A stretch of 64,000 bases of DNA, from IMG/VR virus record IMGVR_UViG_3300022745_000021, positions 1 to 64,000 of that record. One strand, given 5' to 3'. The position numbers were made by a program, and so were the translations under genes. The DNA comes from a virus. The notes beneath the pieces were generated by a model. It was given only the letters and a program-made list of their open reading frames with translations. It was not told where the DNA came from and did not search any database. Positions 1 to 64,000 of the stretch are shown here, in pieces (positions within the stretch are counted from its first letter, which is position 1; every line of letters begins with the position of its first letter).

Positions 1-23
1 GGTGGGGGGGGGGGGGGGGGGAA

Positions 24-308
24 CTACAGGGGAAATTCGTCGGCAGCCTCGCGCAGCGCTGCGTTGGCGCAGTGCCCTTTGCCGAAAACGTCATCGACGA
101 GGCCGGACAGGACGACACACCAGCGGTAGCCGTTGGCCGCGCCCCATCCGAGGGTAGCAGAGATCGTCTCGCGCGACGACGGCCGGGCGCGGGCGAAGAA
201 CACCCAGCACGGTGCCTTGACCAGCACCTGCATGAGGATGTCGATGGTGAGCAGGAGCGAGATCAGCACCTGCAACGCCCGCTTGGGCATAGACGGGGGG
301 TTGGTCAT
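24..308 (-). CDS. Small phage protein with N-terminal hydrophobic segment (94 aa)
   Basis: ATG at 308 preceded by GGAGGA; follows the tail fibre chaperone; ETISATLG...GHC motif. Confidence 0.7.
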   Translation of the reverse strand: MTNPPSMPKRALQVLISLLLTIDILMQVLVKAPCWVFFARARPSSRETISATLGWGAANGYRWCVVLSGLVDDVFGKGHCANAALREAADEFPL

Positions 309-309
309 G

Positions 310-639
310 TCATCCTCCTGCGGTCGGCAATTCCGGCCAAACAATTCCGGCCGGGTGGGGGGCTTGGGTGATGTCGCGCAGCGCCTGCCGGTAGGCCGCC
401 CAGCGCGCGCGGGTCGCGTCGGGCACATCGGGTAGCGCCGCCCAGTCGCAGGCGTGCAGCAACGCGTGACGGCGTGCGCGCACTTCCGCCCAGAGCGCGT
501 CGGGGTCTTCGGTCCGGCGCTCCCGGCGGTGGGCCAGCTTGCGCTTCACTTCGAGCACGCAGTTCCCGCAACGCCCCTTGTCGTCGAGGGCGAAGTCGTG
601 AACGGCGTGACCGCACTTGATGCAGGGTTTCGTATCCAT
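310..639 (-). CDS. Tail fibre assembly chaperone
   Basis: W-x-x-VR-x-RR-x-LL-x-x-CDW...PD...W-x-x-YRQALRDI...WP motif; directly downstream of the fibre gene; N-terminal CxxC...CxxC. Confidence 0.85.
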   Translation of the reverse strand: MDTKPCIKCGHAVHDFALDDKGRCGNCVLEVKRKLAHRRERRTEDPDALWAEVRARRHALLHACDWAALPDVPDATRARWAAYRQALRDITQAPHPAGIVWPELPTAGG

Positions 640-645
640 GTTACC

Positions 646-3600
646 TCAATATGTAAGCGTCAGCTGGCACTTTTCACCCCCCGGCGTCGCCGAGCGCGAA
701 GAACTGGCCGTACCCGGCGCCGTCCACGACACCGACGTGATCGACGTAACGGAGCCTCCACCGGCATCAGTCGCACCTATGTCCGTGACGCCAGATGGCG
801 CGGTGACCACCTCATCGAACGCACCCGTGATCGTCTTAGTGCCGGGGGTAAAATATGAGTTGGTGCCTGACAGATAGGAGGAACCTGCCAGTACCCACGA
901 GCCAGATACCTTGGCATAGATATAAATCGCCACTGACCAGTCGGCGTAATATAGGCCGTAGCTATCGTAGTAGGCCGTCGAAGTCGTAGACCACGTGCCC
1001 TGTACCCGATACTGGTTGCCCACCGCATCAGGATTTGAACCCTTGCTGACCACACGGTTGGGCTGACCGGTTCCACCCGCAGCATCCGTCGTCAGGTTAT
1101 AGTTGGTCGGTGCCCCCGGCACATTGACCTTGAGCCTTACAGTCGCACCGCTGGCGGTCTGATTATCCAGATACAGGTTGTAATTCTCGGTCGTACCGAT
1201 CGGGGCGAGACCACCGGACTGGAATGTCGGGATTGGCAGGTATCCGGCGTTCGGGTAGCTGATGCTGTCCCCGTCCCCGACCTGCATGATGTACGGCGCG
1301 ACGGCCATACGCAGGGCGAGGCCATTCGTGAACAAGATGCGCCCGCCGATGATGATGTCACCATCAAAGGTGGCGTTGCCGTTGGCAATCTTCATCGCCA
1401 CCTTCTTGTTGGTCCCCGCCGCGTTGGTGACGACGACTTCCTGCGCCTCAAAGCCGATGCTGCTGGTGGGGTTCCCGCTGCCATCAACCGCCATCAGCTT
1501 GACCGACGCTGTAGCAGCGCCTGCGCTGGTCGAGAGGGTCACGTAGGACTGGAGCTTGCCGGTGTGATCGGCGATCACACCTGCCTGATAGGCTGCACTC
1601 GCCTCAGCGGTGTAGTCGGTGGCAACCGAACCAGCTTCGAGCTTGATCTGACGGAAGTTGCACGAACCCCCGTTCGCATTGAATGCGACGCAGCGGACTA
1701 CCAAATAAGCGGTGCCGGTCGGGGCGGTCTCAGTGTGGGCGTAGGACTGACGTGCTTCAAAGGTGTTGCTGAAGTCGTGGCCGGAGCTGTCAACCTGCCC
1801 GCCGTCCAGCAGCACGTTGTTGCTGGCGTCGTAATAGATGACATCGCAATAGCCGTGGGTGCCGCTGCCCCAGATGGCACTGTCGTAGGACAGCGTATGC
1901 ACTTGGCCGGCAGTCGCGGTGATGCGGTCGGAGACCAACACCTGCGTTCCGTCTATCCACGTCGAGACGTAGGCACCCCAGTAGTTGGTCCATGCACCAG
2001 AACCAGCTACCTGCACGTTCCAATTCGTGACGTTCGTCCACTTGGCAAGGCCGCTCTCGAAGCCGCCATTGGGTAGCAGGTTCGGTGAACCGGCAGACAG
2101 GCGCTGGGTGAAGGTCGATGCCTGCGATTGCAGCGTGGCGATGCTGCTCGATTGCATGGTGATGGACGCCGAGAACTGGCTGGCGGTCAGGTCATCCGAG
2201 TAGAGGGTGCAGGATGCCCCTTGCTCCAGCTTCACCCGCTTCCACGCAGCACTCGTGTTGGACCACGTGCTGCCGCCCCAGATATCGAGGTGGACACGGG
2301 CATAACGCACGCCCGAGGGCGGGGTCTGGTTCTCGATCTTGACCAGATTCCATCCGCTATTTCCGGCGTTGACAACCGCCTGCCCCGAATACCCGAGGTG
2401 GTTGTGTCCACTGTCGAGCCACTGGACGTAGGCTCGAACTTGGGCTGACCCCGTCACACCGCCAGCGTAGATTTCCGCCTGCAGACTGATGGCGGCAGTG
2501 GATTGGTAATCGACGTCCTGCCAAAGCCCCGATCCGGTTGTGTTGTTGCCCGAGGCCGAGACGAAGATATTGCCTTCGCCGTAGGTGCCAAGGCTGACAT
2601 AGACGGGGTAGCTAGGGTTGTCCTGGTTCCACCCGGTTGTGCCGTTGGTCGCGCTTGGGTTCTTGAGGATATTCGGCTTGACCGCGATCGACGCGTTGAT
2701 CGTCGATACCGACGTGGCAACCGATGCTATAGCGTTGGTCCGCACATCAGCCTCGTAGCTGATCGCGGCCTGCACGTTCTCCATCTGGTAGCGGCTGCCG
2801 CCGGGGGAGTAGTTGTTGAACAAGGTCTGCCCGCTGCGGGCCTTGCCAATGTAGGGCCTCCAGAACCACGCCCAGCTATCGCTCTGTCCAGAGTTGGTAT
2901 CGATTTTGCGCAGAGCGAGAAACATGCGGGTCGTGCCTGCAGGGGCTTGGATCGCCTTGACGCCAACCTGTGTCCAGTTCGCGGGGTTCTTGCCGCCCGT
3001 GCTGACAGCGTCGCCTGCGTAACCGTAGCCGGTCCAGTTCCCCGCGTCGTCGAGGAACACCAGCACGACTGCGATGGGTGCTCGGTGGGCAGCACAGTAG
3101 GCATAGGCCTGATAGTATTCACCTGCGGTGGCGGAAACAGCAGCACTGCCCCACTCACCGATATCGGTCCCTGTGCCGAGACGACCGTCCTGACGCATCG
3201 ACAGGACATTCTCAGCGACGGGATGCCAGTCTGACCCAGCACCGTTGACGGTGACGTTGTCGAACACCATCGAGCCGTTCGACTTACCGAATGCCCAACC
3301 CGCTGTCAGGCCGTTCGGGAAGTCCGTGTTGTTCAGGAGGTTGCCGCCGCCCGTGAACGCAGCGGACAGGGTGGCGCTAGTCGCAGCGCTCGACTCGCTC
3401 GCCGAAGCTGCGGAAGCTGAAGACGCGGCGTTCGTGGCCGAGGTGTTTGCGTTACCTGCGTAGGTCGCAGCGTTGCTGGCATAGGTCGATGCGGTGGACG
3501 CTGACCCGCTTGCCGACGATGCGGACCCGGCAGCGTTGCTGGCGCTGGTGGATGCCGCGCTGGCCGAGCCGCTGGCACTATTAGCGCTGTTGGACGCTGC

Positions 3601-6600
3601 CGTTGCCGAAGTCCCCGCCGAAGAAGCCGAGGTGCTGGCGCTGCTTGCACTCGACGATGCCGCCGACGCGCTGTTGCCCGCGCTGGTTGCCGAGTTGGCA
3701 GCGTTCGTCGCACTGGTGCTGGCAGACGACGCGGACCCGGCAGCGTTGCTGGCGTAGGTAGCAGCCTGACCGGCACTGGTGCTGGCGTTGCCCGCATAGG
3801 TTGCGGCATTCGTCGCTGACGTGCTGGCGTTGCTCGCCTGCGTCGAAGCGGTTGAGGCCGATCCGGCAGCGTTCGAGGCATAGGTCGCTGCCGAGTTGGC
3901 CGAGCCGGATGCGTTGCTCGCCGAAGTCGCGGCGCTGCCTGCGCTCGACGACGCCTGCCCCGCGCTGGTGGCTGCGTTGTTGGCCGAGGTGGTCGCGCTC
4001 GATGCCTGCTGACCTGCGGTGGTTGCCGACGCCGCAGCGCTCGATGCCGAGGACGCGGCTGCCGTCGCCGAACCGGCAGCGTTGTAGCTCTCGGTAATGT
4101 CGGTCAGTTGCAGGCGGCGAACGTGGTAGACCGCGTCGGAATAGCTCGACCCGGCGTTGTCCCAATTGATGTGCGCGCGCGGACGCGCCCAGAACAGGTT
4201 GCCATCGGCGACCCAGTCGAGGTCGAACGTGGTCCACGTCGCGAACGGCATGGCGGTGAGGAGGTTGACCGCCGACGTCACGCCTTGCCAAGCGCCCGAA
4301 CCATCCTGCCGGTAGAGGCCAAAATGGGCAAACGACGGACGGCCGTTGGTCGCCTCGACGACGCGGGCGATGTCGATCGACACGCGGTAGCGCCGCCCCG
4401 GCGTGGGGACGAACGTACCGCGCGAGGCTACCAGCGCATACTGGTTGGCACGCGAGGCAAACACCGGATAGCTGGCGGAGCCGAACCAGTCGTCGCCCCA
4501 GATATTGCCGGGCGTGTAGTTCCCCTCGTCGCTAATCCAGAACTGGTGCTCATTGGGGGTGAAGCCCGAGGGAAGCAGCTGCGCGGCGGCGGTGGCTGAG
4601 ACTGACGAACTGGTCGCGGCGCTATTGGCGCTGCCCGCCGCGTTGGTCGCCGAGGTCGCGGCGCTGGAAGCCGACGACGCTGCATTGCCCGCGTAGGTGT
4701 AGGCATTACCTGCGTAGGTGAAGGCATTACCCGCACTGCTGGCGGCGTTACCTGCATAGGTCGAGGCGGTGTTGGCGCTGCCCGAGGCGTTGGACGCCGA
4801 GGTCGCGGCGCTCGATGCGCTGCTGGCGGCTTGGCCTGCGCTGGTCGAGGCGTTGTTGGCCTGCGTCGTCGCGGTCGAAGCCGACTGCCCGGCGGCGGTC
4901 TGCGATGCGGATGCGCTGGAGGCCGAGGTGGCAGCCGCCGTCGCCGACAGCCCCGCCGCATATTCGGACGTGATGTCGGTCACGACCGGCGCCGACAGGT
5001 ACATGTTACCGGCGTTGAAGTTCTGCGCTGCGCCGCCCCAGCCCGAGAGGCCAAGCACCTGCACGATCGGGAACCAGTACGGCGGCCAGCCGCTCGCAGG
5101 GATGGTGACGTCGAGGCCGATCGGCACCCAAGTGTTGGCGGGGATATGGAACGACCCGCCGTTGCAACCGGGTGCAACTGCGACGTTATCCCCGCTGACC
5201 CCGACAGAAGTGCCGTCACTCCAGACGCCCGTGTTCGTGCCACCAAGCCAGATATTGACATAGGCGTTGGTGGCATCACCGATGGCCCAAGCCGTGTAGC
5301 GGTAGCGCCGCCCGGGCTGCGTCACGATGCCCTTGGCCGGGTAGATCGAGAGTACGTTGTGACTGGTATCAGTGCGAGCGAGGTAGGGCGATTTCCAGCC
5401 CCAGTCGGCATGCGCGGGTCCATCGATCGAGACGTTGTTCTCGACGATCCACGCCGCGCGTTGATCCGGGGACAGCCCGCCGGGCAGCATCGCTTGTAGA
5501 ACCGAGGTGGCCCCGTCCTTGGCGCTCGCTGCCGTCGTCGCGCTGGAGGCGGCGCTGTTGGCGCTGCCCGAAGCATTGCTGGCGCTGGTCGCTGCCTGCG
5601 ACGCCGACGTGCTCGCATTGCCCGCCGAGGTGTTCGCGGACGTCGCCGACGCAGCGGCAGCGCTGGCGCTGTTGCCCGCGTTGGTGGCCGAGGTCGATGC
5701 TGACGAGGCACTGCCCGAGGCGGCGCTGGCGCTGTTCGCGGCGTTGGTGGCCGAGGTCGCGGCAGCCCCAGCCTGCGTGCTCGCCGTGCTCGCCGAGCCG
5801 GCGGCGCCGGTCGCGCTGGTGCTGGCGTTGTTGGCATAGGTTTGCGCCTGCCCGGCAAAGGTCAGCGCGTTCGACGCCTGCATGTAGGCGTTGCTCGCCT
5901 GCGTCGCGGCGTCGTTCGCCGACGTGCTGGCCGAGGTTGCGCTGTTCGACGCGCTGGTGGCGCTGTTGCCGGCGGCGGTCTGCGATGCGCCTGCGTTCGA
6001 CGCGCTGGTGGCAGCGGCGCTCGCATAACCCGACGCGGCTTGGCTCTCGGTGACATCCTCCAGTCGGAAATCGCTGATGCGGATTTCCATACTGGGCTGA
6101 CCCCAATCGCCATCAATGATTACGAACGGGATGATCGCCTGCACGCCCGCCGGGATCGTGGTGACCGCGTCGATCAGCTGGTAGCCATAGGTGCCCCCAC
6201 CGCCTGCGGCGTTCTGCCACCAGAAACTCTGGGTGCCATCCGCCATGAGCATCGAATAACCAAGGCCGCCGGGGAACGCACCGAACTGCACCGACACGTG
6301 TCCGTAGACGTGCAGCTTGCGCCCGCCCCAGTTGCCGTAAATCCAGTCACCCTCGAAGGCGTCGCGCGTGTTCGCAATGAACAGCGCCTTGCCGCCCGAC
6401 ACGGGGGCGAGAGGCTGGCCGTAGTAGGCGGGGTTGATGACCGAGCACGGCCCGCCGGTCGGGTTGTACCACTGGCCGACCGAGCCGTCCGAGAAGGTGC
6501 CCTTGCGCACGATGTTGCGCGAGGCAGCCGAGCTTTGTGCCTGCGCTGCCAGCGTGGCGCTGTTCGAGGCCGAGGAGGCGCTTCCTGCTGCATTGCTGGC

Positions 6601-9600
6601 GCTGCTCGAAGCCTGCGACGCAGACGTGTTGGCGTTCGATGCCGACGTACCCGCTTGGCCCGCGCTGGTGGCCGCATTAGTTGCCTGCGTCAGCGCCGAG
6701 CTTGCCGAGTTTCCCGCATTGGTCGCGCTGATCGCAGCGTTCGACGCGCTGGTGGCAGCCGCCGTCGCCGACAGCCCCGCCGCATATTCGGACGTGATGT
6801 CCTCAAACTTGATGCCCGTCAGATAGACATGGTTGCCCACCGGACCCGTATAGTTGGCAGCGTTGTAGATATGGAACATCGGACGGACGTACGCGGGCCA
6901 ACCGGCGGGGACGGTGAAGTCGATGCCGACTTTGGTCCACGTGTTGGCGGTCAGCCCGCCCGAGACGATCGCGGCGGGCGGGCTGCTGACGGTCGCGTTC
7001 ACGTTCTGCGAGGTGCCGTCGTCCCAGTTGGATGTGCTGGTGCCGCCCACCCACATTCCGGCGGCGCAGGCGCTGTTCCACGCATAGGCCCAACCCGTAG
7101 CCCGGTGACGCCGTCCCTGAACGGCAGGGATGCCGAGGCGCGGGAATACGTACATATCACTGACAGCCGGATCGCCGTGGGCCAGATAAGGCGCGGGCCA
7201 ACCGTCGTTGACTTGGGCCGGCCCAATTACCTCTGTCGAACGATCGATCCGGTAGGCGTCGCGCCCGTAGGGGTCCAAGTTGGGCGGGAACAGTGCCGCC
7301 GCCGTGTCACGAGCGCTGTTCAGGTAGCCCGCCGTGGTCGAGGAGAACGACGACGCGCTCGACGCACTGCCCGCTGCGTTGGTGGCCGAGGTCGCGGCCT
7401 GCCCTGCGCTGACCGACGCCGCGCCCGCGCTCGATGCGGCGTTGGTCGCCGATCCTGCCGCTGCCGTCGCCGAGTTGCCAGCATTGGTGGCGCTGGTCGA
7501 AGCCGAGGAGGCGCTACCGGCGGCAGCGCTGGCCGAGTTGCCCGAGTTGGTCGCCGACGTGGCGGCAGCCCCGGCGCTGGTCGAGGCCGAGGATGCGCTA
7601 CCGGCGGCATTGGTCTCGGAGGTGTGCGCGTTGCTGGCGTAGGTCGCCGCGTCATTGCGGAACGACAGCGCGTTGAACGCCTGATTGTAGGCGTCGGTGA
7701 CCGACTGCGCAGCGGCGCTCTGGGATGCCTGCGCCGCGTCGCGCGCGGACTGGGCGGCACCCTGTGCGCTTTGCGCGGCATCGCGCGCGGTCTGGGCACC
7801 GGTCTGGTAGCCGAGCGCGGCATCGCGGGCCGACTGCGCGGCGGTCTGCGCGCTCTGGGCGTTGGTCTTGGCGGTCTCGGCGGCGGTCTGCGCGGTGGAC
7901 GCGGCGCTCGATGCCGCCTGCGCCTGATCCTTCGCCGTGCTGGCGGCCGAGGCATAGGTGTTGGCGACGCTGGCGCTGGACGCCGCTGCTGCGGCGCTGG
8001 AAGCTGCCGCCGCCGCCTGCTGCGCCGCGCTCTGGGTCGAGCCGTACGTCGCGATCAGGCTGGCGATGTCGCTCTGCGCCTGCGAAATCTGTCCGGTGAC
8101 ATCGGTCGGCCCGGCGCTGATCTCGGCGCTGGGGGTGCCGTCGCCGAACACGTCGAAGGGCACCAGCTTGAGGTAGTGCGTCGCCTGTGCGAGCTTGGGG
8201 ATCGTCACCCGCGAACCGGTGCCGGTGTAGCGCAGATTGGCATTGGTCAGCGCGACCGGCGAGGTGGTGTCGGCGTAGACGCGGTATCCGGCATAGTCGG
8301 GGTCGGCCGGATCGGCGACGGTGACCATGATCCCGTCTAGCGTGCCGGTTGCAGCCGGTTGCACCGCCCACGTCGGCGCCGGGTTGGTGAACGTCGTCGC
8401 GGCCATCGCCGAGAGGTTGCCGTTGACGTCGAGCATCTGCACCCCGATGCGCGGACCCCGGATCGGGCCGCCGTCGGCGTTCTGCATGTCGTAGGTGTAG
8501 ACGTAGCTCGCATCGGTGACGATGGCGGTGCGGCGCACGCTCACCCCGTTGGCGGCGTAGACCGTGACCTTGAAGCCCGCGAAGAACTGGTCCTTGAAGG
8601 CTTGGCCCACCTGCCCGTCGGGGGCGCCGATCGCGCGGGCATCCCAGCGCACGGCCAGATCAGGTCCCGAGAAGGTGACCATGCCTTCGGGCGTGGTCGG
8701 GTTGGTGACCATCGCGCGTGCGTTGACGTTGGTCGCGTCCTGCACGTTGTAGAGGCCCGAGAGCACCGCCGAGGGCACGCCCATGGTATTGACCGCGAAG
8801 ACGCGGCACTCGTAGGCACCGTTGATCGGGCTGTCGATGATCGCTTCGGTCGAACCGGTCTGGGGCAGCGAGGCCCAGTTGCCGCTGTCAACCCGGTAGG
8901 AGAACATGTAGCCCGAGAGGATCGTGGTGTCCGACTTGGTCCACGTGACGATCAGGCTGTTGGCGACGCTCGCGCCCGAGGTGCGCGTCTCGACCCGGAA
9001 CTGCATGTCGGTCGGCGGCGCGCAGTACGACGGGTTGGGCAGCTTCTGGTAGGTGCCGGCGGGGTCTTCGATGAAGTTGGCGCTGTTGTCGGCGATGTCG
9101 TACTTCTCGGCGCGGTATTCGAGCGCCAGCACCTCGAACTGCCCTTTGGTGGCGTCCGCGATCGACAGCACGCGGAACGGGCGCGGCTCGACGCTGCCGA
9201 TCTCGGACAGCGCGAAGATCGCCCCGACAATCGGCATGTCGCCGCTCGGCAGCGGGGTCGCCAGCGTGACGATGTCGGTGCTGCCCGGCGCGTTGGTGAC
9301 GGCGGCCGAGAACAGCTGGCCGGTCTTGGTCATCACCGAAAGCTCGTACTCCTCGCCCGCCGCGAAGGGGAACGGGGTGTCCATGCGCACGCTGGAGGTC
9401 GCCACGTCGAGAATGCGCCCGCCCATGCGCGGCCCGGCGTAGGCGGGGTCCACGATCTCGATGACTTCGCCCGGGACCAAGTCAGCCGCCTCGTAGCCCG
9501 AGGTGAACTTGACGGTCTCGGTCTCAAGGATTTCGGTGGCGAGCAGCCAGCGCCCGAACCGCCGGGCCTGCCCGCGCGAGGTGCAGCCGATGGCCGCGAC

Positions 9601-10995
9601 TTCGGTGGGCAGCATGCCGTATCGCTTGATACCTTCCTTGTCGGGGATCACCTCGTAGTCGATGGTGTACCCCAGCTGCGGGTTGTTCCACGAGACGATG
9701 GCGACGGTGTGACGGGCCTTCTTGGAGGTGCCCGCGTACTCGAAGTCGCCGTTGATGACGTTGGCGGGCGCGAAAATCTTGACGGTGCCCTGCGGGCGGT
9801 CCTGCGCCAGCGAGAACAGCCCCGCCGACCAATAGGTCATGCCCCGGAACGCCGAGGCGAGGCCGGTGAGCACGTTGTAGACGGTCTCGGCCTTGTTGAT
9901 GACGCCGTTGAACGCGAAGCGCGGCTCGACGCCGCCGTAGCCGTCCGGGACGCCTACAAATGTTCCCGTCGTCTCATTAATCGCGTCGCAGTAGCGCGCG
10001 ATCTGGTAGAGAGACCACTTGTCCACGTAGACCGGGTCGATGCCGGCGCCGTAGCGGGTGTTGGTGGCGATGTCGTACATCACCCACGCCGGGTTGTTGG
10101 TCCACGCCCACTTGAAGGTGCCGTCCCACAGGCCGGTATAGGAGCGCGCGATCGGGTCGTAGTTGCTCGGCACGCGGATGATGAGGCCATAGACCTCGTA
10201 GGCGCGCGCCGGGATCGTGGTCCCGAAATACTGCGCGTCCACGCCCACGCCGATCAGCGCGGTGAACGGGTAGGTGAACTTGTGGTCGTAGACCAGCTGC
10301 ATGCGGCTCCAGTTGGTCGCATTGGTCAGCTTGACGGTGTTGCTGTCCGCCGTCTGGCGCACGATGGTGACATCCCACGGCCCTTGGCCGGGCAGGTCGA
10401 TGCGGTAGTCCTCCTCGTAGGGCGACACGCACTTGCCCGAGATCGTCGAGACGGCGGCGAGCACCTGCGGATCGGTGCCAGCGTCGGCGCGGCTCTTGAC
10501 GTAGATATTGTGCACCACGGTCGAGCCGGCGATGTGCTGGCCGTTGTCCTGCGCCTCGTTGAGCGCGGGGACGTTGAGCGTGACGATCACCGCGTCGGCG
10601 TCGAGATCGCTGATGCGGCGGGTGTTGCTGATGCCGGCTTTCAGTTCAAGCTGACTGAAATCTGCAACGGGTTGCATCGCCGATGGGAAACCCGCGATGT
10701 AGTCCTGATCGGCAAGCCCGGGCGTGAACACCCATTGCACGCCGTTGAAGTTGGCGGTGCCGTCGGCCGAACGGATCGGGGTGTTGTCGAGGTAGATCGA
10801 CTTGTCGCCATTGACCAGCCCCCGGATTTCGCCTTCGCTGATCGCGTCGAGCACGTAGCCGGTCGCGGTCGAGCGCAGCGAATTGGGGTCCTCGACGAAC
10901 TTGCCGCCCTTGCCGCCACCGGCACCCGTAACCGGCCAGCGCCGCAGCGTCTGGGCGGCCGACTTCATCTGGGAGGGCTTGACATGTTCGGTCAT
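646..10995 (-). CDS. Central tail fibre / host specificity protein (lambda J-like), 3449 aa
   Basis: N-terminal GAGGGKGG...DAISEGEIRGL, WDGTFKWAWTNNPAW, GCTSRGQARRFGRW typical of gpJ; Ala/Ser-rich stalks alternate with aromatic-rich beta modules. Start moved to the ATG at 10995 because the longer ORF overlaps gene I. Confidence 0.93.
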   Translation of the reverse strand: MTEHVKPSQMKSAAQTLRRWPVTGAGGGKGGKFVEDPNSLRSTATGYVLDAISEGEIRGLVNGDKSIYLDNTPIRSADGTANFNGVQWVFTPGLADQDYIAGFPSAMQPVADFSQLELKAGISNTRRISDLDADAVIVTLNVPALNEAQDNGQHIAGSTVVHNIYVKSRADAGTDPQVLAAVSTISGKCVSPYEEDYRIDLPGQGPWDVTIVRQTADSNTVKLTNATNWSRMQLVYDHKFTYPFTALIGVGVDAQYFGTTIPARAYEVYGLIIRVPSNYDPIARSYTGLWDGTFKWAWTNNPAWVMYDIATNTRYGAGIDPVYVDKWSLYQIARYCDAINETTGTFVGVPDGYGGVEPRFAFNGVINKAETVYNVLTGLASAFRGMTYWSAGLFSLAQDRPQGTVKIFAPANVINGDFEYAGTSKKARHTVAIVSWNNPQLGYTIDYEVIPDKEGIKRYGMLPTEVAAIGCTSRGQARRFGRWLLATEILETETVKFTSGYEAADLVPGEVIEIVDPAYAGPRMGGRILDVATSSVRMDTPFPFAAGEEYELSVMTKTGQLFSAAVTNAPGSTDIVTLATPLPSGDMPIVGAIFALSEIGSVEPRPFRVLSIADATKGQFEVLALEYRAEKYDIADNSANFIEDPAGTYQKLPNPSYCAPPTDMQFRVETRTSGASVANSLIVTWTKSDTTILSGYMFSYRVDSGNWASLPQTGSTEAIIDSPINGAYECRVFAVNTMGVPSAVLSGLYNVQDATNVNARAMVTNPTTPEGMVTFSGPDLAVRWDARAIGAPDGQVGQAFKDQFFAGFKVTVYAANGVSVRRTAIVTDASYVYTYDMQNADGGPIRGPRIGVQMLDVNGNLSAMAATTFTNPAPTWAVQPAATGTLDGIMVTVADPADPDYAGYRVYADTTSPVALTNANLRYTGTGSRVTIPKLAQATHYLKLVPFDVFGDGTPSAEISAGPTDVTGQISQAQSDIASLIATYGSTQSAAQQAAAAASSAAAAASSASVANTYASAASTAKDQAQAASSAASTAQTAAETAKTNAQSAQTAAQSARDAALGYQTGAQTARDAAQSAQGAAQSARDAAQASQSAAAQSVTDAYNQAFNALSFRNDAATYASNAHTSETNAAGSASSASTSAGAAATSATNSGNSASAAAGSASSASTSATNAGNSATAAAGSATNAASSAGAASVSAGQAATSATNAAGSASSASSFSSTTAGYLNSARDTAAALFPPNLDPYGRDAYRIDRSTEVIGPAQVNDGWPAPYLAHGDPAVSDMYVFPRLGIPAVQGRRHRATGWAYAWNSACAAGMWVGGTSTSNWDDGTSQNVNATVSSPPAAIVSGGLTANTWTKVGIDFTVPAGWPAYVRPMFHIYNAANYTGPVGNHVYLTGIKFEDITSEYAAGLSATAAATSASNAAISATNAGNSASSALTQATNAATSAGQAGTSASNANTSASQASSSASNAAGSASSASNSATLAAQAQSSAASRNIVRKGTFSDGSVGQWYNPTGGPCSVINPAYYGQPLAPVSGGKALFIANTRDAFEGDWIYGNWGGRKLHVYGHVSVQFGAFPGGLGYSMLMADGTQSFWWQNAAGGGGTYGYQLIDAVTTIPAGVQAIIPFVIIDGDWGQPSMEIRISDFRLEDVTESQAASGYASAAATSASNAGASQTAAGNSATSASNSATSASTSANDAATQASNAYMQASNALTFAGQAQTYANNASTSATGAAGSASTASTQAGAAATSATNAANSASAASGSASSASTSATNAGNSASAAAASATSANTSAGNASTSASQAATSASNASGSANSAASSATTAASAKDGATSVLQAMLPGGLSPDQRAAWIVENNVSIDGPAHADWGWKSPYLARTDTSHNVLSIYPAKGIVTQPGRRYRYTAWAIGDATNAYVNIWLGGTNTGVWSDGTSVGVSGDNVAVAPGCNGGSFHIPANTWVPIGLDVTIPASGWPPYWFPIVQVLGLSGWGGAAQNFNAGNMYLSAPVVTDITSEYAAGLSATAAATSASSASASQTAAGQSASTATTQANNASTSAGQAASSASSAATSASNASGSANTASTYAGNAASSAGNAFTYAGNAYTYAGNAASSASSAATSATNAAGSANSAATSSSVSATAAAQLLPSGFTPNEHQFWISDEGNYTPGNIWGDDWFGSASYPVFASRANQYALVASRGTFVPTPGRRYRVSIDIARVVEATNGRPSFAHFGLYRQDGSGAWQGVTSAVNLLTAMPFATWTTFDLDWVADGNLFWARPRAHINWDNAGSSYSDAVYHVRRLQLTDITESYNAAGSATAAASSASSAAASATTAGQQASSATTSANNAATSAGQASSSAGSAATSASNASGSANSAATYASNAAGSASTASTQASNASTSATNAATYAGNASTSAGQAATYASNAAGSASSASTSATNAANSATSAGNSASAASSSASSASTSASSAGTSATAASNSANSASGSASAASTSASNAAGSASSASGSASTASTYASNAATYAGNANTSATNAASSASAASASESSAATSATLSAAFTGGGNLLNNTDFPNGLTAGWAFGKSNGSMVFDNVTVNGAGSDWHPVAENVLSMRQDGRLGTGTDIGEWGSAAVSATAGEYYQAYAYCAAHRAPIAVVLVFLDDAGNWTGYGYAGDAVSTGGKNPANWTQVGVKAIQAPAGTTRMFLALRKIDTNSGQSDSWAWFWRPYIGKARSGQTLFNNYSPGGSRYQMENVQAAISYEADVRTNAIASVATSVSTINASIAVKPNILKNPSATNGTTGWNQDNPSYPVYVSLGTYGEGNIFVSASGNNTTGSGLWQDVDYQSTAAISLQAEIYAGGVTGSAQVRAYVQWLDSGHNHLGYSGQAVVNAGNSGWNLVKIENQTPPSGVRYARVHLDIWGGSTWSNTSAAWKRVKLEQGASCTLYSDDLTASQFSASITMQSSSIATLQSQASTFTQRLSAGSPNLLPNGGFESGLAKWTNVTNWNVQVAGSGAWTNYWGAYVSTWIDGTQVLVSDRITATAGQVHTLSYDSAIWGSGTHGYCDVIYYDASNNVLLDGGQVDSSGHDFSNTFEARQSYAHTETAPTGTAYLVVRCVAFNANGGSCNFRQIKLEAGSVATDYTAEASAAYQAGVIADHTGKLQSYVTLSTSAGAATASVKLMAVDGSGNPTSSIGFEAQEVVVTNAAGTNKKVAMKIANGNATFDGDIIIGGRILFTNGLALRMAVAPYIMQVGDGDSISYPNAGYLPIPTFQSGGLAPIGTTENYNLYLDNQTASGATVRLKVNVPGAPTNYNLTTDAAGGTGQPNRVVSKGSNPDAVGNQYRVQGTWSTTSTAYYDSYGLYYADWSVAIYIYAKVSGSWVLAGSSYLSGTNSYFTPGTKTITGAFDEVVTAPSGVTDIGATDAGGGSVTSITSVSWTAPGTASSSRSATPGGEKCQLTLTY
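4927..6801. repeat. 51-bp exact direct repeat pair (4927-4977 and 6751-6801) inside the J-like gene
   Basis: ggtggcagccgccgtcgccgacagccccgccgcatattcggacgtgatgtc occurs twice, 1824 bp (608 codons) apart. Confidence 0.9.
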
Positions 10996-11006
10996 GGGAG
11001 AAGTCC

Positions 11007-11774
11007 TCAAAAGGAAGTGTCGATGTACTCGCCGATCAGGCTGCCGCCGTTCCACGCGAACATGGTGCCGCTGCCGCCGTAGCGAGTGTTGGAGACGCCC
11101 GATGAGATCGGGACCGAGCCGACCCGGATCGGGCCGCCGTAGACCAGCGGTAGCACGTCGCCCTGAACGCCGACGTTGCTCGCACCGGTGAAGATATAGC
11201 TGTCGTCCTTCTTGGCGTCGGACGCGGCGGGGGCCTTGGCGAGGACTTGGCTGACGCCTTGCAGCGCGATCATGCCTCCGATCAGCGCAAGGTTGCCGAA
11301 GGTGACGTTCATGCCGAGCAGCGAGAACGCGGTGGCACCGATCGCGTGCGCACCCGTCGCGGCAGCCCCGGCGCCGATGCCGCTCATGATCGCAGGCGCG
11401 GCGATCCACGCGCCGGCCACCAAGGCGACGCCGATCAAAATCTTGCCGAGGCCGCGTCCGCCCGCGCCGGTCACCGCCGGGATCACGTGCAGGTCGCTTG
11501 CCCCCAGCCCGAGCTTGAGCATGTCCTCGTCCAGCTGGCAGGTCTCGTCGGCCAGTTCCGCGCGCAGCCGCGCCGCCGGGATGCGCCCGCCCCGGTAGTC
11601 GGGGAAGTTCTGGCGGATCAGGGTGAACGCGCCGTCGCGGATGATCCCCTCGAAATCGGGGCGCTGGATCAGGATGGCGCGGATCGCCTCGGACGCGCTG
11701 TGGACGTCAAGCTCGATCCGCTTGGACCCCATCGCCTGCGCCAGCGTCCCGTAGAGGTGGATCGTTTTCTTCAC
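11007..11774 (-). CDS. Tail assembly protein (lambda I-like)
   Basis: IHLYGTL...SASEAIRA N-terminus, IPAVTGAGG, Gly/Ala hydrophobic stretch, SYIFTG...QGDVLPLVYG; lies between K and J. Confidence 0.9.
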   Translation of the reverse strand: MKKTIHLYGTLAQAMGSKRIELDVHSASEAIRAILIQRPDFEGIIRDGAFTLIRQNFPDYRGGRIPAARLRAELADETCQLDEDMLKLGLGASDLHVIPAVTGAGGRGLGKILIGVALVAGAWIAAPAIMSGIGAGAAATGAHAIGATAFSLLGMNVTFGNLALIGGMIALQGVSQVLAKAPAASDAKKDDSYIFTGASNVGVQGDVLPLVYGGPIRVGSVPISSGVSNTRYGGSGTMFAWNGGSLIGEYIDTSF

Positions 11775-12657
11775 ATGGGGTCTCCGGTTGACGGTCCAGT
11801 GAGGTGTGGCGCAGCCAAACTTCGATGCGGGGAAGCCAGCGGGAAAGCGGCGCTTCCTCTGACACCCTATTAAGTAGGTGGTGCACCATCATCTGTCCAC
11901 CCGTGTAGACAACACCATGGTTCAATCTGTGCGGAGACATCACCCGCACCAGCCCGACATCGCCCTTTTGCAGCACCAGCGGCGAGCGTTCGTCGCCCGG
12001 ATCGGTGTGGATTTCATGGGGGGCCAGCCGGCGGAAGCCTTCGCGCCGGTAGTAGTCCATGAACAGGTCGGGGGCGGTGCGCGGGTCTTCGCCTTCCGCG
12101 CCGAGCCACCATTCGTCGTCGCGCGGCTCGCTGGTGATCGCGATGCCGAACTGCTGGCGGTAGTAGCGCACGATGGCCTCGACGCAGTCGGCGACGCCCG
12201 GGCGGAACGGCACGCCGGTGACCGGGGCATCGGCCTCGATCGGGAAGCTGAACTCGTCGATCACGCGCGGCACGGGGTCGCTGTGCGAGAGCGCCGGATC
12301 ACCATCGCTGCAACTGGTTGCAACCGGCGGCACCAGCACCACGATCACCCACGGCACGTTCGTCGCGCGCTGGGAGATCATGTCGGCCCGCGACGGCGCG
12401 CGCTGCCCCTTGGTGTGCGAGTGGACGATGGCGACAAGGTTGCCCGCCTCCAGCGCCGCCTCGTACGCGCCGGGGTCAAGCTCGAAGCTGTCTTCGCGCC
12501 GGTCCTCGGGGGCGACGTTCTCGCAGCGCTGGTAGGCGAGCACACCGTCGTCCTGCCGGGTGACCATGCCGCAACACTCCTCGGGGAAGGTGTCGCGGGC
12601 GTGGGCGTAAATCTGGCCGCGCAGGTACGGCGGCACGCGGAAGGCGTGATCGTTCAT
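11707..12657 (-). CDS. Tail tip protein K-like (JAB/MPN + NlpC/P60)
   Basis: PEECCG...VHSHT...PSRAD (JAB) and GVADC...NHGVVY...HH (NlpC/P60); ATGA overlap with the L stop at 12654-12657. Confidence 0.9.
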   Translation of the reverse strand: MNDHAFRVPPYLRGQIYAHARDTFPEECCGMVTRQDDGVLAYQRCENVAPEDRREDSFELDPGAYEAALEAGNLVAIVHSHTKGQRAPSRADMISQRATNVPWVIVVLVPPVATSCSDGDPALSHSDPVPRVIDEFSFPIEADAPVTGVPFRPGVADCVEAIVRYYRQQFGIAITSEPRDDEWWLGAEGEDPRTAPDLFMDYYRREGFRRLAPHEIHTDPGDERSPLVLQKGDVGLVRVMSPHRLNHGVVYTGGQMMVHHLLNRVSEEAPLSRWLPRIEVWLRHTSLDRQPETPCEENDPPLRDAGAGDGVQADRA

Positions 12658-13403
12658 CGCTCGTTGACCCCCAGAAAGCCCCCGTAGGGGAGGACGCCCT
12701 TGGCGCCGAAGCGGAGCTTGCACCCGGCAAGGTCCTGACTGCACGTGTCGAGCGCCTTGTCGGTGACCGGGTTGCCGTCGATGTCGAACATCGCCGTGCC
12801 GGTGTACGAACACCCCTGCACGTTCGAGTAGTCGAAATCCCCGGTGTTGACGTCGTAGACGCGGTACGGCCACAGGCAGGTGTGCTTCCAGCACTTGCGC
12901 TTGGGGATGCTCTCGCCCTCGCGGTCGAGGAAGCTCGCCATGGTCCATTCGAGGTAGAGCTTGTTGGCCTTGCCCTTCTGGATCACCTCCCACACCGTCG
13001 GCGGGTAGGCGGCGTCGGGGTCGGCGTGGGTCTGGCCGTCGAGGAACTGCGAGAAGGTGACGATGCGGGTCAGCACCGCGCCCACCAAGTCGCGGTAGGC
13101 CGCCGCGATGCTGCCGGCGATGTTGTTGATGTTGGCGATGCGCAGCATCGGCTGGGGCAGCTGGCCGCGCCCGTTGATCTCGAAGCCCGTCGCCTCGATC
13201 GGCACGCTGGCGTAGGTCTTGCCCCGGTAGACGATCTGGTTCTCGCCGAGCGAGGACGGCGAGAAGTACAGCTTGCCGCCCGGCGGCAGGTCGGCGGTGG
13301 GCAGCTTGAGCGGGGTCAGGTCGAGCACGAACAACTCGACGCGGTTGCCCGGGGCGAGGCTCTGGCTGACTTCGGCGATGGTGGGGTTGGTGGTGCCGGT
13401 CAT
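12654..13403 (-). CDS. Minor tail protein L-like
   Basis: VELFVLDLT, PIEATGFE...P-x-P-x-L, C-terminal Cys cluster (C...C...C...C-x-x-RF) and LPYGGF. Confidence 0.92.
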   Translation of the reverse strand: MTGTTNPTIAEVSQSLAPGNRVELFVLDLTPLKLPTADLPPGGKLYFSPSSLGENQIVYRGKTYASVPIEATGFEINGRGQLPQPMLRIANINNIAGSIAAAYRDLVGAVLTRIVTFSQFLDGQTHADPDAAYPPTVWEVIQKGKANKLYLEWTMASFLDREGESIPKRKCWKHTCLWPYRVYDVNTGDFDYSNVQGCSYTGTAMFDIDGNPVTDKALDTCSQDLAGCKLRFGAKGVLPYGGFLGVNER

Positions 13404-13426
13404 GGGCGTGCGCCTTGATTACGGGG

Positions 13427-13780
13427 TCACTGGGGGTTGAACGAGCGCACGAAGCTGGCGGTGATACCGTAGTTGGCCGGACCGATGAAGCGCGGCTTCC
13501 ACTTGGTGCAGCGCCAGCGCGTCGCCGCCGCGTCGCCGGGGTACTTCCACATGAACGTCCCCGCACCGGCGAGACCGGTCAGGAACGTGTCCACGCTCTG
13601 CGCCTCGGCCTGCGTCAGCCCTTCCCAGACCACCTCGGTGGATGGCTTGATCGTGTTGATGCCGTCACCCGAAATCTGTTCGTAGCCGTCGCCATAGGTG
13701 CTGACGTTGTTGCGCGGTTCCTTGTCGATCTCGACCGGGAAGATCGGGCCATAGGACAGCGGGAAGGTGGGGGTCGTCAT
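13427..13780 (-). CDS. Minor tail protein M-like (distal tail)
   Basis: YGDGYEQ...GIN motif, F-x-W, ITASF; follows the tape measure gene. Confidence 0.9.
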   Translation of the reverse strand: MTTPTFPLSYGPIFPVEIDKEPRNNVSTYGDGYEQISGDGINTIKPSTEVVWEGLTQAEAQSVDTFLTGLAGAGTFMWKYPGDAAATRWRCTKWKPRFIGPANYGITASFVRSFNPQ

Positions 13781-13805
13781 GGAAGCTCGCTCCTACACGT
13801 GTTCG

Positions 13806-16800
13806 TCAGCGCTTGGACAGGATGCCGCCCGAGCGCAATTCGTTCGCCAGTTGGCGCTTGACCAGTCCTTCAAGCGCCTTGACGGTCTGCTGGCTGATCT
13901 CGGCACCGGCTGCCTTGGGATCGTGCACGTCGCCCTGCATGGTGATGCTCACCTGCGGCGCGAAGTGGATGACCTGACCGTCGCCGCCCATGCCGCCCTT
14001 GGGCAGGAGCGCCTTCACGCCGAAGTTGCCGTCGGCCATGCGCATGGTCGGGAAGATCGCTTCGCCCGCCTTGGCGATCACCGGTACTTCGCCCGCGTTG
14101 ACCCCGGGGATGCCGCCGACGTGGAACCGGCGCGCACCGGCGAACACCGACGGGCTGACCACGCTGGTGGATGGCGCGTTGCCGCCGGTGATGCCACCGG
14201 TGTGGAACACGCCGAGACCGAAGCCCAGCCCGGGGAAAATGCTCTTGAGGCCCGAGAGCAGCGTCTGCTGGAGCGCCAGCCGGGCGAGGTCGGCAATGAT
14301 CGAGTTGATGAACCCCGAGAAGTTGAACTTGCCGGTGGTGATGAACTCGGCAAGGCCGTCCGACGCGCCCTTGAACGCGTTCTTCCACACGTCGGCGCCG
14401 GTCAGCGCCGTGTTCTCCAGTTCGATGCCGAACTGGATCAGCCCCTTGCGTGCCTGCCCCATGAAGCTGTTGTTGGCTTCGAGCAGCGAGCGGGCGCGGG
14501 CCTGCGCCGCGTTGTAAATGTCCTGATTGATACCAAGGCTGGCGAGGACCTGTGCGAACGCCGCGCCGTCCTGCGTTCGCATGGCTTCGAGCGCGGCAAG
14601 CTCGCGCTGGAGCGCCGCGTTCTTCGAGAGCTTGTCGTTGAAGCCCGCGTAGGCGCTGACCAGCCCGGCAACCAGCGACGCGCCCTTGGTAACGTCCCAC
14701 GCCTTGGCCGCGTCAGTACCGGCCCGGGCGATGTCGGTGTCCACGCCGTGCGCGCGGCCCGCGTCGGTGACCTTGCCATCCTTGTAGAAGCCGGCCTTCT
14801 GCGCTTCGGCGATGGCCTTGTTCTTGGCCTCCATGATCGCAAGGCTGCGCTCGTCGAGCGACAGGCCCGAGAGCTTGGCGCGGTAGTCTCGGTCGGCCGC
14901 GTCGTGGGCAAGGTCGTACTGCTTGGCGAGCGCGTTGCCGATCTTGTCGGTGACCAGCGCGACCAGCTTCGCCATGCGCACCTTGTCGTCGTCGAGGTTG
15001 ACGATCTTGTTGTTCACCGAGAGGATTTCTTCGAGCGCCGACTTCTGCTTCTTGATCTCGGCGTCGAGCGTGGACATACCAGCCTCGTCGGTGTTGTCAG
15101 CGAGCTTCGACCAGAAGTCGCTTTCCTTTTCCGCGTCGGTCTTCGCGCCGCTCGACCCGCGACCCGTCTTCGGGTTGCGGTTGGCCTTGATCGCGTCGGC
15201 GGCTTCCTTGATGCGCCCGCGCGCGTGCTTGTCGGCGTTGGACGCGATATGGTCCATCACCCAGTTGCCGGCCTTGTCGTACTCGCCCCACGACTTCTTG
15301 AACGCGTCGCCCATGTGCTGGCCCATGCGCCCGGCAGCGCCAGCGAAGCGGTTTTCGAGCACCGGGATGTCGTGCTCGCCGACGCGCTGGAACACCTGCC
15401 CGAACCCGGCCGAAGCGAGGATGCCGTTGGCCTTGTCGAGGAACCAGTTCACCCCGTTGATCGCCATCTGGATCAGCTTGTTGATCGCGCCGATCGCGAG
15501 GTTGACCGCCGAGAAGAAAATGTCGCCCAGCGCCGACGGGAAGTCATTCCACGCGGCGATGACCGCGCGGATCGTGCCGGCGAACGCGGTGTAGATCAGC
15601 TTCGCGATCAGGTTGCAGAACTGGCCGATGCTAGACACGAGGTCCTTGAACATCGTCACGATCAGATCGACCGTCGCCTTGATCCACGGCACGTCGTAGG
15701 CGTTGTGGATCGCTTCCTTGACCGTGTCCCAGATGCCGACGATCGTATCGACGTAGGTCACCTGCAAGTCGTTGTGCTTCTTGATCTCGCCGTTCGCGCC
15801 GACGGTCTCGTCCTTGAGCTTGCGCATTTCCTTGGACGTCAGGCCCAGCGAGTTGGCGTAGTTGGTCAGGCTGGTCTTCTCGGCCTCGGTGTTCAGTTCC
15901 TTGTGCACGAGGAACAGCCCGGCCATACCGGCGATGACGACGGGGAGCACGGTTTCGAGCAGCCCCAGCTGCGTGAGCAGGATCGAGGTCGAGCCGGCCA
16001 TGCGGGAGAAGTCGCCGCGCCCCAGTTCGCGGGCGAGCACGACGCTCTCGCGGATCGCGCCCGAACCCAAGTGGAACTTGGCGGCGGTCTTCTCGGCGGC
16101 GATGCCGACCTTCTCGACGTCGCGTGCGGTCTCGCCGTACTGCTGGACGAACGAGGCGGCATCGGCGGCGGATTTGCCGGCGGTGGACCCCCAATGCATC
16201 ACCGCGTCGCGCGCGGCGTCGTACGCGCCGAGCAGCGAGTTCTTGATCCGACCCCCGGAGGCGACCGCGACCTTTTCGGCGTCAGCGGTGGCCTTGGCGA
16301 CGGCAGCCGACGCGACAGCGGCTTCGGCGCCGATGGCGTTGCCCGCCGCGTTGACGATGCGCGTGGTGGGGTTGATGTTCTGCTGCATGGCGGGCTTCGA
16401 GCCGGGACCGGCGCCTGCCCCGACGGCCGGGGTGAGCGGGCCGGTGGCCCCCATGGCGGCGTTGCGCTCCTCCTGCGCGTCCACCGAGCGCGCGACCATG
16501 GCGCTGATCCGGGCCTGCGCCTGCGCTTCGCTTTCCAGCTGGCGGGTCATCGCCCGGCTTGCCTGCGTCGCCCGGTCCCGCACGGCGGCCATGCGTTCGG
16601 TGGTGGTGATGCCGTTGGCCTGCGCCACGTCGGTCGCGCGCACGGCCTGCGCTGCCTGCGACGCGGCGGCCTGCATGTCACGCGACGCGCGGGCGACGTT
16701 GGACAGTTCGCGGGCGGTGTTGGCCGCATCGCGTGCAACCCGCTGCAAATCGGCCGACAGCGACTGGAGCGCCGCCCGCGCGTCGTTGCGCATGCGAATG

Positions 16801-16826
16801 ATGAACAGGATTTCGCGATTGGTCAT
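13806..16826 (-). CDS. Tail tape measure protein (1006 aa)
   Basis: Long Ala-rich helical protein with a lambda-type C-terminus (FITTGKFNF...SIIADLAR, FHTGG, FHVGG..GEVP); downstream of the chaperone pair. Confidence 0.92.
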   Translation of the reverse strand: MTNREILFIIRMRNDARAALQSLSADLQRVARDAANTARELSNVARASRDMQAAASQAAQAVRATDVAQANGITTTERMAAVRDRATQASRAMTRQLESEAQAQARISAMVARSVDAQEERNAAMGATGPLTPAVGAGAGPGSKPAMQQNINPTTRIVNAAGNAIGAEAAVASAAVAKATADAEKVAVASGGRIKNSLLGAYDAARDAVMHWGSTAGKSAADAASFVQQYGETARDVEKVGIAAEKTAAKFHLGSGAIRESVVLARELGRGDFSRMAGSTSILLTQLGLLETVLPVVIAGMAGLFLVHKELNTEAEKTSLTNYANSLGLTSKEMRKLKDETVGANGEIKKHNDLQVTYVDTIVGIWDTVKEAIHNAYDVPWIKATVDLIVTMFKDLVSSIGQFCNLIAKLIYTAFAGTIRAVIAAWNDFPSALGDIFFSAVNLAIGAINKLIQMAINGVNWFLDKANGILASAGFGQVFQRVGEHDIPVLENRFAGAAGRMGQHMGDAFKKSWGEYDKAGNWVMDHIASNADKHARGRIKEAADAIKANRNPKTGRGSSGAKTDAEKESDFWSKLADNTDEAGMSTLDAEIKKQKSALEEILSVNNKIVNLDDDKVRMAKLVALVTDKIGNALAKQYDLAHDAADRDYRAKLSGLSLDERSLAIMEAKNKAIAEAQKAGFYKDGKVTDAGRAHGVDTDIARAGTDAAKAWDVTKGASLVAGLVSAYAGFNDKLSKNAALQRELAALEAMRTQDGAAFAQVLASLGINQDIYNAAQARARSLLEANNSFMGQARKGLIQFGIELENTALTGADVWKNAFKGASDGLAEFITTGKFNFSGFINSIIADLARLALQQTLLSGLKSIFPGLGFGLGVFHTGGITGGNAPSTSVVSPSVFAGARRFHVGGIPGVNAGEVPVIAKAGEAIFPTMRMADGNFGVKALLPKGGMGGDGQVIHFAPQVSITMQGDVHDPKAAGAEISQQTVKALEGLVKRQLANELRSGGILSKR

Positions 16827-16841
16827 GGGTCCGCCCCCGGG

Positions 16842-17186
16842 TTAGGACTTCTTCGACCGGCGATCCTGTTCGGCTTGGGCCTCGGCCACGGCGCTGTCGA
16901 TCACCATCATCGCGATCGTGTAGCGGTAGCCTTGTTCCTCCAGCGAACCGGGATCGGGTAGATACCCACGCATGTAGGAACGATACGCCTGAAAAACAGA
17001 GGCGAAGTATGCCGGCTTCTCGTATATGGGCCGACGCGGGCATCGCCATAGCTCGTGGCCGTCGAGCATGACCGGCAGGGGCGCGTTTTTCTCGCATCCC
17101 CGCTCGGTTTTCTGGAGCGCCGTGCAGGTCGAGCAGTCGCGGTCGGGGAGCAACTGCATCGCCAGCACGGCGACCCTTAGTTTCCC
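16842..17186 (-). CDS. Tail assembly chaperone GT extension (T segment, reached by -1 frameshift)
   Basis: Open -1 frame continues from the slippery site G GGA AAC to the stop at 16842, just before the tape measure gene. Confidence 0.8.
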   Translation of the reverse strand, partial: GKLRVAVLAMQLLPDRDCSTCTALQKTERGCEKNAPLPVMLDGHELWRCPRRPIYEKPAYFASVFQAYRSYMRGYLPDPGSLEEQGYRYTIAMMVIDSAVAEAQAEQDRRSKKS

Positions 17187-17608
17187 GCTTCGACGCCCGT
17201 CATGTCGTTCATCGCCATGAGCTTGCTGCCCAGTTCGGCGATGACCTCCTGCGGGATGGTCGAGAGCACTTCGTCGGTGACGACGGCGTAGCTCTTGCCG
17301 CCCATGTTGCGCTTGAAGGTGCGGAACGGGATGTCGTTGCCGGCGGTGTCCTTGAGGCCGGTCCACCCGCGCAGGCCGAACTGGCAGGCGAGGTAGTACA
17401 GCTGGTTCTGGCCGACCGAGACGTCCACTTCGTCCTCGGGGGCGGTGGGGTTCACCGCGAAGGTGGTGGCGTCGTCCTTGAGGCGGCCCATGACCTTGCT
17501 GTCGAGGGTGCCGAGCTTGAAGGTGGTCGCGCCGTCCTTGCCCGCGTCGGGGTCGAGCTTGGACTGGTAGGCTTCTTCTGCCGAGAGGGTGAGACCGATG
17601 ATTGCCAT
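17177..17608 (-). CDS. Tail assembly chaperone (G-like)
   Basis: RBS AGGAG; lies between tail tube and tape measure; ends GCG GGA AAC TAA. Confidence 0.85.
   Translation of the reverse strand: MAIIGLTLSAEEAYQSKLDPDAGKDGATTFKLGTLDSKVMGRLKDDATTFAVNPTAPEDEVDVSVGQNQLYYLACQFGLRGWTGLKDTAGNDIPFRTFKRNMGGKSYAVVTDEVLSTIPQEVIAELGSKLMAMNDMTGVEAGN
17180..17186 (-). other. Programmed -1 ribosomal frameshift site GGGAAAC
   Basis: X XXY YYZ heptamer in the correct phase, immediately before the G stop codon. Confidence 0.85.
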
Positions 17609-17613
17609 GATAC

Positions 17614-17829
17614 CTATCTCCTAGGTTGCTTGGTGGGTTTGGGGGTTCGGTTGGGTCTGGGGGTGTTCTTGGTGACGCGGCGCCGGTCGATGTACGTGCC
17701 GGGGACGACGTCCACGATGCCCTGCGCTTCACTGGCGGTCAGGCACACGTCGTAGATGCGCAGATTGTCGCCCTCGGGGGTGAGGACGTTCATCCGCTGC
17801 ATGACGATGTAGACCTTGATCTCGAACAT
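17614..17829 (-). CDS. Hypothetical protein (71 aa)
   Basis: ATG at 17829 with GGAGA-like RBS; fills the gap between tail tube and chaperone. Confidence 0.6.
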   Translation of the reverse strand: MFEIKVYIVMQRMNVLTPEGDNLRIYDVCLTASEAQGIVDVVPGTYIDRRRVTKNTPRPNRTPKPTKQPRR

Positions 17830-17916
17830 GTCGGGTCTCGCCAGTGGAGGGGAGCGCCCCGGTGCAACTGGTTGCAACCTTCCGGGGCGCTGGATGGGCG
17901 GCGGTGCCGGGGCGGA

Positions 17917-19161
17917 TCAGCCGAAGTGGAACATCACTTCGTCGTTGCCGGCGTAGCGGGCGAACTGCATGCCCACGTCGTACATGCGGTTGTTGTTGCT
18001 GTCCGAGTAGCCCAGCGACGACGTCTGGACGCGCGGGCCGAACAGCGACACGGTGTTGCCCACGGTGTTGCCGATGCGGGCGAAGAACGCCTTCTGGTCG
18101 CCGGTCTGGTAGTCGCCCCAGAACGCGTGCGTGCCCTCGGTCGTCGCTTCGGGCTGCAAGCCGCCCTGCGGGGTGCGGTCCTGCAAGGTGTAGCCCCGGA
18201 AGCCGAGCGGTGCGTTGGCGTCCTCGCGGACACCGGCCTGCAAGGACAGGTTGAAGCTGATCTGCTTGATGACCAGCGAGGCATCCTTGCCCATGGTGAC
18301 CAGTGCGTCCTGAAACAGCGCCGGCAGCTTTTGCTCGAACACGAGACCGGTCGGCAGCGCCGCATCGACCACGTCGTTGTGCACGCCCATGAAGGTGAAC
18401 TCGGCGGTGACGATGCCGCCCGCGTCCGCCGTGAACTGGAACGTGCCGACGGCGCCGGTGAGCTTGTGCTTGATGCCCTCGTAGTAGACCTCGATCGTCG
18501 CGGTCTCGAAGCCTTCCGACACCGGCACCAGCTTGACGCCGATCGGCCACACCATGACGGTGAAGCGGTCGCCGATGGCAAGGTTGGTCGTGATGGTCGG
18601 GGTGATCGTCGCGCCGCTGGTGCCCAGCGAGATCGCGCCGCTGGCCGCGATGTTGGTCGATGCCGTGCCGTAGTCGGGGTTGTTCGGGGTCACGGTGAAC
18701 TTGGCCGCCGCCGCGTTGCCGCCGGTGGTGCAGGTCAGGTCGAACATCACCGGCTCGGTGTTGTTGGGGGTGCCGCCCGACGCCCACGTCGCCGCGCCCG
18801 CGTTGTTCGCGCCGCCGAACACGTTCGAGACGCGGTCGGCCGTGGTCGAGCACGGCAGCAGCGCGAAACCGCAAGCGCGGAACAGGCGTGCGAGCTTGGC
18901 AGCATCGGCGGTCAGGCCGGTGGCGAGGCCGTTCGAGCGGATTTCGTGCTTGAAGGTCACCTGCCCGAGCCGGCGGCCGATCATGAAGGGGAACGGCGAC
19001 AGGTCAGCCTTCGAGAACTTGCGCTCGATCTTCTGCATGTCGGACGTGTACTTCGGGTCCTCGACCAGCATGGCGTCGCTGGCGGCGGACAGGGTCGCGG
19101 CGGTTCCGGGGGTGCTCTCGATGCCCATGAGCAATGCGGCGAGGGTGTAAAGCATCGTCAT
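17917..19161 (-). CDS. Major tail (tube) protein
   Basis: Size and position; N-terminal E-x-TPGT motif, beta-rich, C-terminal GNDE; ATGA overlap and AGGAG RBS. Confidence 0.8.
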   Translation of the reverse strand: MTMLYTLAALLMGIESTPGTAATLSAASDAMLVEDPKYTSDMQKIERKFSKADLSPFPFMIGRRLGQVTFKHEIRSNGLATGLTADAAKLARLFRACGFALLPCSTTADRVSNVFGGANNAGAATWASGGTPNNTEPVMFDLTCTTGGNAAAAKFTVTPNNPDYGTASTNIAASGAISLGTSGATITPTITTNLAIGDRFTVMVWPIGVKLVPVSEGFETATIEVYYEGIKHKLTGAVGTFQFTADAGGIVTAEFTFMGVHNDVVDAALPTGLVFEQKLPALFQDALVTMGKDASLVIKQISFNLSLQAGVREDANAPLGFRGYTLQDRTPQGGLQPEATTEGTHAFWGDYQTGDQKAFFARIGNTVGNTVSLFGPRVQTSSLGYSDSNNNRMYDVGMQFARYAGNDEVMFHFG

Positions 19162-19634
19162 TCTCCTATCAGGCGGCAGGGGTCGCCGTACATGTGTCGG
19201 TATCGGACGGTGACGTAGATCGCGCCGCCGACGACAGTCTCGGTTTCGGCCTCGATTTCGCTGTCGGAACCTGTCACCTGCAAATGTAGGCACAGCCCGT
19301 CCAATTGCGAGTGGGCGAACAGCGTTTTCTCGATGTCGGCCAACATGAGGTTCACAAACGTCGCCGGGCTTTCCCCGACGTACGCGCGCACCTCGAACTC
19401 GATCGACAGGTCGAGCGCCTTCTCGATGGCGAGGCTGACCGGGCTACTCCGCTCGTGGCCCTCGACCAGTGCGAGCACCGTCTTGAGCTTGCGGTCGTTG
19501 TCGGAAATGCGCGCGCGGATCACGCGCTCCCAGATCAGCCCCGGCTCGCCGCCGATGTCGGTGGCCGCCTCGAACAGGGTCTTGAGCGTGGTCAGGATGC
19601 GCTCGCGCACGGGGACAGGGGCAGGTGTGGTCAT
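19158..19634 (-). CDS. Tail terminator / completion protein (putative)
   Basis: RERIL N-terminus, V-x-YR C-terminus; directly upstream of the tail tube. Confidence 0.65.
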   Translation of the reverse strand: MTTPAPVPVRERILTTLKTLFEAATDIGGEPGLIWERVIRARISDNDRKLKTVLALVEGHERSSPVSLAIEKALDLSIEFEVRAYVGESPATFVNLMLADIEKTLFAHSQLDGLCLHLQVTGSDSEIEAETETVVGGAIYVTVRYRHMYGDPCRLIGE

Positions 19635-19644
19635 GGCTGGGGTC

Positions 19645-20343
19645 TCACCACTGGATTTTGTCGATTGTGGCGGCGATGGCGGCCATCACCGATGCTTCGT
19701 ACTGGGTCGCGTACAGGTCCCAGACGTTGGGGATGCCTTTGAGGCGGCCCGGGATGCGCACGCTGGTTTTCAGCAGGTACAGCGGCTTGGGTTTGCCGTT
19801 CGGACCTTTGATGCAGATGAGGAGGTTGCCGCGCTTCGAGCGGATCACGAACGTGCCCTGCCAAGCGCGCGAGGACGACTTGAGCGGCACGCCCCGGCCA
19901 TCGCAGGCAGCAGGCAGCGGGATCGTCAGGTAGCGCGACCGCTTGGCGCGGATCACCCCGCCGTCGAGGTGGATGCCGAACACGCCCACGTTCACTTGCG
20001 CGGAAATGCCGTCGATGGTCGGCGCGGGCGTGACCTTGGCGGACTGCTTGAAGCGCTCCATCAACCCGCCCGAGCGGCGCTGGAGGCGGTCGGTATCGTT
20101 CACTAGCTGGCCGTTCCACGGCAGCTTCCCGTGGACTTGCTCGACGTAGCGCACCACCTTGTTGAGGTGTTCGTTTGCAGCGCGTTGCACGCCGACGGCC
20201 GATGCGTCGATCGCCTTGGTCAGCTGGTCGGCGATGTACGCCCCCCAGTTGTCGTCGGGCGCGAACGTCGAGCCGCCGATGGTGACGCTCATAACGTCGG
20301 CAGGGGAAATCCCCGCGCTGGTCGCCGTGAGCGTGTCGGCCAT
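19645..20343 (-). CDS. Neck / tail completion protein (putative)
   Basis: RRSG-x-L and GGVIRAK...YLTIP...LY-x-LK-x-SV-x-IP motifs seen in phage morphogenesis proteins; TGATG coupling. Confidence 0.65.
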   Translation of the reverse strand: MADTLTATSAGISPADVMSVTIGGSTFAPDDNWGAYIADQLTKAIDASAVGVQRAANEHLNKVVRYVEQVHGKLPWNGQLVNDTDRLQRRSGGLMERFKQSAKVTPAPTIDGISAQVNVGVFGIHLDGGVIRAKRSRYLTIPLPAACDGRGVPLKSSSRAWQGTFVIRSKRGNLLICIKGPNGKPKPLYLLKTSVRIPGRLKGIPNVWDLYATQYEASVMAAIAATIDKIQW

Positions 20344-21026
20344 CAGCCCCTCCCGGTCAGCACGCCGCGATAGTCGAGCAGCAGCGGCATGGCTTCCATG
20401 GGCAGGCCGTAGCTGTTGGGCTTGGCCTTGTTCTTGTCGCCGTCTCCGGTCGATCCGGCGGTGTCGGGCATCACCCGGTTCCACAGGTGGATCGCGGTGA
20501 GGATCGCGGCGCGTTTGAGGTCGGGGGCGAGGTCGCCCAGCGCGGCCGACAATGTCTCGTCGTCGCCGATCGCGTAGCCGGCGGTGTACGTCACCTTGAG
20601 CGTCGAGCGGCCCTGCCGCGTCGGGTAGGTGAGCAGCACGCGGCGCAGGTCGGTGTCAAGGAAGTAATACTCCTGCGGGAGCACGGTCTCGTCACCAAAC
20701 AGGCGGTGCGGGTCATAGCGGACCGTGACGGGCTGTTCTGCGTCGATGTTCATGCCCGACAAGGGCAGCACCTGTTCGCTGGTCACGGTGTGCGAGGCGT
20801 TGTTGGTGCCCCAGTCGTCGCCGTAGAGGTCAATCCCGCGCATGTAGCTTTCGCGGGCATTGTGCAGTTCGGTGCGTTCGGCGCGGGTGAAGCTCTGCCG
20901 GCATTCGCTTTCGATCAGCTTGCTCGCGGCGGCGATGCTGTCGGTGATCCGCTGGTCGTAGGCGGTGTTGTTCTCGCGGATGGAGAGCAGCGGCTTCACG
21001 TCAGCGATGGAGATCAAGCGGGCCAT
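20343..21026 (-). CDS. Head-tail connector (adaptor) protein
   Basis: VK-x-x-L...D..I...I.AAS..IE..C...F; VTYTAGY...PDLK.A; LL-x-YR C-terminus. Confidence 0.8.
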   Translation of the reverse strand: MARLISIADVKPLLSIRENNTAYDQRITDSIAAASKLIESECRQSFTRAERTELHNARESYMRGIDLYGDDWGTNNASHTVTSEQVLPLSGMNIDAEQPVTVRYDPHRLFGDETVLPQEYYFLDTDLRRVLLTYPTRQGRSTLKVTYTAGYAIGDDETLSAALGDLAPDLKRAAILTAIHLWNRVMPDTAGSTGDGDKNKAKPNSYGLPMEAMPLLLDYRGVLTGRG

Positions 21027-21107
21027 GACGGAAACTCCCCCGGCGAAAAACGGTTGCGCGGCGAACGGGCGGCCGGGGTGATCCCGCGCCGCCCGCCGGT
21101 GTTCGGG

Positions 21108-21401
21108 TCAGATGGCCTCGAACTTGAACTTCTGCCGGTACTCGGTGCTGGCGTCGTCATCGCCGTCGGTCACGGTCACGCCGTCCACGGCATGTTCTTC
21201 AAGGTAGTCCTTGACCACGCCGCTGATGGTGACGGGAACGCCGGCCTTGAAGCGCAGGATGCGCGTGCCGTCGCCGCTGACGTTGTAGGCATAGTTCGCG
21301 CCGCGCACGAGCGTGGCCTTGAACTTGCGCTCGGCCTTGTCCGCCTTGACGCGGGTGCGCGCGGGGACTTCGGCGGGCGGGTTGGTGGTTTCATCGGACA
21401 T
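21108..21401 (-). CDS. Hypothetical protein
   Basis: Good codon bias; lies in the head gene cluster. Confidence 0.7.
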   Translation of the reverse strand: MSDETTNPPAEVPARTRVKADKAERKFKATLVRGANYAYNVSGDGTRILRFKAGVPVTISGVVKDYLEEHAVDGVTVTDGDDDASTEYRQKFKFEAI

Positions 21402-21454
21402 CGGGATACCCTTTCAAAGTGCAACCCGCTGCAACGCGGGCTGGGGATTGCCGG

Positions 21455-22087
21455 TTACGCGGCGGTGGCATCCTTCCCGGCAACAGGCGCCGAGACAGGA
21501 ATTTCGGGAATTTCGGCGTTGACCAGCGCGGCCATGGTGGCGAGCGCGTCGGCCCAGCGCTGGAACGCGGCGGCAAGCTCGGTCACGGCGACGCCCGGCA
21601 GGACGCGGGCATGCGCGGGCAGTTCAACTAGTGCACCGTCCACCACGGCGAAAGGTCCGCTGACGCGGCAGGCGTAGGGAACCGTCAGGCCCTTGGCCTC
21701 GGCGTAGCGCGCCACGTGGTAGGCGCAGGTCTCGATCATGCCGTTGACGACGAGCCGGATGGTGTTGGCGTCGTAGACGCTCATCGCCTCCTCGTGCTCG
21801 ACCAGTTCGGCCATCGCCGGGATCGCCTCGGGGGCGTTCACCGCGCCGATGACCCCGAGCTTGGCAAGGATCGCCGCGACGCCCTCGCACACGCGCTGGA
21901 AGCCGAGCGTCGCCGAGACGCCGGACGCAGCCCCTTGCGCGGCGGGGTGGAACGCGGGCACGCCCAGCAGCACGTCGCACACGGTGCCGCCCGACTGATC
22001 GGCGAGATTGCGGACCGAGAGCGCGGGCCGCATGCGGGTGCGCGGCGCGGGTGCGTCAGCGTCGGCAATATCGGTGGCGTCGGCCAT
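21455..22087 (-). CDS. Hypothetical protein
   Basis: ATG at 22087 with AGGAG RBS, downstream of the capsid terminator. Confidence 0.7.
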   Translation of the reverse strand: MADATDIADADAPAPRTRMRPALSVRNLADQSGGTVCDVLLGVPAFHPAAQGAASGVSATLGFQRVCEGVAAILAKLGVIGAVNAPEAIPAMAELVEHEEAMSVYDANTIRLVVNGMIETCAYHVARYAEAKGLTVPYACRVSGPFAVVDGALVELPAHARVLPGVAVTELAAAFQRWADALATMAALVNAEIPEIPVSAPVAGKDATAA

Positions 22088-22133
22088 GGCGCGTCTCCTG
22101 TCTTGTGCGCTACCCATGTAGGCGGCAACACCC

Positions 22134-22175
22134 AAAAGAAAAGGGGCCGGGCCGCTCTAGGGCGGCCCGGCCCCC
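22134..22175 (-). terminator. Rho-independent terminator after the major capsid gene
   Basis: GGGGCCGGGCCGC-CCTAGA-GCGGCCCGGCCCC followed by TTTTCTTTT on the minus strand. Confidence 0.9.
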
Positions 22176-22213
22176 AATCCTTGACCAGCCGGCAGGCTAG
22201 ACGTGTTCATCGC

Positions 22214-23176
22214 TTACGACGCCGACCACGAGCTATCGCCGAGATTGATCGCCTTCGAGATCGCTTCCAGCGCCTCGATCTGCACGTCCACGCGCGCGGT
22301 CAGGACGATCACGACTTCGCGGCTGCGGATGTCGCGGTCCTGCTCGATGCGCAGGTTGCGCTGAACACCGAAGATGATGTTCTGCGGGTTGGTGTAGATG
22401 AACTGCGTGAGCGGCATCAGCGCCGCGCCCTGCATGTTCGAGCCGAGCACCGGGATCGGGGTCGAGCCGGTCAGCAGCGCGTCACCCAGACCGGTGAGGC
22501 GAGCCGACTGCTTGACGCGGTAGTCGCTCTCGATGTCCGGGTGGACGATGAAGGCGTTCGACTGCGTCGCCCGGCGGTAGGCCGTCGGGATTTGCTTCTT
22601 CACCTCGTTGAAAATCTCCGGGCGAACGGGCGCATTGCCGCAGTCGAAGACGTTCATCGAAGCGCGCTTGAGGACGCCGTCCACCAGCGCGAGGTAGGGG
22701 TCGCTCGAACCCTTGTCGCCCAGCAGGATCAGTTCCTCGAAGTCGATCGCAGCGCGGCTGGCGATCAGCGACAGCACGGTGTTCGCCATGCCGCCACGCT
22801 CGATGTTGTCTTCGAGCACTTCGTAGGGGATGCGCACCTCGGCGATGGTTTCCTTGGTGGCGAGCTTGATCTGCCCGGTGGTCGGCGCCGAGCGGTCAGC
22901 CGCACGGACGTACCGGTCGTTGCCGCCGTTGTCGGCCGCGCCGGTGTTGCCGGTGGACGAGTTGCGCGCGGCGCGCATGATGCGCTGGCCCAGACCGATC
23001 TTGTTGATCTCGGCGGTCGGACCCGACATCGGATAAACGCGGCAGGCGTTCAGCAGGGTCGGGCTGTCCATCAGCGTCTGGATGAAGACGTTGTTCTGGG
23101 TGGGGTTGAGCAGACCGCCGTTGTCGGTGATCTCGGCGAGGGCAAGGTCGGCCTTGCGCGAAAGCTGTTCAGACAT
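22214..23176 (-). CDS. Major capsid protein (HK97 fold)
   Basis: GGLLNP-x-Q...F, LEDNIE, D-x-EEL...GD, NP-x-NII-x-G, R-x-D-x-x-IE motifs; 320 aa; followed by a strong terminator. Confidence 0.9.
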   Translation of the reverse strand: MSEQLSRKADLALAEITDNGGLLNPTQNNVFIQTLMDSPTLLNACRVYPMSGPTAEINKIGLGQRIMRAARNSSTGNTGAADNGGNDRYVRAADRSAPTTGQIKLATKETIAEVRIPYEVLEDNIERGGMANTVLSLIASRAAIDFEELILLGDKGSSDPYLALVDGVLKRASMNVFDCGNAPVRPEIFNEVKKQIPTAYRRATQSNAFIVHPDIESDYRVKQSARLTGLGDALLTGSTPIPVLGSNMQGAALMPLTQFIYTNPQNIIFGVQRNLRIEQDRDIRSREVVIVLTARVDVQIEALEAISKAINLGDSSWSAS

Positions 23177-23270
23177 GTCTTGGTACTCCGGGTGGCGGGC
23201 CGGGGGGCGTCCCCGGCAGGCCGATTGTTGGCAAATGCGATGCACCTACACGTGTTGGGGGCTGATACCC

Positions 23271-24554
23271 TTAGAAGCCCAGCGCGGCCTTGATCCGGCG
23301 CTGCTCGAAGCGAACGTCGGCTTCCGACTTCTGGGTCTCCACGGGATTGCTGCCTTCCGCCTCGCTGGCGTCTGCGCTTTTCCGGGACGGCACCTCCGTC
23401 GAGGCAACCGGTTCGGACGCGGGCGCAGCCTTCTCGGCGACGATCGCGTCCACACGCTCGGACACGGCCTTGACCGAGCCTCGCATTTCGTCGGCGAAGG
23501 ACGCGAACCACGCCGGGGCGGGTTCGCCTTCGCTCTTGGCGACTTCGGTCGCCGGGGCATCGCCCTCGGCAGCGCCGTCAGCGCCTTCGATCACTTCGGT
23601 GCCGGCGTCCTTGGGGGCTTCGCCGCCCTCGGTCTTCTCGGCGACGGGAGCACCGCCCTCGGCGCCGGCTTCCTTGCCGTCAGCGCCTTCGATCGTGAGC
23701 GCGGCGTCGGCAGCGATCTCGTCAGCGGTCTTTTCGGTCTTGATGGTCATGGTATTCTCCTCGGGCTTGCCGAATGCCTCGGCCAAATCGTCGGCTTCGA
23801 CGCCAACGAGGGTGGAAAGGATGGTCAGCAGCTGGAGGCCGACGGACTTGAGGTCGTCGATGACGGCCTGACGCGGTGCGGCGTCGTCTTCGTCGTCGGC
23901 GTAGATCACGTCGTAGTTCAGGTCGGACACGAGCCACTTGAGGTCGCGGATCAGGTTGGCGAGGGACGAAATGTTGTAGATCGACTTGAGCCGGGCCTCG
24001 GGGATGCCCGCCGCCTTGGCGCGCGCGATCATCGGCGCGTAGACGTCGCCGAGATTGATCGTCACCTCGGCCGCCGATTTTGCAACCGGCTGCACTTCGC
24101 TGGCCGCGTCCGCGCCCTCGGCGCCGGTCACGTCCTCGCCGCCGCCCGCCGGGGCTTCCTCGGCCGCCTTGAACAGGGTGACGCTGATGCCGCCCAAGTC
24201 GATCGTGCGCACGTCCGCGCCCTCGGGCACGTCGTCGCTCTTGACCGCGTAGTCGCCGGGCGTACCGGTCACCGCGTAGTCGGTGTAGCCGCCGTCGTTC
24301 AGCCACGAGGTGACCGCCGTCATATCGGTGTAGCCTTCGCCCTTGAACGCGAACGCGGCGACGGCGTAGCCCTGCGACTTCATGGTGGTAATCATGGTGG
24401 CAAGCTCCTTGTCGTCGGCGGCTTTCAGGCTTTCGGCCTTGCAGGCATTGAGGGCGGTCTGGTTCGCGCCCGCCTTGCACAGCGACACGCGCATCGGCTT
24501 GGGGGCGGTGAGCGCGGTGGCGATGGCCTTGGTCGAAGTGGCGGTGCGGCGCAT
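23271..24554 (-). CDS. Capsid scaffolding / assembly protein (putative)
   Basis: Lies between protease and capsid; VSL-x-x-x-GAN motif; acidic low-complexity C-terminal half. Confidence 0.7.
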   Translation of the reverse strand: MRRTATSTKAIATALTAPKPMRVSLCKAGANQTALNACKAESLKAADDKELATMITTMKSQGYAVAAFAFKGEGYTDMTAVTSWLNDGGYTDYAVTGTPGDYAVKSDDVPEGADVRTIDLGGISVTLFKAAEEAPAGGGEDVTGAEGADAASEVQPVAKSAAEVTINLGDVYAPMIARAKAAGIPEARLKSIYNISSLANLIRDLKWLVSDLNYDVIYADDEDDAAPRQAVIDDLKSVGLQLLTILSTLVGVEADDLAEAFGKPEENTMTIKTEKTADEIAADAALTIEGADGKEAGAEGGAPVAEKTEGGEAPKDAGTEVIEGADGAAEGDAPATEVAKSEGEPAPAWFASFADEMRGSVKAVSERVDAIVAEKAAPASEPVASTEVPSRKSADASEAEGSNPVETQKSEADVRFEQRRIKAALGF

Positions 24555-24562
24555 GGGGGACC

Positions 24563-25153
24563 TCACAGGGAAAAGCGGTGGGTGTGGTTGTCGAGGCCGG
24601 CAGCCATCGTCTTGCAGCTGCCGAAAATCGCGTGGCGGTGACCGTCGGGCGCGGTGTCGGTGAACCCGCCCTCGATCTTGCCCATCTTGCTCACGTAGAC
24701 GAAGAACGTGTGGTCGTGCGGCTCCAGCTGCGCGCCCTTCTCGGTCACCCCGAAGTGGTCGCGGTAGGTGGTCACCTCGACGTCGCACTCCACGGGAACC
24801 ACCATCGCCTCGAACGAGTAGGCGTTGATCTCGCCGCGCTGGTACTTGTCCCACATGTCGTCCGAGCACTTGACGCCCAGCACCCACGCCCCTTCCGGGT
24901 AGTCGGGATCGCCGGCACGGGCGATGAAGCTCTCGACCGGCACCGAACCGTTCGGCACGCGGTCGTGGTTGGTGTCGATCACCTCGTCGAGCTTCAAGCG
25001 CATGAAGTCGTGCGCCATGGTCTCGATGTCCTCGGCGAACATGAACTCGCCGTAGCTGTCCATCACTTCCGGCGCGTACACGACCCCGTAGACGATCTGC
25101 TTGGCAGCATCCGCCTTGACGATCTGGATCATGCGGGTTTGCGCACGAGACAT
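24563..25153 (-). CDS. XkdF-like putative prohead serine protease
   Basis: KQIVYGVVYAP...D.YGE....EDIE..AH.FM, ID.NH, VESFIA, G.WV, GE..AYS motifs; C-terminal HxH repeats. Confidence 0.85.
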   Translation of the reverse strand: MSRAQTRMIQIVKADAAKQIVYGVVYAPEVMDSYGEFMFAEDIETMAHDFMRLKLDEVIDTNHDRVPNGSVPVESFIARAGDPDYPEGAWVLGVKCSDDMWDKYQRGEINAYSFEAMVVPVECDVEVTTYRDHFGVTEKGAQLEPHDHTFFVYVSKMGKIEGGFTDTAPDGHRHAIFGSCKTMAAGLDNHTHRFSL

Positions 25154-25266
25154 GATGTCGGTCCCTTCCACGCTCGCGGTACGCGATTGCTTGCCACACA
25201 TGTAGGAAGTACGCCGCGTGTCACAAGAGGGGAGCTTGCAACGAGTTGCAAACTACCCCCCACACA

Positions 25267-27105
25267 TCAGACGTGCTGTTCGACCACCTGCGGCGCGTCC
25301 TCGGTCTCGGCGCCGGGCACCACCTCGCCATTGATCGCCGTGTCCGGCCCCATCAGTGCCTCGCGCAGGACCACGAACGCCTCGGCCACCCGCTCCAGCT
25401 TCTGCGCGTTGCCCGAACCGCCCGCGCCGCCGCCCGGGACCTTGCCGGGGATCGGGGTCTGGCCCGGGATGTTGCCCTTGGGCGGCTGCACCTTCGGGAT
25501 CGGGATGATGTTGCCCTGCGCGTCGAGCATCTGCCCTTCGGGCACGTCCTTGGTGACGTCTTCGAGGCCCTTGAGTTGGCCCTTGACCAGCAGCTGGAGC
25601 GCCATTTCAAACGGGATGTCGCCCCATGCCTCCTCGATCCGGGGAAGCTCAAGGTCGAAGTATTCGTTCGCCATGTCGATCGTGGTGTTGGGCGACATCG
25701 CGCCGCCTGCGATGAACGCGTTGATCGCCTTGATGACCTCGTCGGGGTCGGTGATGCGCGGCGGGTTCGAGCGCAGCGACCAGAACTTGGGCTTGTAGGT
25801 CGCGAGGATGTGGTCGTTCATCACCCCGTCGGTGACGCGCCGCGCCGGACCGAACACCTGCCCCTCGGCCACCTCGTAGGCGGTCTTGGCGGTGGCGTGG
25901 GTGTAGTCTTGGCTCTCGCCGACGAACAGCGGCGGCAGGCGGAACGCCGAGCGGATTTTGGTATCGCAGTCGCCGCCGTATTCGAGGAAGAAGCCTTCCT
26001 TCTGGCGCTCGCCGGCCATCGGCTTGAAGTCCACGCGCGGCGGCGGGATCGTCCCCGCTTCGGCCTGCGCATGGCTATCGCCGAGCGCTTCGAGCACCAG
26101 CACGCGGTTCATGCTCTTGCGCCCGCGCGCGGCCGAGACGTGGCTCTCGATCTGTTCGAGCGAGCCTTGCGTGATCCGCCCGCCCGACACCAGCACGGCG
26201 AGCGCGGGGATCGCGTTCTCGCGGAAGAAGTCGAGGTTGGTCAGTTCGGCCTGCCGGGAACCAAGGATCGCGGGCAGCTGGTTGATCCAGCGCGGCACGC
26301 CGTAGACGTAGCCCGGGGCGTAGATCGACATGTGGAAAATCTCGGTGGCGCGGTGCTCCTCGGGGCACGCTTCGTCCACCTGCCCGGTGCGCGCGTCGAT
26401 CGTGCGCGGGTCGCCGAACTCCTTGAAGTAGACGACGCTGGTGCCCGAGCGCTGCACGAACCGGCGGAACTTGCGCTGCACGGTGATCTTCTTGACGGTG
26501 CCGTCCGGCCCCATCACTTCCTGCGTCACCGCCACCGGGTCCTTGTCCTTGAGCGTCATGCGCAGCGTCGCGAACGGGACGTGCGCCATCACCGCGATCT
26601 CCTCGGTCCCCGGGGTGCGCAGCGCCTCGAACGCGGCGTTGCCGGTGGTCTCAAGGTCGGTGCGCAGCCGGGCGCGGGTCTCGTCGAGCGAGTAGTCGGG
26701 GTTCGGGTTCATCAGGAACCATTCGAGCCGGTTCTTCTCGCCGACGGCTTCGGGGCTTTCCTCCTGCCCTTCCGGGCCGGTGTATTCGAGCCGCCAGCCG
26801 TGGCCCTCGGTGTTGACCACCATCGCTTCGATGCACTGGCGCAGCATCGAGTTTTCGCGCGGCAGGTTCTGGAGCGCGTTGATGTTGAACGGCGGCTGGA
26901 TCACGGCAAGCTCGCCCGAGACCGCCATGTAGTTCTGCGAGAACGGGTCTTCGATCACTTGGCTGTTGGCCGACTTGAGCGCGGCCTCCGCGCTGGCGGA
27001 AAACAACAGGCTGTCCCCCATGCCCACCCGGCCGTTGCCATGTTCGGGTGCCACGTAGGCGGGATTGGCGTTGCGCTTGCGCACGCGCGTGGTGTTGGTG
27101 GTCAT
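25267..27105 (-). CDS. Portal protein (PBSX-like)
   Basis: D-x-ETTGNA-x-x-E, YFKEFGDPR, YGVP-x-W, FF-x-x-NAIP, IRSAFRLPP-x-x-VG motifs. Confidence 0.92.
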   Translation of the reverse strand: MTTNTTRVRKRNANPAYVAPEHGNGRVGMGDSLLFSASAEAALKSANSQVIEDPFSQNYMAVSGELAVIQPPFNINALQNLPRENSMLRQCIEAMVVNTEGHGWRLEYTGPEGQEESPEAVGEKNRLEWFLMNPNPDYSLDETRARLRTDLETTGNAAFEALRTPGTEEIAVMAHVPFATLRMTLKDKDPVAVTQEVMGPDGTVKKITVQRKFRRFVQRSGTSVVYFKEFGDPRTIDARTGQVDEACPEEHRATEIFHMSIYAPGYVYGVPRWINQLPAILGSRQAELTNLDFFRENAIPALAVLVSGGRITQGSLEQIESHVSAARGRKSMNRVLVLEALGDSHAQAEAGTIPPPRVDFKPMAGERQKEGFFLEYGGDCDTKIRSAFRLPPLFVGESQDYTHATAKTAYEVAEGQVFGPARRVTDGVMNDHILATYKPKFWSLRSNPPRITDPDEVIKAINAFIAGGAMSPNTTIDMANEYFDLELPRIEEAWGDIPFEMALQLLVKGQLKGLEDVTKDVPEGQMLDAQGNIIPIPKVQPPKGNIPGQTPIPGKVPGGGAGGSGNAQKLERVAEAFVVLREALMGPDTAINGEVVPGAETEDAPQVVEQHV

Positions 27106-27192
27106 CGGGGCCTCCGGGGAACCTGTGTGGGTTCCCCGGTATGTGGGTACGCGCAGCCTATATGTCTAGGAAGCGCATGCCACGTGCGCCGC

Positions 27193-28917
27193 CTAGAGTT
27201 GCAGCACCCGCCGCGTTGCAACCAGTTGCACTTCCTCCTCCCCGTCCGCGTCTAGGTCGTTGGCCGCTTGGGGCAGGGGGGTGTCTACCCCGAAGGTGAC
27301 GTTGCCCGCGCCGTAGGCAAACCCGAGCAGGTAGCCCGCGACATAGCCGACCCGCGACGTCGCCGGTTTGCCGATCCGGCTGTAGGCGTCTTCGATGCCC
27401 CATGCGTGCTGCGAGCGCGCCGCGCCCCACGTGCACAGCATATGTCCGGGCAGCGGCGTGACGTTGGCGGGGAGCAACGCGTCCAAGTCCTTGCCCGCGC
27501 GCTTGGCCTTGAGCTTCGCGCCGGCCAGTGCATGCAGCGCGTGCTGGAGGAAGTTGGCGAGGCCGTGCGTCGCGCGGATCGCGGTGATGACCTCGGCGGG
27601 GAGGTAGCGGTAGCGCTCGGTGACGTACTTGGTCTCGTCGTGCGCCATGAACACCGGGATCATGTAGGCGAAGTGCGCGCATGGCGTGCGGTAGCTGTCG
27701 GTCACCACCTCGACGGGGAGCATGAACACGCCGTGCCAGCCGATCGCCGAGCGCGTAATCATCAACCGCGCCGCCGGCACCGCCCACCAGAAGTTGGCGA
27801 TCTCGCCGCGATGCTTGTCGAGCACCGGGTAGTGGCGCGCGGTCGCTTCGAGGTTGAGTACGGTGAGGCCGCTGTGGCTGTGGGTCAGCCCGAACACCAG
27901 CGCCGTGCCCGCCGTCTCCGAGCGGTAGGTCACCGTGTTGCGGTTCCTGCGGTACACCGAGTGGTCCGGCTCGACGTGGCGCGTGTGGCGGATCAGGGTG
28001 GGCGAGGTTACCGACGGCGGGAACACGCCCGACGCGCCCTTTTCGGGGCCGATCGTGTCGAGCACGTCGCTGATGTCGAGCATCCGCTTTCCACACGTGT
28101 TCTCTGGCAACGTGTCAGGATCGGCGATGGCCGCGCGCTTCAACGGGTCCTTGGGGACGCCCATGCCGCGCCCGAGCGTGTCCGCGCCGCCGCGCCCGGC
28201 GAGCTTGGCGGCGGCGAGGCTCGACACGTCGTAACCCTCGTGGCGGTAGGCGATCTCCATGTAGTCCCACGCCGACATTTCGCCCGACAGCACCTGCGGC
28301 ACGGCGACGCCGAGCGCGCTGCGGTAGGACGGGGAAGCCGAACCGCGCAGGTTGCCGTGGATCAGGTTCAGTTCGGCCGAGCCTTGGCCCTTGAGCGGGG
28401 CGATGCGGTCGCCGTCGGGATCGGCCAGCGTCAGGTCGATCGGCACCTTGCCGTCCTTGGCCGTGTCGATCCACACCTTGAGGTCGTGGGCAAATGCCAC
28501 GGGGGACCAGATGTTTTCGGTGTCGGTCAGCTGCGGGCACAGGCGGGCGCTATAGGTGCGATCCCGATTACCCGTAAACCCTGCCGCCTTGACGTGTCCG
28601 TTGGGCAGCACCTGCCAGCCGTAGGTGCCGGCGGTGTCGTCCTCGATAAACCGGGCCAGTTCCTGCGCGCCCTCGTCGAGCAAGTCGATCACGATCTCGG
28701 CGTGGCTGAACGTGTGGCTCTTGGGGTCGTTATCGACCACGACGCGCAGCAGCTTGACCTCGAACGTGCGGCGCAGCAGGTCGGTGATCGGTGCCCAGTG
28801 GTAGCGGCGAAGCTCCTCGGCGCGGCCTTCGATGACGGCGCTCTGCGCGTTGTGCGCGGCGATGATGAGGTCGCGCTCGCAGGTGGTCATCGGTTTGGTG
28901 ATGGTCACGGTTGCCAT
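27193..28917 (-). CDS. Large hypothetical protein (574 aa)
   Basis: Long ORF with GAGGAG RBS and its own promoter cassette; no family recognised. Confidence 0.8.
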   Translation of the reverse strand: MATVTITKPMTTCERDLIIAAHNAQSAVIEGRAEELRRYHWAPITDLLRRTFEVKLLRVVVDNDPKSHTFSHAEIVIDLLDEGAQELARFIEDDTAGTYGWQVLPNGHVKAAGFTGNRDRTYSARLCPQLTDTENIWSPVAFAHDLKVWIDTAKDGKVPIDLTLADPDGDRIAPLKGQGSAELNLIHGNLRGSASPSYRSALGVAVPQVLSGEMSAWDYMEIAYRHEGYDVSSLAAAKLAGRGGADTLGRGMGVPKDPLKRAAIADPDTLPENTCGKRMLDISDVLDTIGPEKGASGVFPPSVTSPTLIRHTRHVEPDHSVYRRNRNTVTYRSETAGTALVFGLTHSHSGLTVLNLEATARHYPVLDKHRGEIANFWWAVPAARLMITRSAIGWHGVFMLPVEVVTDSYRTPCAHFAYMIPVFMAHDETKYVTERYRYLPAEVITAIRATHGLANFLQHALHALAGAKLKAKRAGKDLDALLPANVTPLPGHMLCTWGAARSQHAWGIEDAYSRIGKPATSRVGYVAGYLLGFAYGAGNVTFGVDTPLPQAANDLDADGEEEVQLVATRRVLQL

Positions 28918-28924
28918 TGACTGT

Positions 28925-29026
28925 GGTCTCCTCGCTTGTGGTCGGGTCCGCTGCCACGGCCCCTTGCTGATCTTTCATACCACAATCGGGGTACGTGTCA
29001 ACGAAATCCCGCTGCAACTGGTTGCA
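28925..29026 (-). promoter_or_regulatory. Promoter-leader cassette
   Basis: TGCAACTGGTTGCA upstream; TTGACA-16-TATGAA; hairpin CCG-TGGCAG-CGG; GAGGAGACC RBS. Confidence 0.75.
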
Positions 29027-29029
29027 ACT

Positions 29030-29368
29030 TCACGCCTTGGCGAACTTGCCGCGCCCTTCTTGGCCCGGGTACTCGCGCGGGTGCTTGTCGGGGTTCTCGG
29101 TGATCCAGTGCCGGAAGTGCATGTCGAAGTAGTAGACCACGACCGTCTCGCCGGTGAGCTTGGGGTGGGGCCGTTTCTTGGACTGCACCGGCCAGCCCAG
29201 CGCGCGAAGTTCGCTGGCGCGGGCGTTGATGGTGAGGAGGTTCATTTCCATGAGCGAGGTGAACGGGTCGATCTGCTCGCCGTTCAACAGCCGGGACAGC
29301 AACGCGTACTGCTTGGTGCCCTCCGACGGGATGTGGGGGGCCGAAATAGGGGGTGCCGCAACTGCCAC
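29030..29368 (-). CDS. Winged helix-turn-helix protein
   Basis: Q...LL..L..G..I...........ARASELR..GW-x-V...V..Y pattern of small phage wHTH proteins. Confidence 0.7.
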   Translation of the reverse strand: MAVAAPPISAPHIPSEGTKQYALLSRLLNGEQIDPFTSLMEMNLLTINARASELRALGWPVQSKKRPHPKLTGETVVVYYFDMHFRHWITENPDKHPREYPGQEGRGKFAKA

Positions 29369-29386
29369 GTTGGTTCTCGGCGCCGG

Positions 29387-29842
29387 TCAGGCTTCGGGCC
29401 AGTGGTCGAGCACCGAGCCGTCGATCTGCACGGTGATCTCGTCCTGCCCCTTTTGCAGGAAAATCTTGGTATAGGGCTTGCGCGTCGAGCTACCCCGGCT
29501 GACGATGATCCGGTAGCCCTGCTCGATGTAATCGCGCACCTTGGTCACCATCGGATGCTCGTCGAGGCCCATGGTGGCGACGATCTCCGCGTTCACCGCG
29601 ATGTTGCCGCCGCGCCCGTCGAGGCTGGAGGGCTTCTGCGCGAACGTGCTGATGAACCCGAGCGCCCGCGTGAAGAACACGCGCAGGTGCGAAGGATAGG
29701 TCCCGGTGACGTACATATATGCGGCCCGGTCGCGAAGATCACGGTAGCCCTTCGATCGCGTGTCGCGCAGGACCATGCTGATCTCTTGCTGCAACTCGGT
29801 CGGATTTGCTTGGCCGGTGGCCGAGCCTTGCGCTGCGTTCAT
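29387..29842 (-). CDS. Hypothetical protein
   Basis: GGAGG RBS; coding-like bias. Confidence 0.75.
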   Translation of the reverse strand: MNAAQGSATGQANPTELQQEISMVLRDTRSKGYRDLRDRAAYMYVTGTYPSHLRVFFTRALGFISTFAQKPSSLDGRGGNIAVNAEIVATMGLDEHPMVTKVRDYIEQGYRIIVSRGSSTRKPYTKIFLQKGQDEITVQIDGSVLDHWPEA

Positions 29843-30149
29843 GTATTACCTCCATCTGGCCGTCCCCGACGCGGCAATATTGTGCTGGTTTGCCCGAACT
29901 CACCCGCGCTGCGCCGCAACATGCATCCAGTGGTGTTGCGCTACCGCATGGCGGAACATTTGTAAATAGCGTTCGTGTTACCCAGACATTGCCTGTCGGA
30001 AGATATGGCCTCGGTTTTTTCCTACGGGTGTAGCTGCAACGGGTTGCAACTTACTTGTAGAACCCTACACGTGTTGGAAAGTTCCGTAGAAAATAGGGCA
30101 GGGGGGCAGTCACCCGCCCCCCGCATACAAATACCTGTTAACGAATGAT

Positions 30150-30413
30150 TTAGCGCAGGAAAACCGGCAGCGTCCCGGCGTAGGTGAGGTGGCACACTTC
30201 CTCGGGGAACACCGTGTCACCGTCGATGCTGGTCACGGTGCCGATCTCGTCGGTCTCGAAGCACTGCAATCCGCCGTCCTCGTTGACCGCGCCGACGACA
30301 AGATAGGCGCCGACCGGAAAAATGTGATCCTCGGGGACCATCCGGTACGCGTCGGCGTAACCGCAGAAGACCAGCCGGGAGCCGACTTCGATCTTCGTGT
30401 CCACTTGCTGCAT
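30150..30413 (-). CDS. Hypothetical protein (87 aa)
   Basis: ATG at 30413 with GGAG RBS; divergent from the 30537 gene. Confidence 0.65.
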   Translation of the reverse strand: MQQVDTKIEVGSRLVFCGYADAYRMVPEDHIFPVGAYLVVGAVNEDGGLQCFETDEIGTVTSIDGDTVFPEEVCHLTYAGTLPVFLR

Positions 30414-30536
30414 TGCTATCGTCTCCGGGCCGCGATAGCGCGTTTCATGCGCCGAGCGCGCGCCGTCGTCAAGATTACGCGTGACGGGTGCATGCGTTCC
30501 GGGTAGGTTTGACGTTGAAACGGAACAGGAGCGTTG

Positions 30537-30956
30537 ATGGCCCGCGAGCGTAAGTTCGATACCGAAGCGCATGACGCCGCCGCCGAGATTGCCGACAGCA
30601 TCGTCGCTTCCGTGGACGGCCGGGCGACGGGCATCATCGTGGGCATGCGCGCGTATCGCAAGGGTCAGCGCACCCGCGATCCCGAACTGGCGCGGCTCGA
30701 AGCCCAGCTGGCCGAACTCAAGACCAAGCTCGCCGTGGCGGAAAACAACAGCGTCGGCACGTGGACGCCGTACGAATGCCAGCACGTCGCGACGCTGCAC
30801 AAGTATGGCATGAAGCTGGCCGAGATCGCCAAGCTCACCGGCACCAGCGTGGCGCAGGTGCGCGAAGCCTTGCGACTCAACAAGGACAAGCGCTTCCGCA
30901 CCGCGTCCGACCGGCTGCCGCCGGTGCCGGGCCGCCGGCAACTCGACGCCGACTAG
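30537..30956 (+). CDS. Coiled-coil + C-terminal HTH protein, putative regulator
   Basis: AGGAG RBS; WT-x-x-E...L...GM.LAEIAKLTGTSVAQVREAL HTH; one of only two convincing plus-strand genes. Confidence 0.75.
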   Translation: MARERKFDTEAHDAAAEIADSIVASVDGRATGIIVGMRAYRKGQRTRDPELARLEAQLAELKTKLAVAENNSVGTWTPYECQHVATLHKYGMKLAEIAKLTGTSVAQVREALRLNKDKRFRTASDRLPPVPGRRQLDAD

Positions 30957-31160
30957 GCGCAGCTGCGCGCTCGGAGTCTGGCTCCATTTAACATAAGAAG
31001 CATTATCGTTCCCAGATCGGGTATGGTGCGAAGGGGTAGGGGTCGATGGGGTGATAGGGGTCGCTCCTCTGGCTGATTGGAGCCTTCCCCCTACACAAGT
31101 ACCCCCGCGCGGGCAAGCCAAACCGGTTGCAACTGGTTGCAAAGTCAGGGTTTGTGCGCG

Positions 31161-31288
31161 TCAGCGGTGCCCGTTCACCGCCAGCAGGATCGGCGCGGCG
31201 AACCCCGCGATCAGCAGCAGGCAAATCCACGCGACCGCCAGACGCCGGCCGATGTCGTGGTGCACGTCAACCCGCCGGACCGCGCGCT

Positions 31289-31292
<4 letters not shown>
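31161..31292 (-). CDS. Small membrane protein (43 aa)
   Basis: GTGA overlap with the thyA stop; MKRAVRR...[22 protein letters not shown] hydrophobic helix. Confidence 0.55.
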
Positions 31293-32188
<896 letters not shown>

Positions 32189-32215
32189 CGGGTGCTTTCC
32201 AGACGTGTTGGTTGG

Positions 32216-32755
32216 TCAGATCAGGCGCTGCATGGCGAGCTTGGTGACGTCCCGGCAGTGCGCGGCATATTCGGCGGTGGCTGGCGATATCATGATCCCG
32301 GTCTTGACCGCGTAGAGCGGGAACACGGCGCCGGTGGGGTTCTCGAAGTCGTAGCCCTCGCCGCACCATTCGCTCATCACGTCGATTTCCTGCCAGCGGT
32401 ACGCTCCCGCGCGCGGGATGAACTCGCGGAACCGGGATTTGATGACGGCGGCGCGGTTTCGCTCAAATGGATCGCGGAACAGGTCGCAGAACAGGAAGTC
32501 GGCGCAGTCGAGGCCGAAGTCGCGGCGCTGTGCTTGCAGCGGGTTGCAAAATTCGATGAGGCGCAGCTTGCGGGATCGGTTCGGGGTCACCCGCCTGCCC
32601 GGGACGTAGTACACGGCGGTGACCTCGGGCTTGGCGACGAGCATCGTAACGAACGCATCACTGGGGCCAAGGACGACCACCGTGCCTTTGACAGCGGGAG
32701 CGTTGACGATCGCGCGCAGGGTTACCTCGTCGCGATTGGGGGCTGGATCGAGCAA
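32216..32755 (-). CDS. Hypothetical protein, possibly a degenerate SAM-dependent methyltransferase-like fold; start uncertain
   Basis: GTVVVLGP...LVAKPEVTAVYYV...DFLFCDLF resembles the spermidine-synthase-like strand order; candidate TTG start after AGAAAGG. Confidence 0.45.
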   Translation of the reverse strand: MLDPAPNRDEVTLRAIVNAPAVKGTVVVLGPSDAFVTMLVAKPEVTAVYYVPGRRVTPNRSRKLRLIEFCNPLQAQRRDFGLDCADFLFCDLFRDPFERNRAAVIKSRFREFIPRAGAYRWQEIDVMSEWCGEGYDFENPTGAVFPLYAVKTGIMISPATAEYAAHCRDVTKLAMQRLI

Positions 32756-32928
32756 GAGCTTCTGGCCTTTCTGGCGTTGAGAAAGGAAGCTAGGTGGAAC
32801 ACGTGTAGGTGTCAAGGTGATTATGCGTGCCGCGCGGTATGACCCACTGAAACCCCCCGAAAAATCCCACGAAAAAACCCGCCGCACGTCATCGGTGCAG
32901 CGGGTTGCAAAATCAGCAGCGGGGACGA

Positions 32929-33231
32929 TCAGTCGGCGGGGTGGGCCTCCCCTTCCCCCGTGGCAGCCGCCCGGCGCCGGGTCAGTAGCGCGAACACCGC
33001 GACCAGCGGCCACAGCACGACCACGGCCATGCCGAACCCGCGCCCTACCCGGGTGAAGCGAAACGCGGCGAGGAGTTCGTGATCGTCGTAGCTCTGCGAG
33101 CGCGCGAGGGTTGCCAGTTCGGACAACCAGAGCCGCCGGCCTTGGCGCAGGTAGCACAAGACGGTGATGACCAGCAGGATCGCAAGGACCACGTTCATCT
33201 GTACGGCGTTGAGAAGGGTATTCGTGGGCAT
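32929..33231 (-). CDS. Two-TM membrane protein
   Basis: Two hydrophobic segments (VVLAILLVITVLCYL; GMAVVVLWPLVAVFALL). Confidence 0.65.
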   Translation of the reverse strand: MPTNTLLNAVQMNVVLAILLVITVLCYLRQGRRLWLSELATLARSQSYDDHELLAAFRFTRVGRGFGMAVVVLWPLVAVFALLTRRRAAATGEGEAHPAD

Positions 33232-33908
33232 CTGGCAGTGTCTTTCGTTCGGGGTCAGGCGGACGTGATCGCGGTGTCAGCCCGGCCGCCGCCGAAAACC
33301 TCCCCCGCGCGCTGCGTACTTGTGTTGGCGCTGGGGGCGTGAACGGTATTTGGTGCCATATCCAAGGTCCTCCCCCCAGTATGTCGGTTGATGTTGCGCC
33401 CATCGCGGGCATGGCAAGGGGGCATTCCCCCCGTTCCTGATATGTGTCTACGTCCAACTTTGACGCGCGTCAACCTATCAAATCACCATAGGTTCCAAAT
33501 AAATTTCTTGAAATGTTGGATAACGTGAGTTTTTTGCGGTGTACCGGGCACATAGCAAAGGTCCGGGCGTAAAAATACCGTAAAAATGCATCAAACCGCT
33601 ATTCCGCGCCAAGTCAACCTGAACCGTTGTTCACTCTAGCTATGCAAATGATTGCGTTGCACGTCGCCCGGTGACTTGGCGGCCCTCCCCGTAACCGCAA
33701 ACGATGCTTCAAGCAACAAACGTACGTCGCACCGTCCGGCATGGCTTCCGGGGGCGTTGCCCGTGCCTCGCCCACGAAAAAGGCCCGGAAAGTGGTTTCC
33801 CACCTCCGGGCCTTGACGCTGCTGACACCACCAATTGGCAGCGGTGATGCCGGCGACCGGCAGGGGGAGGAGACCCACCCGTTACGGCCTTGCGCTTATC
33901 GCTGGAAA

Positions 33909-34523
33909 CTATGTCTGATGGCGCTGATTGTCAAGGTCGAACAGCCGCTTCATTTCGTCTGGATCAAGCACTTGGCGCCCGTGCAGCCACATTTCGAGCA
34001 CCTGCCAGTCCTGCTCCGGGTTGCGCAGCACGATCGTTTGCGGGCCGGTCTGCGTCACCGCGTAGCCCGCGCAGCTGCCAAGGACGAACACCGCCGGCCG
34101 GTCGTCGGCCACCATCGGGTGCCCGGCGATCACCATGTCCGCATCGAGCGCGCCGGGGGTCAGCGTCTTGTCGTCGATCCGCTTGGCGTAGCGCGGCGCG
34201 GCAAGGTACGGGCACACCTGCACCGCGTAGCGCGCGCAGTCCTCGTGCATCGCGGGGTCGAGGAAGGCTCCCTGCGGGTGGGTGAAGCAGATCGGGCCGC
34301 CGATGAACCAAGCCCCCTTCCCTTCGTCCTTGAGCTTGTCGCCGCACAGCCCGCACAGGCCCTTGGTGGCGACTTCGAGCACGCGCATCTGGTCGCTGAT
34401 CGTGAAGTGCGCGCGCTTGCCCTTGTCCACCAGCGCCACGTAGGGGATCGGGTAGCCTCGGGGGTCCTTGGGCCGCTTGCGCAGGCGCTTGGGGACTTCG
34501 ATCGCGGTCTGGGTCGGCATCAT
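33909..34523 (-). CDS. Conserved-looking Cys/His-rich hypothetical protein
   Basis: RG.PIPY, CGLCG, WFIGGP, DPAMHEDCA.YA...CP.L; ATGA coupling to the upstream gene. Confidence 0.8.
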   Translation of the reverse strand: MMPTQTAIEVPKRLRKRPKDPRGYPIPYVALVDKGKRAHFTISDQMRVLEVATKGLCGLCGDKLKDEGKGAWFIGGPICFTHPQGAFLDPAMHEDCARYAVQVCPYLAAPRYAKRIDDKTLTPGALDADMVIAGHPMVADDRPAVFVLGSCAGYAVTQTGPQTIVLRNPEQDWQVLEMWLHGRQVLDPDEMKRLFDLDNQRHQT

Positions 34524-35074
34524 GCGGCAATCCTCGCGCGGCTGCGCCCCAAGGGCAAGGGATAGCGTTTCGTCGCCGGCACGCCGAGCGCCCAGTTGAT
34601 CTTGGCGCGGCTCACCGGGTGCCACTGGGTCTGATCGACGCACACCGAGACGTAGCGCTCGCTGGGGATCACGCGCGAGTGGAGGTGGCCGTGGACATTC
34701 GCCACCCACTGCCCGACTTGGCACGGGTGCACCGGGATGTGGGTCAGCACCAGCCCCTTGAGGTACTTGCAGCCGTGGACCTCCTCGAACATGTCGAAGC
34801 GCCCTTCCCGCATGTTGCCGTCCCAGTTGCCGCCGACCAGTCGCAGGCGGCCGGGCAGGTCGCGGAACACTTCGATGTCCTTGCCGGTGTCGCCGATCAT
34901 CCACACCACGTCCTCGGGCTGCACCAGCGTGCGCCAGTTGGCGATGATCGTGTCGGCCATCGCGGTCAGGCTCGGGAACGGGCGCGGGTTCTTGCCCGGG
35001 GTCAGCACCGACTTGTCGCCGAAATGCGTGTCGGCGATGAACCATTCGTTGGGTAGGGAAGCGGTAACGGTAAT
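34520..35074 (-). CDS. Calcineurin-like metallophosphoesterase (apparent ATT start)
   Basis: DTHFG, GD, GNWD, LTH.P, HGHLH motifs. The DxH motif lies upstream of the first canonical start (35008), and GAGGAG sits 7 nt before ATT at 35074. Confidence 0.85.
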   Translation of the reverse strand: MTVTASLPNEWFIADTHFGDKSVLTPGKNPRPFPSLTAMADTIIANWRTLVQPEDVVWMIGDTGKDIEVFRDLPGRLRLVGGNWDGNMREGRFDMFEEVHGCKYLKGLVLTHIPVHPCQVGQWVANVHGHLHSRVIPSERYVSVCVDQTQWHPVSRAKINWALGVPATKRYPLPLGRSRARIAA

Positions 35075-35164
35075 GGGTAGTCTCCTCGGGTATGACGGGG
35101 CGCTGCCTTGCCCCCGGTTTGCTCTCTGCTCATACCGGTTTAGGGGTACGGCGTCAAGCGCTGT

Positions 35165-35749
35165 CTACAAATCGGTCTCGTCCTCGTCGGTCATGTAGCG
35201 GACAAACTCGTCGGGGTCGCGCGGCTGGAACGCGCCGGTGCGCACCATGCGGTCCCGTACCGCCAGCCCGCTCTCGTTGTCACCCCGGCAGGGGGCGAGG
35301 CGCGGATCGTCCGGGTCCACCCCGTTGGCAATCGCCATGTCGCGGTAGCTCGCGTAAAGCGCGACGCCGTCGGGGTTGCCGACGCGGTCCACATCGAGCC
35401 TGCCGTCCATCTGCGCGAAGCGGACGCCCATGTTGTTCGCCGCGTTGACCAGCAGGAAGCCCGCGCACGTCGCCGGGTTTTCCTTGCCGCTGTCGTGGCA
35501 GGCGAACGTGCTCATCGAGCCGTCATAGGCGGTGTTGGCGCTCACCCGGTACGCTTCGGCGGGGAAGAAGCCGATCGCGGCGTCCTTGCGCCACGGGCAG
35601 GTCGCGCACGGCTTGAGGCGGGCTACCGCCTTGGCTCCGTTGCTCTTGGTTTCGAGCCGGACGACCCCCCAGTCGGCGCCGTCACCGCCCTCCCCCACCG
35701 GCCGGACGCGGGTGGCCTCGGTCTGTCTGCGCTTGGACGTGGGCGTCAT
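35165..35749 (-). CDS. CxxCPW...CH...CAG family protein (DUF6283-like)
   Basis: PCATCPWRKDA...FACH.S...CAGFL; GAGGAG RBS cassette. Confidence 0.75.
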   Translation of the reverse strand: MTPTSKRRQTEATRVRPVGEGGDGADWGVVRLETKSNGAKAVARLKPCATCPWRKDAAIGFFPAEAYRVSANTAYDGSMSTFACHDSGKENPATCAGFLLVNAANNMGVRFAQMDGRLDVDRVGNPDGVALYASYRDMAIANGVDPDDPRLAPCRGDNESGLAVRDRMVRTGAFQPRDPDEFVRYMTDEDETDL

Positions 35750-35894
35750 GGCGGTACGGTCTCCTCGGGTGGTTGCTGCCTGCCCCCTCGTACCATATGC
35801 CCGGTATATGGTCAAGAAATAGGGGTTGCAACCGCGTTGCAACCCCCTCCCCCCTCCGGGTTAATTTTCCGCGCCCGAGCGCGGGCAGACAGGA

Positions 35895-36350
35895 TCAGAC
35901 CAGCGCGTCGGTGATCGTGATCGTGTACTGCTTGTTCGCGTTGCTGTCCACGAGCGTGCCCGAGGCGACGATCGAGGCGGCGTTCTGCGAGCCGGTGATG
36001 TGGACCACCGAGGCGTTGGTGTAGACCGCGTCGAGCAGCGCAGCGTCGGCCGAGCCGGCAACCACCTTGAGGGTGATCGTGCGGGTCAGGACGGCGATGC
36101 CCTTGGTCTGCGAGCCGGTGTACGAGCCGTTCTTGCGGAACGAGCCATCGACGTTGGCGCGGATGAACGCGTCGAACGCAAGGTGGCGGTCGCGCACGGC
36201 GGCGACGTTGGTGAGGTTGGTCTTGTCGATGGCGAGACGGGTCACTTCCGCCTTGACACCGGCCCAGAACGAATAGGTGTCCTTGCCCTGAATGGCGCCA
36301 GCGAGGCTTTCCCAACCGCGCGGAACCTTGCGTGCATTCGAGTATTCCAT
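35895..36350 (-). CDS. Hypothetical protein, possibly virion-associated
   Basis: AGGAGG RBS; strongly biased codons; beta-rich C-terminus; CCTATAT-type promoter upstream. Confidence 0.75.
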   Translation of the reverse strand: MEYSNARKVPRGWESLAGAIQGKDTYSFWAGVKAEVTRLAIDKTNLTNVAAVRDRHLAFDAFIRANVDGSFRKNGSYTGSQTKGIAVLTRTITLKVVAGSADAALLDAVYTNASVVHITGSQNAASIVASGTLVDSNANKQYTITITDALV

Positions 36351-36442
36351 GGAAGCCTCCTGTATGTGTAGGCAGCAACTAGCACTAGTGCCCCGCTCAT
36401 ATAGGAAGCGTCGTGGCGGGTGCAATACCGCCCGTGCGGGGG

Positions 36443-36787
36443 TTAATCCAACCCGCCCGCTGCAACGTGTTGCACCAGATCGTGGTAGCCGCCGACGTAC
36501 GCGCCCTTGACGAATATCTGCGGCACGGTGCGCGCGCTGCCCTCCAGTTCGAGGCCGTCGTAGAGCCGATCGCGCTCGGCTTGGGTTTCGAGCTTGAGCG
36601 TGATGTGCTCGGCCCCGAGCCGTTCCAGCAGCGCGTCCGTCCGGCGGCAGAACGGGCAGCCATCCTTGGAAAACACGACGATGCCCTCCTCCAGCGCGTC
36701 CCCGACCATGTCCCACGCGGCGGCGAGCGCGGCGTCGATGTCGTTGTCGGCGATGGCGGGCGGAATGATAGCGGCAGGAGCGTTCAT
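36443..36787 (-). CDS. Glutaredoxin
   Basis: VFSK.GCPFC, RTVPQIF, VGGY.DL. Confidence 0.93.
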   Translation of the reverse strand: MNAPAAIIPPAIADNDIDAALAAAWDMVGDALEEGIVVFSKDGCPFCRRTDALLERLGAEHITLKLETQAERDRLYDGLELEGSARTVPQIFVKGAYVGGYHDLVQHVAAGGLD

Positions 36788-37362
36788 GGCGTATTCCTCT
36801 GGGTTGATGCGGCGTCTACATGTGTTGCTTGGGCGGGCCGAAAACAAGGCGCGGCCACTCCATACGGCGGCTTTCCGGGCGGACGATGATGGCGCGGGTC
36901 ACGCTTGGCGCGCTCGGCGCGCAGGAAATAGCGGGCAACCCGGTCGCAGTAGCCGTTGACCTTGCTGCGCGGATCACCGCCGCCGCTGTGCCCCTTCACG
37001 TGTCGCCATTCGAGCGTCAGGTTGTGCCGGGCAAGGAACTCCTGCGCGACCCGCGCGGTCTCGACACGGTCGGGCTGCTTGTGCCCGCCCTTCTTGGTCT
37101 TGGCCCCGGCAATCGCCACGCCGACGGCGTCGTTGTCGGTCTGCGCGACGATGGTATCGCCCGGCTGGATCACACCAGCCTTGAGGCCCATGTGGATGGT
37201 GTTGAGCAGCGCCCGGCTCTCGGCAACGGTCGTGCTGAACATCGCGTCCTTGAGCACCCCGCCGCCGCGCGCGGTGCCGCGTACGGACTTGACCCAGCCG
37301 CCCCACGTCCCGAGGCGCATGTGCGGGCACAGGCCCGCGTCGGAAAACACTGTCACCAACAC
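36784..37362 (-). CDS. Ribonuclease H-like protein
   Basis: VFSDAG, AE..A, QTDN, WRHVKGH, N..CD acidic catalytic pattern. Confidence 0.85.
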   Translation of the reverse strand: MLVTVFSDAGLCPHMRLGTWGGWVKSVRGTARGGGVLKDAMFSTTVAESRALLNTIHMGLKAGVIQPGDTIVAQTDNDAVGVAIAGAKTKKGGHKQPDRVETARVAQEFLARHNLTLEWRHVKGHSGGGDPRSKVNGYCDRVARYFLRAERAKRDPRHHRPPGKPPYGVAAPCFRPAQATHVDAASTQRNTP

Positions 37363-37381
37363 GTGTTGCTCCGACGTGCAA

Positions 37382-37582
37382 TTAGATGAACAAGTCGGGT
37401 TGCGTCGAGACCAGCCGGTCCTCGCCCGAGAGCACGATGCGGCGCGCGAGACCCTTGCGGATCATGGTGGTCGCCCACGAGCGCGTCACGCCGCCGTCCT
37501 TGGGGGTGCCGATCGGTAGACCCCGCGCGCCGGCATGATTGAGCCGTTCCGAGGGGTTCCACGCTGACATCCACCGCTCCAT
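37382..37582 (-). CDS. Hypothetical protein
   Basis: Abuts the upstream gene stop; GGAGG upstream. Confidence 0.5.
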   Translation of the reverse strand: MERWMSAWNPSERLNHAGARGLPIGTPKDGGVTRSWATTMIRKGLARRIVLSGEDRLVSTQPDLFI

Positions 37583-38023
37583 TCACTGGGAGCCTCCCGC
37601 GATCTCGGCGAGCATCACGTCGATCTGGTCCCGGGCAGCCTCTAGGTAACGCCGCTTAGCCTGCGCGCCCATGTCGGGCAACTCCCCCGTGGTCAGGCCC
37701 GGGCAGATGCTCGCCGCTTCCAGCATCGAGGCCGCCGCCGCGCCCATTTCGGCGGGCAGGTCGAACGCCATCAGCATGTACGCCGCGACCAGCCGCTGGC
37801 GCCGGTCGATCGGCATGCCGGGCCGGTGCTCGCGCACTTCCCAGTCAACCAAGGTGCCGTCCGGGTGCGTGACCCGGAACGAGCCTTGGTCGTCGCCGTA
37901 GTTGGCCTCCAGTTCGACTGCGAGCGCTTCGACGATCTCGGAAAGGTCGCTGATCTCGGAAAGCTCGGTGTTGCCCTGCACCTTGAGGGTGATCGTCGTG
38001 GTGGTGATCGGTGCCTTGCTCAT
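37583..38023 (-). CDS. Hypothetical protein
   Basis: ATGA coupling at 38020-38023. Confidence 0.7.
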   Translation of the reverse strand: MSKAPITTTTITLKVQGNTELSEISDLSEIVEALAVELEANYGDDQGSFRVTHPDGTLVDWEVREHRPGMPIDRRQRLVAAYMLMAFDLPAEMGAAAASMLEAASICPGLTTGELPDMGAQAKRRYLEAARDQIDVMLAEIAGGSQ

Positions 38024-38385
38024 AGCTCGGCCATCCATTCCCGGTCACCCCAGAGCACCACGGCGTTGCCGGCGATGTAGTCGCGGGCGGACAGGCGGGT
38101 TTCCGGCGCGAGCAGCCCGGCGCGCTTGGCGACGCGTTCCCATTCGAGCGTCGCGGGATCGTTCACGGGCTTGAGCGGGCCGCCGTAGGCACCCTTGGCC
38201 CCCTCGTCGATATAGACGACGCAGCGCTGCTTCTCGTCGCCGAGCAGGGTGTCCCAGCCGGGCACCTTTTCCATGTACTGGCACTCCAGCGCCGCGTAAA
38301 TCTCTTGCAGGCTCGGCACCCGGCCGTCGCAGGTGGTGGTCTCGGTCGTGCCATCGGGCCGGATGACCCGCATGTAACCCTTCAT
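38020..38385 (-). CDS. Hypothetical protein (DUF3846-like)
   Basis: L.EI...L....E.V...DE...P.N..AT...DYIAGNAVV pattern; GAGGAG RBS; TTGACG-17-TATACT promoter. Confidence 0.7.
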   Translation of the reverse strand: MKGYMRVIRPDGTTETTTCDGRVPSLQEIYAALECQYMEKVPGWDTLLGDEKQRCVVYIDEGAKGAYGGPLKPVNDPATLEWERVAKRAGLLAPETRLSARDYIAGNAVVLWGDREWMAEL

Positions 38386-38428
38386 GGTGAAATGTCTCCT
38401 CTTGCTGCCGGCTACGAGTATAGCAAAA

Positions 38429-38719
38429 TCACGTTTCTACGTCAAGCGCAGGCTCCGGGGGAAGGCCGTGTTCATACCAGTCCGCGTAGGCCAGATGCCG
38501 GCCTTCTGGGGGAAGCCCTTCCCGCTTGCAACCGGCTGCAAACCCGGCGCAGGGTCGCACTTCGCCCGGCTCGGCGCTGTGGCAGCCCCAGTTGAGGCCG
38601 CGCTCGCGCTTCCAGCCCATGATCTCGAACACCGAGGGCACGCAGCCGAGGTTGATCGCGTTCTCCGCGCGGTCCGAGTGCGAGAACGGGTAGGTAGGGC
38701 ACATTTTCGCGGCGCTCAC
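38429..38719 (-). CDS. Small Cys-rich protein related to the CxxCP...CH...CAG family
   Basis: CPTYPF...WGCHS...PCAGF; GTGA coupling. Confidence 0.65.
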   Translation of the reverse strand: MSAAKMCPTYPFSHSDRAENAINLGCVPSVFEIMGWKRERGLNWGCHSAEPGEVRPCAGFAAGCKREGLPPEGRHLAYADWYEHGLPPEPALDVET

Positions 38720-39234
38720 CGCTCGCCCTCCCCGCTGCCCGATCGCGTCCGCGTGCCGCACCCTGCCCTGTCGGGTCGCCAGAAGCGCGCGGCGCGGCCT
38801 TCGGGGTTCTCGTGGTGGAGCAGGAACGCGTTGGGGTTGTCGAACGCCTCGCGCGACGCCTCCAGCGTGGTCTCGGCGACCGCATGCGCGGCGCTGCCAC
38901 AGGGGTGGCCGGGGATCAGGCCCATATTGCGCCGAAACGCCGCCAGACCGGCGCAGGAACGCGGCCGGTCGGCGTCGGGATCGTGGTGGGTGGCGACATG
39001 CCCGTCGAAGTGCTTCGACATGTGGCAGGCGATGTCAGCGGGGCCGAACGCGGCTTCGAGGTACATCGTCGGGGTCCAGCCGCCGAGCGCCCCGGGGACG
39101 GCGTCCTTGCGCCACGGGCACCCATTGCAGGTCTTTTTCGCCGGGCTGCGAAAGCCCTTGGCGGCTGGGACGAGCTTCAAATCCTGCGACAGGGCGTCGT
39201 CAGGCGTGCGGGGGTTGGGTCGGGCTTGCGCCAT
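38716..39234 (-). CDS. CxxCPW...CH...CAG family protein
   Basis: TCNGCPWRKDA...ACH.S...SCAGL; GAGGAG RBS. Confidence 0.75.
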   Translation of the reverse strand: MAQARPNPRTPDDALSQDLKLVPAAKGFRSPAKKTCNGCPWRKDAVPGALGGWTPTMYLEAAFGPADIACHMSKHFDGHVATHHDPDADRPRSCAGLAAFRRNMGLIPGHPCGSAAHAVAETTLEASREAFDNPNAFLLHHENPEGRAARFWRPDRAGCGTRTRSGSGEGER

Positions 39235-39282
39235 AGGTGTAGGTCTCCTCGTTTGCTGCCGAGGACACCTTACACCCGTGGG

Positions 39283-39324
39283 CGCAATAATCAACCCCTA
39301 GATTTGTAGGGGTTGATTATTGCG
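39283..39324. repeat. Perfect 18-bp inverted repeat with 6-nt loop
   Basis: cgcaataatcaaccccta-gatttg-taggggttgattattgcg. Confidence 0.9.
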
Positions 39325-39778
39325 AGAGGCGGACGATGACCGAACCGGTCGAACGCGTGAAGTCGAGGTAGTAGGTCTCACCGACCTCCGACGGGATGAT
39401 CGCCAGCTTCTCCTGCGCGTTCCCGGTGAACTGCGCGTAGGCCGCGCCGCCCTGCGTCACCGGCAGCTTGGTGGTGCCGCCGTCGATCGAGCGCAGCAGC
39501 TTGACCGTGCCGGTCCACGTGCCGGACAGCGTCAGCCACATCGCGCGGCCCAGCTGCGGAACAAACGCGTCGCTCTGCCCGGTGGCGTTCAGCGTCGCGA
39601 CCAGCGGGGTGGAACCGGCCGCTCCGACATCGGGGACGAACGAGCCATCCTGATCGACGCCGCCGGTGACCACGGCCATCGCCTGCGGGGACGTCCTGTC
39701 GCCGGCAACCAGCGGCACCGCGCCGTAGAACATCCGGCCGTCGCCAGCATCGAACTTGGAGAGGGTGGGCTTGGGCAT
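39317..39778 (-). CDS. Beta-rich hypothetical protein, possibly virion-associated
   Basis: LSGTWTGTV.L.RS.DGG motif; CCTATAT-type promoter upstream. Confidence 0.75.
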   Translation of the reverse strand: MPKPTLSKFDAGDGRMFYGAVPLVAGDRTSPQAMAVVTGGVDQDGSFVPDVGAAGSTPLVATLNATGQSDAFVPQLGRAMWLTLSGTWTGTVKLLRSIDGGTTKLPVTQGGAAYAQFTGNAQEKLAIIPSEVGETYYLDFTRSTGSVIVRLSQ

Positions 39779-39884
39779 GGTCGGTCCCCTGTCTGTGTGG
39801 GTTTCGCGTCAGCCCCCCATATAGGAAGGGGGCCGAGCCGATCAACAGCCCGGCCCCCTCGCCCGTTGCAACTGGTTGCAACCG

Positions 39885-40523
39885 TCAGTCGGCCAGCACC
39901 GACGTCTTGGCGTTGGTGATCGCCTCGCGCGCGGCCGGGGTCAGGAACCACGTGAACCCCTCCCCCGTGCGCCTGCCCTCGCTGCGCACGAGTGCCCCGG
40001 CAACCTCCAGCGTCCGAATGCGGTTGCCCGTTTCCTTGACGCTCTTGTCGATCAGCGTGGCAATCGAGCGCGTCGTCAGGCCCTCGCGGAACACGTACAG
40101 CGCCCGCATGATCTGCCTACCCGTGTTCTCCCGCTCGGCCAGCGGCGTGTGCCGGCGGGTCCGCATGGTCGCCGTCACCTCCGTGACCGGTTCTTCGGGG
40201 GCAGGCTTGTGCGAAAGCACCACCGGGCGCGCTACCGCCGCCGGATCGAGCTTGGAGACCACGTGTTCGCGCGGCGGGAGCATGACTGGGATCGGCGTGC
40301 CGCTGACGGCGTGGTTGACCAGCCCGCCCGTCGGGGTACGGCGATCCCAAGGGTACTTGGACGGCTCGGTCGGGGCGGGGAACGCTTCCTCGGGGGTGGC
40401 CCACGCGATCAGCGTTCCAGTGTGCTCGGCCTTGCACGGCGCATCGGTTTCGGGGCGCAGGGGATCGCCGATCGGGCGCAATTCCTGCCCGAACAGCGCG
40501 AAGAACTTGTCGATGATACGCAT
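39885..40523 (-). CDS. Protein with C-terminal winged HTH
   Basis: GLTTRSIATLIDKSVKETGNRIRTLEVAGALVR...WFLT; GAGGAG RBS. Confidence 0.7.
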   Translation of the reverse strand: MRIIDKFFALFGQELRPIGDPLRPETDAPCKAEHTGTLIAWATPEEAFPAPTEPSKYPWDRRTPTGGLVNHAVSGTPIPVMLPPREHVVSKLDPAAVARPVVLSHKPAPEEPVTEVTATMRTRRHTPLAERENTGRQIMRALYVFREGLTTRSIATLIDKSVKETGNRIRTLEVAGALVRSEGRRTGEGFTWFLTPAAREAITNAKTSVLAD

Positions 40524-40539
40524 GATGCCAGTCTCCTCG

Positions 40540-41583
40540 TTATGCGCCCGGGTGCTCCCAAAGGCTGATCTTGTCGAAGCGGGTGCCCTGACGGTTTTCA
40601 GGCCACTCGTGGAAGGTGAAGATCGGCGCCGAACCGTACACGCCGTCGAGCACGTACAGGAACGCGTCGGCCGGCGGCACATCGCGGGTCAGCCGGTCGG
40701 GCCAGTACGCCTTGAACACCCGGCCCCGGTACTCGAAGCTGTCGGGGAACACGTGGTGCGCCAGTTCGCGCGTCACTTTCATGCGGCGCACAGGTGTTGC
40801 CGTGCCATCGCCGCGCTGGATCACGCCGACGGTGGACGCCGCGCCGCCGGTGAGCGCTTCGCGGGTGGCCTCGGGTTGCTTGGCCGGGCACGGCTTGGCA
40901 AGCTCGCCCCACGTGCCGATCCCGTCGGTTGCACCGCAGTGCACGCAAATCTCGTCGAACGAGCTTGCATCGGACACGCGGGTATCGTGCGATGGGTGGC
41001 AGCCGGCCGGACCGGGCAGCGCGGCGTCGATGCGGGAAAGAATGTCCTTGAACGTCGAGTAGGTCGCCCGAGAGCGCACCTCACCCGCCTCGACCCGCGC
41101 CACGAACCGACGCGCTGCCGCGATAAGATCGGCGGTGGCTTGCGCGTCGGGTTCGGGCACGGGGACTGGCGATGCAACAGGCAGCGCGGAGCCGGTGGGC
41201 TTGGCCCGCTGCTTGGCGCGGATCGCGTCGAGCTTGCCCCAGACGCGGGTCAGTTCGTGGCTGGCGCAGGTGCGCATGTCGTAGGAGCGCGCGTTGCACA
41301 GCGCCGCCAGCGTGACCATGACGCCGCCGATCTCCTGCCCCGGCTCGCCGACCTCGCGGGCGAACACGTAATCGACCAGCGCGTGAGCGCGTTCCTTGGT
41401 CCAGCCGGGGGTGGTCTGCGCCAGTTCCAGCGCTTCCTCGATAAACCGGTCGGCGCGCTCGGTGACATCGCTGGCGATGGCGATGCCGAAACAGGCGATC
41501 GTCCAGTCCTGCACGGCGCGCTGGAACACGCCCAGTTCGAGGCGCATGGGATCGAAGGTCATTACGTCGGTGTCAGGGGTCAC
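40540..41583 (-). CDS. MazG-like NTP pyrophosphohydrolase domain protein
   Basis: FQ..V..W...CFG...ER..RF.EEALEL...QEIGGVMVTLAAL; GTGA coupling. Confidence 0.7.
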   Translation of the reverse strand: MTPDTDVMTFDPMRLELGVFQRAVQDWTIACFGIAIASDVTERADRFIEEALELAQTTPGWTKERAHALVDYVFAREVGEPGQEIGGVMVTLAALCNARSYDMRTCASHELTRVWGKLDAIRAKQRAKPTGSALPVASPVPVPEPDAQATADLIAAARRFVARVEAGEVRSRATYSTFKDILSRIDAALPGPAGCHPSHDTRVSDASSFDEICVHCGATDGIGTWGELAKPCPAKQPEATREALTGGAASTVGVIQRGDGTATPVRRMKVTRELAHHVFPDSFEYRGRVFKAYWPDRLTRDVPPADAFLYVLDGVYGSAPIFTFHEWPENRQGTRFDKISLWEHPGA

Positions 41584-41836
41584 TTCTTGCCTTTCCGCCG
41601 GGCCTTGCCGGCTGCTTTGTTGGCCTTGCGGCTCTGGAGTTTGCGTTTGGCGCGGTGGCCGTAGCGCGCGGCTTCGCGGTCCTTGGATTGGACCCTTCCC
41701 GCGCCCCAGTCGTAGATCGCCTGCTCCGGGTCGGGGTAACGGACATCCTCCGCGCACTCGATCACGTAGGGCGTCCAGCCGTCGCGGCAGGGCCAGCTGT
41801 CGAACAGCAGGTTGGGCACCGTGGGGCTGCTCTGCA

Positions 41837-41837
<1 letters not shown>
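41580..41837 (-). CDS. Hypothetical protein with basic C-terminus
   Basis: TGATG coupling; K/R-rich tail. Confidence 0.65.
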
Positions 41838-42397
<560 letters not shown>

Positions 42398-42524
42398 TGT
42401 GTCTGGTCTCCTCTAGCTACCTACATGTGTTCTACATCGCGCCGCCTACACGCGCAACATAATTTTACGTCAAACGGTTGCACGGATATTTGCAACTCGT
42501 TGCACCGCGATTATCTCTCGGGGC

Positions 42525-42944
42525 ATGAAAACGCTCTTGCTTCTCGCCGCTCTGGCCCCGGTTGTTGCCGGCGCTGGCACACCCGCCCCGCGCACCGCGT
42601 CCGATCCGTTCATCCGCTACGCCCGGCACGCGCTCGATACCCGCCTCAAGGACTATCCCCGCGCCCGGTTCCGCGACGCCCATGTCACCGTCTACGGGGA
42701 TACCCACCGCCGGGTGCTGTGCGGGCGGATCAACGCCCCCAATTCCTACGGGGCGATGACCGGCTGGCACGATTTCGTGGTGGGGACCAACGACATCGGC
42801 GATCCCTACCTGTACGAAGGCACCGACGACGTGACCGTGGCGATCATTGCCCAGCGCTGCACCGACGGCGTTCAGGCAGAGGAGCAGGACGTGTCTGGGT
42901 TGATCGCGGCCAGTGCTCCCGGCGCGGGCGCCGGGGTCTCATAG
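42525..42944 (+). CDS. Exported protein with signal peptide
   Basis: MKTLLLLAALAPVVAGA; LKD...ARFR...VLCG.INA.NSYGAM.GW..F motif; 3' end overlaps the convergent gene. Confidence 0.75.
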   Translation: MKTLLLLAALAPVVAGAGTPAPRTASDPFIRYARHALDTRLKDYPRARFRDAHVTVYGDTHRRVLCGRINAPNSYGAMTGWHDFVVGTNDIGDPYLYEGTDDVTVAIIAQRCTDGVQAEEQDVSGLIAASAPGAGAGVS

Positions 42945-43483
42945 TAGGGCGCGATCCCGCGATAGCGAAAGGCTTCGAGCGCCACGTCGTCGAGCTTGAT
43001 GCCGAGATGCAGGTCAAGGTCGGCCTCTGCCTCGGCGATCAGGCTTGCCGCCAGCGCCGCCGGGTCGAGGAGGTCCTTGTCGGTGCCGTACTCGTGCAGC
43101 GCCCGGATCGCGAACACGATCAGCCCATCATCGCGGTCCAGCTGGCGCGTGCCGTGCGGGACGTACGGGTCGAGGTAGTAGACCGTGCCCTCGGCAAGCG
43201 GCAACGGTTCCTGCCCTTCCACCTCCAACCAGTGGCTGCCCTCGGCGTAGAGGATCAGGCCGCCGATGCGCACGTCCGACGCAAAGTCCCGGTCGGTGTG
43301 CGTGCCTACCCCGCCGCGCCAGCCGGACAGGCAGCCGCACACCATGATCCCTTCCCCGTCCTCGTCGCCGAAGCCCCAGTCCGCCTCGTGGCCGAGCACC
43401 ACCTTGAGCGCGGACCGACGCAGGGCCTCGGGGATCGGCGCGACGCCGGGGTGAATCGACGCGGCGGACGCAGCCCGGTGCAT
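42872..43483 (-). CDS. Putative 2OG-Fe(II) oxygenase / cupin-fold protein
   Basis: HTD followed by G.VYY.D...PHG (HxD...H facial triad); TGATG coupling. Confidence 0.6.
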   Translation of the reverse strand: MHRAASAASIHPGVAPIPEALRRSALKVVLGHEADWGFGDEDGEGIMVCGCLSGWRGGVGTHTDRDFASDVRIGGLILYAEGSHWLEVEGQEPLPLAEGTVYYLDPYVPHGTRQLDRDDGLIVFAIRALHEYGTDKDLLDPAALAASLIAEAEADLDLHLGIKLDDVALEAFRYRGIAPYYETPAPAPGALAAINPDTSCSSA

Positions 43484-44190
43484 CAGTAGTCCCCCTTCCC
43501 GCGCGACACGTTGTCCTCGTCAAGCTCGATCTTGGTGCCACAGGCGACATAGGCGCGCAGGCGCTGTTCGACGCCGTACACCCGGCCGATGTAGGACTTG
43601 GACTCGGGCGTGATCGTGTTGTCGCCGACGTAGGCCCCGGCGAGCGTGCCGTCCTCGCGGATCAACAGCCGGTGCTTGCAGCGGTACTTGTCACGCTCGG
43701 CGTAGACGTTGTCCTCGTCGAGGTAGACCCACGTCGAGCCGTGGTCGTTATGCTCGACGATCACGGTGATGATCTCGCCCCATGCGTCGCTGTCGTGGGT
43801 TTCGAGCATGTACTCGGCGATCTTCGAGAGCTTGACCTCCTTGGGGGCCAGCGAGAGCAGTTCATCCATGTCCTGCGCCAGCCTGCCGGCGACGACTTCG
43901 CTGACACGCGCCTCGATCTGCGCTTTCAGCATTTGCGTGACGACGTGGCCGTAGCTCGGCAGATCAATGCGATCGACCTTGAGCGCGTCTTGGACCGCCG
44001 CCTCGATCATCTTACCAACGTCGGAATAGGTGCGCAGTGCACGGTCGATGGTCTCGATGACCAGCTTCTCGACACGGGTGTTCACTTCCTTCTCGACGAA
44101 CTCGGGGGTCATCTTGGCCGCGACCGCGTTGGCGATCAGGCCGGTGAAGGCGTCGGGGGCGGTTTCGGTGAGGGTATCGGTGTCAGCCAT
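43483..44190 (-). CDS. Hypothetical protein
   Basis: GGAG RBS; 235 aa with coding bias. Confidence 0.8.
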   Translation of the reverse strand: MADTDTLTETAPDAFTGLIANAVAAKMTPEFVEKEVNTRVEKLVIETIDRALRTYSDVGKMIEAAVQDALKVDRIDLPSYGHVVTQMLKAQIEARVSEVVAGRLAQDMDELLSLAPKEVKLSKIAEYMLETHDSDAWGEIITVIVEHNDHGSTWVYLDEDNVYAERDKYRCKHRLLIREDGTLAGAYVGDNTITPESKSYIGRVYGVEQRLRAYVACGTKIELDEDNVSRGKGDY

Positions 44191-44611
44191 TGCGGGTCTC
44201 CCAAGGCGAGCGGAAGGTGGGGGCGGCGGGGATGTTGTCGCGGTCGAGCACGTAGGAGGTGCGCTCGTCGGGGATACCTCCCCCGCGCTTCACGGTGACG
44301 TGCACCCTGCCCTCCCGATCGTCCGAGAAGCGGATGCTGTCCCGGAAGCTGCGCAGCACGGCGTTGTAGATCATCGTGTCGGTGACCCAGAACATCCACC
44401 ACTTGCGGCGGCCGATGGTCTCGTGCACCAGTTCGGGCACGGTGTCGGTCTCGATCAGGTTGATCTGGTCGAGCAGCATGGGAAGCTCGGCGAGGAAGCG
44501 GTCGCGCACGCCGCCTTCCTTGGGGATTTTCGCCATGTCGTGGATCGTCACGCACGGGTACGTGCGGGGGCCTGATCCCTGACTGGTCTCGGGGTTGGTC
44601 TCGGTAGTGAT
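44183..44611 (-). CDS. Hypothetical protein (possible ATC start at 44611; first canonical start 44551)
   Basis: GAGGAG 7 nt upstream of an in-frame ATC; no RBS before the GTG at 44551. Confidence 0.6.
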   Translation of the reverse strand: MTTETNPETSQGSGPRTYPCVTIHDMAKIPKEGGVRDRFLAELPMLLDQINLIETDTVPELVHETIGRRKWWMFWVTDTMIYNAVLRSFRDSIRFSDDREGRVHVTVKRGGGIPDERTSYVLDRDNIPAAPTFRSPWETRNG

Positions 44612-44643
44612 GGGGCTTCTCCTCGTTGGTTACTTCCCAAGTG

Positions 44644-45153
44644 TTATACCACAAATGGGGTACATGTGTAGCTATTTCGGTTGCAACTCTCGAAGTCGGC
44701 GACCCCGTCCCGGGCGAAACCGCCGAACAACTCGAAGCGCAGCTGGCCGTTGCCATCCCGACTTGGCCCCTTGATGTGCAGCGCCATCACCGTCTCGAAC
44801 GTCCGGGGGTAGCCGCCGCGATCGAGGTGCCGGCATATCGCGTTACCCGCGCCCCTCCCCTGTGCCACGAAGAACGCCGCGTCGATCGTGCCCGCCTCGG
44901 TGCGGTGGCCGTCGGTGTACGTCTCGTCCACGTCGATATTGCCGATCCACTCCAGCGGGATTTCGAGGAGCTTGGGCGGCGGGGCTTGCTTCGCTTCGAG
45001 CGCGCAGGTGACGATCCGATAGGGCAGCAACCGCATTGCCCGCACACAGGTGTTCCCCGGGGCCGCGATCACCACCCGCCGGGGGCCGAGCGCATGGATA
45101 AACCCGCCGCGCAGCGCGCGCAGCATCAGCATGTCATCGTCGTGGGTCAGCAT
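44644..45153 (-). CDS. Hypothetical protein
   Basis: GGAG RBS before ATG 45153; overlaps the upstream stop. Confidence 0.6.
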   Translation of the reverse strand: MLTHDDDMLMLRALRGGFIHALGPRRVVIAAPGNTCVRAMRLLPYRIVTCALEAKQAPPPKLLEIPLEWIGNIDVDETYTDGHRTEAGTIDAAFFVAQGRGAGNAICRHLDRGGYPRTFETVMALHIKGPSRDGNGQLRFELFGGFARDGVADFESCNRNSYTCTPFVV

Positions 45154-45575
45154 AGGATGTCGGTCTCCGTGACAAGGTGTTGGACGGGAACGAAGCCCGT
45201 GAGGCTTGGTTGCGCCTTGGCGTGCTCTTTCACGGTGCGCAGTGCTTCGGCTCGGGTGCAATCCCGGCCGACGCCGTGGACGAGGACGTGATCGACCGAC
45301 GACAGGCTCTTGCGCCGCTCGAACAGCACCGACACCACGTGCACATGGAGCGTGGACGGCGCGGGGTCAGGCGCGGGCACGGGACCGGGGGCATCGTCTG
45401 CGTAGGGCGCGACCGGCCCCAGCACCACGAACCCGAAGTCGGCAAGCTCGGTGGTCGGGCACGTGTCCAGATGCCCGGCGAACTCCCACCAGCCGCGCCG
45501 GTACGACGCCACCTGCCGCGCGCCCTGCCCGTCGATGTCCTCGACCCAGTAGAAGCCGTCGGCGTAGTCCTTCAT
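45147..45575 (-). CDS. Hypothetical protein
   Basis: ATGA coupling; DGFYWV...V...GWW...VLGPV motif. Confidence 0.7.
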   Translation of the reverse strand: MKDYADGFYWVEDIDGQGARQVASYRRGWWEFAGHLDTCPTTELADFGFVVLGPVAPYADDAPGPVPAPDPAPSTLHVHVVSVLFERRKSLSSVDHVLVHGVGRDCTRAEALRTVKEHAKAQPSLTGFVPVQHLVTETDILC

Positions 45576-45967
45576 GCCCGGGCGATCTCCTCTACCGTCG
45601 CCCGCCGGACGCGCACGTAGTCGAAATCCATGTCGTCGTCGGACGAGAACCCGTCGCCCCGGTGGTACACGGCGGTGACGCCCTCCATGACCCACCAGCC
45701 CTCGCCGGGGCAGTCGATCAGCCCGCCCACGGCGTAGTCGAGGAAACTGCCGTACGCCTGTTCGTAGCTGGCCGCGCCGGTGACGCCCTCGGCGCCGTTC
45801 AGCACGGTCGCGCTCTCGATGCTGTGCTTGCCAACGCCCCAATGCGGATCGGTCTGGTCGGCGTACTCCTCGGCCACCACCTCGAAGATGACATCCTCGG
45901 GCGAGTTGAAGTCAAACTTCTCCGGTTCTTCGTCGCGGGCTGGATCGGCTGCGATCAGGTCGGTCAC
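45572..45967 (-). CDS. Acidic hypothetical protein
   Basis: GGAGGA RBS; GTGA coupling. Confidence 0.7.
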   Translation of the reverse strand: MTDLIAADPARDEEPEKFDFNSPEDVIFEVVAEEYADQTDPHWGVGKHSIESATVLNGAEGVTGAASYEQAYGSFLDYAVGGLIDCPGEGWWVMEGVTAVYHRGDGFSSDDDMDFDYVRVRRATVEEIARA

Positions 45968-46428
45968 CGGCCGTCCTCCAGCAGGAAGCAGGCACCGTGC
46001 GGGATGCCGTAGGGGTAGCTGTCGAGCAGGACCATTATGTTCTTGTCGGTGCTGCCATACAGGTAGATTTCCCACGCGCGCTTGGGGTCGTCCCAGCGGA
46101 TGTAGTGCAGGCCCTTCTCGATGGCATCCACCTGAGACACCTGCTTGAGCACACTGCGGCGTTGCAACCAGTTGCACTCGCCCTTGAGCGCGGTCACCTC
46201 GGCGTCGAGCTTGTGCCACAGGTACGACATCACGAGGAAGCCGCCGCCGGTCACCATGAACGCCGTCGCCAGCGGCAGCGCGGCAGGATGCAGGTCCCCC
46301 CGGGCGACGCCCATCATGCCGAACACGCCCATGCCGATGGTGATCGCCGCGCAGAGGTTGGCGACCTCCCGCCAGAAGCGGGACACGCGCGGGGGATGGT
46401 CGGTGGGGGACGATGTCGCCGATGCCAT
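45964..46428 (-). CDS. Membrane protein (2 TM)
   Basis: Two hydrophobic segments; first gene after the TTGACA-16-TATGAA cassette at 46437-46498. Confidence 0.75.
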   Translation of the reverse strand: MASATSSPTDHPPRVSRFWREVANLCAAITIGMGVFGMMGVARGDLHPAALPLATAFMVTGGGFLVMSYLWHKLDAEVTALKGECNWLQRRSVLKQVSQVDAIEKGLHYIRWDDPKRAWEIYLYGSTDKNIMVLLDSYPYGIPHGACFLLEDGR

Positions 46429-46604
46429 GGTGGGTGGTCTCCTCGCGGTTCGTTTGCTACCTAGATGTGTTCATACCACAACAGGGGTACGTGTCAAGCC
46501 CAGCGTCAGGTTGGTGGTGTCGTAGGTCATGGCGTGACATCCCATGTCGGACCGCCCGGGCAGGTGCAGGTGCATTCGTTACCCGGTCCGCCGTCGCGCT
46601 GACA

Positions 46605-46895
46605 TCACTCCCCATCGCGCGCCTCCATAAGTGCAGCGCGGACGGCGGCAATTTGTGCGCTGGCGAACAGTTCACCCGGCAGGCTGTTTGGATCGGGATG
46701 GACGTACCCGACGACTATCCCCGCCGCCTCCTCCAGCCCGGCGAGACGGCCCGCTGCGAAGGCGGTTTCGCGGTGGGTGGCGATAGATTGAGCCTCAGCA
46801 GTGAAGGCTAGACCAGCGCGTACTCTGTCAGCCATTTCATCGTCGAGTTCCAGCAGGTCGATCAGTAGGGCAATGTCGTCGTCATTCACGGTCAT
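46605..46895 (-). CDS. Hypothetical protein
   Basis: GGAG RBS; AG..AGLEEAA motif common in phage proteins. Confidence 0.65.
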   Translation of the reverse strand: MTVNDDDIALLIDLLELDDEMADRVRAGLAFTAEAQSIATHRETAFAAGRLAGLEEAAGIVVGYVHPDPNSLPGELFASAQIAAVRAALMEARDGE

Positions 46896-47025
46896 GGCCT
46901 GTCTCCCTTACGGTATTTCATCCTGAGGGCGGCAACTGCGTCCACCATATCGCGCTTAAACACGCACTCCGGCGTGACCTTGAGCCAGCACCACCACGCG
47001 GCAACTGATAGCCACCAACGAATGC

Positions 47026-47697
47026 TCATGGCTTGGCTCCGATGGCTGCGATAATCTTGTGGAGATGCGTGCCGACGCCGAACACGAAACGGATAGCCTC
47101 GTCGGAATCACAACCGTCTGAAACCCAAGCGGCGTACTGGTCTGACATTTCCGCCTCAAGTTCGGTCAGCGCCTCCACAGCCTCCCGCTCCCCCGTCGCT
47201 GCGGGCATGGCGGATAGGGCTGCGGCATTGAGATAGCGTTCGGCAGTTGGCCACTGATCCTCGTCGAGAACCCGCGCGAGATATTCGCCGAGTTCGCGCA
47301 AAGGCTCCGGCGCTTTGCTGACAACGGCATTCATGTGGGCCATCCACTCGACTGCCGCAGCCTCACGGTCTGGCGCGGGCATGGCGGATAGGGCTGCGTC
47401 GGCGATCCACAAATCCCAATCGCTCAAGTCCTCCGGGAACCCGTTCGCATAGTAGTCCGGCGTACGCTTGTGGTCCGCAAGACTGATCGCCCTTGCCACG
47501 CGCTCCCGCACGTCGTCGGCCACAGCCTCACGGTCTGGCGCGCGGAGTGCGGCGAGGTCAACAATCCAGCCATTGCCGCCGCAGCGAGTGCATTCGGTAT
47601 GACAGGCGCCTTCATCCAGCCCGTCCGGATAACCCCCTTCGCCTTCGCACTGCGGGCAGACTTTCACGGCGCGCTCATCCGCCAGTGTTCCGTTCAT
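47026..47697 (-). CDS. Zn-finger-containing hypothetical protein
   Basis: CPQCEGEG...CTRCGGNG; internal repeats PDREA and AALSAMPA; ATGA coupling. Confidence 0.7.
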   Translation of the reverse strand: MNGTLADERAVKVCPQCEGEGGYPDGLDEGACHTECTRCGGNGWIVDLAALRAPDREAVADDVRERVARAISLADHKRTPDYYANGFPEDLSDWDLWIADAALSAMPAPDREAAAVEWMAHMNAVVSKAPEPLRELGEYLARVLDEDQWPTAERYLNAAALSAMPAATGEREAVEALTELEAEMSDQYAAWVSDGCDSDEAIRFVFGVGTHLHKIIAAIGAKP

Positions 47698-47921
47698 GGT
47701 GCTTCCTTTCGGGTGTTCCAGACTGATGCGGCTTTGGCGCGGCCTCGGGCATCGTCGGGATACCAGCAGCCGCGTTCGACCGCGCAATCCTCGTCGCTGC
47801 ACTGGACCTTGCAGGCCATTCCGATATGGACGCGGTTCCGTGCCAACATGCCGGCGCTTCCGCAGAACGGGCACGGCAGCAGTTCCGCCGCTCTCACCGC
47901 TTCGGGTGTTGGGTTGCTCAC
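47694..47921 (-). CDS. Lar-like restriction alleviation Zn-finger protein
   Basis: LLPCPFCG...V.C...C...A...WNTR. Confidence 0.8.
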   Translation of the reverse strand: MSNPTPEAVRAAELLPCPFCGSAGMLARNRVHIGMACKVQCSDEDCAVERGCWYPDDARGRAKAASVWNTRKEAP

Positions 47922-48679
47922 TGCTCGGGGTTCCTTTCGAGATAGGTGCGGGCGGCTTCCTCTGTCGCGTGTTCGGTGAAAACAACGCGATCATCGCTTT
48001 CCAGCGCGTCCATTTCCTCGGTCGTGCGAACATGAACAGCGCACCAGATCGACGGCAGTGAGCGCGCGCATTCAACTTCAAGGATGTGATGGCCCGGTTC
48101 AGGGTCGTAACGGTCAATCACATCATAAACGTCGAAATCGCAGCTTTCCGTGTAGCTTGGGTGATAGAACCAAGTTGGCTGCTGCGCTTTCGCCAGTGCC
48201 GCCCTCGCCTCTGCCAGTTCGCGGGTGAGGCGGTCGATGGTGTCGCGGTTGGCTTCGAGCGGGTCATCGTCCTCGGTCTGGTTGTCCCGCCGCTGGCTGA
48301 CAAGCTCGTCGTACATCGCAGCGAACTTCTGCGTCATCGCGATCTCGGCGGTCAGCTGCGCGTCACGGGCAGCGATAATCCGCTCTAGCTCCGCGATCTT
48401 GGCGGCCTGCACCGGGTCAGGCATGGTCTGCCACGTGCCGGCGTGGTTGATGTAGAACCACTCGTTGGTCTTGGGGTTCACCGCGAACAGGTTCGTCCCC
48501 TTGGGCAGTGCCGGGTGGGTCGGCAGGGGGGCCGTCCAGTTCTCATCCTTGGCCGCCCGCGCGGAGCAGTGGTTTGGCCCGAGAATTTCGTTCTCTCGGG
48601 GCGTGCCACCGCACCAGCGGCACACGCTATTGGAATGCCCTAGGCTGGCGGACCGGTATTCGTGGGGGCAATTCGTCAC
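47918..48679 (-). CDS. Hypothetical protein
   Basis: GTGA couplings at both ends; N-terminal C/H motif, central coiled coil. Confidence 0.7.
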   Translation of the reverse strand: MTNCPHEYRSASLGHSNSVCRWCGGTPRENEILGPNHCSARAAKDENWTAPLPTHPALPKGTNLFAVNPKTNEWFYINHAGTWQTMPDPVQAAKIAELERIIAARDAQLTAEIAMTQKFAAMYDELVSQRRDNQTEDDDPLEANRDTIDRLTRELAEARAALAKAQQPTWFYHPSYTESCDFDVYDVIDRYDPEPGHHILEVECARSLPSIWCAVHVRTTEEMDALESDDRVVFTEHATEEAARTYLERNPEQ

Positions 48680-49281
48680 GCGTGTTCTCCCTCGTTGGTT
48701 GCAACTGGTTGCACCGGGACACGTACCCGGATGCGGGGCTTGGGGAGCACGTCGGCTTCCTCGGCTTCCTGCGCCAGCGACATGCGTTGAAGCTCCCCGC
48801 GCCGCTCGTTGATGATCCGTTGCAGGGACGCCAGCCCTTGCGCGTCGCTTTCCCAGATGATTTCCTCGACGCTGATCCGCTCGATGACGTTGCGGGCCTT
48901 GGTGGTCTTCGGGGCGCGTTCGACCAGCGGGTAGGCGCTGACGGGTTCAGGCTCGGCTTCCTCGGCGGCCAGCGCCAGCATGTGCGCCTTGGCCTTCTCC
49001 TGTTCGGCCACCGCGTCGATCACGATCGGCTCGCCACCGCCCACGGGGTACAGCAGCGTCATCGTGCCGGTCATGTCCGGCTGGCTCGCCATGTCCACGC
49101 CGAACAGCTTGACGTCGGCCGCCGGGGGCTTGCCCGGGGCGTGCTGGTTGAGCCATGCGATCAGGCTCGGCTTGTCGGTGGGGACCTCGATCTTCTCCCA
49201 GCCCTTCATGCCGTCGTTGGCGGCCTTAGCGTCGGCCTCGGTGCCGGTCCACACGTGTCCCTTGGAGCGATAGAGCCGCAT
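48676..49281 (-). CDS. Hypothetical protein
   Basis: GGAGGA RBS; W.GT.ADAK...EVPTDK..L..WLN N-terminal motif. Confidence 0.75.
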   Translation of the reverse strand: MRLYRSKGHVWTGTEADAKAANDGMKGWEKIEVPTDKPSLIAWLNQHAPGKPPAADVKLFGVDMASQPDMTGTMTLLYPVGGGEPIVIDAVAEQEKAKAHMLALAAEEAEPEPVSAYPLVERAPKTTKARNVIERISVEEIIWESDAQGLASLQRIINERRGELQRMSLAQEAEEADVLPKPRIRVRVPVQPVATNEGEHA

Positions 49282-49379
49282 CAGAACATGTCCTCCAGCC
49301 CCTTGGCCGCGTCACGGCCGAGCTTGTACCCGAACCCGCGCAGGATGGCGCGCAGGAGGATGGACAGGATATTTCCCAT
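49281..49379 (-). CDS. 32-aa amphipathic peptide MGNILSILLRAILRGFGYKLGRDAAKGLEDMF
   Basis: GAGGAG RBS of a promoter cassette; TGATG coupling to the next gene. Confidence 0.75.
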   Translation of the reverse strand: MGNILSILLRAILRGFGYKLGRDAAKGLEDMF

Positions 49380-49386
49380 GGTGGTT

Positions 49387-49505
49387 GGTCTCCTCGTTCT
49401 TGTAGCGTAGGGGCTGGCCTGCCTGCCGCCCTACACGTGTTGCTTAGACCAACGGGGCCTACACGTCAAGCGTTTTGAGGTGCAACTGGGTTGCAACTGG
49501 TTGCA
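49387..49505 (-). promoter_or_regulatory. Promoter-leader cassette with tandem TGCAAC palindromes
   Basis: TTGACG-17-TAAGCA; GTAGGG-C-GGC-AGGCAG-GCC-AGC-CCCTAC hairpin; GAGGAGACC. Confidence 0.75.
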
Positions 49506-49535
49506 GTCGCCGGAAGCGCTACCCCCCCTGCCCGC

Positions 49536-50063
49536 CTACCCGGCCTTGTCCGCGTTGGCGCTGGCCCATAACCGCGCCGCGCCCATGCCCGCCCGAATGC
49601 AGCGCAGGGCGAACGTCCCGGGGGCAGCACCCTTGGCGTTGACGAACCCGGCGAACGTCCGCTGCCAGCCTTGGTCGAAGAACTTCTGGTAGGTCTCGCG
49701 CGGCCAGTCAGGGTGCCCCGCAAAGAATACATCCGCCCGTCGCTGGCGGTAGGTCGCGCCGACGTCGGGGTCCGCCTCGGATAGTACCTGTTTGATCCGG
49801 GGCATGTTGTCGCGGCTGCGCTCCGGTGTCATACCGATCGCCAGTTGCGGGGCGCGCTTGGGGGGCGGCGGGGGCGTAGGCGCCGGCAGGTTTTCCAGCG
49901 CATCCCAGATCACGCCGTGGATGACTTCGCGCAGCTGGTCACGCGCCTTGGGTACGCGCCGCCGGGTGTCGGTCATCAATCGCTGCCACAGATCGCGGCG
50001 GCCGGTGACGTCTTGGGCAACCCGGGCGTGTATCGCCGCCGCCGCCGCACGTGGATCGGTCAT
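49536..50063 (-). CDS. Hypothetical protein
   Basis: ATGA coupling at 50060-50063. Confidence 0.7.
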   Translation of the reverse strand: MTDPRAAAAAIHARVAQDVTGRRDLWQRLMTDTRRRVPKARDQLREVIHGVIWDALENLPAPTPPPPPKRAPQLAIGMTPERSRDNMPRIKQVLSEADPDVGATYRQRRADVFFAGHPDWPRETYQKFFDQGWQRTFAGFVNAKGAAPGTFALRCIRAGMGAARLWASANADKAG

Positions 50064-50338
50064 GTGTCTTCGCTTGCCCCCTCGATCACGCGCCAAAGCT
50101 CCCAGATCGCGGTCTTGCGGTAGCATTGTTCGGCGGCAAGCTCGATACCGTACGCCGCCTTGAACGCGTCGCGCATCCGGGCGTGATCGTCGGCGTAGAT
50201 CATGCCGTCACCGAGATCGCCCAGCGTGTCGCCCATGTCGATCGGCACGGACGCAGGCAGCGCGTACACCCGGCGGACCAGCGCCAGCAGACGCAGTTCC
50301 TCGGGGGAGTAATCGGGGCCGGATACAGGGACACTCAC
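50060..50338 (-). CDS. Acyl-carrier-protein-like small protein lacking the DSL serine
   Basis: Helix pattern I....TL.DLG...M..AF...YGIEL..E....T.I.EL...I; GTGA coupling. Confidence 0.5.
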   Translation of the reverse strand: MSVPVSGPDYSPEELRLLALVRRVYALPASVPIDMGDTLGDLGDGMIYADDHARMRDAFKAAYGIELAAEQCYRKTAIWELWRVIEGASEDT

Positions 50339-50454
50339 GGCGTCAGCCCCCGCTTCTGGTCGAGCCGACCGCAGCACGTGCACTTGTCAGACAGGTGGTC
50401 CCAGAACACCCAGTGGTGCCGGCCTAGGAACAGGCAGCGAAATAGCTGGATCAT
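50335..50454 (-). CDS. 39-aa Zn-ribbon-like peptide
   Basis: MIQLFRCLFLGRHHW...KCTCCG; coupled at both ends. Confidence 0.55.
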   Translation of the reverse strand: MIQLFRCLFLGRHHWVFWDHLSDKCTCCGRLDQKRGLTP

Positions 50455-50792
50455 GCGTCCGTCTTTCCGCCGACCTCACTCGGCATAAACGTATGCGCCA
50501 CCCGGGATGCTCTGTGCAGCAAATCGTACAGCCTTGGGTCGAAGTACCGCAGCGTCGGGGGCATATGGTGCACCGCGTCCATGATCGCCCCCCGCAATGC
50601 TGCCACAAGCTGTTCGGGGTCAACCGGGGTGTCCGGTCGTTTGCGCGGCTCGCGATCCAGCGCACCCGCCGCGATCTCCGCTAGGAACTTGGCGTTGTTG
50701 GCCTCCCGCTCGGCAAGCTCGGTAGCCATGCGGGATTGGGCAAGCCCCACCTGACTGTCCAGCAAATCGGCGTATGGGTGACGATCCGTCAC
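50451..50792 (-). CDS. Hypothetical protein
   Basis: GGAGGA RBS; GTGA coupling. Confidence 0.7.
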   Translation of the reverse strand: MTDRHPYADLLDSQVGLAQSRMATELAEREANNAKFLAEIAAGALDREPRKRPDTPVDPEQLVAALRGAIMDAVHHMPPTLRYFDPRLYDLLHRASRVAHTFMPSEVGGKTDA

Positions 50793-51088
50793 GCGTCATC
50801 CTCCGGTGTCTTGGCGCGCACCACCAGCAAAGCGTTGTTGGCGAACACATCGACGTATTCCAGCCACAGCCCTTGCTCGGCAAGGTAGACGTGATTGGCC
50901 TCCATCACCGCGCCCGGGAGCGTGAACGGGGTGACTTCCTCGGTCCACTTCTCGCCGACCACCATCAGCGCCGGGCGGGTGCCCTGTGACCCCTCCAACT
51001 TGCCGATCTGCACGTCCAGCGCCGGGCCGACGTTCTTGAGGGCGACGCGCGCTTTCTGTTCGGGGGTAAGCGGTAGCTTGGTAACCAT
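50789..51088 (-). CDS. Hypothetical protein
   Basis: GGAG RBS before ATG 51088; the TTG at 51145 in the ORF track is the -35 of a TTGCGT-16-TATGGT promoter. Confidence 0.65.
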   Translation of the reverse strand: MVTKLPLTPEQKARVALKNVGPALDVQIGKLEGSQGTRPALMVVGEKWTEEVTPFTLPGAVMEANHVYLAEQGLWLEYVDVFANNALLVVRAKTPEDDA

Positions 51089-51182
51089 GGTGCGGGTATC
51101 TCCGTTGTCTGTCCCTGACCATACCACGCACGCGGTATTACGCAAGCGAAAAAGCGCGCCCTAGTTGCAACTGGTTGCAAAC

Positions 51183-51452
51183 TTACTCCCCACGCGCCAC
51201 GCTGGTGGCCTGCCCCGCCGCGAAGATGCCTTCCCAGAACCGCCACTGGTCATCGCTGCCGACAAGCTCGACCTCGGGGCCGTGCCCATGGGCCGCCCGC
51301 CACAGATCGCCGATCCAGCGGCGCACCTTGAGGCGTTCCGGCGGCAACGGGGTAGGGATCAGCAGTTGATCCAGCGGCAGGCCGGGGGTCGGCTTCGTGC
51401 GGGTGACGTCGGCAGCGCTGCCGCGCGGATGTTCATTGGTGGTAGCGGGCAT
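51183..51452 (-). CDS. Hypothetical protein
   Basis: GAGGAG RBS; ATG at 51452. Confidence 0.6.
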   Translation of the reverse strand: MPATTNEHPRGSAADVTRTKPTPGLPLDQLLIPTPLPPERLKVRRWIGDLWRAAHGHGPEVELVGSDDQWRFWEGIFAAGQATSVARGE

Positions 51453-51537
51453 AGTTATGGGTCTCCTCGGATGTGGGACTACCTTAGCAGGGCGGGGCAG
51501 CCCTCGCCACCCCTGCCCTGCCCCGGTGTCGGTCGGA

Positions 51538-51942
51538 TCACGCCGCCTTGGCGAGCTTGGCGGCTGCCGTGGTGATGCAGCCAAAGCCGAGCAGCCGCAC
51601 CTCGGCGGTCGCGGCATCGACGACGACGTAGCGGTTGCTGGTGTGGCACACGACGTAGACGGTCCGGCCGACGGTGGTGCGCACCTTGCCCAGCACGGCC
51701 GAACGCGGCACGCCGTAGCGCTCGCAGGTATTCTGGATGGTTTCCTCGACCTTGGCCGCCATGTCCACCGGGGCCATCACCCCGTTGGGGTACGCCTTGT
51801 CGAACCTGGCGCGCAGCACGATCGGGTTGGCGTCGTAGTCGCGGGCCACCTCGGTGATGGACTGGTCGAGGTCCTTGCCGTTGCGGACGTCCATGGTGAC
51901 GTCGAGCAGCAGGTCGTTCCAGTTGATCGGGGTCTGGGTCAT
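51538..51942 (-). CDS. Hypothetical protein
   Basis: First gene of a cassette, GAGGAG RBS. Confidence 0.75.
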   Translation of the reverse strand: MTQTPINWNDLLLDVTMDVRNGKDLDQSITEVARDYDANPIVLRARFDKAYPNGVMAPVDMAAKVEETIQNTCERYGVPRSAVLGKVRTTVGRTVYVVCHTSNRYVVVDAATAEVRLLGFGCITTAAAKLAKAA

Positions 51943-51946
51943 CGTT

Positions 51947-52043
51947 GGTCTCCTCGGTAATCGGTCTGGCCTGCCTGCCGTTCCGATGCCCCCTTGTACC
52001 ACGCTGGCGGTGCACGTCAACAGAAAAGTGCAACCGGGTTGCA
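51947..52043 (-). promoter_or_regulatory. Promoter-leader cassette
   Basis: TGCAACCCGGTTGCA; TTGACG-16-TACAAG; ATCGG..GGC-AGGCAG-GCC..CCGAT; GAGGAGACC. Confidence 0.8.
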
Positions 52044-52045
52044 AA

Positions 52046-52225
52046 TTATTCGTCGCCCCCGGGCGTCGCGGCGAGTGCAGCCTGCGCGTCCTCGAAGGTG
52101 TCAGCGTGGCCCAGCACGTCGAAGACATCCTTGCGGCGGTTGCCCGGGTTCGGCCGGTGCGTGCCATAGTCGTACCCGTCCGCGCCGTCGCGGCGATTGG
52201 TGGCGGTGATGAACGTGCGAAGCAT
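52046..52225 (-). CDS. Hypothetical protein (59 aa)
   Basis: GGAG RBS; ATG at 52225. Confidence 0.55.
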   Translation of the reverse strand: MLRTFITATNRRDGADGYDYGTHRPNPGNRRKDVFDVLGHADTFEDAQAALAATPGGDE

Positions 52226-52256
52226 GGGGGTCACTCCCGTTGCAACTGGTTGCAGC

Positions 52257-52286
52257 AAAAAGGGGAGAGGATCGCTCCCCTCCCCC
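52257..52286 (-). terminator. Rho-independent terminator
   Basis: GGGGAGGGGA-GCGA-TCCTCTCCCC then TTTTT on the minus strand, after gene 52303-52605. Confidence 0.75.
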
Positions 52287-52302
52287 GGTTGGATCGGCTG
52301 GA

Positions 52303-52605
52303 TCAGGCGACGGCCAGCGCGTGGACCTGTTCTGCGGTCAGCGTGGGGGCCAGCTTCTTTTCCTCGCGGGCCAGCTTCACGAACGGCTGGAGGTACTTGT
52401 AGACGTTGTTCTTTGCCTTGAACTCGGACTTGGTCTTGCCGATCAGCGCCAGCACCTCGTCGCGCGTCATGTCAGCGGCGTCGAGCATCGCCAGCAGAAT
52501 GTCCCAGCCCCGGCCGTTGTCCTTGTAGGTCTCGGCGTGGGCGACGACGACGGCGAACAGGTCGGCGGCGGGGACGATCGCGGGAACAGTGGCTTCGATG
52601 GTCAT
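52303..52605 (-). CDS. Hypothetical protein
   Basis: Single-gene cassette with promoter, leader and terminator. Confidence 0.8.
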   Translation of the reverse strand: MTIEATVPAIVPAADLFAVVVAHAETYKDNGRGWDILLAMLDAADMTRDEVLALIGKTKSEFKAKNNVYKYLQPFVKLAREEKKLAPTLTAEQVHALAVA

Positions 52606-52609
52606 GGTA

Positions 52610-52691
52610 GGTCTCCTCTATCAGCGGGGCGGTGGCCTGCCTGCCAACCGCTCTTGATGTCTGATAGTACCACGCTGGCGGTACACGTCAA
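52610..52691 (-). promoter_or_regulatory. Promoter-leader cassette
   Basis: TTGACG-16-TACTAT; GCGGT-TGGC-AGGCAG-GCCA-CCGC; GAGGAGACC. Confidence 0.8.
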
Positions 52692-52859
52692 CCGAAAAAA
52701 GCACGGGCGCACCAATTATTTTCCCGGGGTCCGAAATTCAGGCGCGCGACGGCATGTCAGTTTTTCGCACCACACTGGCGGTATGATGCAGCCACGTCCA
52801 CGGTATGGGTGGGCGGTATGGGTCACGGTATGGGCGTAGTTGCAACCGGGTTGCAATAC

Positions 52860-53213
52860 CTACCCTAGGTCGATCACCCGACGCATACGGGTGTCACGGG
52901 TGTGCACCCTCGGTCCACGTTCCCACTCATCCCGTCGGCAGTTCCACAGCAACTCGTCATTGCCGTCTGGTCGCTTGACTGCGACAGCGAAGCGATAGTG
53001 GTTCAGTGCGTATACGGTCCCCTGCACAAGGTGCGAGTTGGTTGACAGGATGCGTCCCGGCCTCTCCGGGTGTGGGTAGTCCGCGAAGTACCCGCATATC
53101 ACGGGTACACGGCTATGGACGATCTCTCCGTCCTTGAAGGGGTGGGTGTTCTCCGCGCCCTCCTGCTGTGGATCGTCTCCCGCGCGTTCGGTGAAGTCGA
53201 GTTGCCGTGCCAT
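52860..53213 (-). CDS. Hypothetical protein
   Basis: ORF in operon; C-terminus RRVIDLG resembles KRIIDLD of gene 53440-53955. Confidence 0.6.
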   Translation of the reverse strand: MARQLDFTERAGDDPQQEGAENTHPFKDGEIVHSRVPVICGYFADYPHPERPGRILSTNSHLVQGTVYALNHYRFAVAVKRPDGNDELLWNCRRDEWERGPRVHTRDTRMRRVIDLG

Positions 53214-53214
53214 G

Positions 53215-53421
53215 TCAGTCCGTATCCAGCTTCCGTCTGATCCTGCGTCCTATGGTGTTACGTGTGCTCGGTGTCCTCTGCGCCTCACTGGTTTGGCTTT
53301 CCCCCGCGCCCTGCACGTCGTTGGTCACTGCGTCAGCTTCCCCGCGCGTTTGTCGGCCCGCATGATCCCGGTAGGCGATCACGACGTTCAGCAGCGCGTT
53401 GAGCAGTCGGAATACCATCAT
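53215..53421 (-). CDS. Hypothetical protein
   Basis: GGAG RBS; fills an operon gap. Confidence 0.55.
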   Translation of the reverse strand: MMVFRLLNALLNVVIAYRDHAGRQTRGEADAVTNDVQGAGESQTSEAQRTPSTRNTIGRRIRRKLDTD

Positions 53422-53439
53422 GGGTGATCTCCCCGCGCG

Positions 53440-53955
53440 TCAGTCAAGGTCGATGATCCTCTTGGTGCGCTTGCGGGTGTTCTCCCGCGCGTTGCGTTCG
53501 GTCTCGATCTCCGCTTTGGTCTCTCCCCGGCGCCGTTCGTAGGCGAGCAGCATCGTGCGCAAGTGCAGGTCTGCCTTCGGCCCCAGCGTCACGTGCACGT
53601 CCAGCGTCATCATGTCGCGCTCGGTTGCGATCAGTCCCTGCGCCTCTGCGTTGCGGATGGCCCACGCGCTGTCGCGGTCACGATCGGTCATACCAAACGC
53701 CACCACCACCTTGCCGTCGAGGTAGGCGTCCAGTAGGAGGTCGGCGATGTCTATCCTGTCGCGTGATCTCCCCGGTCGGCGTTCCTCGCGCAGTTGCTTG
53801 GCGGCTGCCAGCAGGCGGTGGCCTAGCTCGTTCTCCTCGCGCTGCATTGCAGCCAGTTGCAACATTTGGTCATCGGACAAGCTCGTGGAGGGCACGCCCA
53901 ACGCGGCCAACCGGTCCAGTTCTGCGCGTAGGCGGCTGCGGCCTTCGGGCGACAT
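53440..53955 (-). CDS. Hypothetical protein
   Basis: TGATG coupling at 53953-53957. Confidence 0.7.
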   Translation of the reverse strand: MSPEGRSRLRAELDRLAALGVPSTSLSDDQMLQLAAMQREENELGHRLLAAAKQLREERRPGRSRDRIDIADLLLDAYLDGKVVVAFGMTDRDRDSAWAIRNAEAQGLIATERDMMTLDVHVTLGPKADLHLRTMLLAYERRRGETKAEIETERNARENTRKRTKRIIDLD

Positions 53956-54161
53956 CAGTCTTCGTCCTCGTCTTCGGCGTTCCCCGCGCCCGGCGACACG
54001 ACGGTGCAGGTGTAAACCGGCACGCGCTCGATCGTGCATTCCAGCGCGACGCCGCAACCCTCGCACACGGTCACGCTCTTGTGGTGGTCGTGGTAGCATT
54101 CCGGGCACGTGTACCGGTTGTCCCACGGGGTGTTGGTGAGTTGGTCTCCGACTGCCATCAT
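53955..54161 (-). CDS. Zn-ribbon protein
   Basis: CPEC...CEGCG; acidic tail; ATGA coupling. Confidence 0.65.
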   Translation of the reverse strand: MMAVGDQLTNTPWDNRYTCPECYHDHHKSVTVCEGCGVALECTIERVPVYTCTVVSPGAGNAEDEDED

Positions 54162-54472
54162 GCGTCTCCCTGCGCGGGCAGATAGTGCCGCCTGCGCATT
54201 TCCCTGCCGTACTCGATACCGGTGGCGATCCACCACGACGCCGGCATGTCGCCAAGGTAGGGGATCATTTCACTGCGGTCGTCGCTGACCCACGTGTCCC
54301 CCGCGCCCGGCTTGAGGCTGGTCGGGCGGTACTGGTTCGCCTTGCGCTCGGCAGCGTCGGTGGGGAAAAGGCCGTTGTCGAACGAGTAGTAGTGGTAGCC
54401 CTCCCCGCGCACCAGTTCGACGCACGGCTCCACGCGCTGGATGCGCTCGTTGATCTGTTTCAGCGTCGCCAT
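54158..54472 (-). CDS. Hypothetical protein
   Basis: GGAGG RBS; ELVRGEGYHYY motif. Confidence 0.75.
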   Translation of the reverse strand: MATLKQINERIQRVEPCVELVRGEGYHYYSFDNGLFPTDAAERKANQYRPTSLKPGAGDTWVSDDRSEMIPYLGDMPASWWIATGIEYGREMRRRHYLPAQGDA

Positions 54473-54475
54473 GCG

Positions 54476-54769
54476 TCAGCCCTCCGTTACGCGGTAGCTG
54501 GCAATACCCTCGCGATCGGAGCGCGTCGAGTAGACCAGCATGAAGCGGTCGTTCGGGTCTTCGGCCGATGCGGCGACGCCGTTGGCGTAATCGCCGATCT
54601 TCATGGCCTGCCCCGCGTTCGCCGCGCGGATCGACAGGTAGACCTCACCCATCACGGGGATGAACGCAACCTCGGGCTGGTCGGCGCCGACGAAAGCAGC
54701 GGCATCGTTGATCGCACGCTGCACGACGGTCATCACCCGGGCGGCACGGAAAAGGCTTTCGGTCTGCAT
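54476..54769 (-). CDS. Hypothetical protein
   Basis: First gene of cassette 54774-54878. Confidence 0.7.
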   Translation of the reverse strand: MQTESLFRAARVMTVVQRAINDAAAFVGADQPEVAFIPVMGEVYLSIRAANAGQAMKIGDYANGVAASAEDPNDRFMLVYSTRSDREGIASYRVTEG

Positions 54770-54773
54770 CGTT

Positions 54774-54878
54774 GGTCTCCTCGGTCCCGGTCGGCCTGCC
54801 TGCCTGCCCGGTGAAATCACCTTAGAACATGTGGGTTGCAACGCAAGCGAAATCTGCCGGCGTTGCAACCCGGTTGCA
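54774..54878 (-). promoter_or_regulatory. Promoter-leader cassette
   Basis: TGCAAC-N3-GTTGCA; TTGCGT-16-TAAGGT; CCGG..GGC-AGGCAG-GCC..CCGG; GAGGAGACC. Confidence 0.7.
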
Positions 54879-54890
54879 AATTGTTGCCCG

Positions 54891-55100
54891 TCACGCGTGG
54901 GCGTGTGACCAGCGGTAGCTGGCCTCCAACCCGGACGGCTTGCCCTCGATCATCCAGCGCCCGTCGGTGTCGGGGTGCAGGCGGTCGTTGGCCTGTGCCA
55001 TGGCGCGCAAGCTGTTCGGCGCTTCCACCTCGCAGGACCGGGTTGCCCCCGCGCCCTGCGGCTGGAACGTGAAACGGTAGCGCTTGGTGGTCCCGTTCAT
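54891..55100 (-). CDS. Hypothetical protein
   Basis: GGAGG RBS; ATGA coupling. Confidence 0.65.
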   Translation of the reverse strand: MNGTTKRYRFTFQPQGAGATRSCEVEAPNSLRAMAQANDRLHPDTDGRWMIEGKPSGLEASYRWSHAHA

Positions 55101-55606
55101 GCCACCGCCTCCAGACCTTCGCGGCTGGCGAACCACGCCGGGACCGTAGCACGGGCGACGGCGTCATCCTCGGGCCAGCCCTCGACGAACGAGATCAGCG
55201 AGCGCGGCACCCAAACGCGCTTCCCGTAGCGAGCGCGCTGCGGCAGCACGTCCACGAACAGCGCCTTGGCGCTTTCCTTCTGGATCGCCACCTCGACCAC
55301 CACCGGCGCCGGGTCCTCGCGCTCGGGCTTGGCCGGGGCCGCCTCGGCGCGCACGGCATCAACCGTGAAGTCGTCCAGCTTGGCGGCGGCCTGCTTGCGG
55401 TACTTGACCGCGAGCTTCTGCGCGGCGGCGAACTGGCGATCGGACCAGCCGAAGCGCTGACCCTTCTCGATCAGATCGCGGGCGAAGCCGGCGTCGTAGC
55501 CGGAAAAGCCCTTGCCGTCGTCGGAGCGCGCGCCGTCGCAGTCGCCGCGAACGGCCAGCAGCGCGCGGAACGTGAGGGTGTCGGTCAGGGTGATCGTGGT
55601 GCTCAT
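55097..55606 (-). CDS. Hypothetical protein with CDGA..DG.GF...D..F...KY.KQ domain
   Basis: Motif resembles a small domain I associate with phage SNF2-like helicases; C-terminal ES.KA...WVP.S module. Confidence 0.7.
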   Translation of the reverse strand: MSTTITLTDTLTFRALLAVRGDCDGARSDDGKGFSGYDAGFARDLIEKGQRFGWSDRQFAAAQKLAVKYRKQAAAKLDDFTVDAVRAEAAPAKPEREDPAPVVVEVAIQKESAKALFVDVLPQRARYGKRVWVPRSLISFVEGWPEDDAVARATVPAWFASREGLEAVA

Positions 55607-55610
55607 GGTC

Positions 55611-55715
55611 GGTCTCCTCGGGTGGTCGGGCCTGCCTGCCCGGCCGATGTCTCTACGTACCATGCGGGCGGTACATGTCAAGCGTGATCGACGAGAAAAG
55701 TGCAACCGGGTTGCA
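55611..55715 (-). promoter_or_regulatory. Promoter-leader cassette
   Basis: TGCAAC-N3-GTTGCA; TTGACA-16-TACGTA; CGGGC-AGGCAG-GCCCG; GAGGAGACC. Confidence 0.8.
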
Positions 55716-55720
55716 AAATG

Positions 55721-55936
55721 TTAGGCCCTGCCCTCCTGCATGGCGCGCACCACGTCGAGCTTGCCGTAGTGCGCCAGCGCCAGTCGCGCCGTGTGGCTGG
55801 TAGCCCTGCCGTGGATCGGTTCGCGGCCATTGACCCACGGGCCATCGGGAAGCAGCCGCACGCGGTAGGAGAACATCCCCCGTCCGCGCATCGGCGTCGT
55901 CTCGAACTCCATGCCGTTGACGGCGATGCGGGCCAT
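55721..55936 (-). CDS. Hypothetical protein
   Basis: GGAG RBS; operon position. Confidence 0.65.
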   Translation of the reverse strand: MARIAVNGMEFETTPMRGRGMFSYRVRLLPDGPWVNGREPIHGRATSHTARLALAHYGKLDVVRAMQEGRA

Positions 55937-55939
55937 GGA

Positions 55940-56392
55940 TCAGGCTCCCCCGTGATCGCAGCCGGGGCGCAGGTTGCCGTCATCGTCGTAGTCGGGATCA
56001 TCGTCCCCGTCGTCATCCTCGTCGCCGAGCACGCGGGTCGGAAAGTCCGGCTGGCCGGGCACCTCGATCTCGACCAGTTCGCAGGCGGCGGTGACGGCCG
56101 ACATCATGGCGTCGTCTTCCCCGTCGAGGGCGTCCTCCCATGCCGGCGTGTTCGTCGCCTCGTCGATCAGGTCGATGACGACGCTGCGGACGCGCTCGGG
56201 GATGGCCCCCGGCCCGCCGTCCAGCACGCGCTGCCCGTAGGCGATGGCATCATGGATCGCGGTCACCGCTTCCTCGCACTCGGGCGCGTCGGTGTAGTAG
56301 TCCCCGGTCGCCTTGGCGATCAGGTTTTCGAGTGCGTCACGCAGCTTGAGGTTCTCCTCGGCGAGGTCGGGCTGGGTGTTGGTGTCGGTCAT
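55940..56392 (-). CDS. Highly acidic hypothetical protein
   Basis: GGAGG RBS; D/E-rich, tail DEDDDGDDDPDYDDD. Confidence 0.7.
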   Translation of the reverse strand: MTDTNTQPDLAEENLKLRDALENLIAKATGDYYTDAPECEEAVTAIHDAIAYGQRVLDGGPGAIPERVRSVVIDLIDEATNTPAWEDALDGEDDAMMSAVTAACELVEIEVPGQPDFPTRVLGDEDDDGDDDPDYDDDGNLRPGCDHGGA

Positions 56393-56396
56393 GGTC

Positions 56397-56816
56397 TTAC
56401 GCCTCCACGTAGTCGGCTTCAAAGCCGGTGGTCAGGTTGATGCGGGCGGGGAGCTTGTAGTGGTCACGCGCCTTGGTCGTGATCCAGAAGCGGTTGCAGG
56501 TCTTGTAGGGGTTGTAGGTGTGGTCCTTGACCACGTAGCCCATCTGAACGAGCGCGTTGAACGCCAGCTGGCCCATTTCCTCCAGCGTCTCGATCGTGTC
56601 GATCACGCGCTTGGTGAGGAGGAACGTGCGGACCTCGTCGTACATCGGGCGCGACTGGCGCACGCGGCGGCCCTTGGCGTCGATCTCGTAGGTTTCCTCG
56701 GCCGGCTGGCTGATCGCCTTGGCGAGGATGGCGGTCGCCTTGCGGTTGGCGTCGCGCTCACGGGCGGCGGCGCGGTTGGCGAGCACACGGGCGGAAACGG
56801 TCGTCTCGAAGGTCAT
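56397..56816 (-). CDS. Hypothetical protein
   Basis: First gene of cassette 56821-56896. Confidence 0.75.
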   Translation of the reverse strand: MTFETTVSARVLANRAAARERDANRKATAILAKAISQPAEETYEIDAKGRRVRQSRPMYDEVRTFLLTKRVIDTIETLEEMGQLAFNALVQMGYVVKDHTYNPYKTCNRFWITTKARDHYKLPARINLTTGFEADYVEA

Positions 56817-56820
56817 CGTC

Positions 56821-56896
56821 GGTCTCCTCGTTGGGGTGGGCCTGCCTGCCCGTCCCCGTTGATGTCCCTACGTACCATGCTGGCGGTACACGTCAA
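56821..56896 (-). promoter_or_regulatory. Promoter-leader cassette
   Basis: TTGACG-16-TACGTA; GGGG-AC-GGGC-AGGCAG-GCCC-A-CCCC; GAGGAGACC. Confidence 0.8.
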
Positions 56897-56941
56897 GCAA
56901 AAAAGTGAGTGGGCGGGGATTTTTTCGCCCACTCGTGTTGG

Positions 56942-57388
56942 TCAGGCCGCCTTGCGGGTGTCGGTGGTGGCGGACAGGTTCTCGCCGTAGTGGTCGTCCA
57001 CGGCATCGCGGACCGCCTGCACCTCGCGCTCGGTCGGCGCGCGGGAGAACATGAACTCAAGGTCCAGTTCCATCCCCTGCCAGTCGAGGATCAGGTTGTT
57101 GGTGCCCGAGCCGTCGCCCTCGTGGTCGTAGTAGATTTCCGCGTTGCGCGTGGGATCATGCGCGTCGATCAGCGCGAACGTCCGGTTGCCCAGTTCGACC
57201 AGCGCGTGGTCGGCCGGCTCCCAGACCTTGACGACGGTGGCGTGCAGCGGGGCCAGCACCACGTCGCGCTTGAACATGGCGCGGCCGATCGGACCGGACA
57301 TCAGTTCGGTCACCGATGCGTAGAGCGAGCGGGTCGCGGCGTTGCGGGCGCGGTTCTCGGCGATAGCGGCTTGGACGTCGTAAGTCAT
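56942..57388 (-). CDS. Hypothetical protein
   Basis: Single-gene cassette; GAGGAG RBS. Confidence 0.75.
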   Translation of the reverse strand: MTYDVQAAIAENRARNAATRSLYASVTELMSGPIGRAMFKRDVVLAPLHATVVKVWEPADHALVELGNRTFALIDAHDPTRNAEIYYDHEGDGSGTNNLILDWQGMELDLEFMFSRAPTEREVQAVRDAVDDHYGENLSATTDTRKAA

Positions 57389-57392
57389 GGTC

Positions 57393-57482
57393 GGTCTCCT
57401 CGGTTGCAGGGCCTGCCTGCCCTGCCCCATCACCATACCGTTATGGCGGTACGATGCAAGCGAAAAGTACAGCCCGTTGCAA
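57393..57482 (-). promoter_or_regulatory. Promoter-leader cassette
   Basis: TTGCAT-16-TATGGT; GCAGGGC-AGGCAG-GCCCTGC; GAGGAGACC. Confidence 0.8.
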
Positions 57483-57487
57483 ACCGA

Positions 57488-57745
57488 TCAGAGCGCGAGC
57501 GGCATCACCCGGTTGGTCGGCTCATAGGTGCCAGTCCGGTCCAGCGCCGTGATCCCGCCCAGCCTGATCTTGTCCGCCGCGTCACGCCACTCGAACGGCA
57601 CGGCCGACAAGGGCAGGCGCCGGCCATCCTCGATCAGCAGCAGTTCGCCGCGCATGTGCAGCGCGCGCACGAACACATCGGCGGGCACGCAGACTTCGGC
57701 GATCTCGTCGAGGTTCATGCGAGAGAACGTAGGGGTGCGTGTCAT
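57488..57745 (-). CDS. Hypothetical protein
   Basis: GGAG RBS; ATGA coupling. Confidence 0.65.
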   Translation of the reverse strand: MTRTPTFSRMNLDEIAEVCVPADVFVRALHMRGELLLIEDGRRLPLSAVPFEWRDAADKIRLGGITALDRTGTYEPTNRVMPLAL

Positions 57746-57993
57746 AAGGCTTCGTCTCCATGGCGCGGCTCGGACCAGTCCTCGAACCGGCCGTACTCGA
57801 ACGTGTCGCGTGCCACCTTGCCGATGTCGTCCTTGCGCGCGATGGCGATGCACTGGCTCGGGTAGCGTTCGGGTTCGGGGAGCGACGACGCCGCCGCCCA
57901 CCCGTGTTGCGTCCCGACGACGTGGTAATCGCCGGTGTCCAAGTCAATGACCAGCTTGGCGTAAATCGGCGCATCGAGCACAAGCGCGGTCAC
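57742..57993 (-). CDS. Hypothetical protein
   Basis: GTGA coupling. Confidence 0.6.
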   Translation of the reverse strand: MTALVLDAPIYAKLVIDLDTGDYHVVGTQHGWAAASSLPEPERYPSQCIAIARKDDIGKVARDTFEYGRFEDWSEPRHGDEAL

Positions 57994-58208
57994 GGGGTGT
58001 TCCCCAGCCGGGCCACCCGGCTCGTCCCTGCAACGCGTTGCACCCGGGTGCGCGGGCGTTCGGTCAGGAACACCGCGTCGCACTTGCGCACGTCCCCCGG
58101 GCCGGGGCCGAACCGGACCGTCGTCCAGCCGCCCTTGACCCGGGGGGAGACCACGACGCCATCGCCGTACTGGCTGTGCGTCACGCGCTTTCCATAGGAG
58201 AGCTTCAC
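57990..58208 (-). CDS. Small SH3-like beta-barrel protein
   Basis: G.RVTH..YG.GVVV...TVRF pattern; GGAGG RBS. Confidence 0.6.
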   Translation of the reverse strand: MKLSYGKRVTHSQYGDGVVVSPRVKGGWTTVRFGPGPGDVRKCDAVFLTERPRTRVQRVAGTSRVARLGNTP

Positions 58209-58212
58209 GTGT

Positions 58213-58854
58213 TCAGCCCTCCCGAAGCGGGTCGTTGGGTTTCAGGATCGCGGCCTTGGCGTCATACGCGTCGGGGTTGGCCTCAAAGTCGTCGCCGGTC
58301 TCGAACTCGGGGATCACGTTGCGCGGATCGGACCAGCTGTGGTCGGTCCCGGTCACCCGGCCCCGGTCGCTGTCGCGGTTGTAGCGCCAGCCGCCCGCGT
58401 CCGTCACGGGGTCGTCGAAGCGTGCGCTCTCGTAGTGTGGATGGTCGTGAAGTTCGAGGCAGGTGACTTCCTTGCCCCCCTGCGTCCTATACGTGTTCCC
58501 CACGACAAAAGGCTTGGTCACACGCTGGAAGTGACGGTGCACCGGCGTAGGCGTAGCGGGGGCGGCTGCCTCGGTCGAGGCGGGGGCCTCGAACAGCCCG
58601 GGCCAGAACGTCTTCGGGTCGATCCACATTTCCTCGCGGGACAGGTTCTCGTGTTCCTCGATCGCCTCGATCACGTCTTCGATCACGGTGTCCGCGTCCA
58701 GCGCCGGGTTCTCGTCTTCGTCGGCGTGCGCCTCGTTGTAGTAGGCGATCAGTTCGCCGCGCAGGTGCTCCTCGTCCGGGTGGATCGAGAAGCGCGGACC
58801 AGACGACGTTTCGATGTGGCAGACGATCAGCTTGGGGGTGTTGTTATCGGTCAT
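58213..58854 (-). CDS. Hypothetical two-domain protein
   Basis: GGAGGA RBS; acidic N-domain, VG.TYRT..G..V C-domain. Confidence 0.7.
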   Translation of the reverse strand: MTDNNTPKLIVCHIETSSGPRFSIHPDEEHLRGELIAYYNEAHADEDENPALDADTVIEDVIEAIEEHENLSREEMWIDPKTFWPGLFEAPASTEAAAPATPTPVHRHFQRVTKPFVVGNTYRTQGGKEVTCLELHDHPHYESARFDDPVTDAGGWRYNRDSDRGRVTGTDHSWSDPRNVIPEFETGDDFEANPDAYDAKAAILKPNDPLREG

Positions 58855-58858
58855 GGGA

Positions 58859-59479
58859 TCAATCCTCCAGTGCAGTGACGTGAACGCTCGCGCTCTCGTC
58901 GTCGTTGACGGTAAATTCGGTAACCAGCGGCTGGCCGTAGTCACTGCCGGACAGGCACTCGTTGGCTTCGCGGACACGCTCGGCCAGCTGCCGGCCGATC
59001 TCGGCGGCGTGGTCTTCATCGCGTGCCCCACGCACGATCAGGTTGAGCGTCATGTCAACCGACACCGTGAAGTCGCCGGACGCGGGGTCCGGGTCAACGT
59101 CGGTGACCAGTCGGGAGAGCTTGAAAACGCCCATGCAGCGCTTACCCATCAGGGTCGGCGTGCCGTTGAGCGGCGGATAGATGACGGTGTCGGTGTCCTC
59201 GGTCAGAAACTTGCCATGGCGGCGACGGATCGAGCGCACGCGGTAGCGCGGGCAGCCCTCCAGCACGTCCTCACCGATGGCCTCGACGGTGCCGTCAACC
59301 CACGCGGCGTACTCGCCGGTGCGGGTGGTGCCGCCGATCTTGCCGTTCGGCATAACGCCCATAGCGAAGTCGAAGCAACGCACGGTGTCGCCCACGGCGA
59401 TCGGCTGGTCGAGCATGTCCTTGTCGGCCGACAGGTCGGACAGGGGGATGGCGGGGGTGATCTCGGTGAAGGTGGTCAC
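58859..59479 (-). CDS. Hypothetical protein
   Basis: GTG start after GAGGAGACC; I.VGD.VR.FDF...G.VE...GCPRY motif. Confidence 0.75.
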   Translation of the reverse strand: MTTFTEITPAIPLSDLSADKDMLDQPIAVGDTVRCFDFAMGVMPNGKIGGTTRTGEYAAWVDGTVEAIGEDVLEGCPRYRVRSIRRRHGKFLTEDTDTVIYPPLNGTPTLMGKRCMGVFKLSRLVTDVDPDPASGDFTVSVDMTLNLIVRGARDEDHAAEIGRQLAERVREANECLSGSDYGQPLVTEFTVNDDESASVHVTALED

Positions 59480-59485
59480 GGTCTT

Positions 59486-59571
59486 GGTCTCCTCGGGCGG
59501 CCTGCCTGCCGCCGATGTCTCTACATACCATGCAGGGGGTACGTGTCAAGCGTCAAGTGCAGCCGGTTGCA
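59486..59571 (-). promoter_or_regulatory. Promoter-leader cassette
   Basis: TGCAACCGGCTGCA; TTGACA-16-TATGTA; GGCGGC-AGGCAG-GCCGCC; GAGGAGACC. Confidence 0.8.
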
Positions 59572-59803
59572 ACTTGGCGAACACTTTTCCGCGCTTGCGG
59601 GGGCGGACCGTGAAGCCCTCCCCCGTGCGGTGCGATCCGCGCTGCGCCAGTTCGGGCACCGGCTGGAGCGGTGCCCAGCCCCAGCCGTGCCGGTCCTCGG
59701 CCAGTCGGAACGCGTGGCCGATCCGGGCCTCCGCGCCGTAGCACAGCCGGGCGTTGTCGAGCGCAGCCGCACGTGAGGCGAACCGGGCGGCGGTCAGGGT
59801 CAC
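59546..59803 (-). CDS. Hypothetical protein
   Basis: GTGA coupling with the upstream gene. Confidence 0.5.
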   Translation of the reverse strand: MTLTAARFASRAAALDNARLCYGAEARIGHAFRLAEDRHGWGWAPLQPVPELAQRGSHRTGEGFTVRPRKRGKVFAKLQPAALDA

Positions 59804-60180
59804 CAGTCGCGGCCCCGGTCGCGGCATTCGGCCTCACGGCCGGGGATGCGAGCACGTTCGCGCGGGTCGCAGTAATCGAGCGGGCGCGGGCCGAAGATCG
59901 TCCGGTGCAACGGGTGCAGCGGATGTGTGATCGGCATCGCCGGGTGCACCGCGACCGGTGCCGGACGAGCAGGGGCCGCACGCACGATCACCGGCGCCGG
60001 GCGGGTGATGACGACAGGACGGGAGACGACCGGCGCGGAGACGTGCGGCGTCGCGACGTGTGGCGCAGATATGTGCGGTGCGGAAAAATGCGGCACCGAC
60101 ACGTGCGCGGTGAAGCTGGCGTGAGCGGCAGTGCCGGTCAGTGCCAAGGCGGCGGTCAGGAGGGCGAGGCATTGGCGCAT
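59800..60180 (-). CDS. Exported His/Pro-rich repeat protein
   Basis: Signal peptide ending AHA; HVSVP-HFSAP-HISAP-HVATP-HVSAP; AGGAG RBS. Confidence 0.75.
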   Translation of the reverse strand: MRQCLALLTAALALTGTAAHASFTAHVSVPHFSAPHISAPHVATPHVSAPVVSRPVVITRPAPVIVRAAPARPAPVAVHPAMPITHPLHPLHRTIFGPRPLDYCDPRERARIPGREAECRDRGRDW

Positions 60181-60264
60181 TGAATGGGTCTCCTAGCAAC
60201 ACGTGTAGGTGTACGAAAACAGGGGAGCCGTGTCAAGCTCACCTGCCCGTCTGGTGGCGCTGGA

Positions 60265-60852
60265 TCAGTCCAGCTTGTTGTAATACTGGCCCTTGCCATC
60301 CCATGCGTGCGCCCACGCGTGGCTGGACACCTTGGGACGGTTGTCGGCACCGCACCGCACCTTGAACGGCGTGCCCTTGACGGCGGTCTCGTCGGCTACC
60401 TCGTAACCGTAGAAGCCGGGTTCCGACGACGCGGCGCGCTCGGGGTCGAGCTTGCTGCCCAGCGGCTGGAGCGTCAGTCCGTTCGGCGTGGTGGCGACCA
60501 CCTTGTAGAAGGAGTTGAGGCTCATGGAATATCCCCAATTGGACACGAGGATGTCACCGACTTTGTAGGTGTGCGGCGCGGCGCGCTCGGCCTTGCGAGC
60601 GGCTTTGCGATCGGCGTCCTGCCGGTAGGCTTCAACGGTGCCGGCGATGCGCGCGGCGCGCTTCTCGGCGGTCAGGTAGACCTCCCAGTAGATCGGCTTG
60701 GCCTTCTTGCCATGGAACGCCTTGACGACGGGGCGGCCGGTGGTCTCGTGGTCGTAGGTGTAGAAGACAAGGCCGAGTTCGGTGGCCTCGACCTGTTCGA
60801 GGTTCGGCTTGTCGGTGGGGATGTAGAACTCGCGGTTCAGGGTCATGTGCAT
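60265..60852 (-). CDS. Hypothetical protein
   Basis: KVGDILVSNWGY.M....FY.VV and AHAWDG motifs; GAGGAG RBS. Confidence 0.8.
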   Translation of the reverse strand: MHMTLNREFYIPTDKPNLEQVEATELGLVFYTYDHETTGRPVVKAFHGKKAKPIYWEVYLTAEKRAARIAGTVEAYRQDADRKAARKAERAAPHTYKVGDILVSNWGYSMSLNSFYKVVATTPNGLTLQPLGSKLDPERAASSEPGFYGYEVADETAVKGTPFKVRCGADNRPKVSSHAWAHAWDGKGQYYNKLD

Positions 60853-60857
60853 CGAAT

Positions 60858-60954
60858 GTCTCCTCGGTGGTCGGTCCGGCCTGCCTGCCGTTCCGATGTC
60901 TCTTAGTACCACGCTGGCGGTACGTTGCAAGCGAAAAAGTGCAACCGGGTTGCA
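60858..60954 (-). promoter_or_regulatory. Promoter-leader cassette
   Basis: TGCAAC-N3-GTTGCA; TTGCAA-16-TACTAA; TCGG..GGC-AGGCAG-GCC..CCGA; GAGGAGAC. Confidence 0.8.
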
Positions 60955-60959
60955 AAATG

Positions 60960-61589
60960 TCAGGCGTGCTGCCTGCCCGGTTCGGCGACGAAGAACTCGG
61001 CGATCTGTTCTGGCGAGAACCCCCAGCCCTGCCCGGCTTGGCCCTTGCCCTCGCGGGACAGCACGATGGCCCCGCTGGTGACCTGTCCGTGGCGCGCGTT
61101 GGTGACGTGGAACTTGTCGCGCGGCTTGAAGGTGACGAGCCGCCCGGTGCCGCCGGGCCGGAAGGCAACCGGCTTGGTGCACATCAGCACCGTCCATTGT
61201 AGGATGGGCTGGCCCGGGTCGATCGGGACCATGCTGTGCTCGAACAGCACGTTGTCGATGATCTTGATCGCCTGCGCGACCGATAGCGCGATCTCCCGGC
61301 CCTCGGTGCGACACGACACCACGCCCACGGGCCTGCCCAGTCCGCCGTCGAAGCTGGCGGCGTACAGCTTCTCGAACTTCTCGGCGGCGGCCGGCGAGAC
61401 GGTGTAGCCCTTTGAGCGGTGGACCCAGCGCCCCCCTACGGCCTCGGCAAGCCATGACGCGCGGCCCTTCATGCCCTCGCGGCTGTCGAGCGGCTGGATC
61501 ACCTTCTTGCCCTTGGCGTAGCGCGCGTCGGTGATCCGGTAGGCGAGGTTGGCGGCGCCGTCGATGGCGATGCGGGTCTCGGCGGTCAT
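60960..61589 (-). CDS. Hypothetical protein
   Basis: GGAG RBS; ARYAKG...K.RA..LA...GGRW.HR..GY motif. Confidence 0.75.
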   Translation of the reverse strand: MTAETRIAIDGAANLAYRITDARYAKGKKVIQPLDSREGMKGRASWLAEAVGGRWVHRSKGYTVSPAAAEKFEKLYAASFDGGLGRPVGVVSCRTEGREIALSVAQAIKIIDNVLFEHSMVPIDPGQPILQWTVLMCTKPVAFRPGGTGRLVTFKPRDKFHVTNARHGQVTSGAIVLSREGKGQAGQGWGFSPEQIAEFFVAEPGRQHA

Positions 61590-61873
61590 GCTACGATCTC
61601 CCCGGCCGGGTGGGTGTAGACCGCGCTGCCGGTCTGGAGCACGCGGCGCTCCTGATCGAGCGCGGTGATCTCGGCGGCGATGCCGGCGGCGCGGTCCTGC
61701 GCGTCGAACAGCGCGATCAGGGCGCGGGCCTGCGCGATGCGGCCCCGGGCGTTGTGGTAGAGGCGTTCGCGGCGCACTTCCTCGCCGACGGCGAGCATCA
61801 GGTCGATGTCGAGCAAGCCGATCGCGTGGGTGATGGCGTCGATGCGGGCTTCGGTGACGGTCTGGAACGACAT
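61586..61873 (-). CDS. Helical hypothetical protein
   Basis: First gene of cassette 61879-61951. Confidence 0.75.
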   Translation of the reverse strand: MSFQTVTEARIDAITHAIGLLDIDLMLAVGEEVRRERLYHNARGRIAQARALIALFDAQDRAAGIAAEITALDQERRVLQTGSAVYTHPAGEIVA

Positions 61874-61878
61874 GGTAT

Positions 61879-61951
61879 GGTCTCCTCGTATCGGGCCGGG
61901 ACTGCCTTCCCTGCCGATGACCTTTCATACCACGCCGGGGGTACGGTGCAA
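61879..61951 (-). promoter_or_regulatory. Promoter-leader cassette
   Basis: TTGCAC-16-TATGAA; ATCGG-CA-GGGA-AGGCAG-TCCC-GGC-CCGAT; GAGGAGACC. Confidence 0.8.
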
Positions 61952-61970
61952 GCGAAAAGTGCGGGCGGCC

Positions 61971-62213
61971 CTAGAGCAGGCCCTCTTTTTTCGCGAGCCA
62001 GCCTTGGATCGAGACCGTCCCCGCGCGCTTGCCCCGGTAGTCGGGGTGGTCGCTCACGCCCTCCTCGTGGAAGTCGGCTTGGCTCTTGGGGAACCACATC
62101 GGCGTCACGACGCGGGCGAGCTTGAGCAGGTAGCTCCGGTCGCTTTCCTTGACGACGATCGCGGCGGCCTCGTACGGGGGCGTTTCGCGGCGAGCGGTGT
62201 AGCCTAGGGCCAT
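61971..62213 (-). CDS. Hypothetical protein
   Basis: AGGAG RBS; KES.RS...WFPKSQ...WLA.K.GL, similar to the C-terminal module of gene 55097-55606. Confidence 0.7.
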   Translation of the reverse strand: MALGYTARRETPPYEAAAIVVKESDRSYLLKLARVVTPMWFPKSQADFHEEGVSDHPDYRGKRAGTVSIQGWLAKKEGLL

Positions 62214-62223
62214 GGGTATACTC

Positions 62224-62439
62224 CTACTTGCGCTTGCCCCGCGCCCGGCGGCGCTGGCGCTTGGTCTGGGGCACGGTGCTGGTGAAGCGTTCGACGTTGC
62301 GGTCCGCGATCGGCGTGTTCCAGCCGGTGTCCGGCCTGCCCCGACGGGGATAGCCGAGCAGATCATCGAACGGACTGTCCATCGGGACGCCATACGACGT
62401 GGCGGTGAGACCAATGGCGTAGGCGAGTGCGGGGAACAT
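62224..62439 (-). CDS. Hypothetical protein with basic C-terminus
   Basis: Operon position; QRRRARGKRK tail. Confidence 0.5.
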   Translation of the reverse strand: MFPALAYAIGLTATSYGVPMDSPFDDLLGYPRRGRPDTGWNTPIADRNVERFTSTVPQTKRQRRRARGKRK

Positions 62440-62447
62440 ACGGCGCG

Positions 62448-62819
62448 TCAGTGCACGTCCTGACACATGATTGTCCGGGCACGGTGTCGCACATTGCTGA
62501 ACGCATCGTCTAGTTGTTCGCGGGTCAGCCCCGACGACGACACGAAAACAACCGGGCGGGGCGGCGGGGTGATCCGCTTCTCGCATACCCATGCCAGCGC
62601 CAGCAGGGCGACGGCGACCGGCAGCAGCAGCGCGGCGAGCAGCCAGTCGTGATGCCCGAAGGCAAAGCCGGCGACGGCGCCGGTGACGAGCGTCAGCCCG
62701 CAAGCGACGCTGGTCAGTGCGGCGTAGCCCCGGTGGTAGTACTCGCCGGTGTGCTTGTCCTGCGCGTAGCCATTGACATAGGCGCGGGCTATAGGGATCA
62801 GGTAGTGTAGCGGCAACAT
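62448..62819 (-). CDS. Membrane protein (2 TM)
   Basis: GAGGAG RBS; two hydrophobic segments. Confidence 0.7.
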   Translation of the reverse strand: MLPLHYLIPIARAYVNGYAQDKHTGEYYHRGYAALTSVACGLTLVTGAVAGFAFGHHDWLLAALLLPVAVALLALAWVCEKRITPPPRPVVFVSSSGLTREQLDDAFSNVRHRARTIMCQDVH

Positions 62820-62944
62820 GTGGGTGTCTCCTCGTCTCTGCCAAGAACACATGTAGCCTACACATTAGCGGGCGTCAAGCGGCTTGGTTCCAGCCCGTGC
62901 TACGATTTTCCCGGCTCGCGCTTTACCGTTGCAACTGGTTGCAC

Positions 62945-63208
62945 CTATTCCGGCCTCGGCCCGGGGTCGCGGCGCTCCCCGCCCTGCCGGATCGTCTGTC
63001 CCGCCTCGGTCTGCGTGATGTGCGCCGCCCGGACGATGCGCGACTGGCGGATTGCGAAGATCGTGCCGCACACCGCGTCGGCGACGTCCTTCGAGTTGTG
63101 GACGAACACGCCTGCGGCCAGCGCGAAGTTTTCAGTCCCCGGCACCGTCAGGTCGAACACCGGAACGGGCTGCGAGGTAGTTATCCGCGTCACGCGAGTG
63201 CATTTCAT
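62945..63208 (-). CDS. Split-intein C-fragment (38 aa) fused to the C-terminal 49 aa of a probable terminase large subunit
   Basis: Own RBS (GGGGAG) and ATG; PVFDLTV...NFAL..GVFVHN matches intein blocks F/G; followed by SKDVADAV, the last acidic motif of TerL nuclease domains. Confidence 0.8.
   Translation of the reverse strand: MKCTRVTRITTSQPVPVFDLTVPGTENFALAAGVFVHNSKDVADAVCGTIFAIRQSRIVRAAHITQTEAGQTIRQGGERRDPGPRPE
63095..63208 (-). mobile_element. Intein C-terminal splicing fragment (IntC)
   Basis: Ends His-Asn with Ser at +1. Confidence 0.85.
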
Positions 63209-64000
63209 GGTAGGTCTCCCCCCTTGGCAGGAGCGTGTTTGCGTCGGCCGGGGTACGGAACAGCCGCCTCCTCCCATACCCGTCGTGCGTGCTCGGCGGC
63301 TTCGGCCTCGTCATCGAAGTACCCCTTCGTCACCTTGCGGAAGATCACGCGCCATCGCCCTTGCGGCGCGAACCACGACACGCCGGTCCACTCGGACGAC
63401 TTGACCGCTCGCCTCGTACACGTGTTGAAGTTGGGGATGACGAAGTCTTCGGGCAAGGGGTCGTCGGGGAAGTTAAGCTCCCGGCCCTGACCCGGGTAAC
63501 GCGCCCGCGCCACGCGGTCGTAGACCTTGGCCGCGATGGTGATGTCTCGGTATTGCCCGTAGTGGACCGTGCCCACTGTCACGCGCCAGAACCCGGCTTC
63601 CTTGGCGGGCTTTACCCCGCGATAGCCGTGCGGCGGCGCGTCTCCCATGTAGCCACGGATTGCCACGCGTGTCCTCCCGCAGTTGACGGCGTCCGGCAGG
63701 TGGCGAAGGTTTCGCCGCCGGCAGTCAAGTCGGTCGTGGTTTTCATGGTCAATATGCATACCCGGCGGTGCCCTGCCCGCGATCAGGCTGTGCAGCGATC
63801 GGTTTTCCGTGCGCTTGCAGCTGACCCGGCTGTGCCCCTGTCGGTGCCGGATGCTGTACGCGTAGCCGTTGTTCAGGTGTAGCGCCAGCCCGTCCACCAA
63901 GGGCACGTCGGCATAGTCGATCTTGGCCCACACCCACGTGCCCTTGGGTCCGCGCACCGGAACCTCGACGTAGTCGGGCAAAAACCGAAAGGGCGGCCAG
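63205..64000 (-). CDS. HNH homing endonuclease with two AP2-like domains (5' end open to the window edge; TTG at 63981 possible)
   Basis: AKID..D, LH..I...IDH.NH.RLD.RR.NLR (HNH); YRGV...W...A..YD..A...LNFP and SS.WTGVSW...W...YFDDE.EAA (AP2). Confidence 0.9.
   Translation of the reverse strand, partial: WPPFRFLPDYVEVPVRGPKGTWVWAKIDYADVPLVDGLALHLNNGYAYSIRHRQGHSRVSCKRTENRSLHSLIAGRAPPGMHIDHENHDRLDCRRRNLRHLPDAVNCGRTRVAIRGYMGDAPPHGYRGVKPAKEAGFWRVTVGTVHYGQYRDITIAAKVYDRVARARYPGQGRELNFPDDPLPEDFVIPNFNTCTRRAVKSSEWTGVSWFAPQGRWRVIFRKVTKGYFDDEAEAAEHARRVWEEAAVPYPGRRKHAPAKGGDLP

Follow-up and report, generated by a model that had tools for sequence, protein, structure and literature searches.

The DNA examined here raises the question of why one short palindrome should recur throughout a phage genome, inside genes as well as between them. 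We addressed this question in a 64-kb stretch (the window, meaning the whole of that stretch) and in the complete 104,959-bp genome of the uncultured phage, which contains 62 copies of the palindrome.

Copy number and excess over chance

We observed 18 exact copies of TGCAAC-N2-GTTGCA and 7 of TGCAAC-N3-GTTGCA in the window, whereas the mean for either form in 100 dinucleotide-preserving shuffles was 0.00. When one mismatch was allowed, the counts were 30 for the N2 form (0.11 expected) and 7 for the N3 form (0.06 expected), in agreement with the initial annotation, which had put chance expectation well below one. Its estimate of about 36 copies was close: every position it listed is a real copy, but ten copies besides that at 5163 also carry one mismatch, and the copy at 20176 was overlooked, so that the window total is 37, with 25 perfect and 12 one-mismatch copies (Table 1). 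The one-mismatch copies other than 5163 and 20176 have G at position 5 of one half-site (TGCAGC or GCTGCA). Sequence information is limited to 14–16 bp with random flanks, and the half-sites are separated by N1, N2 or N3. As had been noted, none of the seven N3 copies in the window lies within a gene, and every coding copy there is 14 bp long.

Table 1 Palindrome copies in the window, with one gene considered as a source of a DNA-binding protein. N2 and N3 denote the number of bases between half-sites.
Coordinates	Strand	Form	Context
5163..5176		N2, 1 mismatch	within 3449-aa tail J-like gene (646-10995, minus strand)
8350..8363		N2, 1 mismatch (TGCAGC)	within tail J-like gene
10663..10676		N2 perfect	within tail J-like gene
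12309..12322		N2 perfect	region without confident gene call
16734..16747		N2, 1 mismatch (GCTGCA)	within tape-measure gene (13806-16826)
17863..17876		N2 perfect	intergenic; part of longer GC-rich inverted repeat
20176..20189		N2, 1 mismatch	coding (19645-20343); not in initial list
21420..21433		N2, 1 mismatch	intergenic; next start codon 18 nt on
24081..24094		N2, 1 mismatch	coding (23271-24566)
25237..25250		N2 perfect	intergenic; portal gene stop + 16 nt
27217..27230		N2 perfect	coding (27193-28908); stop 24 nt further
29013..29026		N2 perfect	intergenic; stop + 3 nt; TTGACA -35-like box 11 nt downstream (coding strand)
30035..30048		N2 perfect	intergenic
30534..30956	+	140-aa gene	coiled coil + HTH-like C-terminus; weak HTH-like matches
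31128..31141		N2 perfect	intergenic
32535..32548		N2, 1 mismatch	coding (32216-32644)
32896..32909		N2, 1 mismatch	intergenic
35827..35841		N3 perfect	intergenic; in 12-bp stem (-20.9 kcal/mol), then U-rich run + TTGACC box
36461..36474		N2 perfect	coding (36443-36787); stop 18 nt further
38527..38540		N2, 1 mismatch	intergenic
39867..39880		N2 perfect	intergenic; stop + 4 nt
42080..42093		N2, 1 mismatch	coding (41837-42397)
42491..42504		N2 perfect	intergenic; TTGACG box 17 nt downstream
46163..46176		N2 perfect	coding (45964-46386)
48700..48713		N2 perfect	coding (48676-49281); stop 24 nt further
49481..49505		tandem pair, one common TGCA core	N3 49481-49495 overlaps N2 49492-49505; intergenic; TTGACG box 11 nt downstream
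51166..51179		N2 perfect	intergenic; stop + 3 nt
52029..52043		N3 perfect	intergenic; stop + 2 nt; TTGACG box 8 nt downstream
52241..52254		N2 perfect	intergenic; terminator-like hairpin directly before, ribosome-binding site directly after
52841..52855		N3 perfect	intergenic; no -35-like box nearby
53848..53861		N2, 1 mismatch	coding (53440-53910)
54864..54878		N3 perfect	intergenic; TTGCGT box 17 nt downstream
55701..55715		N3 perfect	intergenic; TTGACA box 19 nt downstream
58029..58042		N2 perfect	coding (57990-58208)
59558..59571		N2, 1 mismatch	intergenic; TTGACA box 8 nt downstream
60940..60954		N3 perfect	intergenic; TTGCAA box 9 nt downstream
62930..62943		N2 perfect	intergenic; stop + 1 nt

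Copies within genes are read in different frames (15/4/3), as initially described, mostly as xTG-CAA-CNN-GTT-GCA, and use the rare codons CAA, GTT and GCA, which account for 17%, 5% and 8% of their synonymous sets, respectively. In the coding sequences of the whole genome, 11 exact copies were found against 0.10 expected from a synonymous-codon shuffle (maximum of 2 in 300 shuffles), an excess of approximately 100-fold, and the relaxed form occurred 22 times against 1.16 expected; the corresponding values for the window were 6 against 0.09 and 13 against 0.97. The initial annotation had named a frequency no higher than that of a codon-preserving shuffle as the result that would speak against its view, and the coding excess is the opposite of that result. 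Together with the rare codons, the retention of the motif in relatives and its near absence from bacterial chromosomes (see below), this excess suggests that selection acts on the DNA itself, as had been proposed.

An inverted repeat might instead operate as a hairpin in RNA or single-stranded DNA, whether it terminates transcription, directs processing or priming, or forms a stem-loop that a protein recognises. The variation in loop size from N1 to N3 fits such a role, as do the strand-biased central bases of intergenic copies (CCAG 11:2 in G000, CTTG 8:1 in I4 and ACAT 8:0 in JP1) and the copy at 35827, the sole window copy found in a strong stem. The typical RNA stem is weak, however (-5 to -9 kcal/mol, z-scores of -1.2 to -2.6), and, given that a 2-nt loop is impossible, is reduced to 5 bp. 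Variants of TGCA-N6-TGCA comprised 28 with AC..GT, 19 single variants and 0 compensatory double variants (GC..GC), the absence of which argues against hairpins. In TM16 and SM1 the two halves usually fail to pair at position 6, the motif matched no Rfam family, and copies lie within long genes, where an RNA signal is not expected. We consider a hairpin function highly improbable, the least probable of the readings weighed here.

Occurrence in related phages and bacterial chromosomes

No fewer than 13 further genomes or contigs of phages carried versions of the palindrome. Among spaced palindromes, the core TGCAA-N4-TTGCA ranked first in nine cultured relatives, whose hosts are Rhizobium, Agrobacterium, Rhodobacter, Aeromonas and Pseudomonas, and likewise in a phage-like contig from Paracoccus; in a Rickettsiales MAG contig, first place went to a related form, GCAAACGTTTGC. 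The core is also carried by approximately 12 metagenome relatives and, more weakly, by Vibrio phages. In out-of-sample genomes, TGCA-N6-TGCA occurred 38 times against 0 for the control in Stenotrophomonas phage DLP_5, which has a homologue of the 447-aa protein described below, and 9 times against 1 in SIO-2, and a half-site 10-mer was still over-represented in Ares1. All 9 coding sites compared between the close relatives I4 and L338C were kept, and so were sites at 21 of the 22 gene junctions. The array is thus conserved in relatives.

A Paracoccus assembly of 5.4 Mb had 48 copies, all of them on its sole phage-like contig, with 0 in the other ~5.3 Mb, and 400 other Alphaproteobacteria genomes contained 0–6 copies each. 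Given that phages carry the motif and bacterial chromosomes do not, the palindromes are most likely docking sites for a putative phage DNA-binding protein.

We also considered whether the sites are optimised for a nucleoid protein of the host, for instance IHF. The motif includes the IHF consensus core, CAA-N4-TTG, on each strand (CAANNNNTTG within TGCAA-N4-TTGCA corresponds to the IHF core WATCAANNNNTTR), and IHF is conserved in Alpha- and Gammaproteobacteria. The invariant outer TG/CA bases, however, go beyond what IHF requires, and virtually no copies were present in the bacterial chromosomes searched. Position 6 is C in Rhizobium phages and A in Agrobacterium phage JP1, and therefore differs between phages of closely related hosts, whereas Rhizobium and Aeromonas phages share one base there. 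We regard a host nucleoid protein as a very unlikely explanation; the lineage dependence of position 6 fits a protein and its site evolving together.

Spacing of the sites and their relation to promoters

The sites are spaced more evenly than expected by chance, with a coefficient of variation of the gaps of 0.51–0.57 compared with ~0.94 in simulations that preserved the proportions of coding and intergenic sites (P < 0.001 for each of five phages), and the largest gap is ~4.5 kb. They favour non-coding spacers, and numerous sites lie between a terminator and the following promoter, a placement compatible with operators of a global transcription regulator. Like stoperators or the sites of KorB, such operators would serve mainly to turn promoters up or down or to stop read-through where genes meet. 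The initial annotation had placed most N3 copies just upstream of -35 boxes; such a position applied to ~20–35% of sites in the lineage to which the present phage belongs (G000, RHph_I4 and L338C): a TTG[AC]C box was present 8–12 nt downstream of 11 of 57, 19 of 53 and 19 of 59 sites, respectively, approximately five times the expectation, and 14 of 24 early promoters in RHph_I4 and 12 of 24 in L338C had a site at this fixed offset. About half of early promoters thus lack a site, however, and closeness to promoters was absent in six other array-bearing phages (HJ05, RcTiptonus, JP1, TM16, RcZahn and SM1). Given that promoter proximity is confined to one lineage, promoter control is unlikely to be the conserved function. 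Operators would also not be expected to be evenly spaced, 27–69% of sites lie inside genes (including three in one 10-kb tail gene), and the proteins scanned yielded neither a repressor nor an integrase. Operators of a global regulator are, in our estimation, an unlikely explanation of the array.

The stoperators of Cluster A mycobacteriophages (L5 and Bxb1), to which the palindromes had initially been likened, are tens of short conserved sites distributed across a phage genome, many of them in short intergenic gaps, on which a single phage protein acts genome-wide. They are asymmetric, orientation-dependent 13-mers, and the protein is a temperate phage's immunity repressor, whereas the present sites are palindromic, about a third to two thirds of them lie in coding sequences, and neither a repressor nor an integrase was recognised in the scanned proteins. 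The analogy is therefore a loose one, and a repeat of Cluster O mycobacteriophages is closer (see below).

Candidate binding protein and proposed docking function

Three genes had been suggested initially to encode HTH proteins that might bind the motif. Those at 29030 and 39885 matched no DNA-binding family. The third, at 30534–30956, is the sole convincing opposite-strand gene in the window; no homologue was detectable in the relatives, and its product is a weak, lineage-specific candidate regulator.

The best candidate binder is a core 447-aa protein encoded outside the window (genome 78211–79554). Its N-domain is SH3/Tudor-like and is joined by a disordered linker rich in Ala and Lys to a helical C-domain. 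The C-domain resembles ParB-type domains weakly; ParB-family DNA-binding domains were among the top VIA-align matches for its model (pLDDT 80): Spo0J and Caulobacter ParB-parS with Z 8.0, KorB twice with Z 6.5, and then SopB, VirB and P1 ParB. Only 13 of 48,161 chains reached Z ≥ 5, but Z 8 is within the warning range of the tool for a common helical arrangement, and the Raf1 alpha-domain scored equal to the best ParB match (Z 8). Foldseek returned nothing significant, and sequence profiles yielded no ParB match. The family was present in nine of nine phages and both array-bearing contigs, and in every array-bearing phage examined, but no member was detected in three portal relatives that lack an array. 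This association is confounded by shared ancestry and has few array-less controls.

Dispersed palindromes of 13–16 bp bound by a dimeric ParB-family HTH protein are known for KorB-OB of the IncP-1 plasmid RK2 and for Noc/ParB; some such sites lie directly upstream of -35 boxes and others are distant from promoters, and Noc has tens of sites across the chromosome. The C-domain of the candidate resembles KorB and Spo0J (Z 6.5–8.0). The candidate differs from KorB and ParB, however, in that a fused ParB_N (CTP-binding) domain is missing from it, whereas proteins consisting of ParB_N alone are encoded by separate genes, and RK2 has 12 sites compared with ~60 on the 105-kb genome of this apparently lytic phage with its putative binder.

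The ParB_N genes also bear on whether the palindrome is the target of a phage DNA-modifying or nicking activity that leaves regularly spaced marks or nicks. Candidate enzymes would be the products of an operon with two ParB_N genes and a PAPS-reductase-like gene (genome 68305–72097) or the ParB_N-methyltransferase fusions of the relatives HJ05 and SM1, and the invariant TGCA core is a 4-bp palindrome of the type targeted by methyltransferases. A modification target alone, however, leaves the ~1000-fold enrichment and the even spacing unexplained. ParB_N-like genes occur in 36 portal-anchored loci without an array, the ParB_N homologues scanned included methyltransferase fusions in HJ05 and SM1 only, and nicks on both strands of a palindrome would result in a broken genome. 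Such an activity appears distinctly unlikely to account for the array.

Chi and DNA uptake sequences are likewise short words, massively over-represented in a single genome, that are distributed fairly evenly, also within genes. They could tell own from foreign DNA, which may also apply here, but they are asymmetric and read in a single orientation by a translocating or uptake machine, whereas the present motif is palindromic and belongs to a virus.

The closest described analogue is a 17-bp dyad repeat, TGTTCGGNNNCCGAACA, of the Cluster O mycobacteriophages, which is present genome-wide in >30 near-invariant palindromic copies with variable central bases, both between and inside genes, is missing from the host genome and is kept among related phages; its authors inferred a dimeric binding protein and deemed a transcriptional role unlikely (Cresawn et al. 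2015, PMC4351075). The distribution and character of these copies are common to the present array, but the sequence and the half-site geometry differ, the latter being 7-N3-7 in Cluster O and 5/6-N2-5/6 here. Cluster O phages form one tight cluster with actinobacterial hosts, whereas the core described here spans phages of at least seven host genera; for the present array, even spacing has in addition been demonstrated statistically and a candidate binder proposed.

The explanation we favour, with slightly better than even confidence, is that the palindromes are double-stranded DNA docking sites for a phage-encoded protein that is symmetric, in all probability a dimer, and whose action is genome-wide and not promoter-specific. 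The initial proposal is partly supported, in that genome-wide sites for a dimeric protein are consistent with this picture. Spacing that varies among N1, N2 and N3 is usually poorly tolerated by rigid dimers, and strand bias of the central bases is not predicted for a purely symmetric site. Both points speak against this reading, as does the lack of an obvious purpose for genome-wide coverage in an apparently lytic phage.

In the proposed mechanism, each half-site TGCAA(C) would be contacted by one subunit, and the two TGCA cores, 10 bp apart, would lie on one helix face. Selection would maintain a site about every 2 kb, with gaps never above ~4.5 kb, and would use spacers first (past stop codons, between terminators and promoters, and ahead of ribosome-binding sites); where no spacer is available, the site would be encoded in coding sequence by means of rare codons. 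Adjacent promoters may be affected secondarily in the G000, RHph_I4 and L338C lineage. The docked protein might nucleate a spreading, bridging or coating complex that would organise, mark or protect the phage DNA.

Sequence and form of the palindrome array

The palindrome TGCAAC-N2/3-GTTGCA (core TGCAA-N4-TTGCA; N1, N2, and N3 denote the length of the spacer between half-sites) forms an array that is strongly selected, deeply conserved, evenly spaced, and restricted to phage DNA, and that most likely provides docking sites for a protein with a genome-wide role. The window contained 18 exact copies of the N2 form and 7 of the N3 form, with neither appearing in 100 dinucleotide-preserving shuffles, an excess consistent with that claimed in the initial annotation. 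When up to one mismatch was allowed, 30 N2 and 7 N3 copies were found, compared with 0.11 and 0.06 expected, respectively. All of the coordinates previously listed for the motif corresponded to real copies, 11 of them with a mismatch, and one further copy, at 20176, had been overlooked. The window covers positions 1–64,000 of an IMG/VR virus record, and the record of the phage genome as a whole (G000; 104,959 bp, 96% complete, 66% G+C, with nearly every gene on the minus strand) carries 62 copies, 38 of which are perfect. The differing base was at position 5 of one half-site in 23 of the 24 one-mismatch copies, with the change being A to G in 19. Half-sites at other spacings or relative orientations in G000 showed no enrichment beyond products of tandem overlap.

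Selection at the palindrome copies works on the DNA itself. Shuffling of synonymous codons within genes yielded 0.10 exact coding copies on average (maximum of 2 in 300), compared with 11 observed across G000, and 1.16 relaxed-form coding copies, compared with 22 observed, so that the predicted excess over a codon-preserving shuffle was confirmed for the whole genome. The most frequent reading frame of the coding copies is xTG-CAA-CNN-GTT-GCA, in which CAA, GTT, and GCA account for 17%, 5%, and 8% of the G000 codons in their respective synonymous sets.

All sequence information resides in 14–16 bp with dyad symmetry. Given that the flanks are random and carry no information, a mobile-element origin of the copies was rejected, as was a longer RNA gene. 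Rfam and tRNA scans of the window gave no match. We also considered an intrinsic terminator or REP-like hairpin, which would call for a stable stem-loop and, for a terminator, a U-run. Only the copy at 35827 lies within a strong stem; a 2-nt loop is impossible, and the folding energy of typical copies is just –5 to –9 kcal/mol. Furthermore, the 53 TGCA-N6-TGCA copies in G000 comprise 28 with the consensus sequence and 19 single A-to-G variants at position 5, with no compensatory GC..GC double variants, and the two halves of the site are mostly unlike at position 6 in the phages SM1 and TM16. A hairpin is therefore considered unlikely, and we favor reading of the duplex by two protein subunits. 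Duplex reading leaves unexplained the difference in half-site spacing among copies (N1, N2, or N3) as well as the strand bias of the central 2 bp in intergenic copies, the only asymmetric part of the site.

Occurrence and placement of the array

Cultured relatives were found through the portal protein and are distant (33–52% identity). When motifs were ranked for each phage by an unbiased count of spaced palindromes, TGCAA-N4-TTGCA came first in all nine phages.

Copies of the palindrome in G000 and cultured relatives
Phage	Host	Copies and form
G000	–	28 N2 + 10 N3, TGCAAC
RHph_I4	Rhizobium	45 N2 + 7 N1, TGCAAC
vB_RleS_L338C	Rhizobium	47 N2 + 12 N1, TGCAAC
HJ05	Aeromonas	16, TGCAAC
RcTiptonus	Rhodobacter	21, TGCAAT..ATTGCA
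JP1	Agrobacterium	33, TGCAAA..TTTGCA
RHph_TM16	Rhizobium	17
RcZahn	Rhodobacter	9 (28 for TGCA-N6-TGCA)
SM1	Pseudomonas	30, TGCAA[AG]CG[CT]TTGCA

The core was also present in a Paracoccus phage-like contig and in about a dozen metagenome relatives, and a related form, GCAAACGTTTGC, was found on a contig of a Rickettsiales metagenome-assembled genome (MAG). The closest relatives by portal, P0002 and P0003, are 63–65% identical. Megablast and TerL tblastn searches of the phage collection revealed no close relative, a portal peptide scan of viral contigs and a first metagenome scan gave no match, an 18-mer scan of viral contigs gave single chance matches only, and no description of the motif was found in the literature searched on it or on related phages. 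A few metagenome relatives, among them the portal relatives L164 and L167, showed other enriched 14-bp palindromes in its place, for example GAACC-N2-GGTTC and TGATA-N4-TATCA, at 5 copies each in 12–15 kb, which suggests that array specificity has switched in some lineages. The array was absent from Bacillus phage B83 and from most of the more distant prophage loci searched, many of them in Firmicutes.

In the 5.4-Mb assembly of Paracoccus sp. MKU1, all 48 exact copies were located on one phage-like contig (contig206, L064; 96,368 bp), the portal of which is 46% identical. Among 400 other genomes of Alphaproteobacteria, 329 had no copy and the remainder had one to six each; a chromosomal stretch in one alphaproteobacterial genome (G375) is possibly a related prophage remnant. 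The base at position 6 varies among phages whose hosts are closely related, and Rhizobium and Aeromonas phages share the same base there. Given that copies are restricted to phage DNA and that position 6 does not track the host, we infer that the reader of the array is phage encoded rather than part of a host regulon. The name of a Rhizobium bangladeshense relative among the portal matches bears a plasmid label, and a whole phage-like contig of this group is present in a bacterial assembly; a carrier or plasmid-like state may exist.

Across phages, 31–73% of sites are intergenic, compared with a noncoding share of the genome of 9–21%; in G000, 35 sites are intergenic or at a gene edge and 22 are coding. 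The coefficient of variation of gaps between sites was 0.51–0.57, compared with approximately 0.94 in simulations that kept the coding/intergenic mix, with P < 0.001 for regularity in G000, RHph_I4, L338C, JP1, and SM1. The biggest gap was 4.4–4.9 kb in three genomes of 105–110 kb, and three copies each lie inside the G000 tail gene (10 kb) and the RHph_I4 tape-measure gene. Site positions were kept between RHph_I4 and L338C at all nine coding sites and at 21 of 22 gene junctions. In the comparison of G000 with RHph_I4, only one of five coding sites was kept, but four of five syntenic junctions were occupied in both. Density is kept up while individual sites turn over.

The N3 copies had initially been described as intergenic and as lying mostly just upstream of –35 boxes. 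This placement was apparent for one-fifth to one-third of sites in G000, RHph_I4, and L338C, which are positioned 8–12 nt upstream of a –35-like box and often directly past a terminator, with 14 of 24 early promoters in RHph_I4 and 12 of 24 in L338C having a site. It was absent, however, in the other six phages examined, in which sites occur directly past stop codons or shortly ahead of ribosome-binding sites. Control of promoters is therefore unlikely to be the role for which the array is conserved. The proposal of binding sites for a dimeric protein acting genome-wide agrees with the duplex form and the even genome-wide spacing of the sites.

The early-type promoter, TTG(A/C)CAAAGGAT(C/T)..GTTAGATT, is itself highly conserved, with 24 copies each in RHph_I4 (L012, L018–L020) and L338C (L021–L026), and has a conserved TTAG element ahead of it. 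A second recurrent motif, CCTACA(C/T)GTGT / ACACGTGTAGG, occurs near gene starts in G000 and RHph_I4 (L012), including near the sites at window positions 25237, 30035, 31128, and 49481, and may mark either a further class of promoter or a site for another protein. A noncoding gap of approximately 1 kb beside a triple site had appeared origin-like, but it in fact holds spanin-like genes that were absent from the gene calls used; downstream of these genes is a promoter-terminator pair without an ORF, followed by the triple palindrome.

Coordinates of features noted in this analysis
Location	Strand	Feature
Window 646-10995	–	3449-aa ORF, unusually large tail protein; tip-attachment protein J domains N-terminal; three palindrome copies inside
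Window 30414-31142	–	ORF overlapping 30534-30956; base composition non-coding
Window 30534-30956	+	140-aa protein; coiled coil, HTH-like C-terminus
Genome 68305-72097 (L041), outside window		Operon: three ParB_N-like proteins, PAPS-reductase-like protein, small unknown ORF
Genome 78211-79554, outside window		447-aa protein
Genome 100240-100273		Triple palindrome site
Genome 100300-101140 (L042:16300-17140), outside window		Spanin-like membrane protein gene, then lipoprotein gene with LTAC lipobox-like signal
G375:C1:3455586-3463076		Three motif copies within 8 kb of an alphaproteobacterial chromosome

Candidate binding proteins

Fourteen gene families are common to all nine phages: those for replication and recombination (DNA polymerase A, primase, a helicase, RecA, and two Holliday-junction resolvases), those for the virion and packaging (large terminase, portal, protease, and major capsid protein), and others (an AAA ATPase, ParB_N-like proteins, and two proteins of no known function). 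One of these last two proteins, of 348 aa, resembles a single-strand-binding protein of the gp32 type, on the basis of an Atlas lead only; the other has 447 aa.

The best candidate for the binder is the 447-aa protein, which was modeled with an SH3/Tudor/KOW-like N-domain, a disordered Ala/Lys-rich linker, and a helical C-domain (pLDDT of 80 when modeled alone). Comparison of the C-domain with 48,161 chains by VIA-align yielded just 13 matches with a Z score of ≥5. The best of these include Spo0J and the parS-bound ParB of Caulobacter (both 8.0), then KorB in two entries (6.5), one with operator DNA, and then SopB, VirB, and P1 ParB. The Raf1 alpha-domain scored about equal to these ParB-family matches. 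Foldseek with the C-domain returned no significant match, sequence profiles gave no ParB match for the protein, and PDB sequence searches with candidate proteins yielded nothing useful. The modeled resemblance of the C-domain to ParB/KorB DNA-binding domains is thus no more than suggestive.

Both the Paracoccus and the Rickettsiales contig with an array carry the 447-aa family, whereas a search of three portal relatives lacking the array did not reveal it. Its members in cultured relatives include the ORFs at 80076-81431 in RHph_I4 and at 44202-45551 in SM1, as well as gp066 of DLP_5. Homologues were detected by tblastn in Stenotrophomonas and Vibrio phages. Among further phages with homologues, DLP_5 has 38 TGCA-N6-TGCA copies (0 for the control) and SIO-2 has 9 (1 for the control), and in Ares1 only a half-site 10-mer is overrepresented (14–16 copies). 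The link between the family and the array is confounded by shared ancestry.

The ParB_N-like proteins, which contain a GHxR motif, are present in all nine phages. Given that an HTH is not evident and that their genes also occur at 36 portal-anchored loci without the array, they were demoted as candidates. The HTH gene near window position 30537, suggested in the initial annotation as a source of the binder, is the sole convincing opposite-strand gene in G000. Among PHROG families, its product weakly matches a D5-like regulator and the HTH portion of a ParB profile. It was rejected because no homologue was found in relatives; no equivalent opposite-strand gene was present in the other phages.

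Relation to known systems and implications

Of the cases described so far, the 17-bp dyad repeat of Cluster O mycobacteriophages comes nearest; it occurs in 34 intergenic and coding copies, is lacking in the host, and has been assigned no function (PMC4351075). The G000 array likewise consists of at least 30 near-invariant palindromes distributed genome-wide, both between and inside genes, and is common to related phages and essentially missing from the bacterial chromosomes searched. The stoperators of Cluster A mycobacteriophages, the analogue proposed earlier with their asymmetry noted, are a more distant likeness: they have one working orientation, whereas the site here is palindromic, and the protein that binds them is the immunity repressor of temperate phages, whereas the array phages appear to differ in lifestyle. 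No repressor or integrase was found among the approximately 60 proteins scanned. With regard to the IHF consensus, WATCAANNNNTTR, the motif has the CAA-N4-TTG core on both strands, but its WAT positions read (T)TG.

The nearest mechanistic models are KorB-OB and Noc sites. ParB-parS, KorB-OB, and Noc-NBS systems have a palindromic site of 13–16 bp, similar to that of the G000 array, but their ParB_N (CTP-binding) and DNA-binding domains are in one polypeptide, whereas the 447-aa candidate has an SH3/Tudor-like N-domain instead and the ParB_N proteins of these phages are encoded by separate genes. It is conceivable, although we consider it unlikely, that a widespread group of 80- to 110-kb siphoviruses of Proteobacteria possesses a split ParB-like system, in which a stand-alone protein with a DNA-binding domain of the ParB/KorB type would load, perhaps jointly with the separate ParB_N proteins, at approximately 30–60 parS-like palindromes at even spacing and would coat or bridge the whole genome. 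The array would then be a self-mark that organizes or shields phage DNA during lytic growth or in a carrier state.

To our knowledge, genome-wide palindrome arrays of phages have been described, in Cluster O mycobacteriophages, but never explained. The motif provides a simple marker for this phage group in assemblies, having revealed a whole phage contig in that of Paracoccus, and the availability of cultured relatives and a named candidate protein renders the question directly testable. One core motif is common to phages of Rhizobium, Agrobacterium, Rhodobacter, Paracoccus, Aeromonas, Pseudomonas, and Stenotrophomonas, and is weaker in Vibrio phages; its regular density, kept even at coding cost, and its near absence from the bacterial chromosomes searched point to a layer of phage chromosome biology that is conserved and has gone unstudied.
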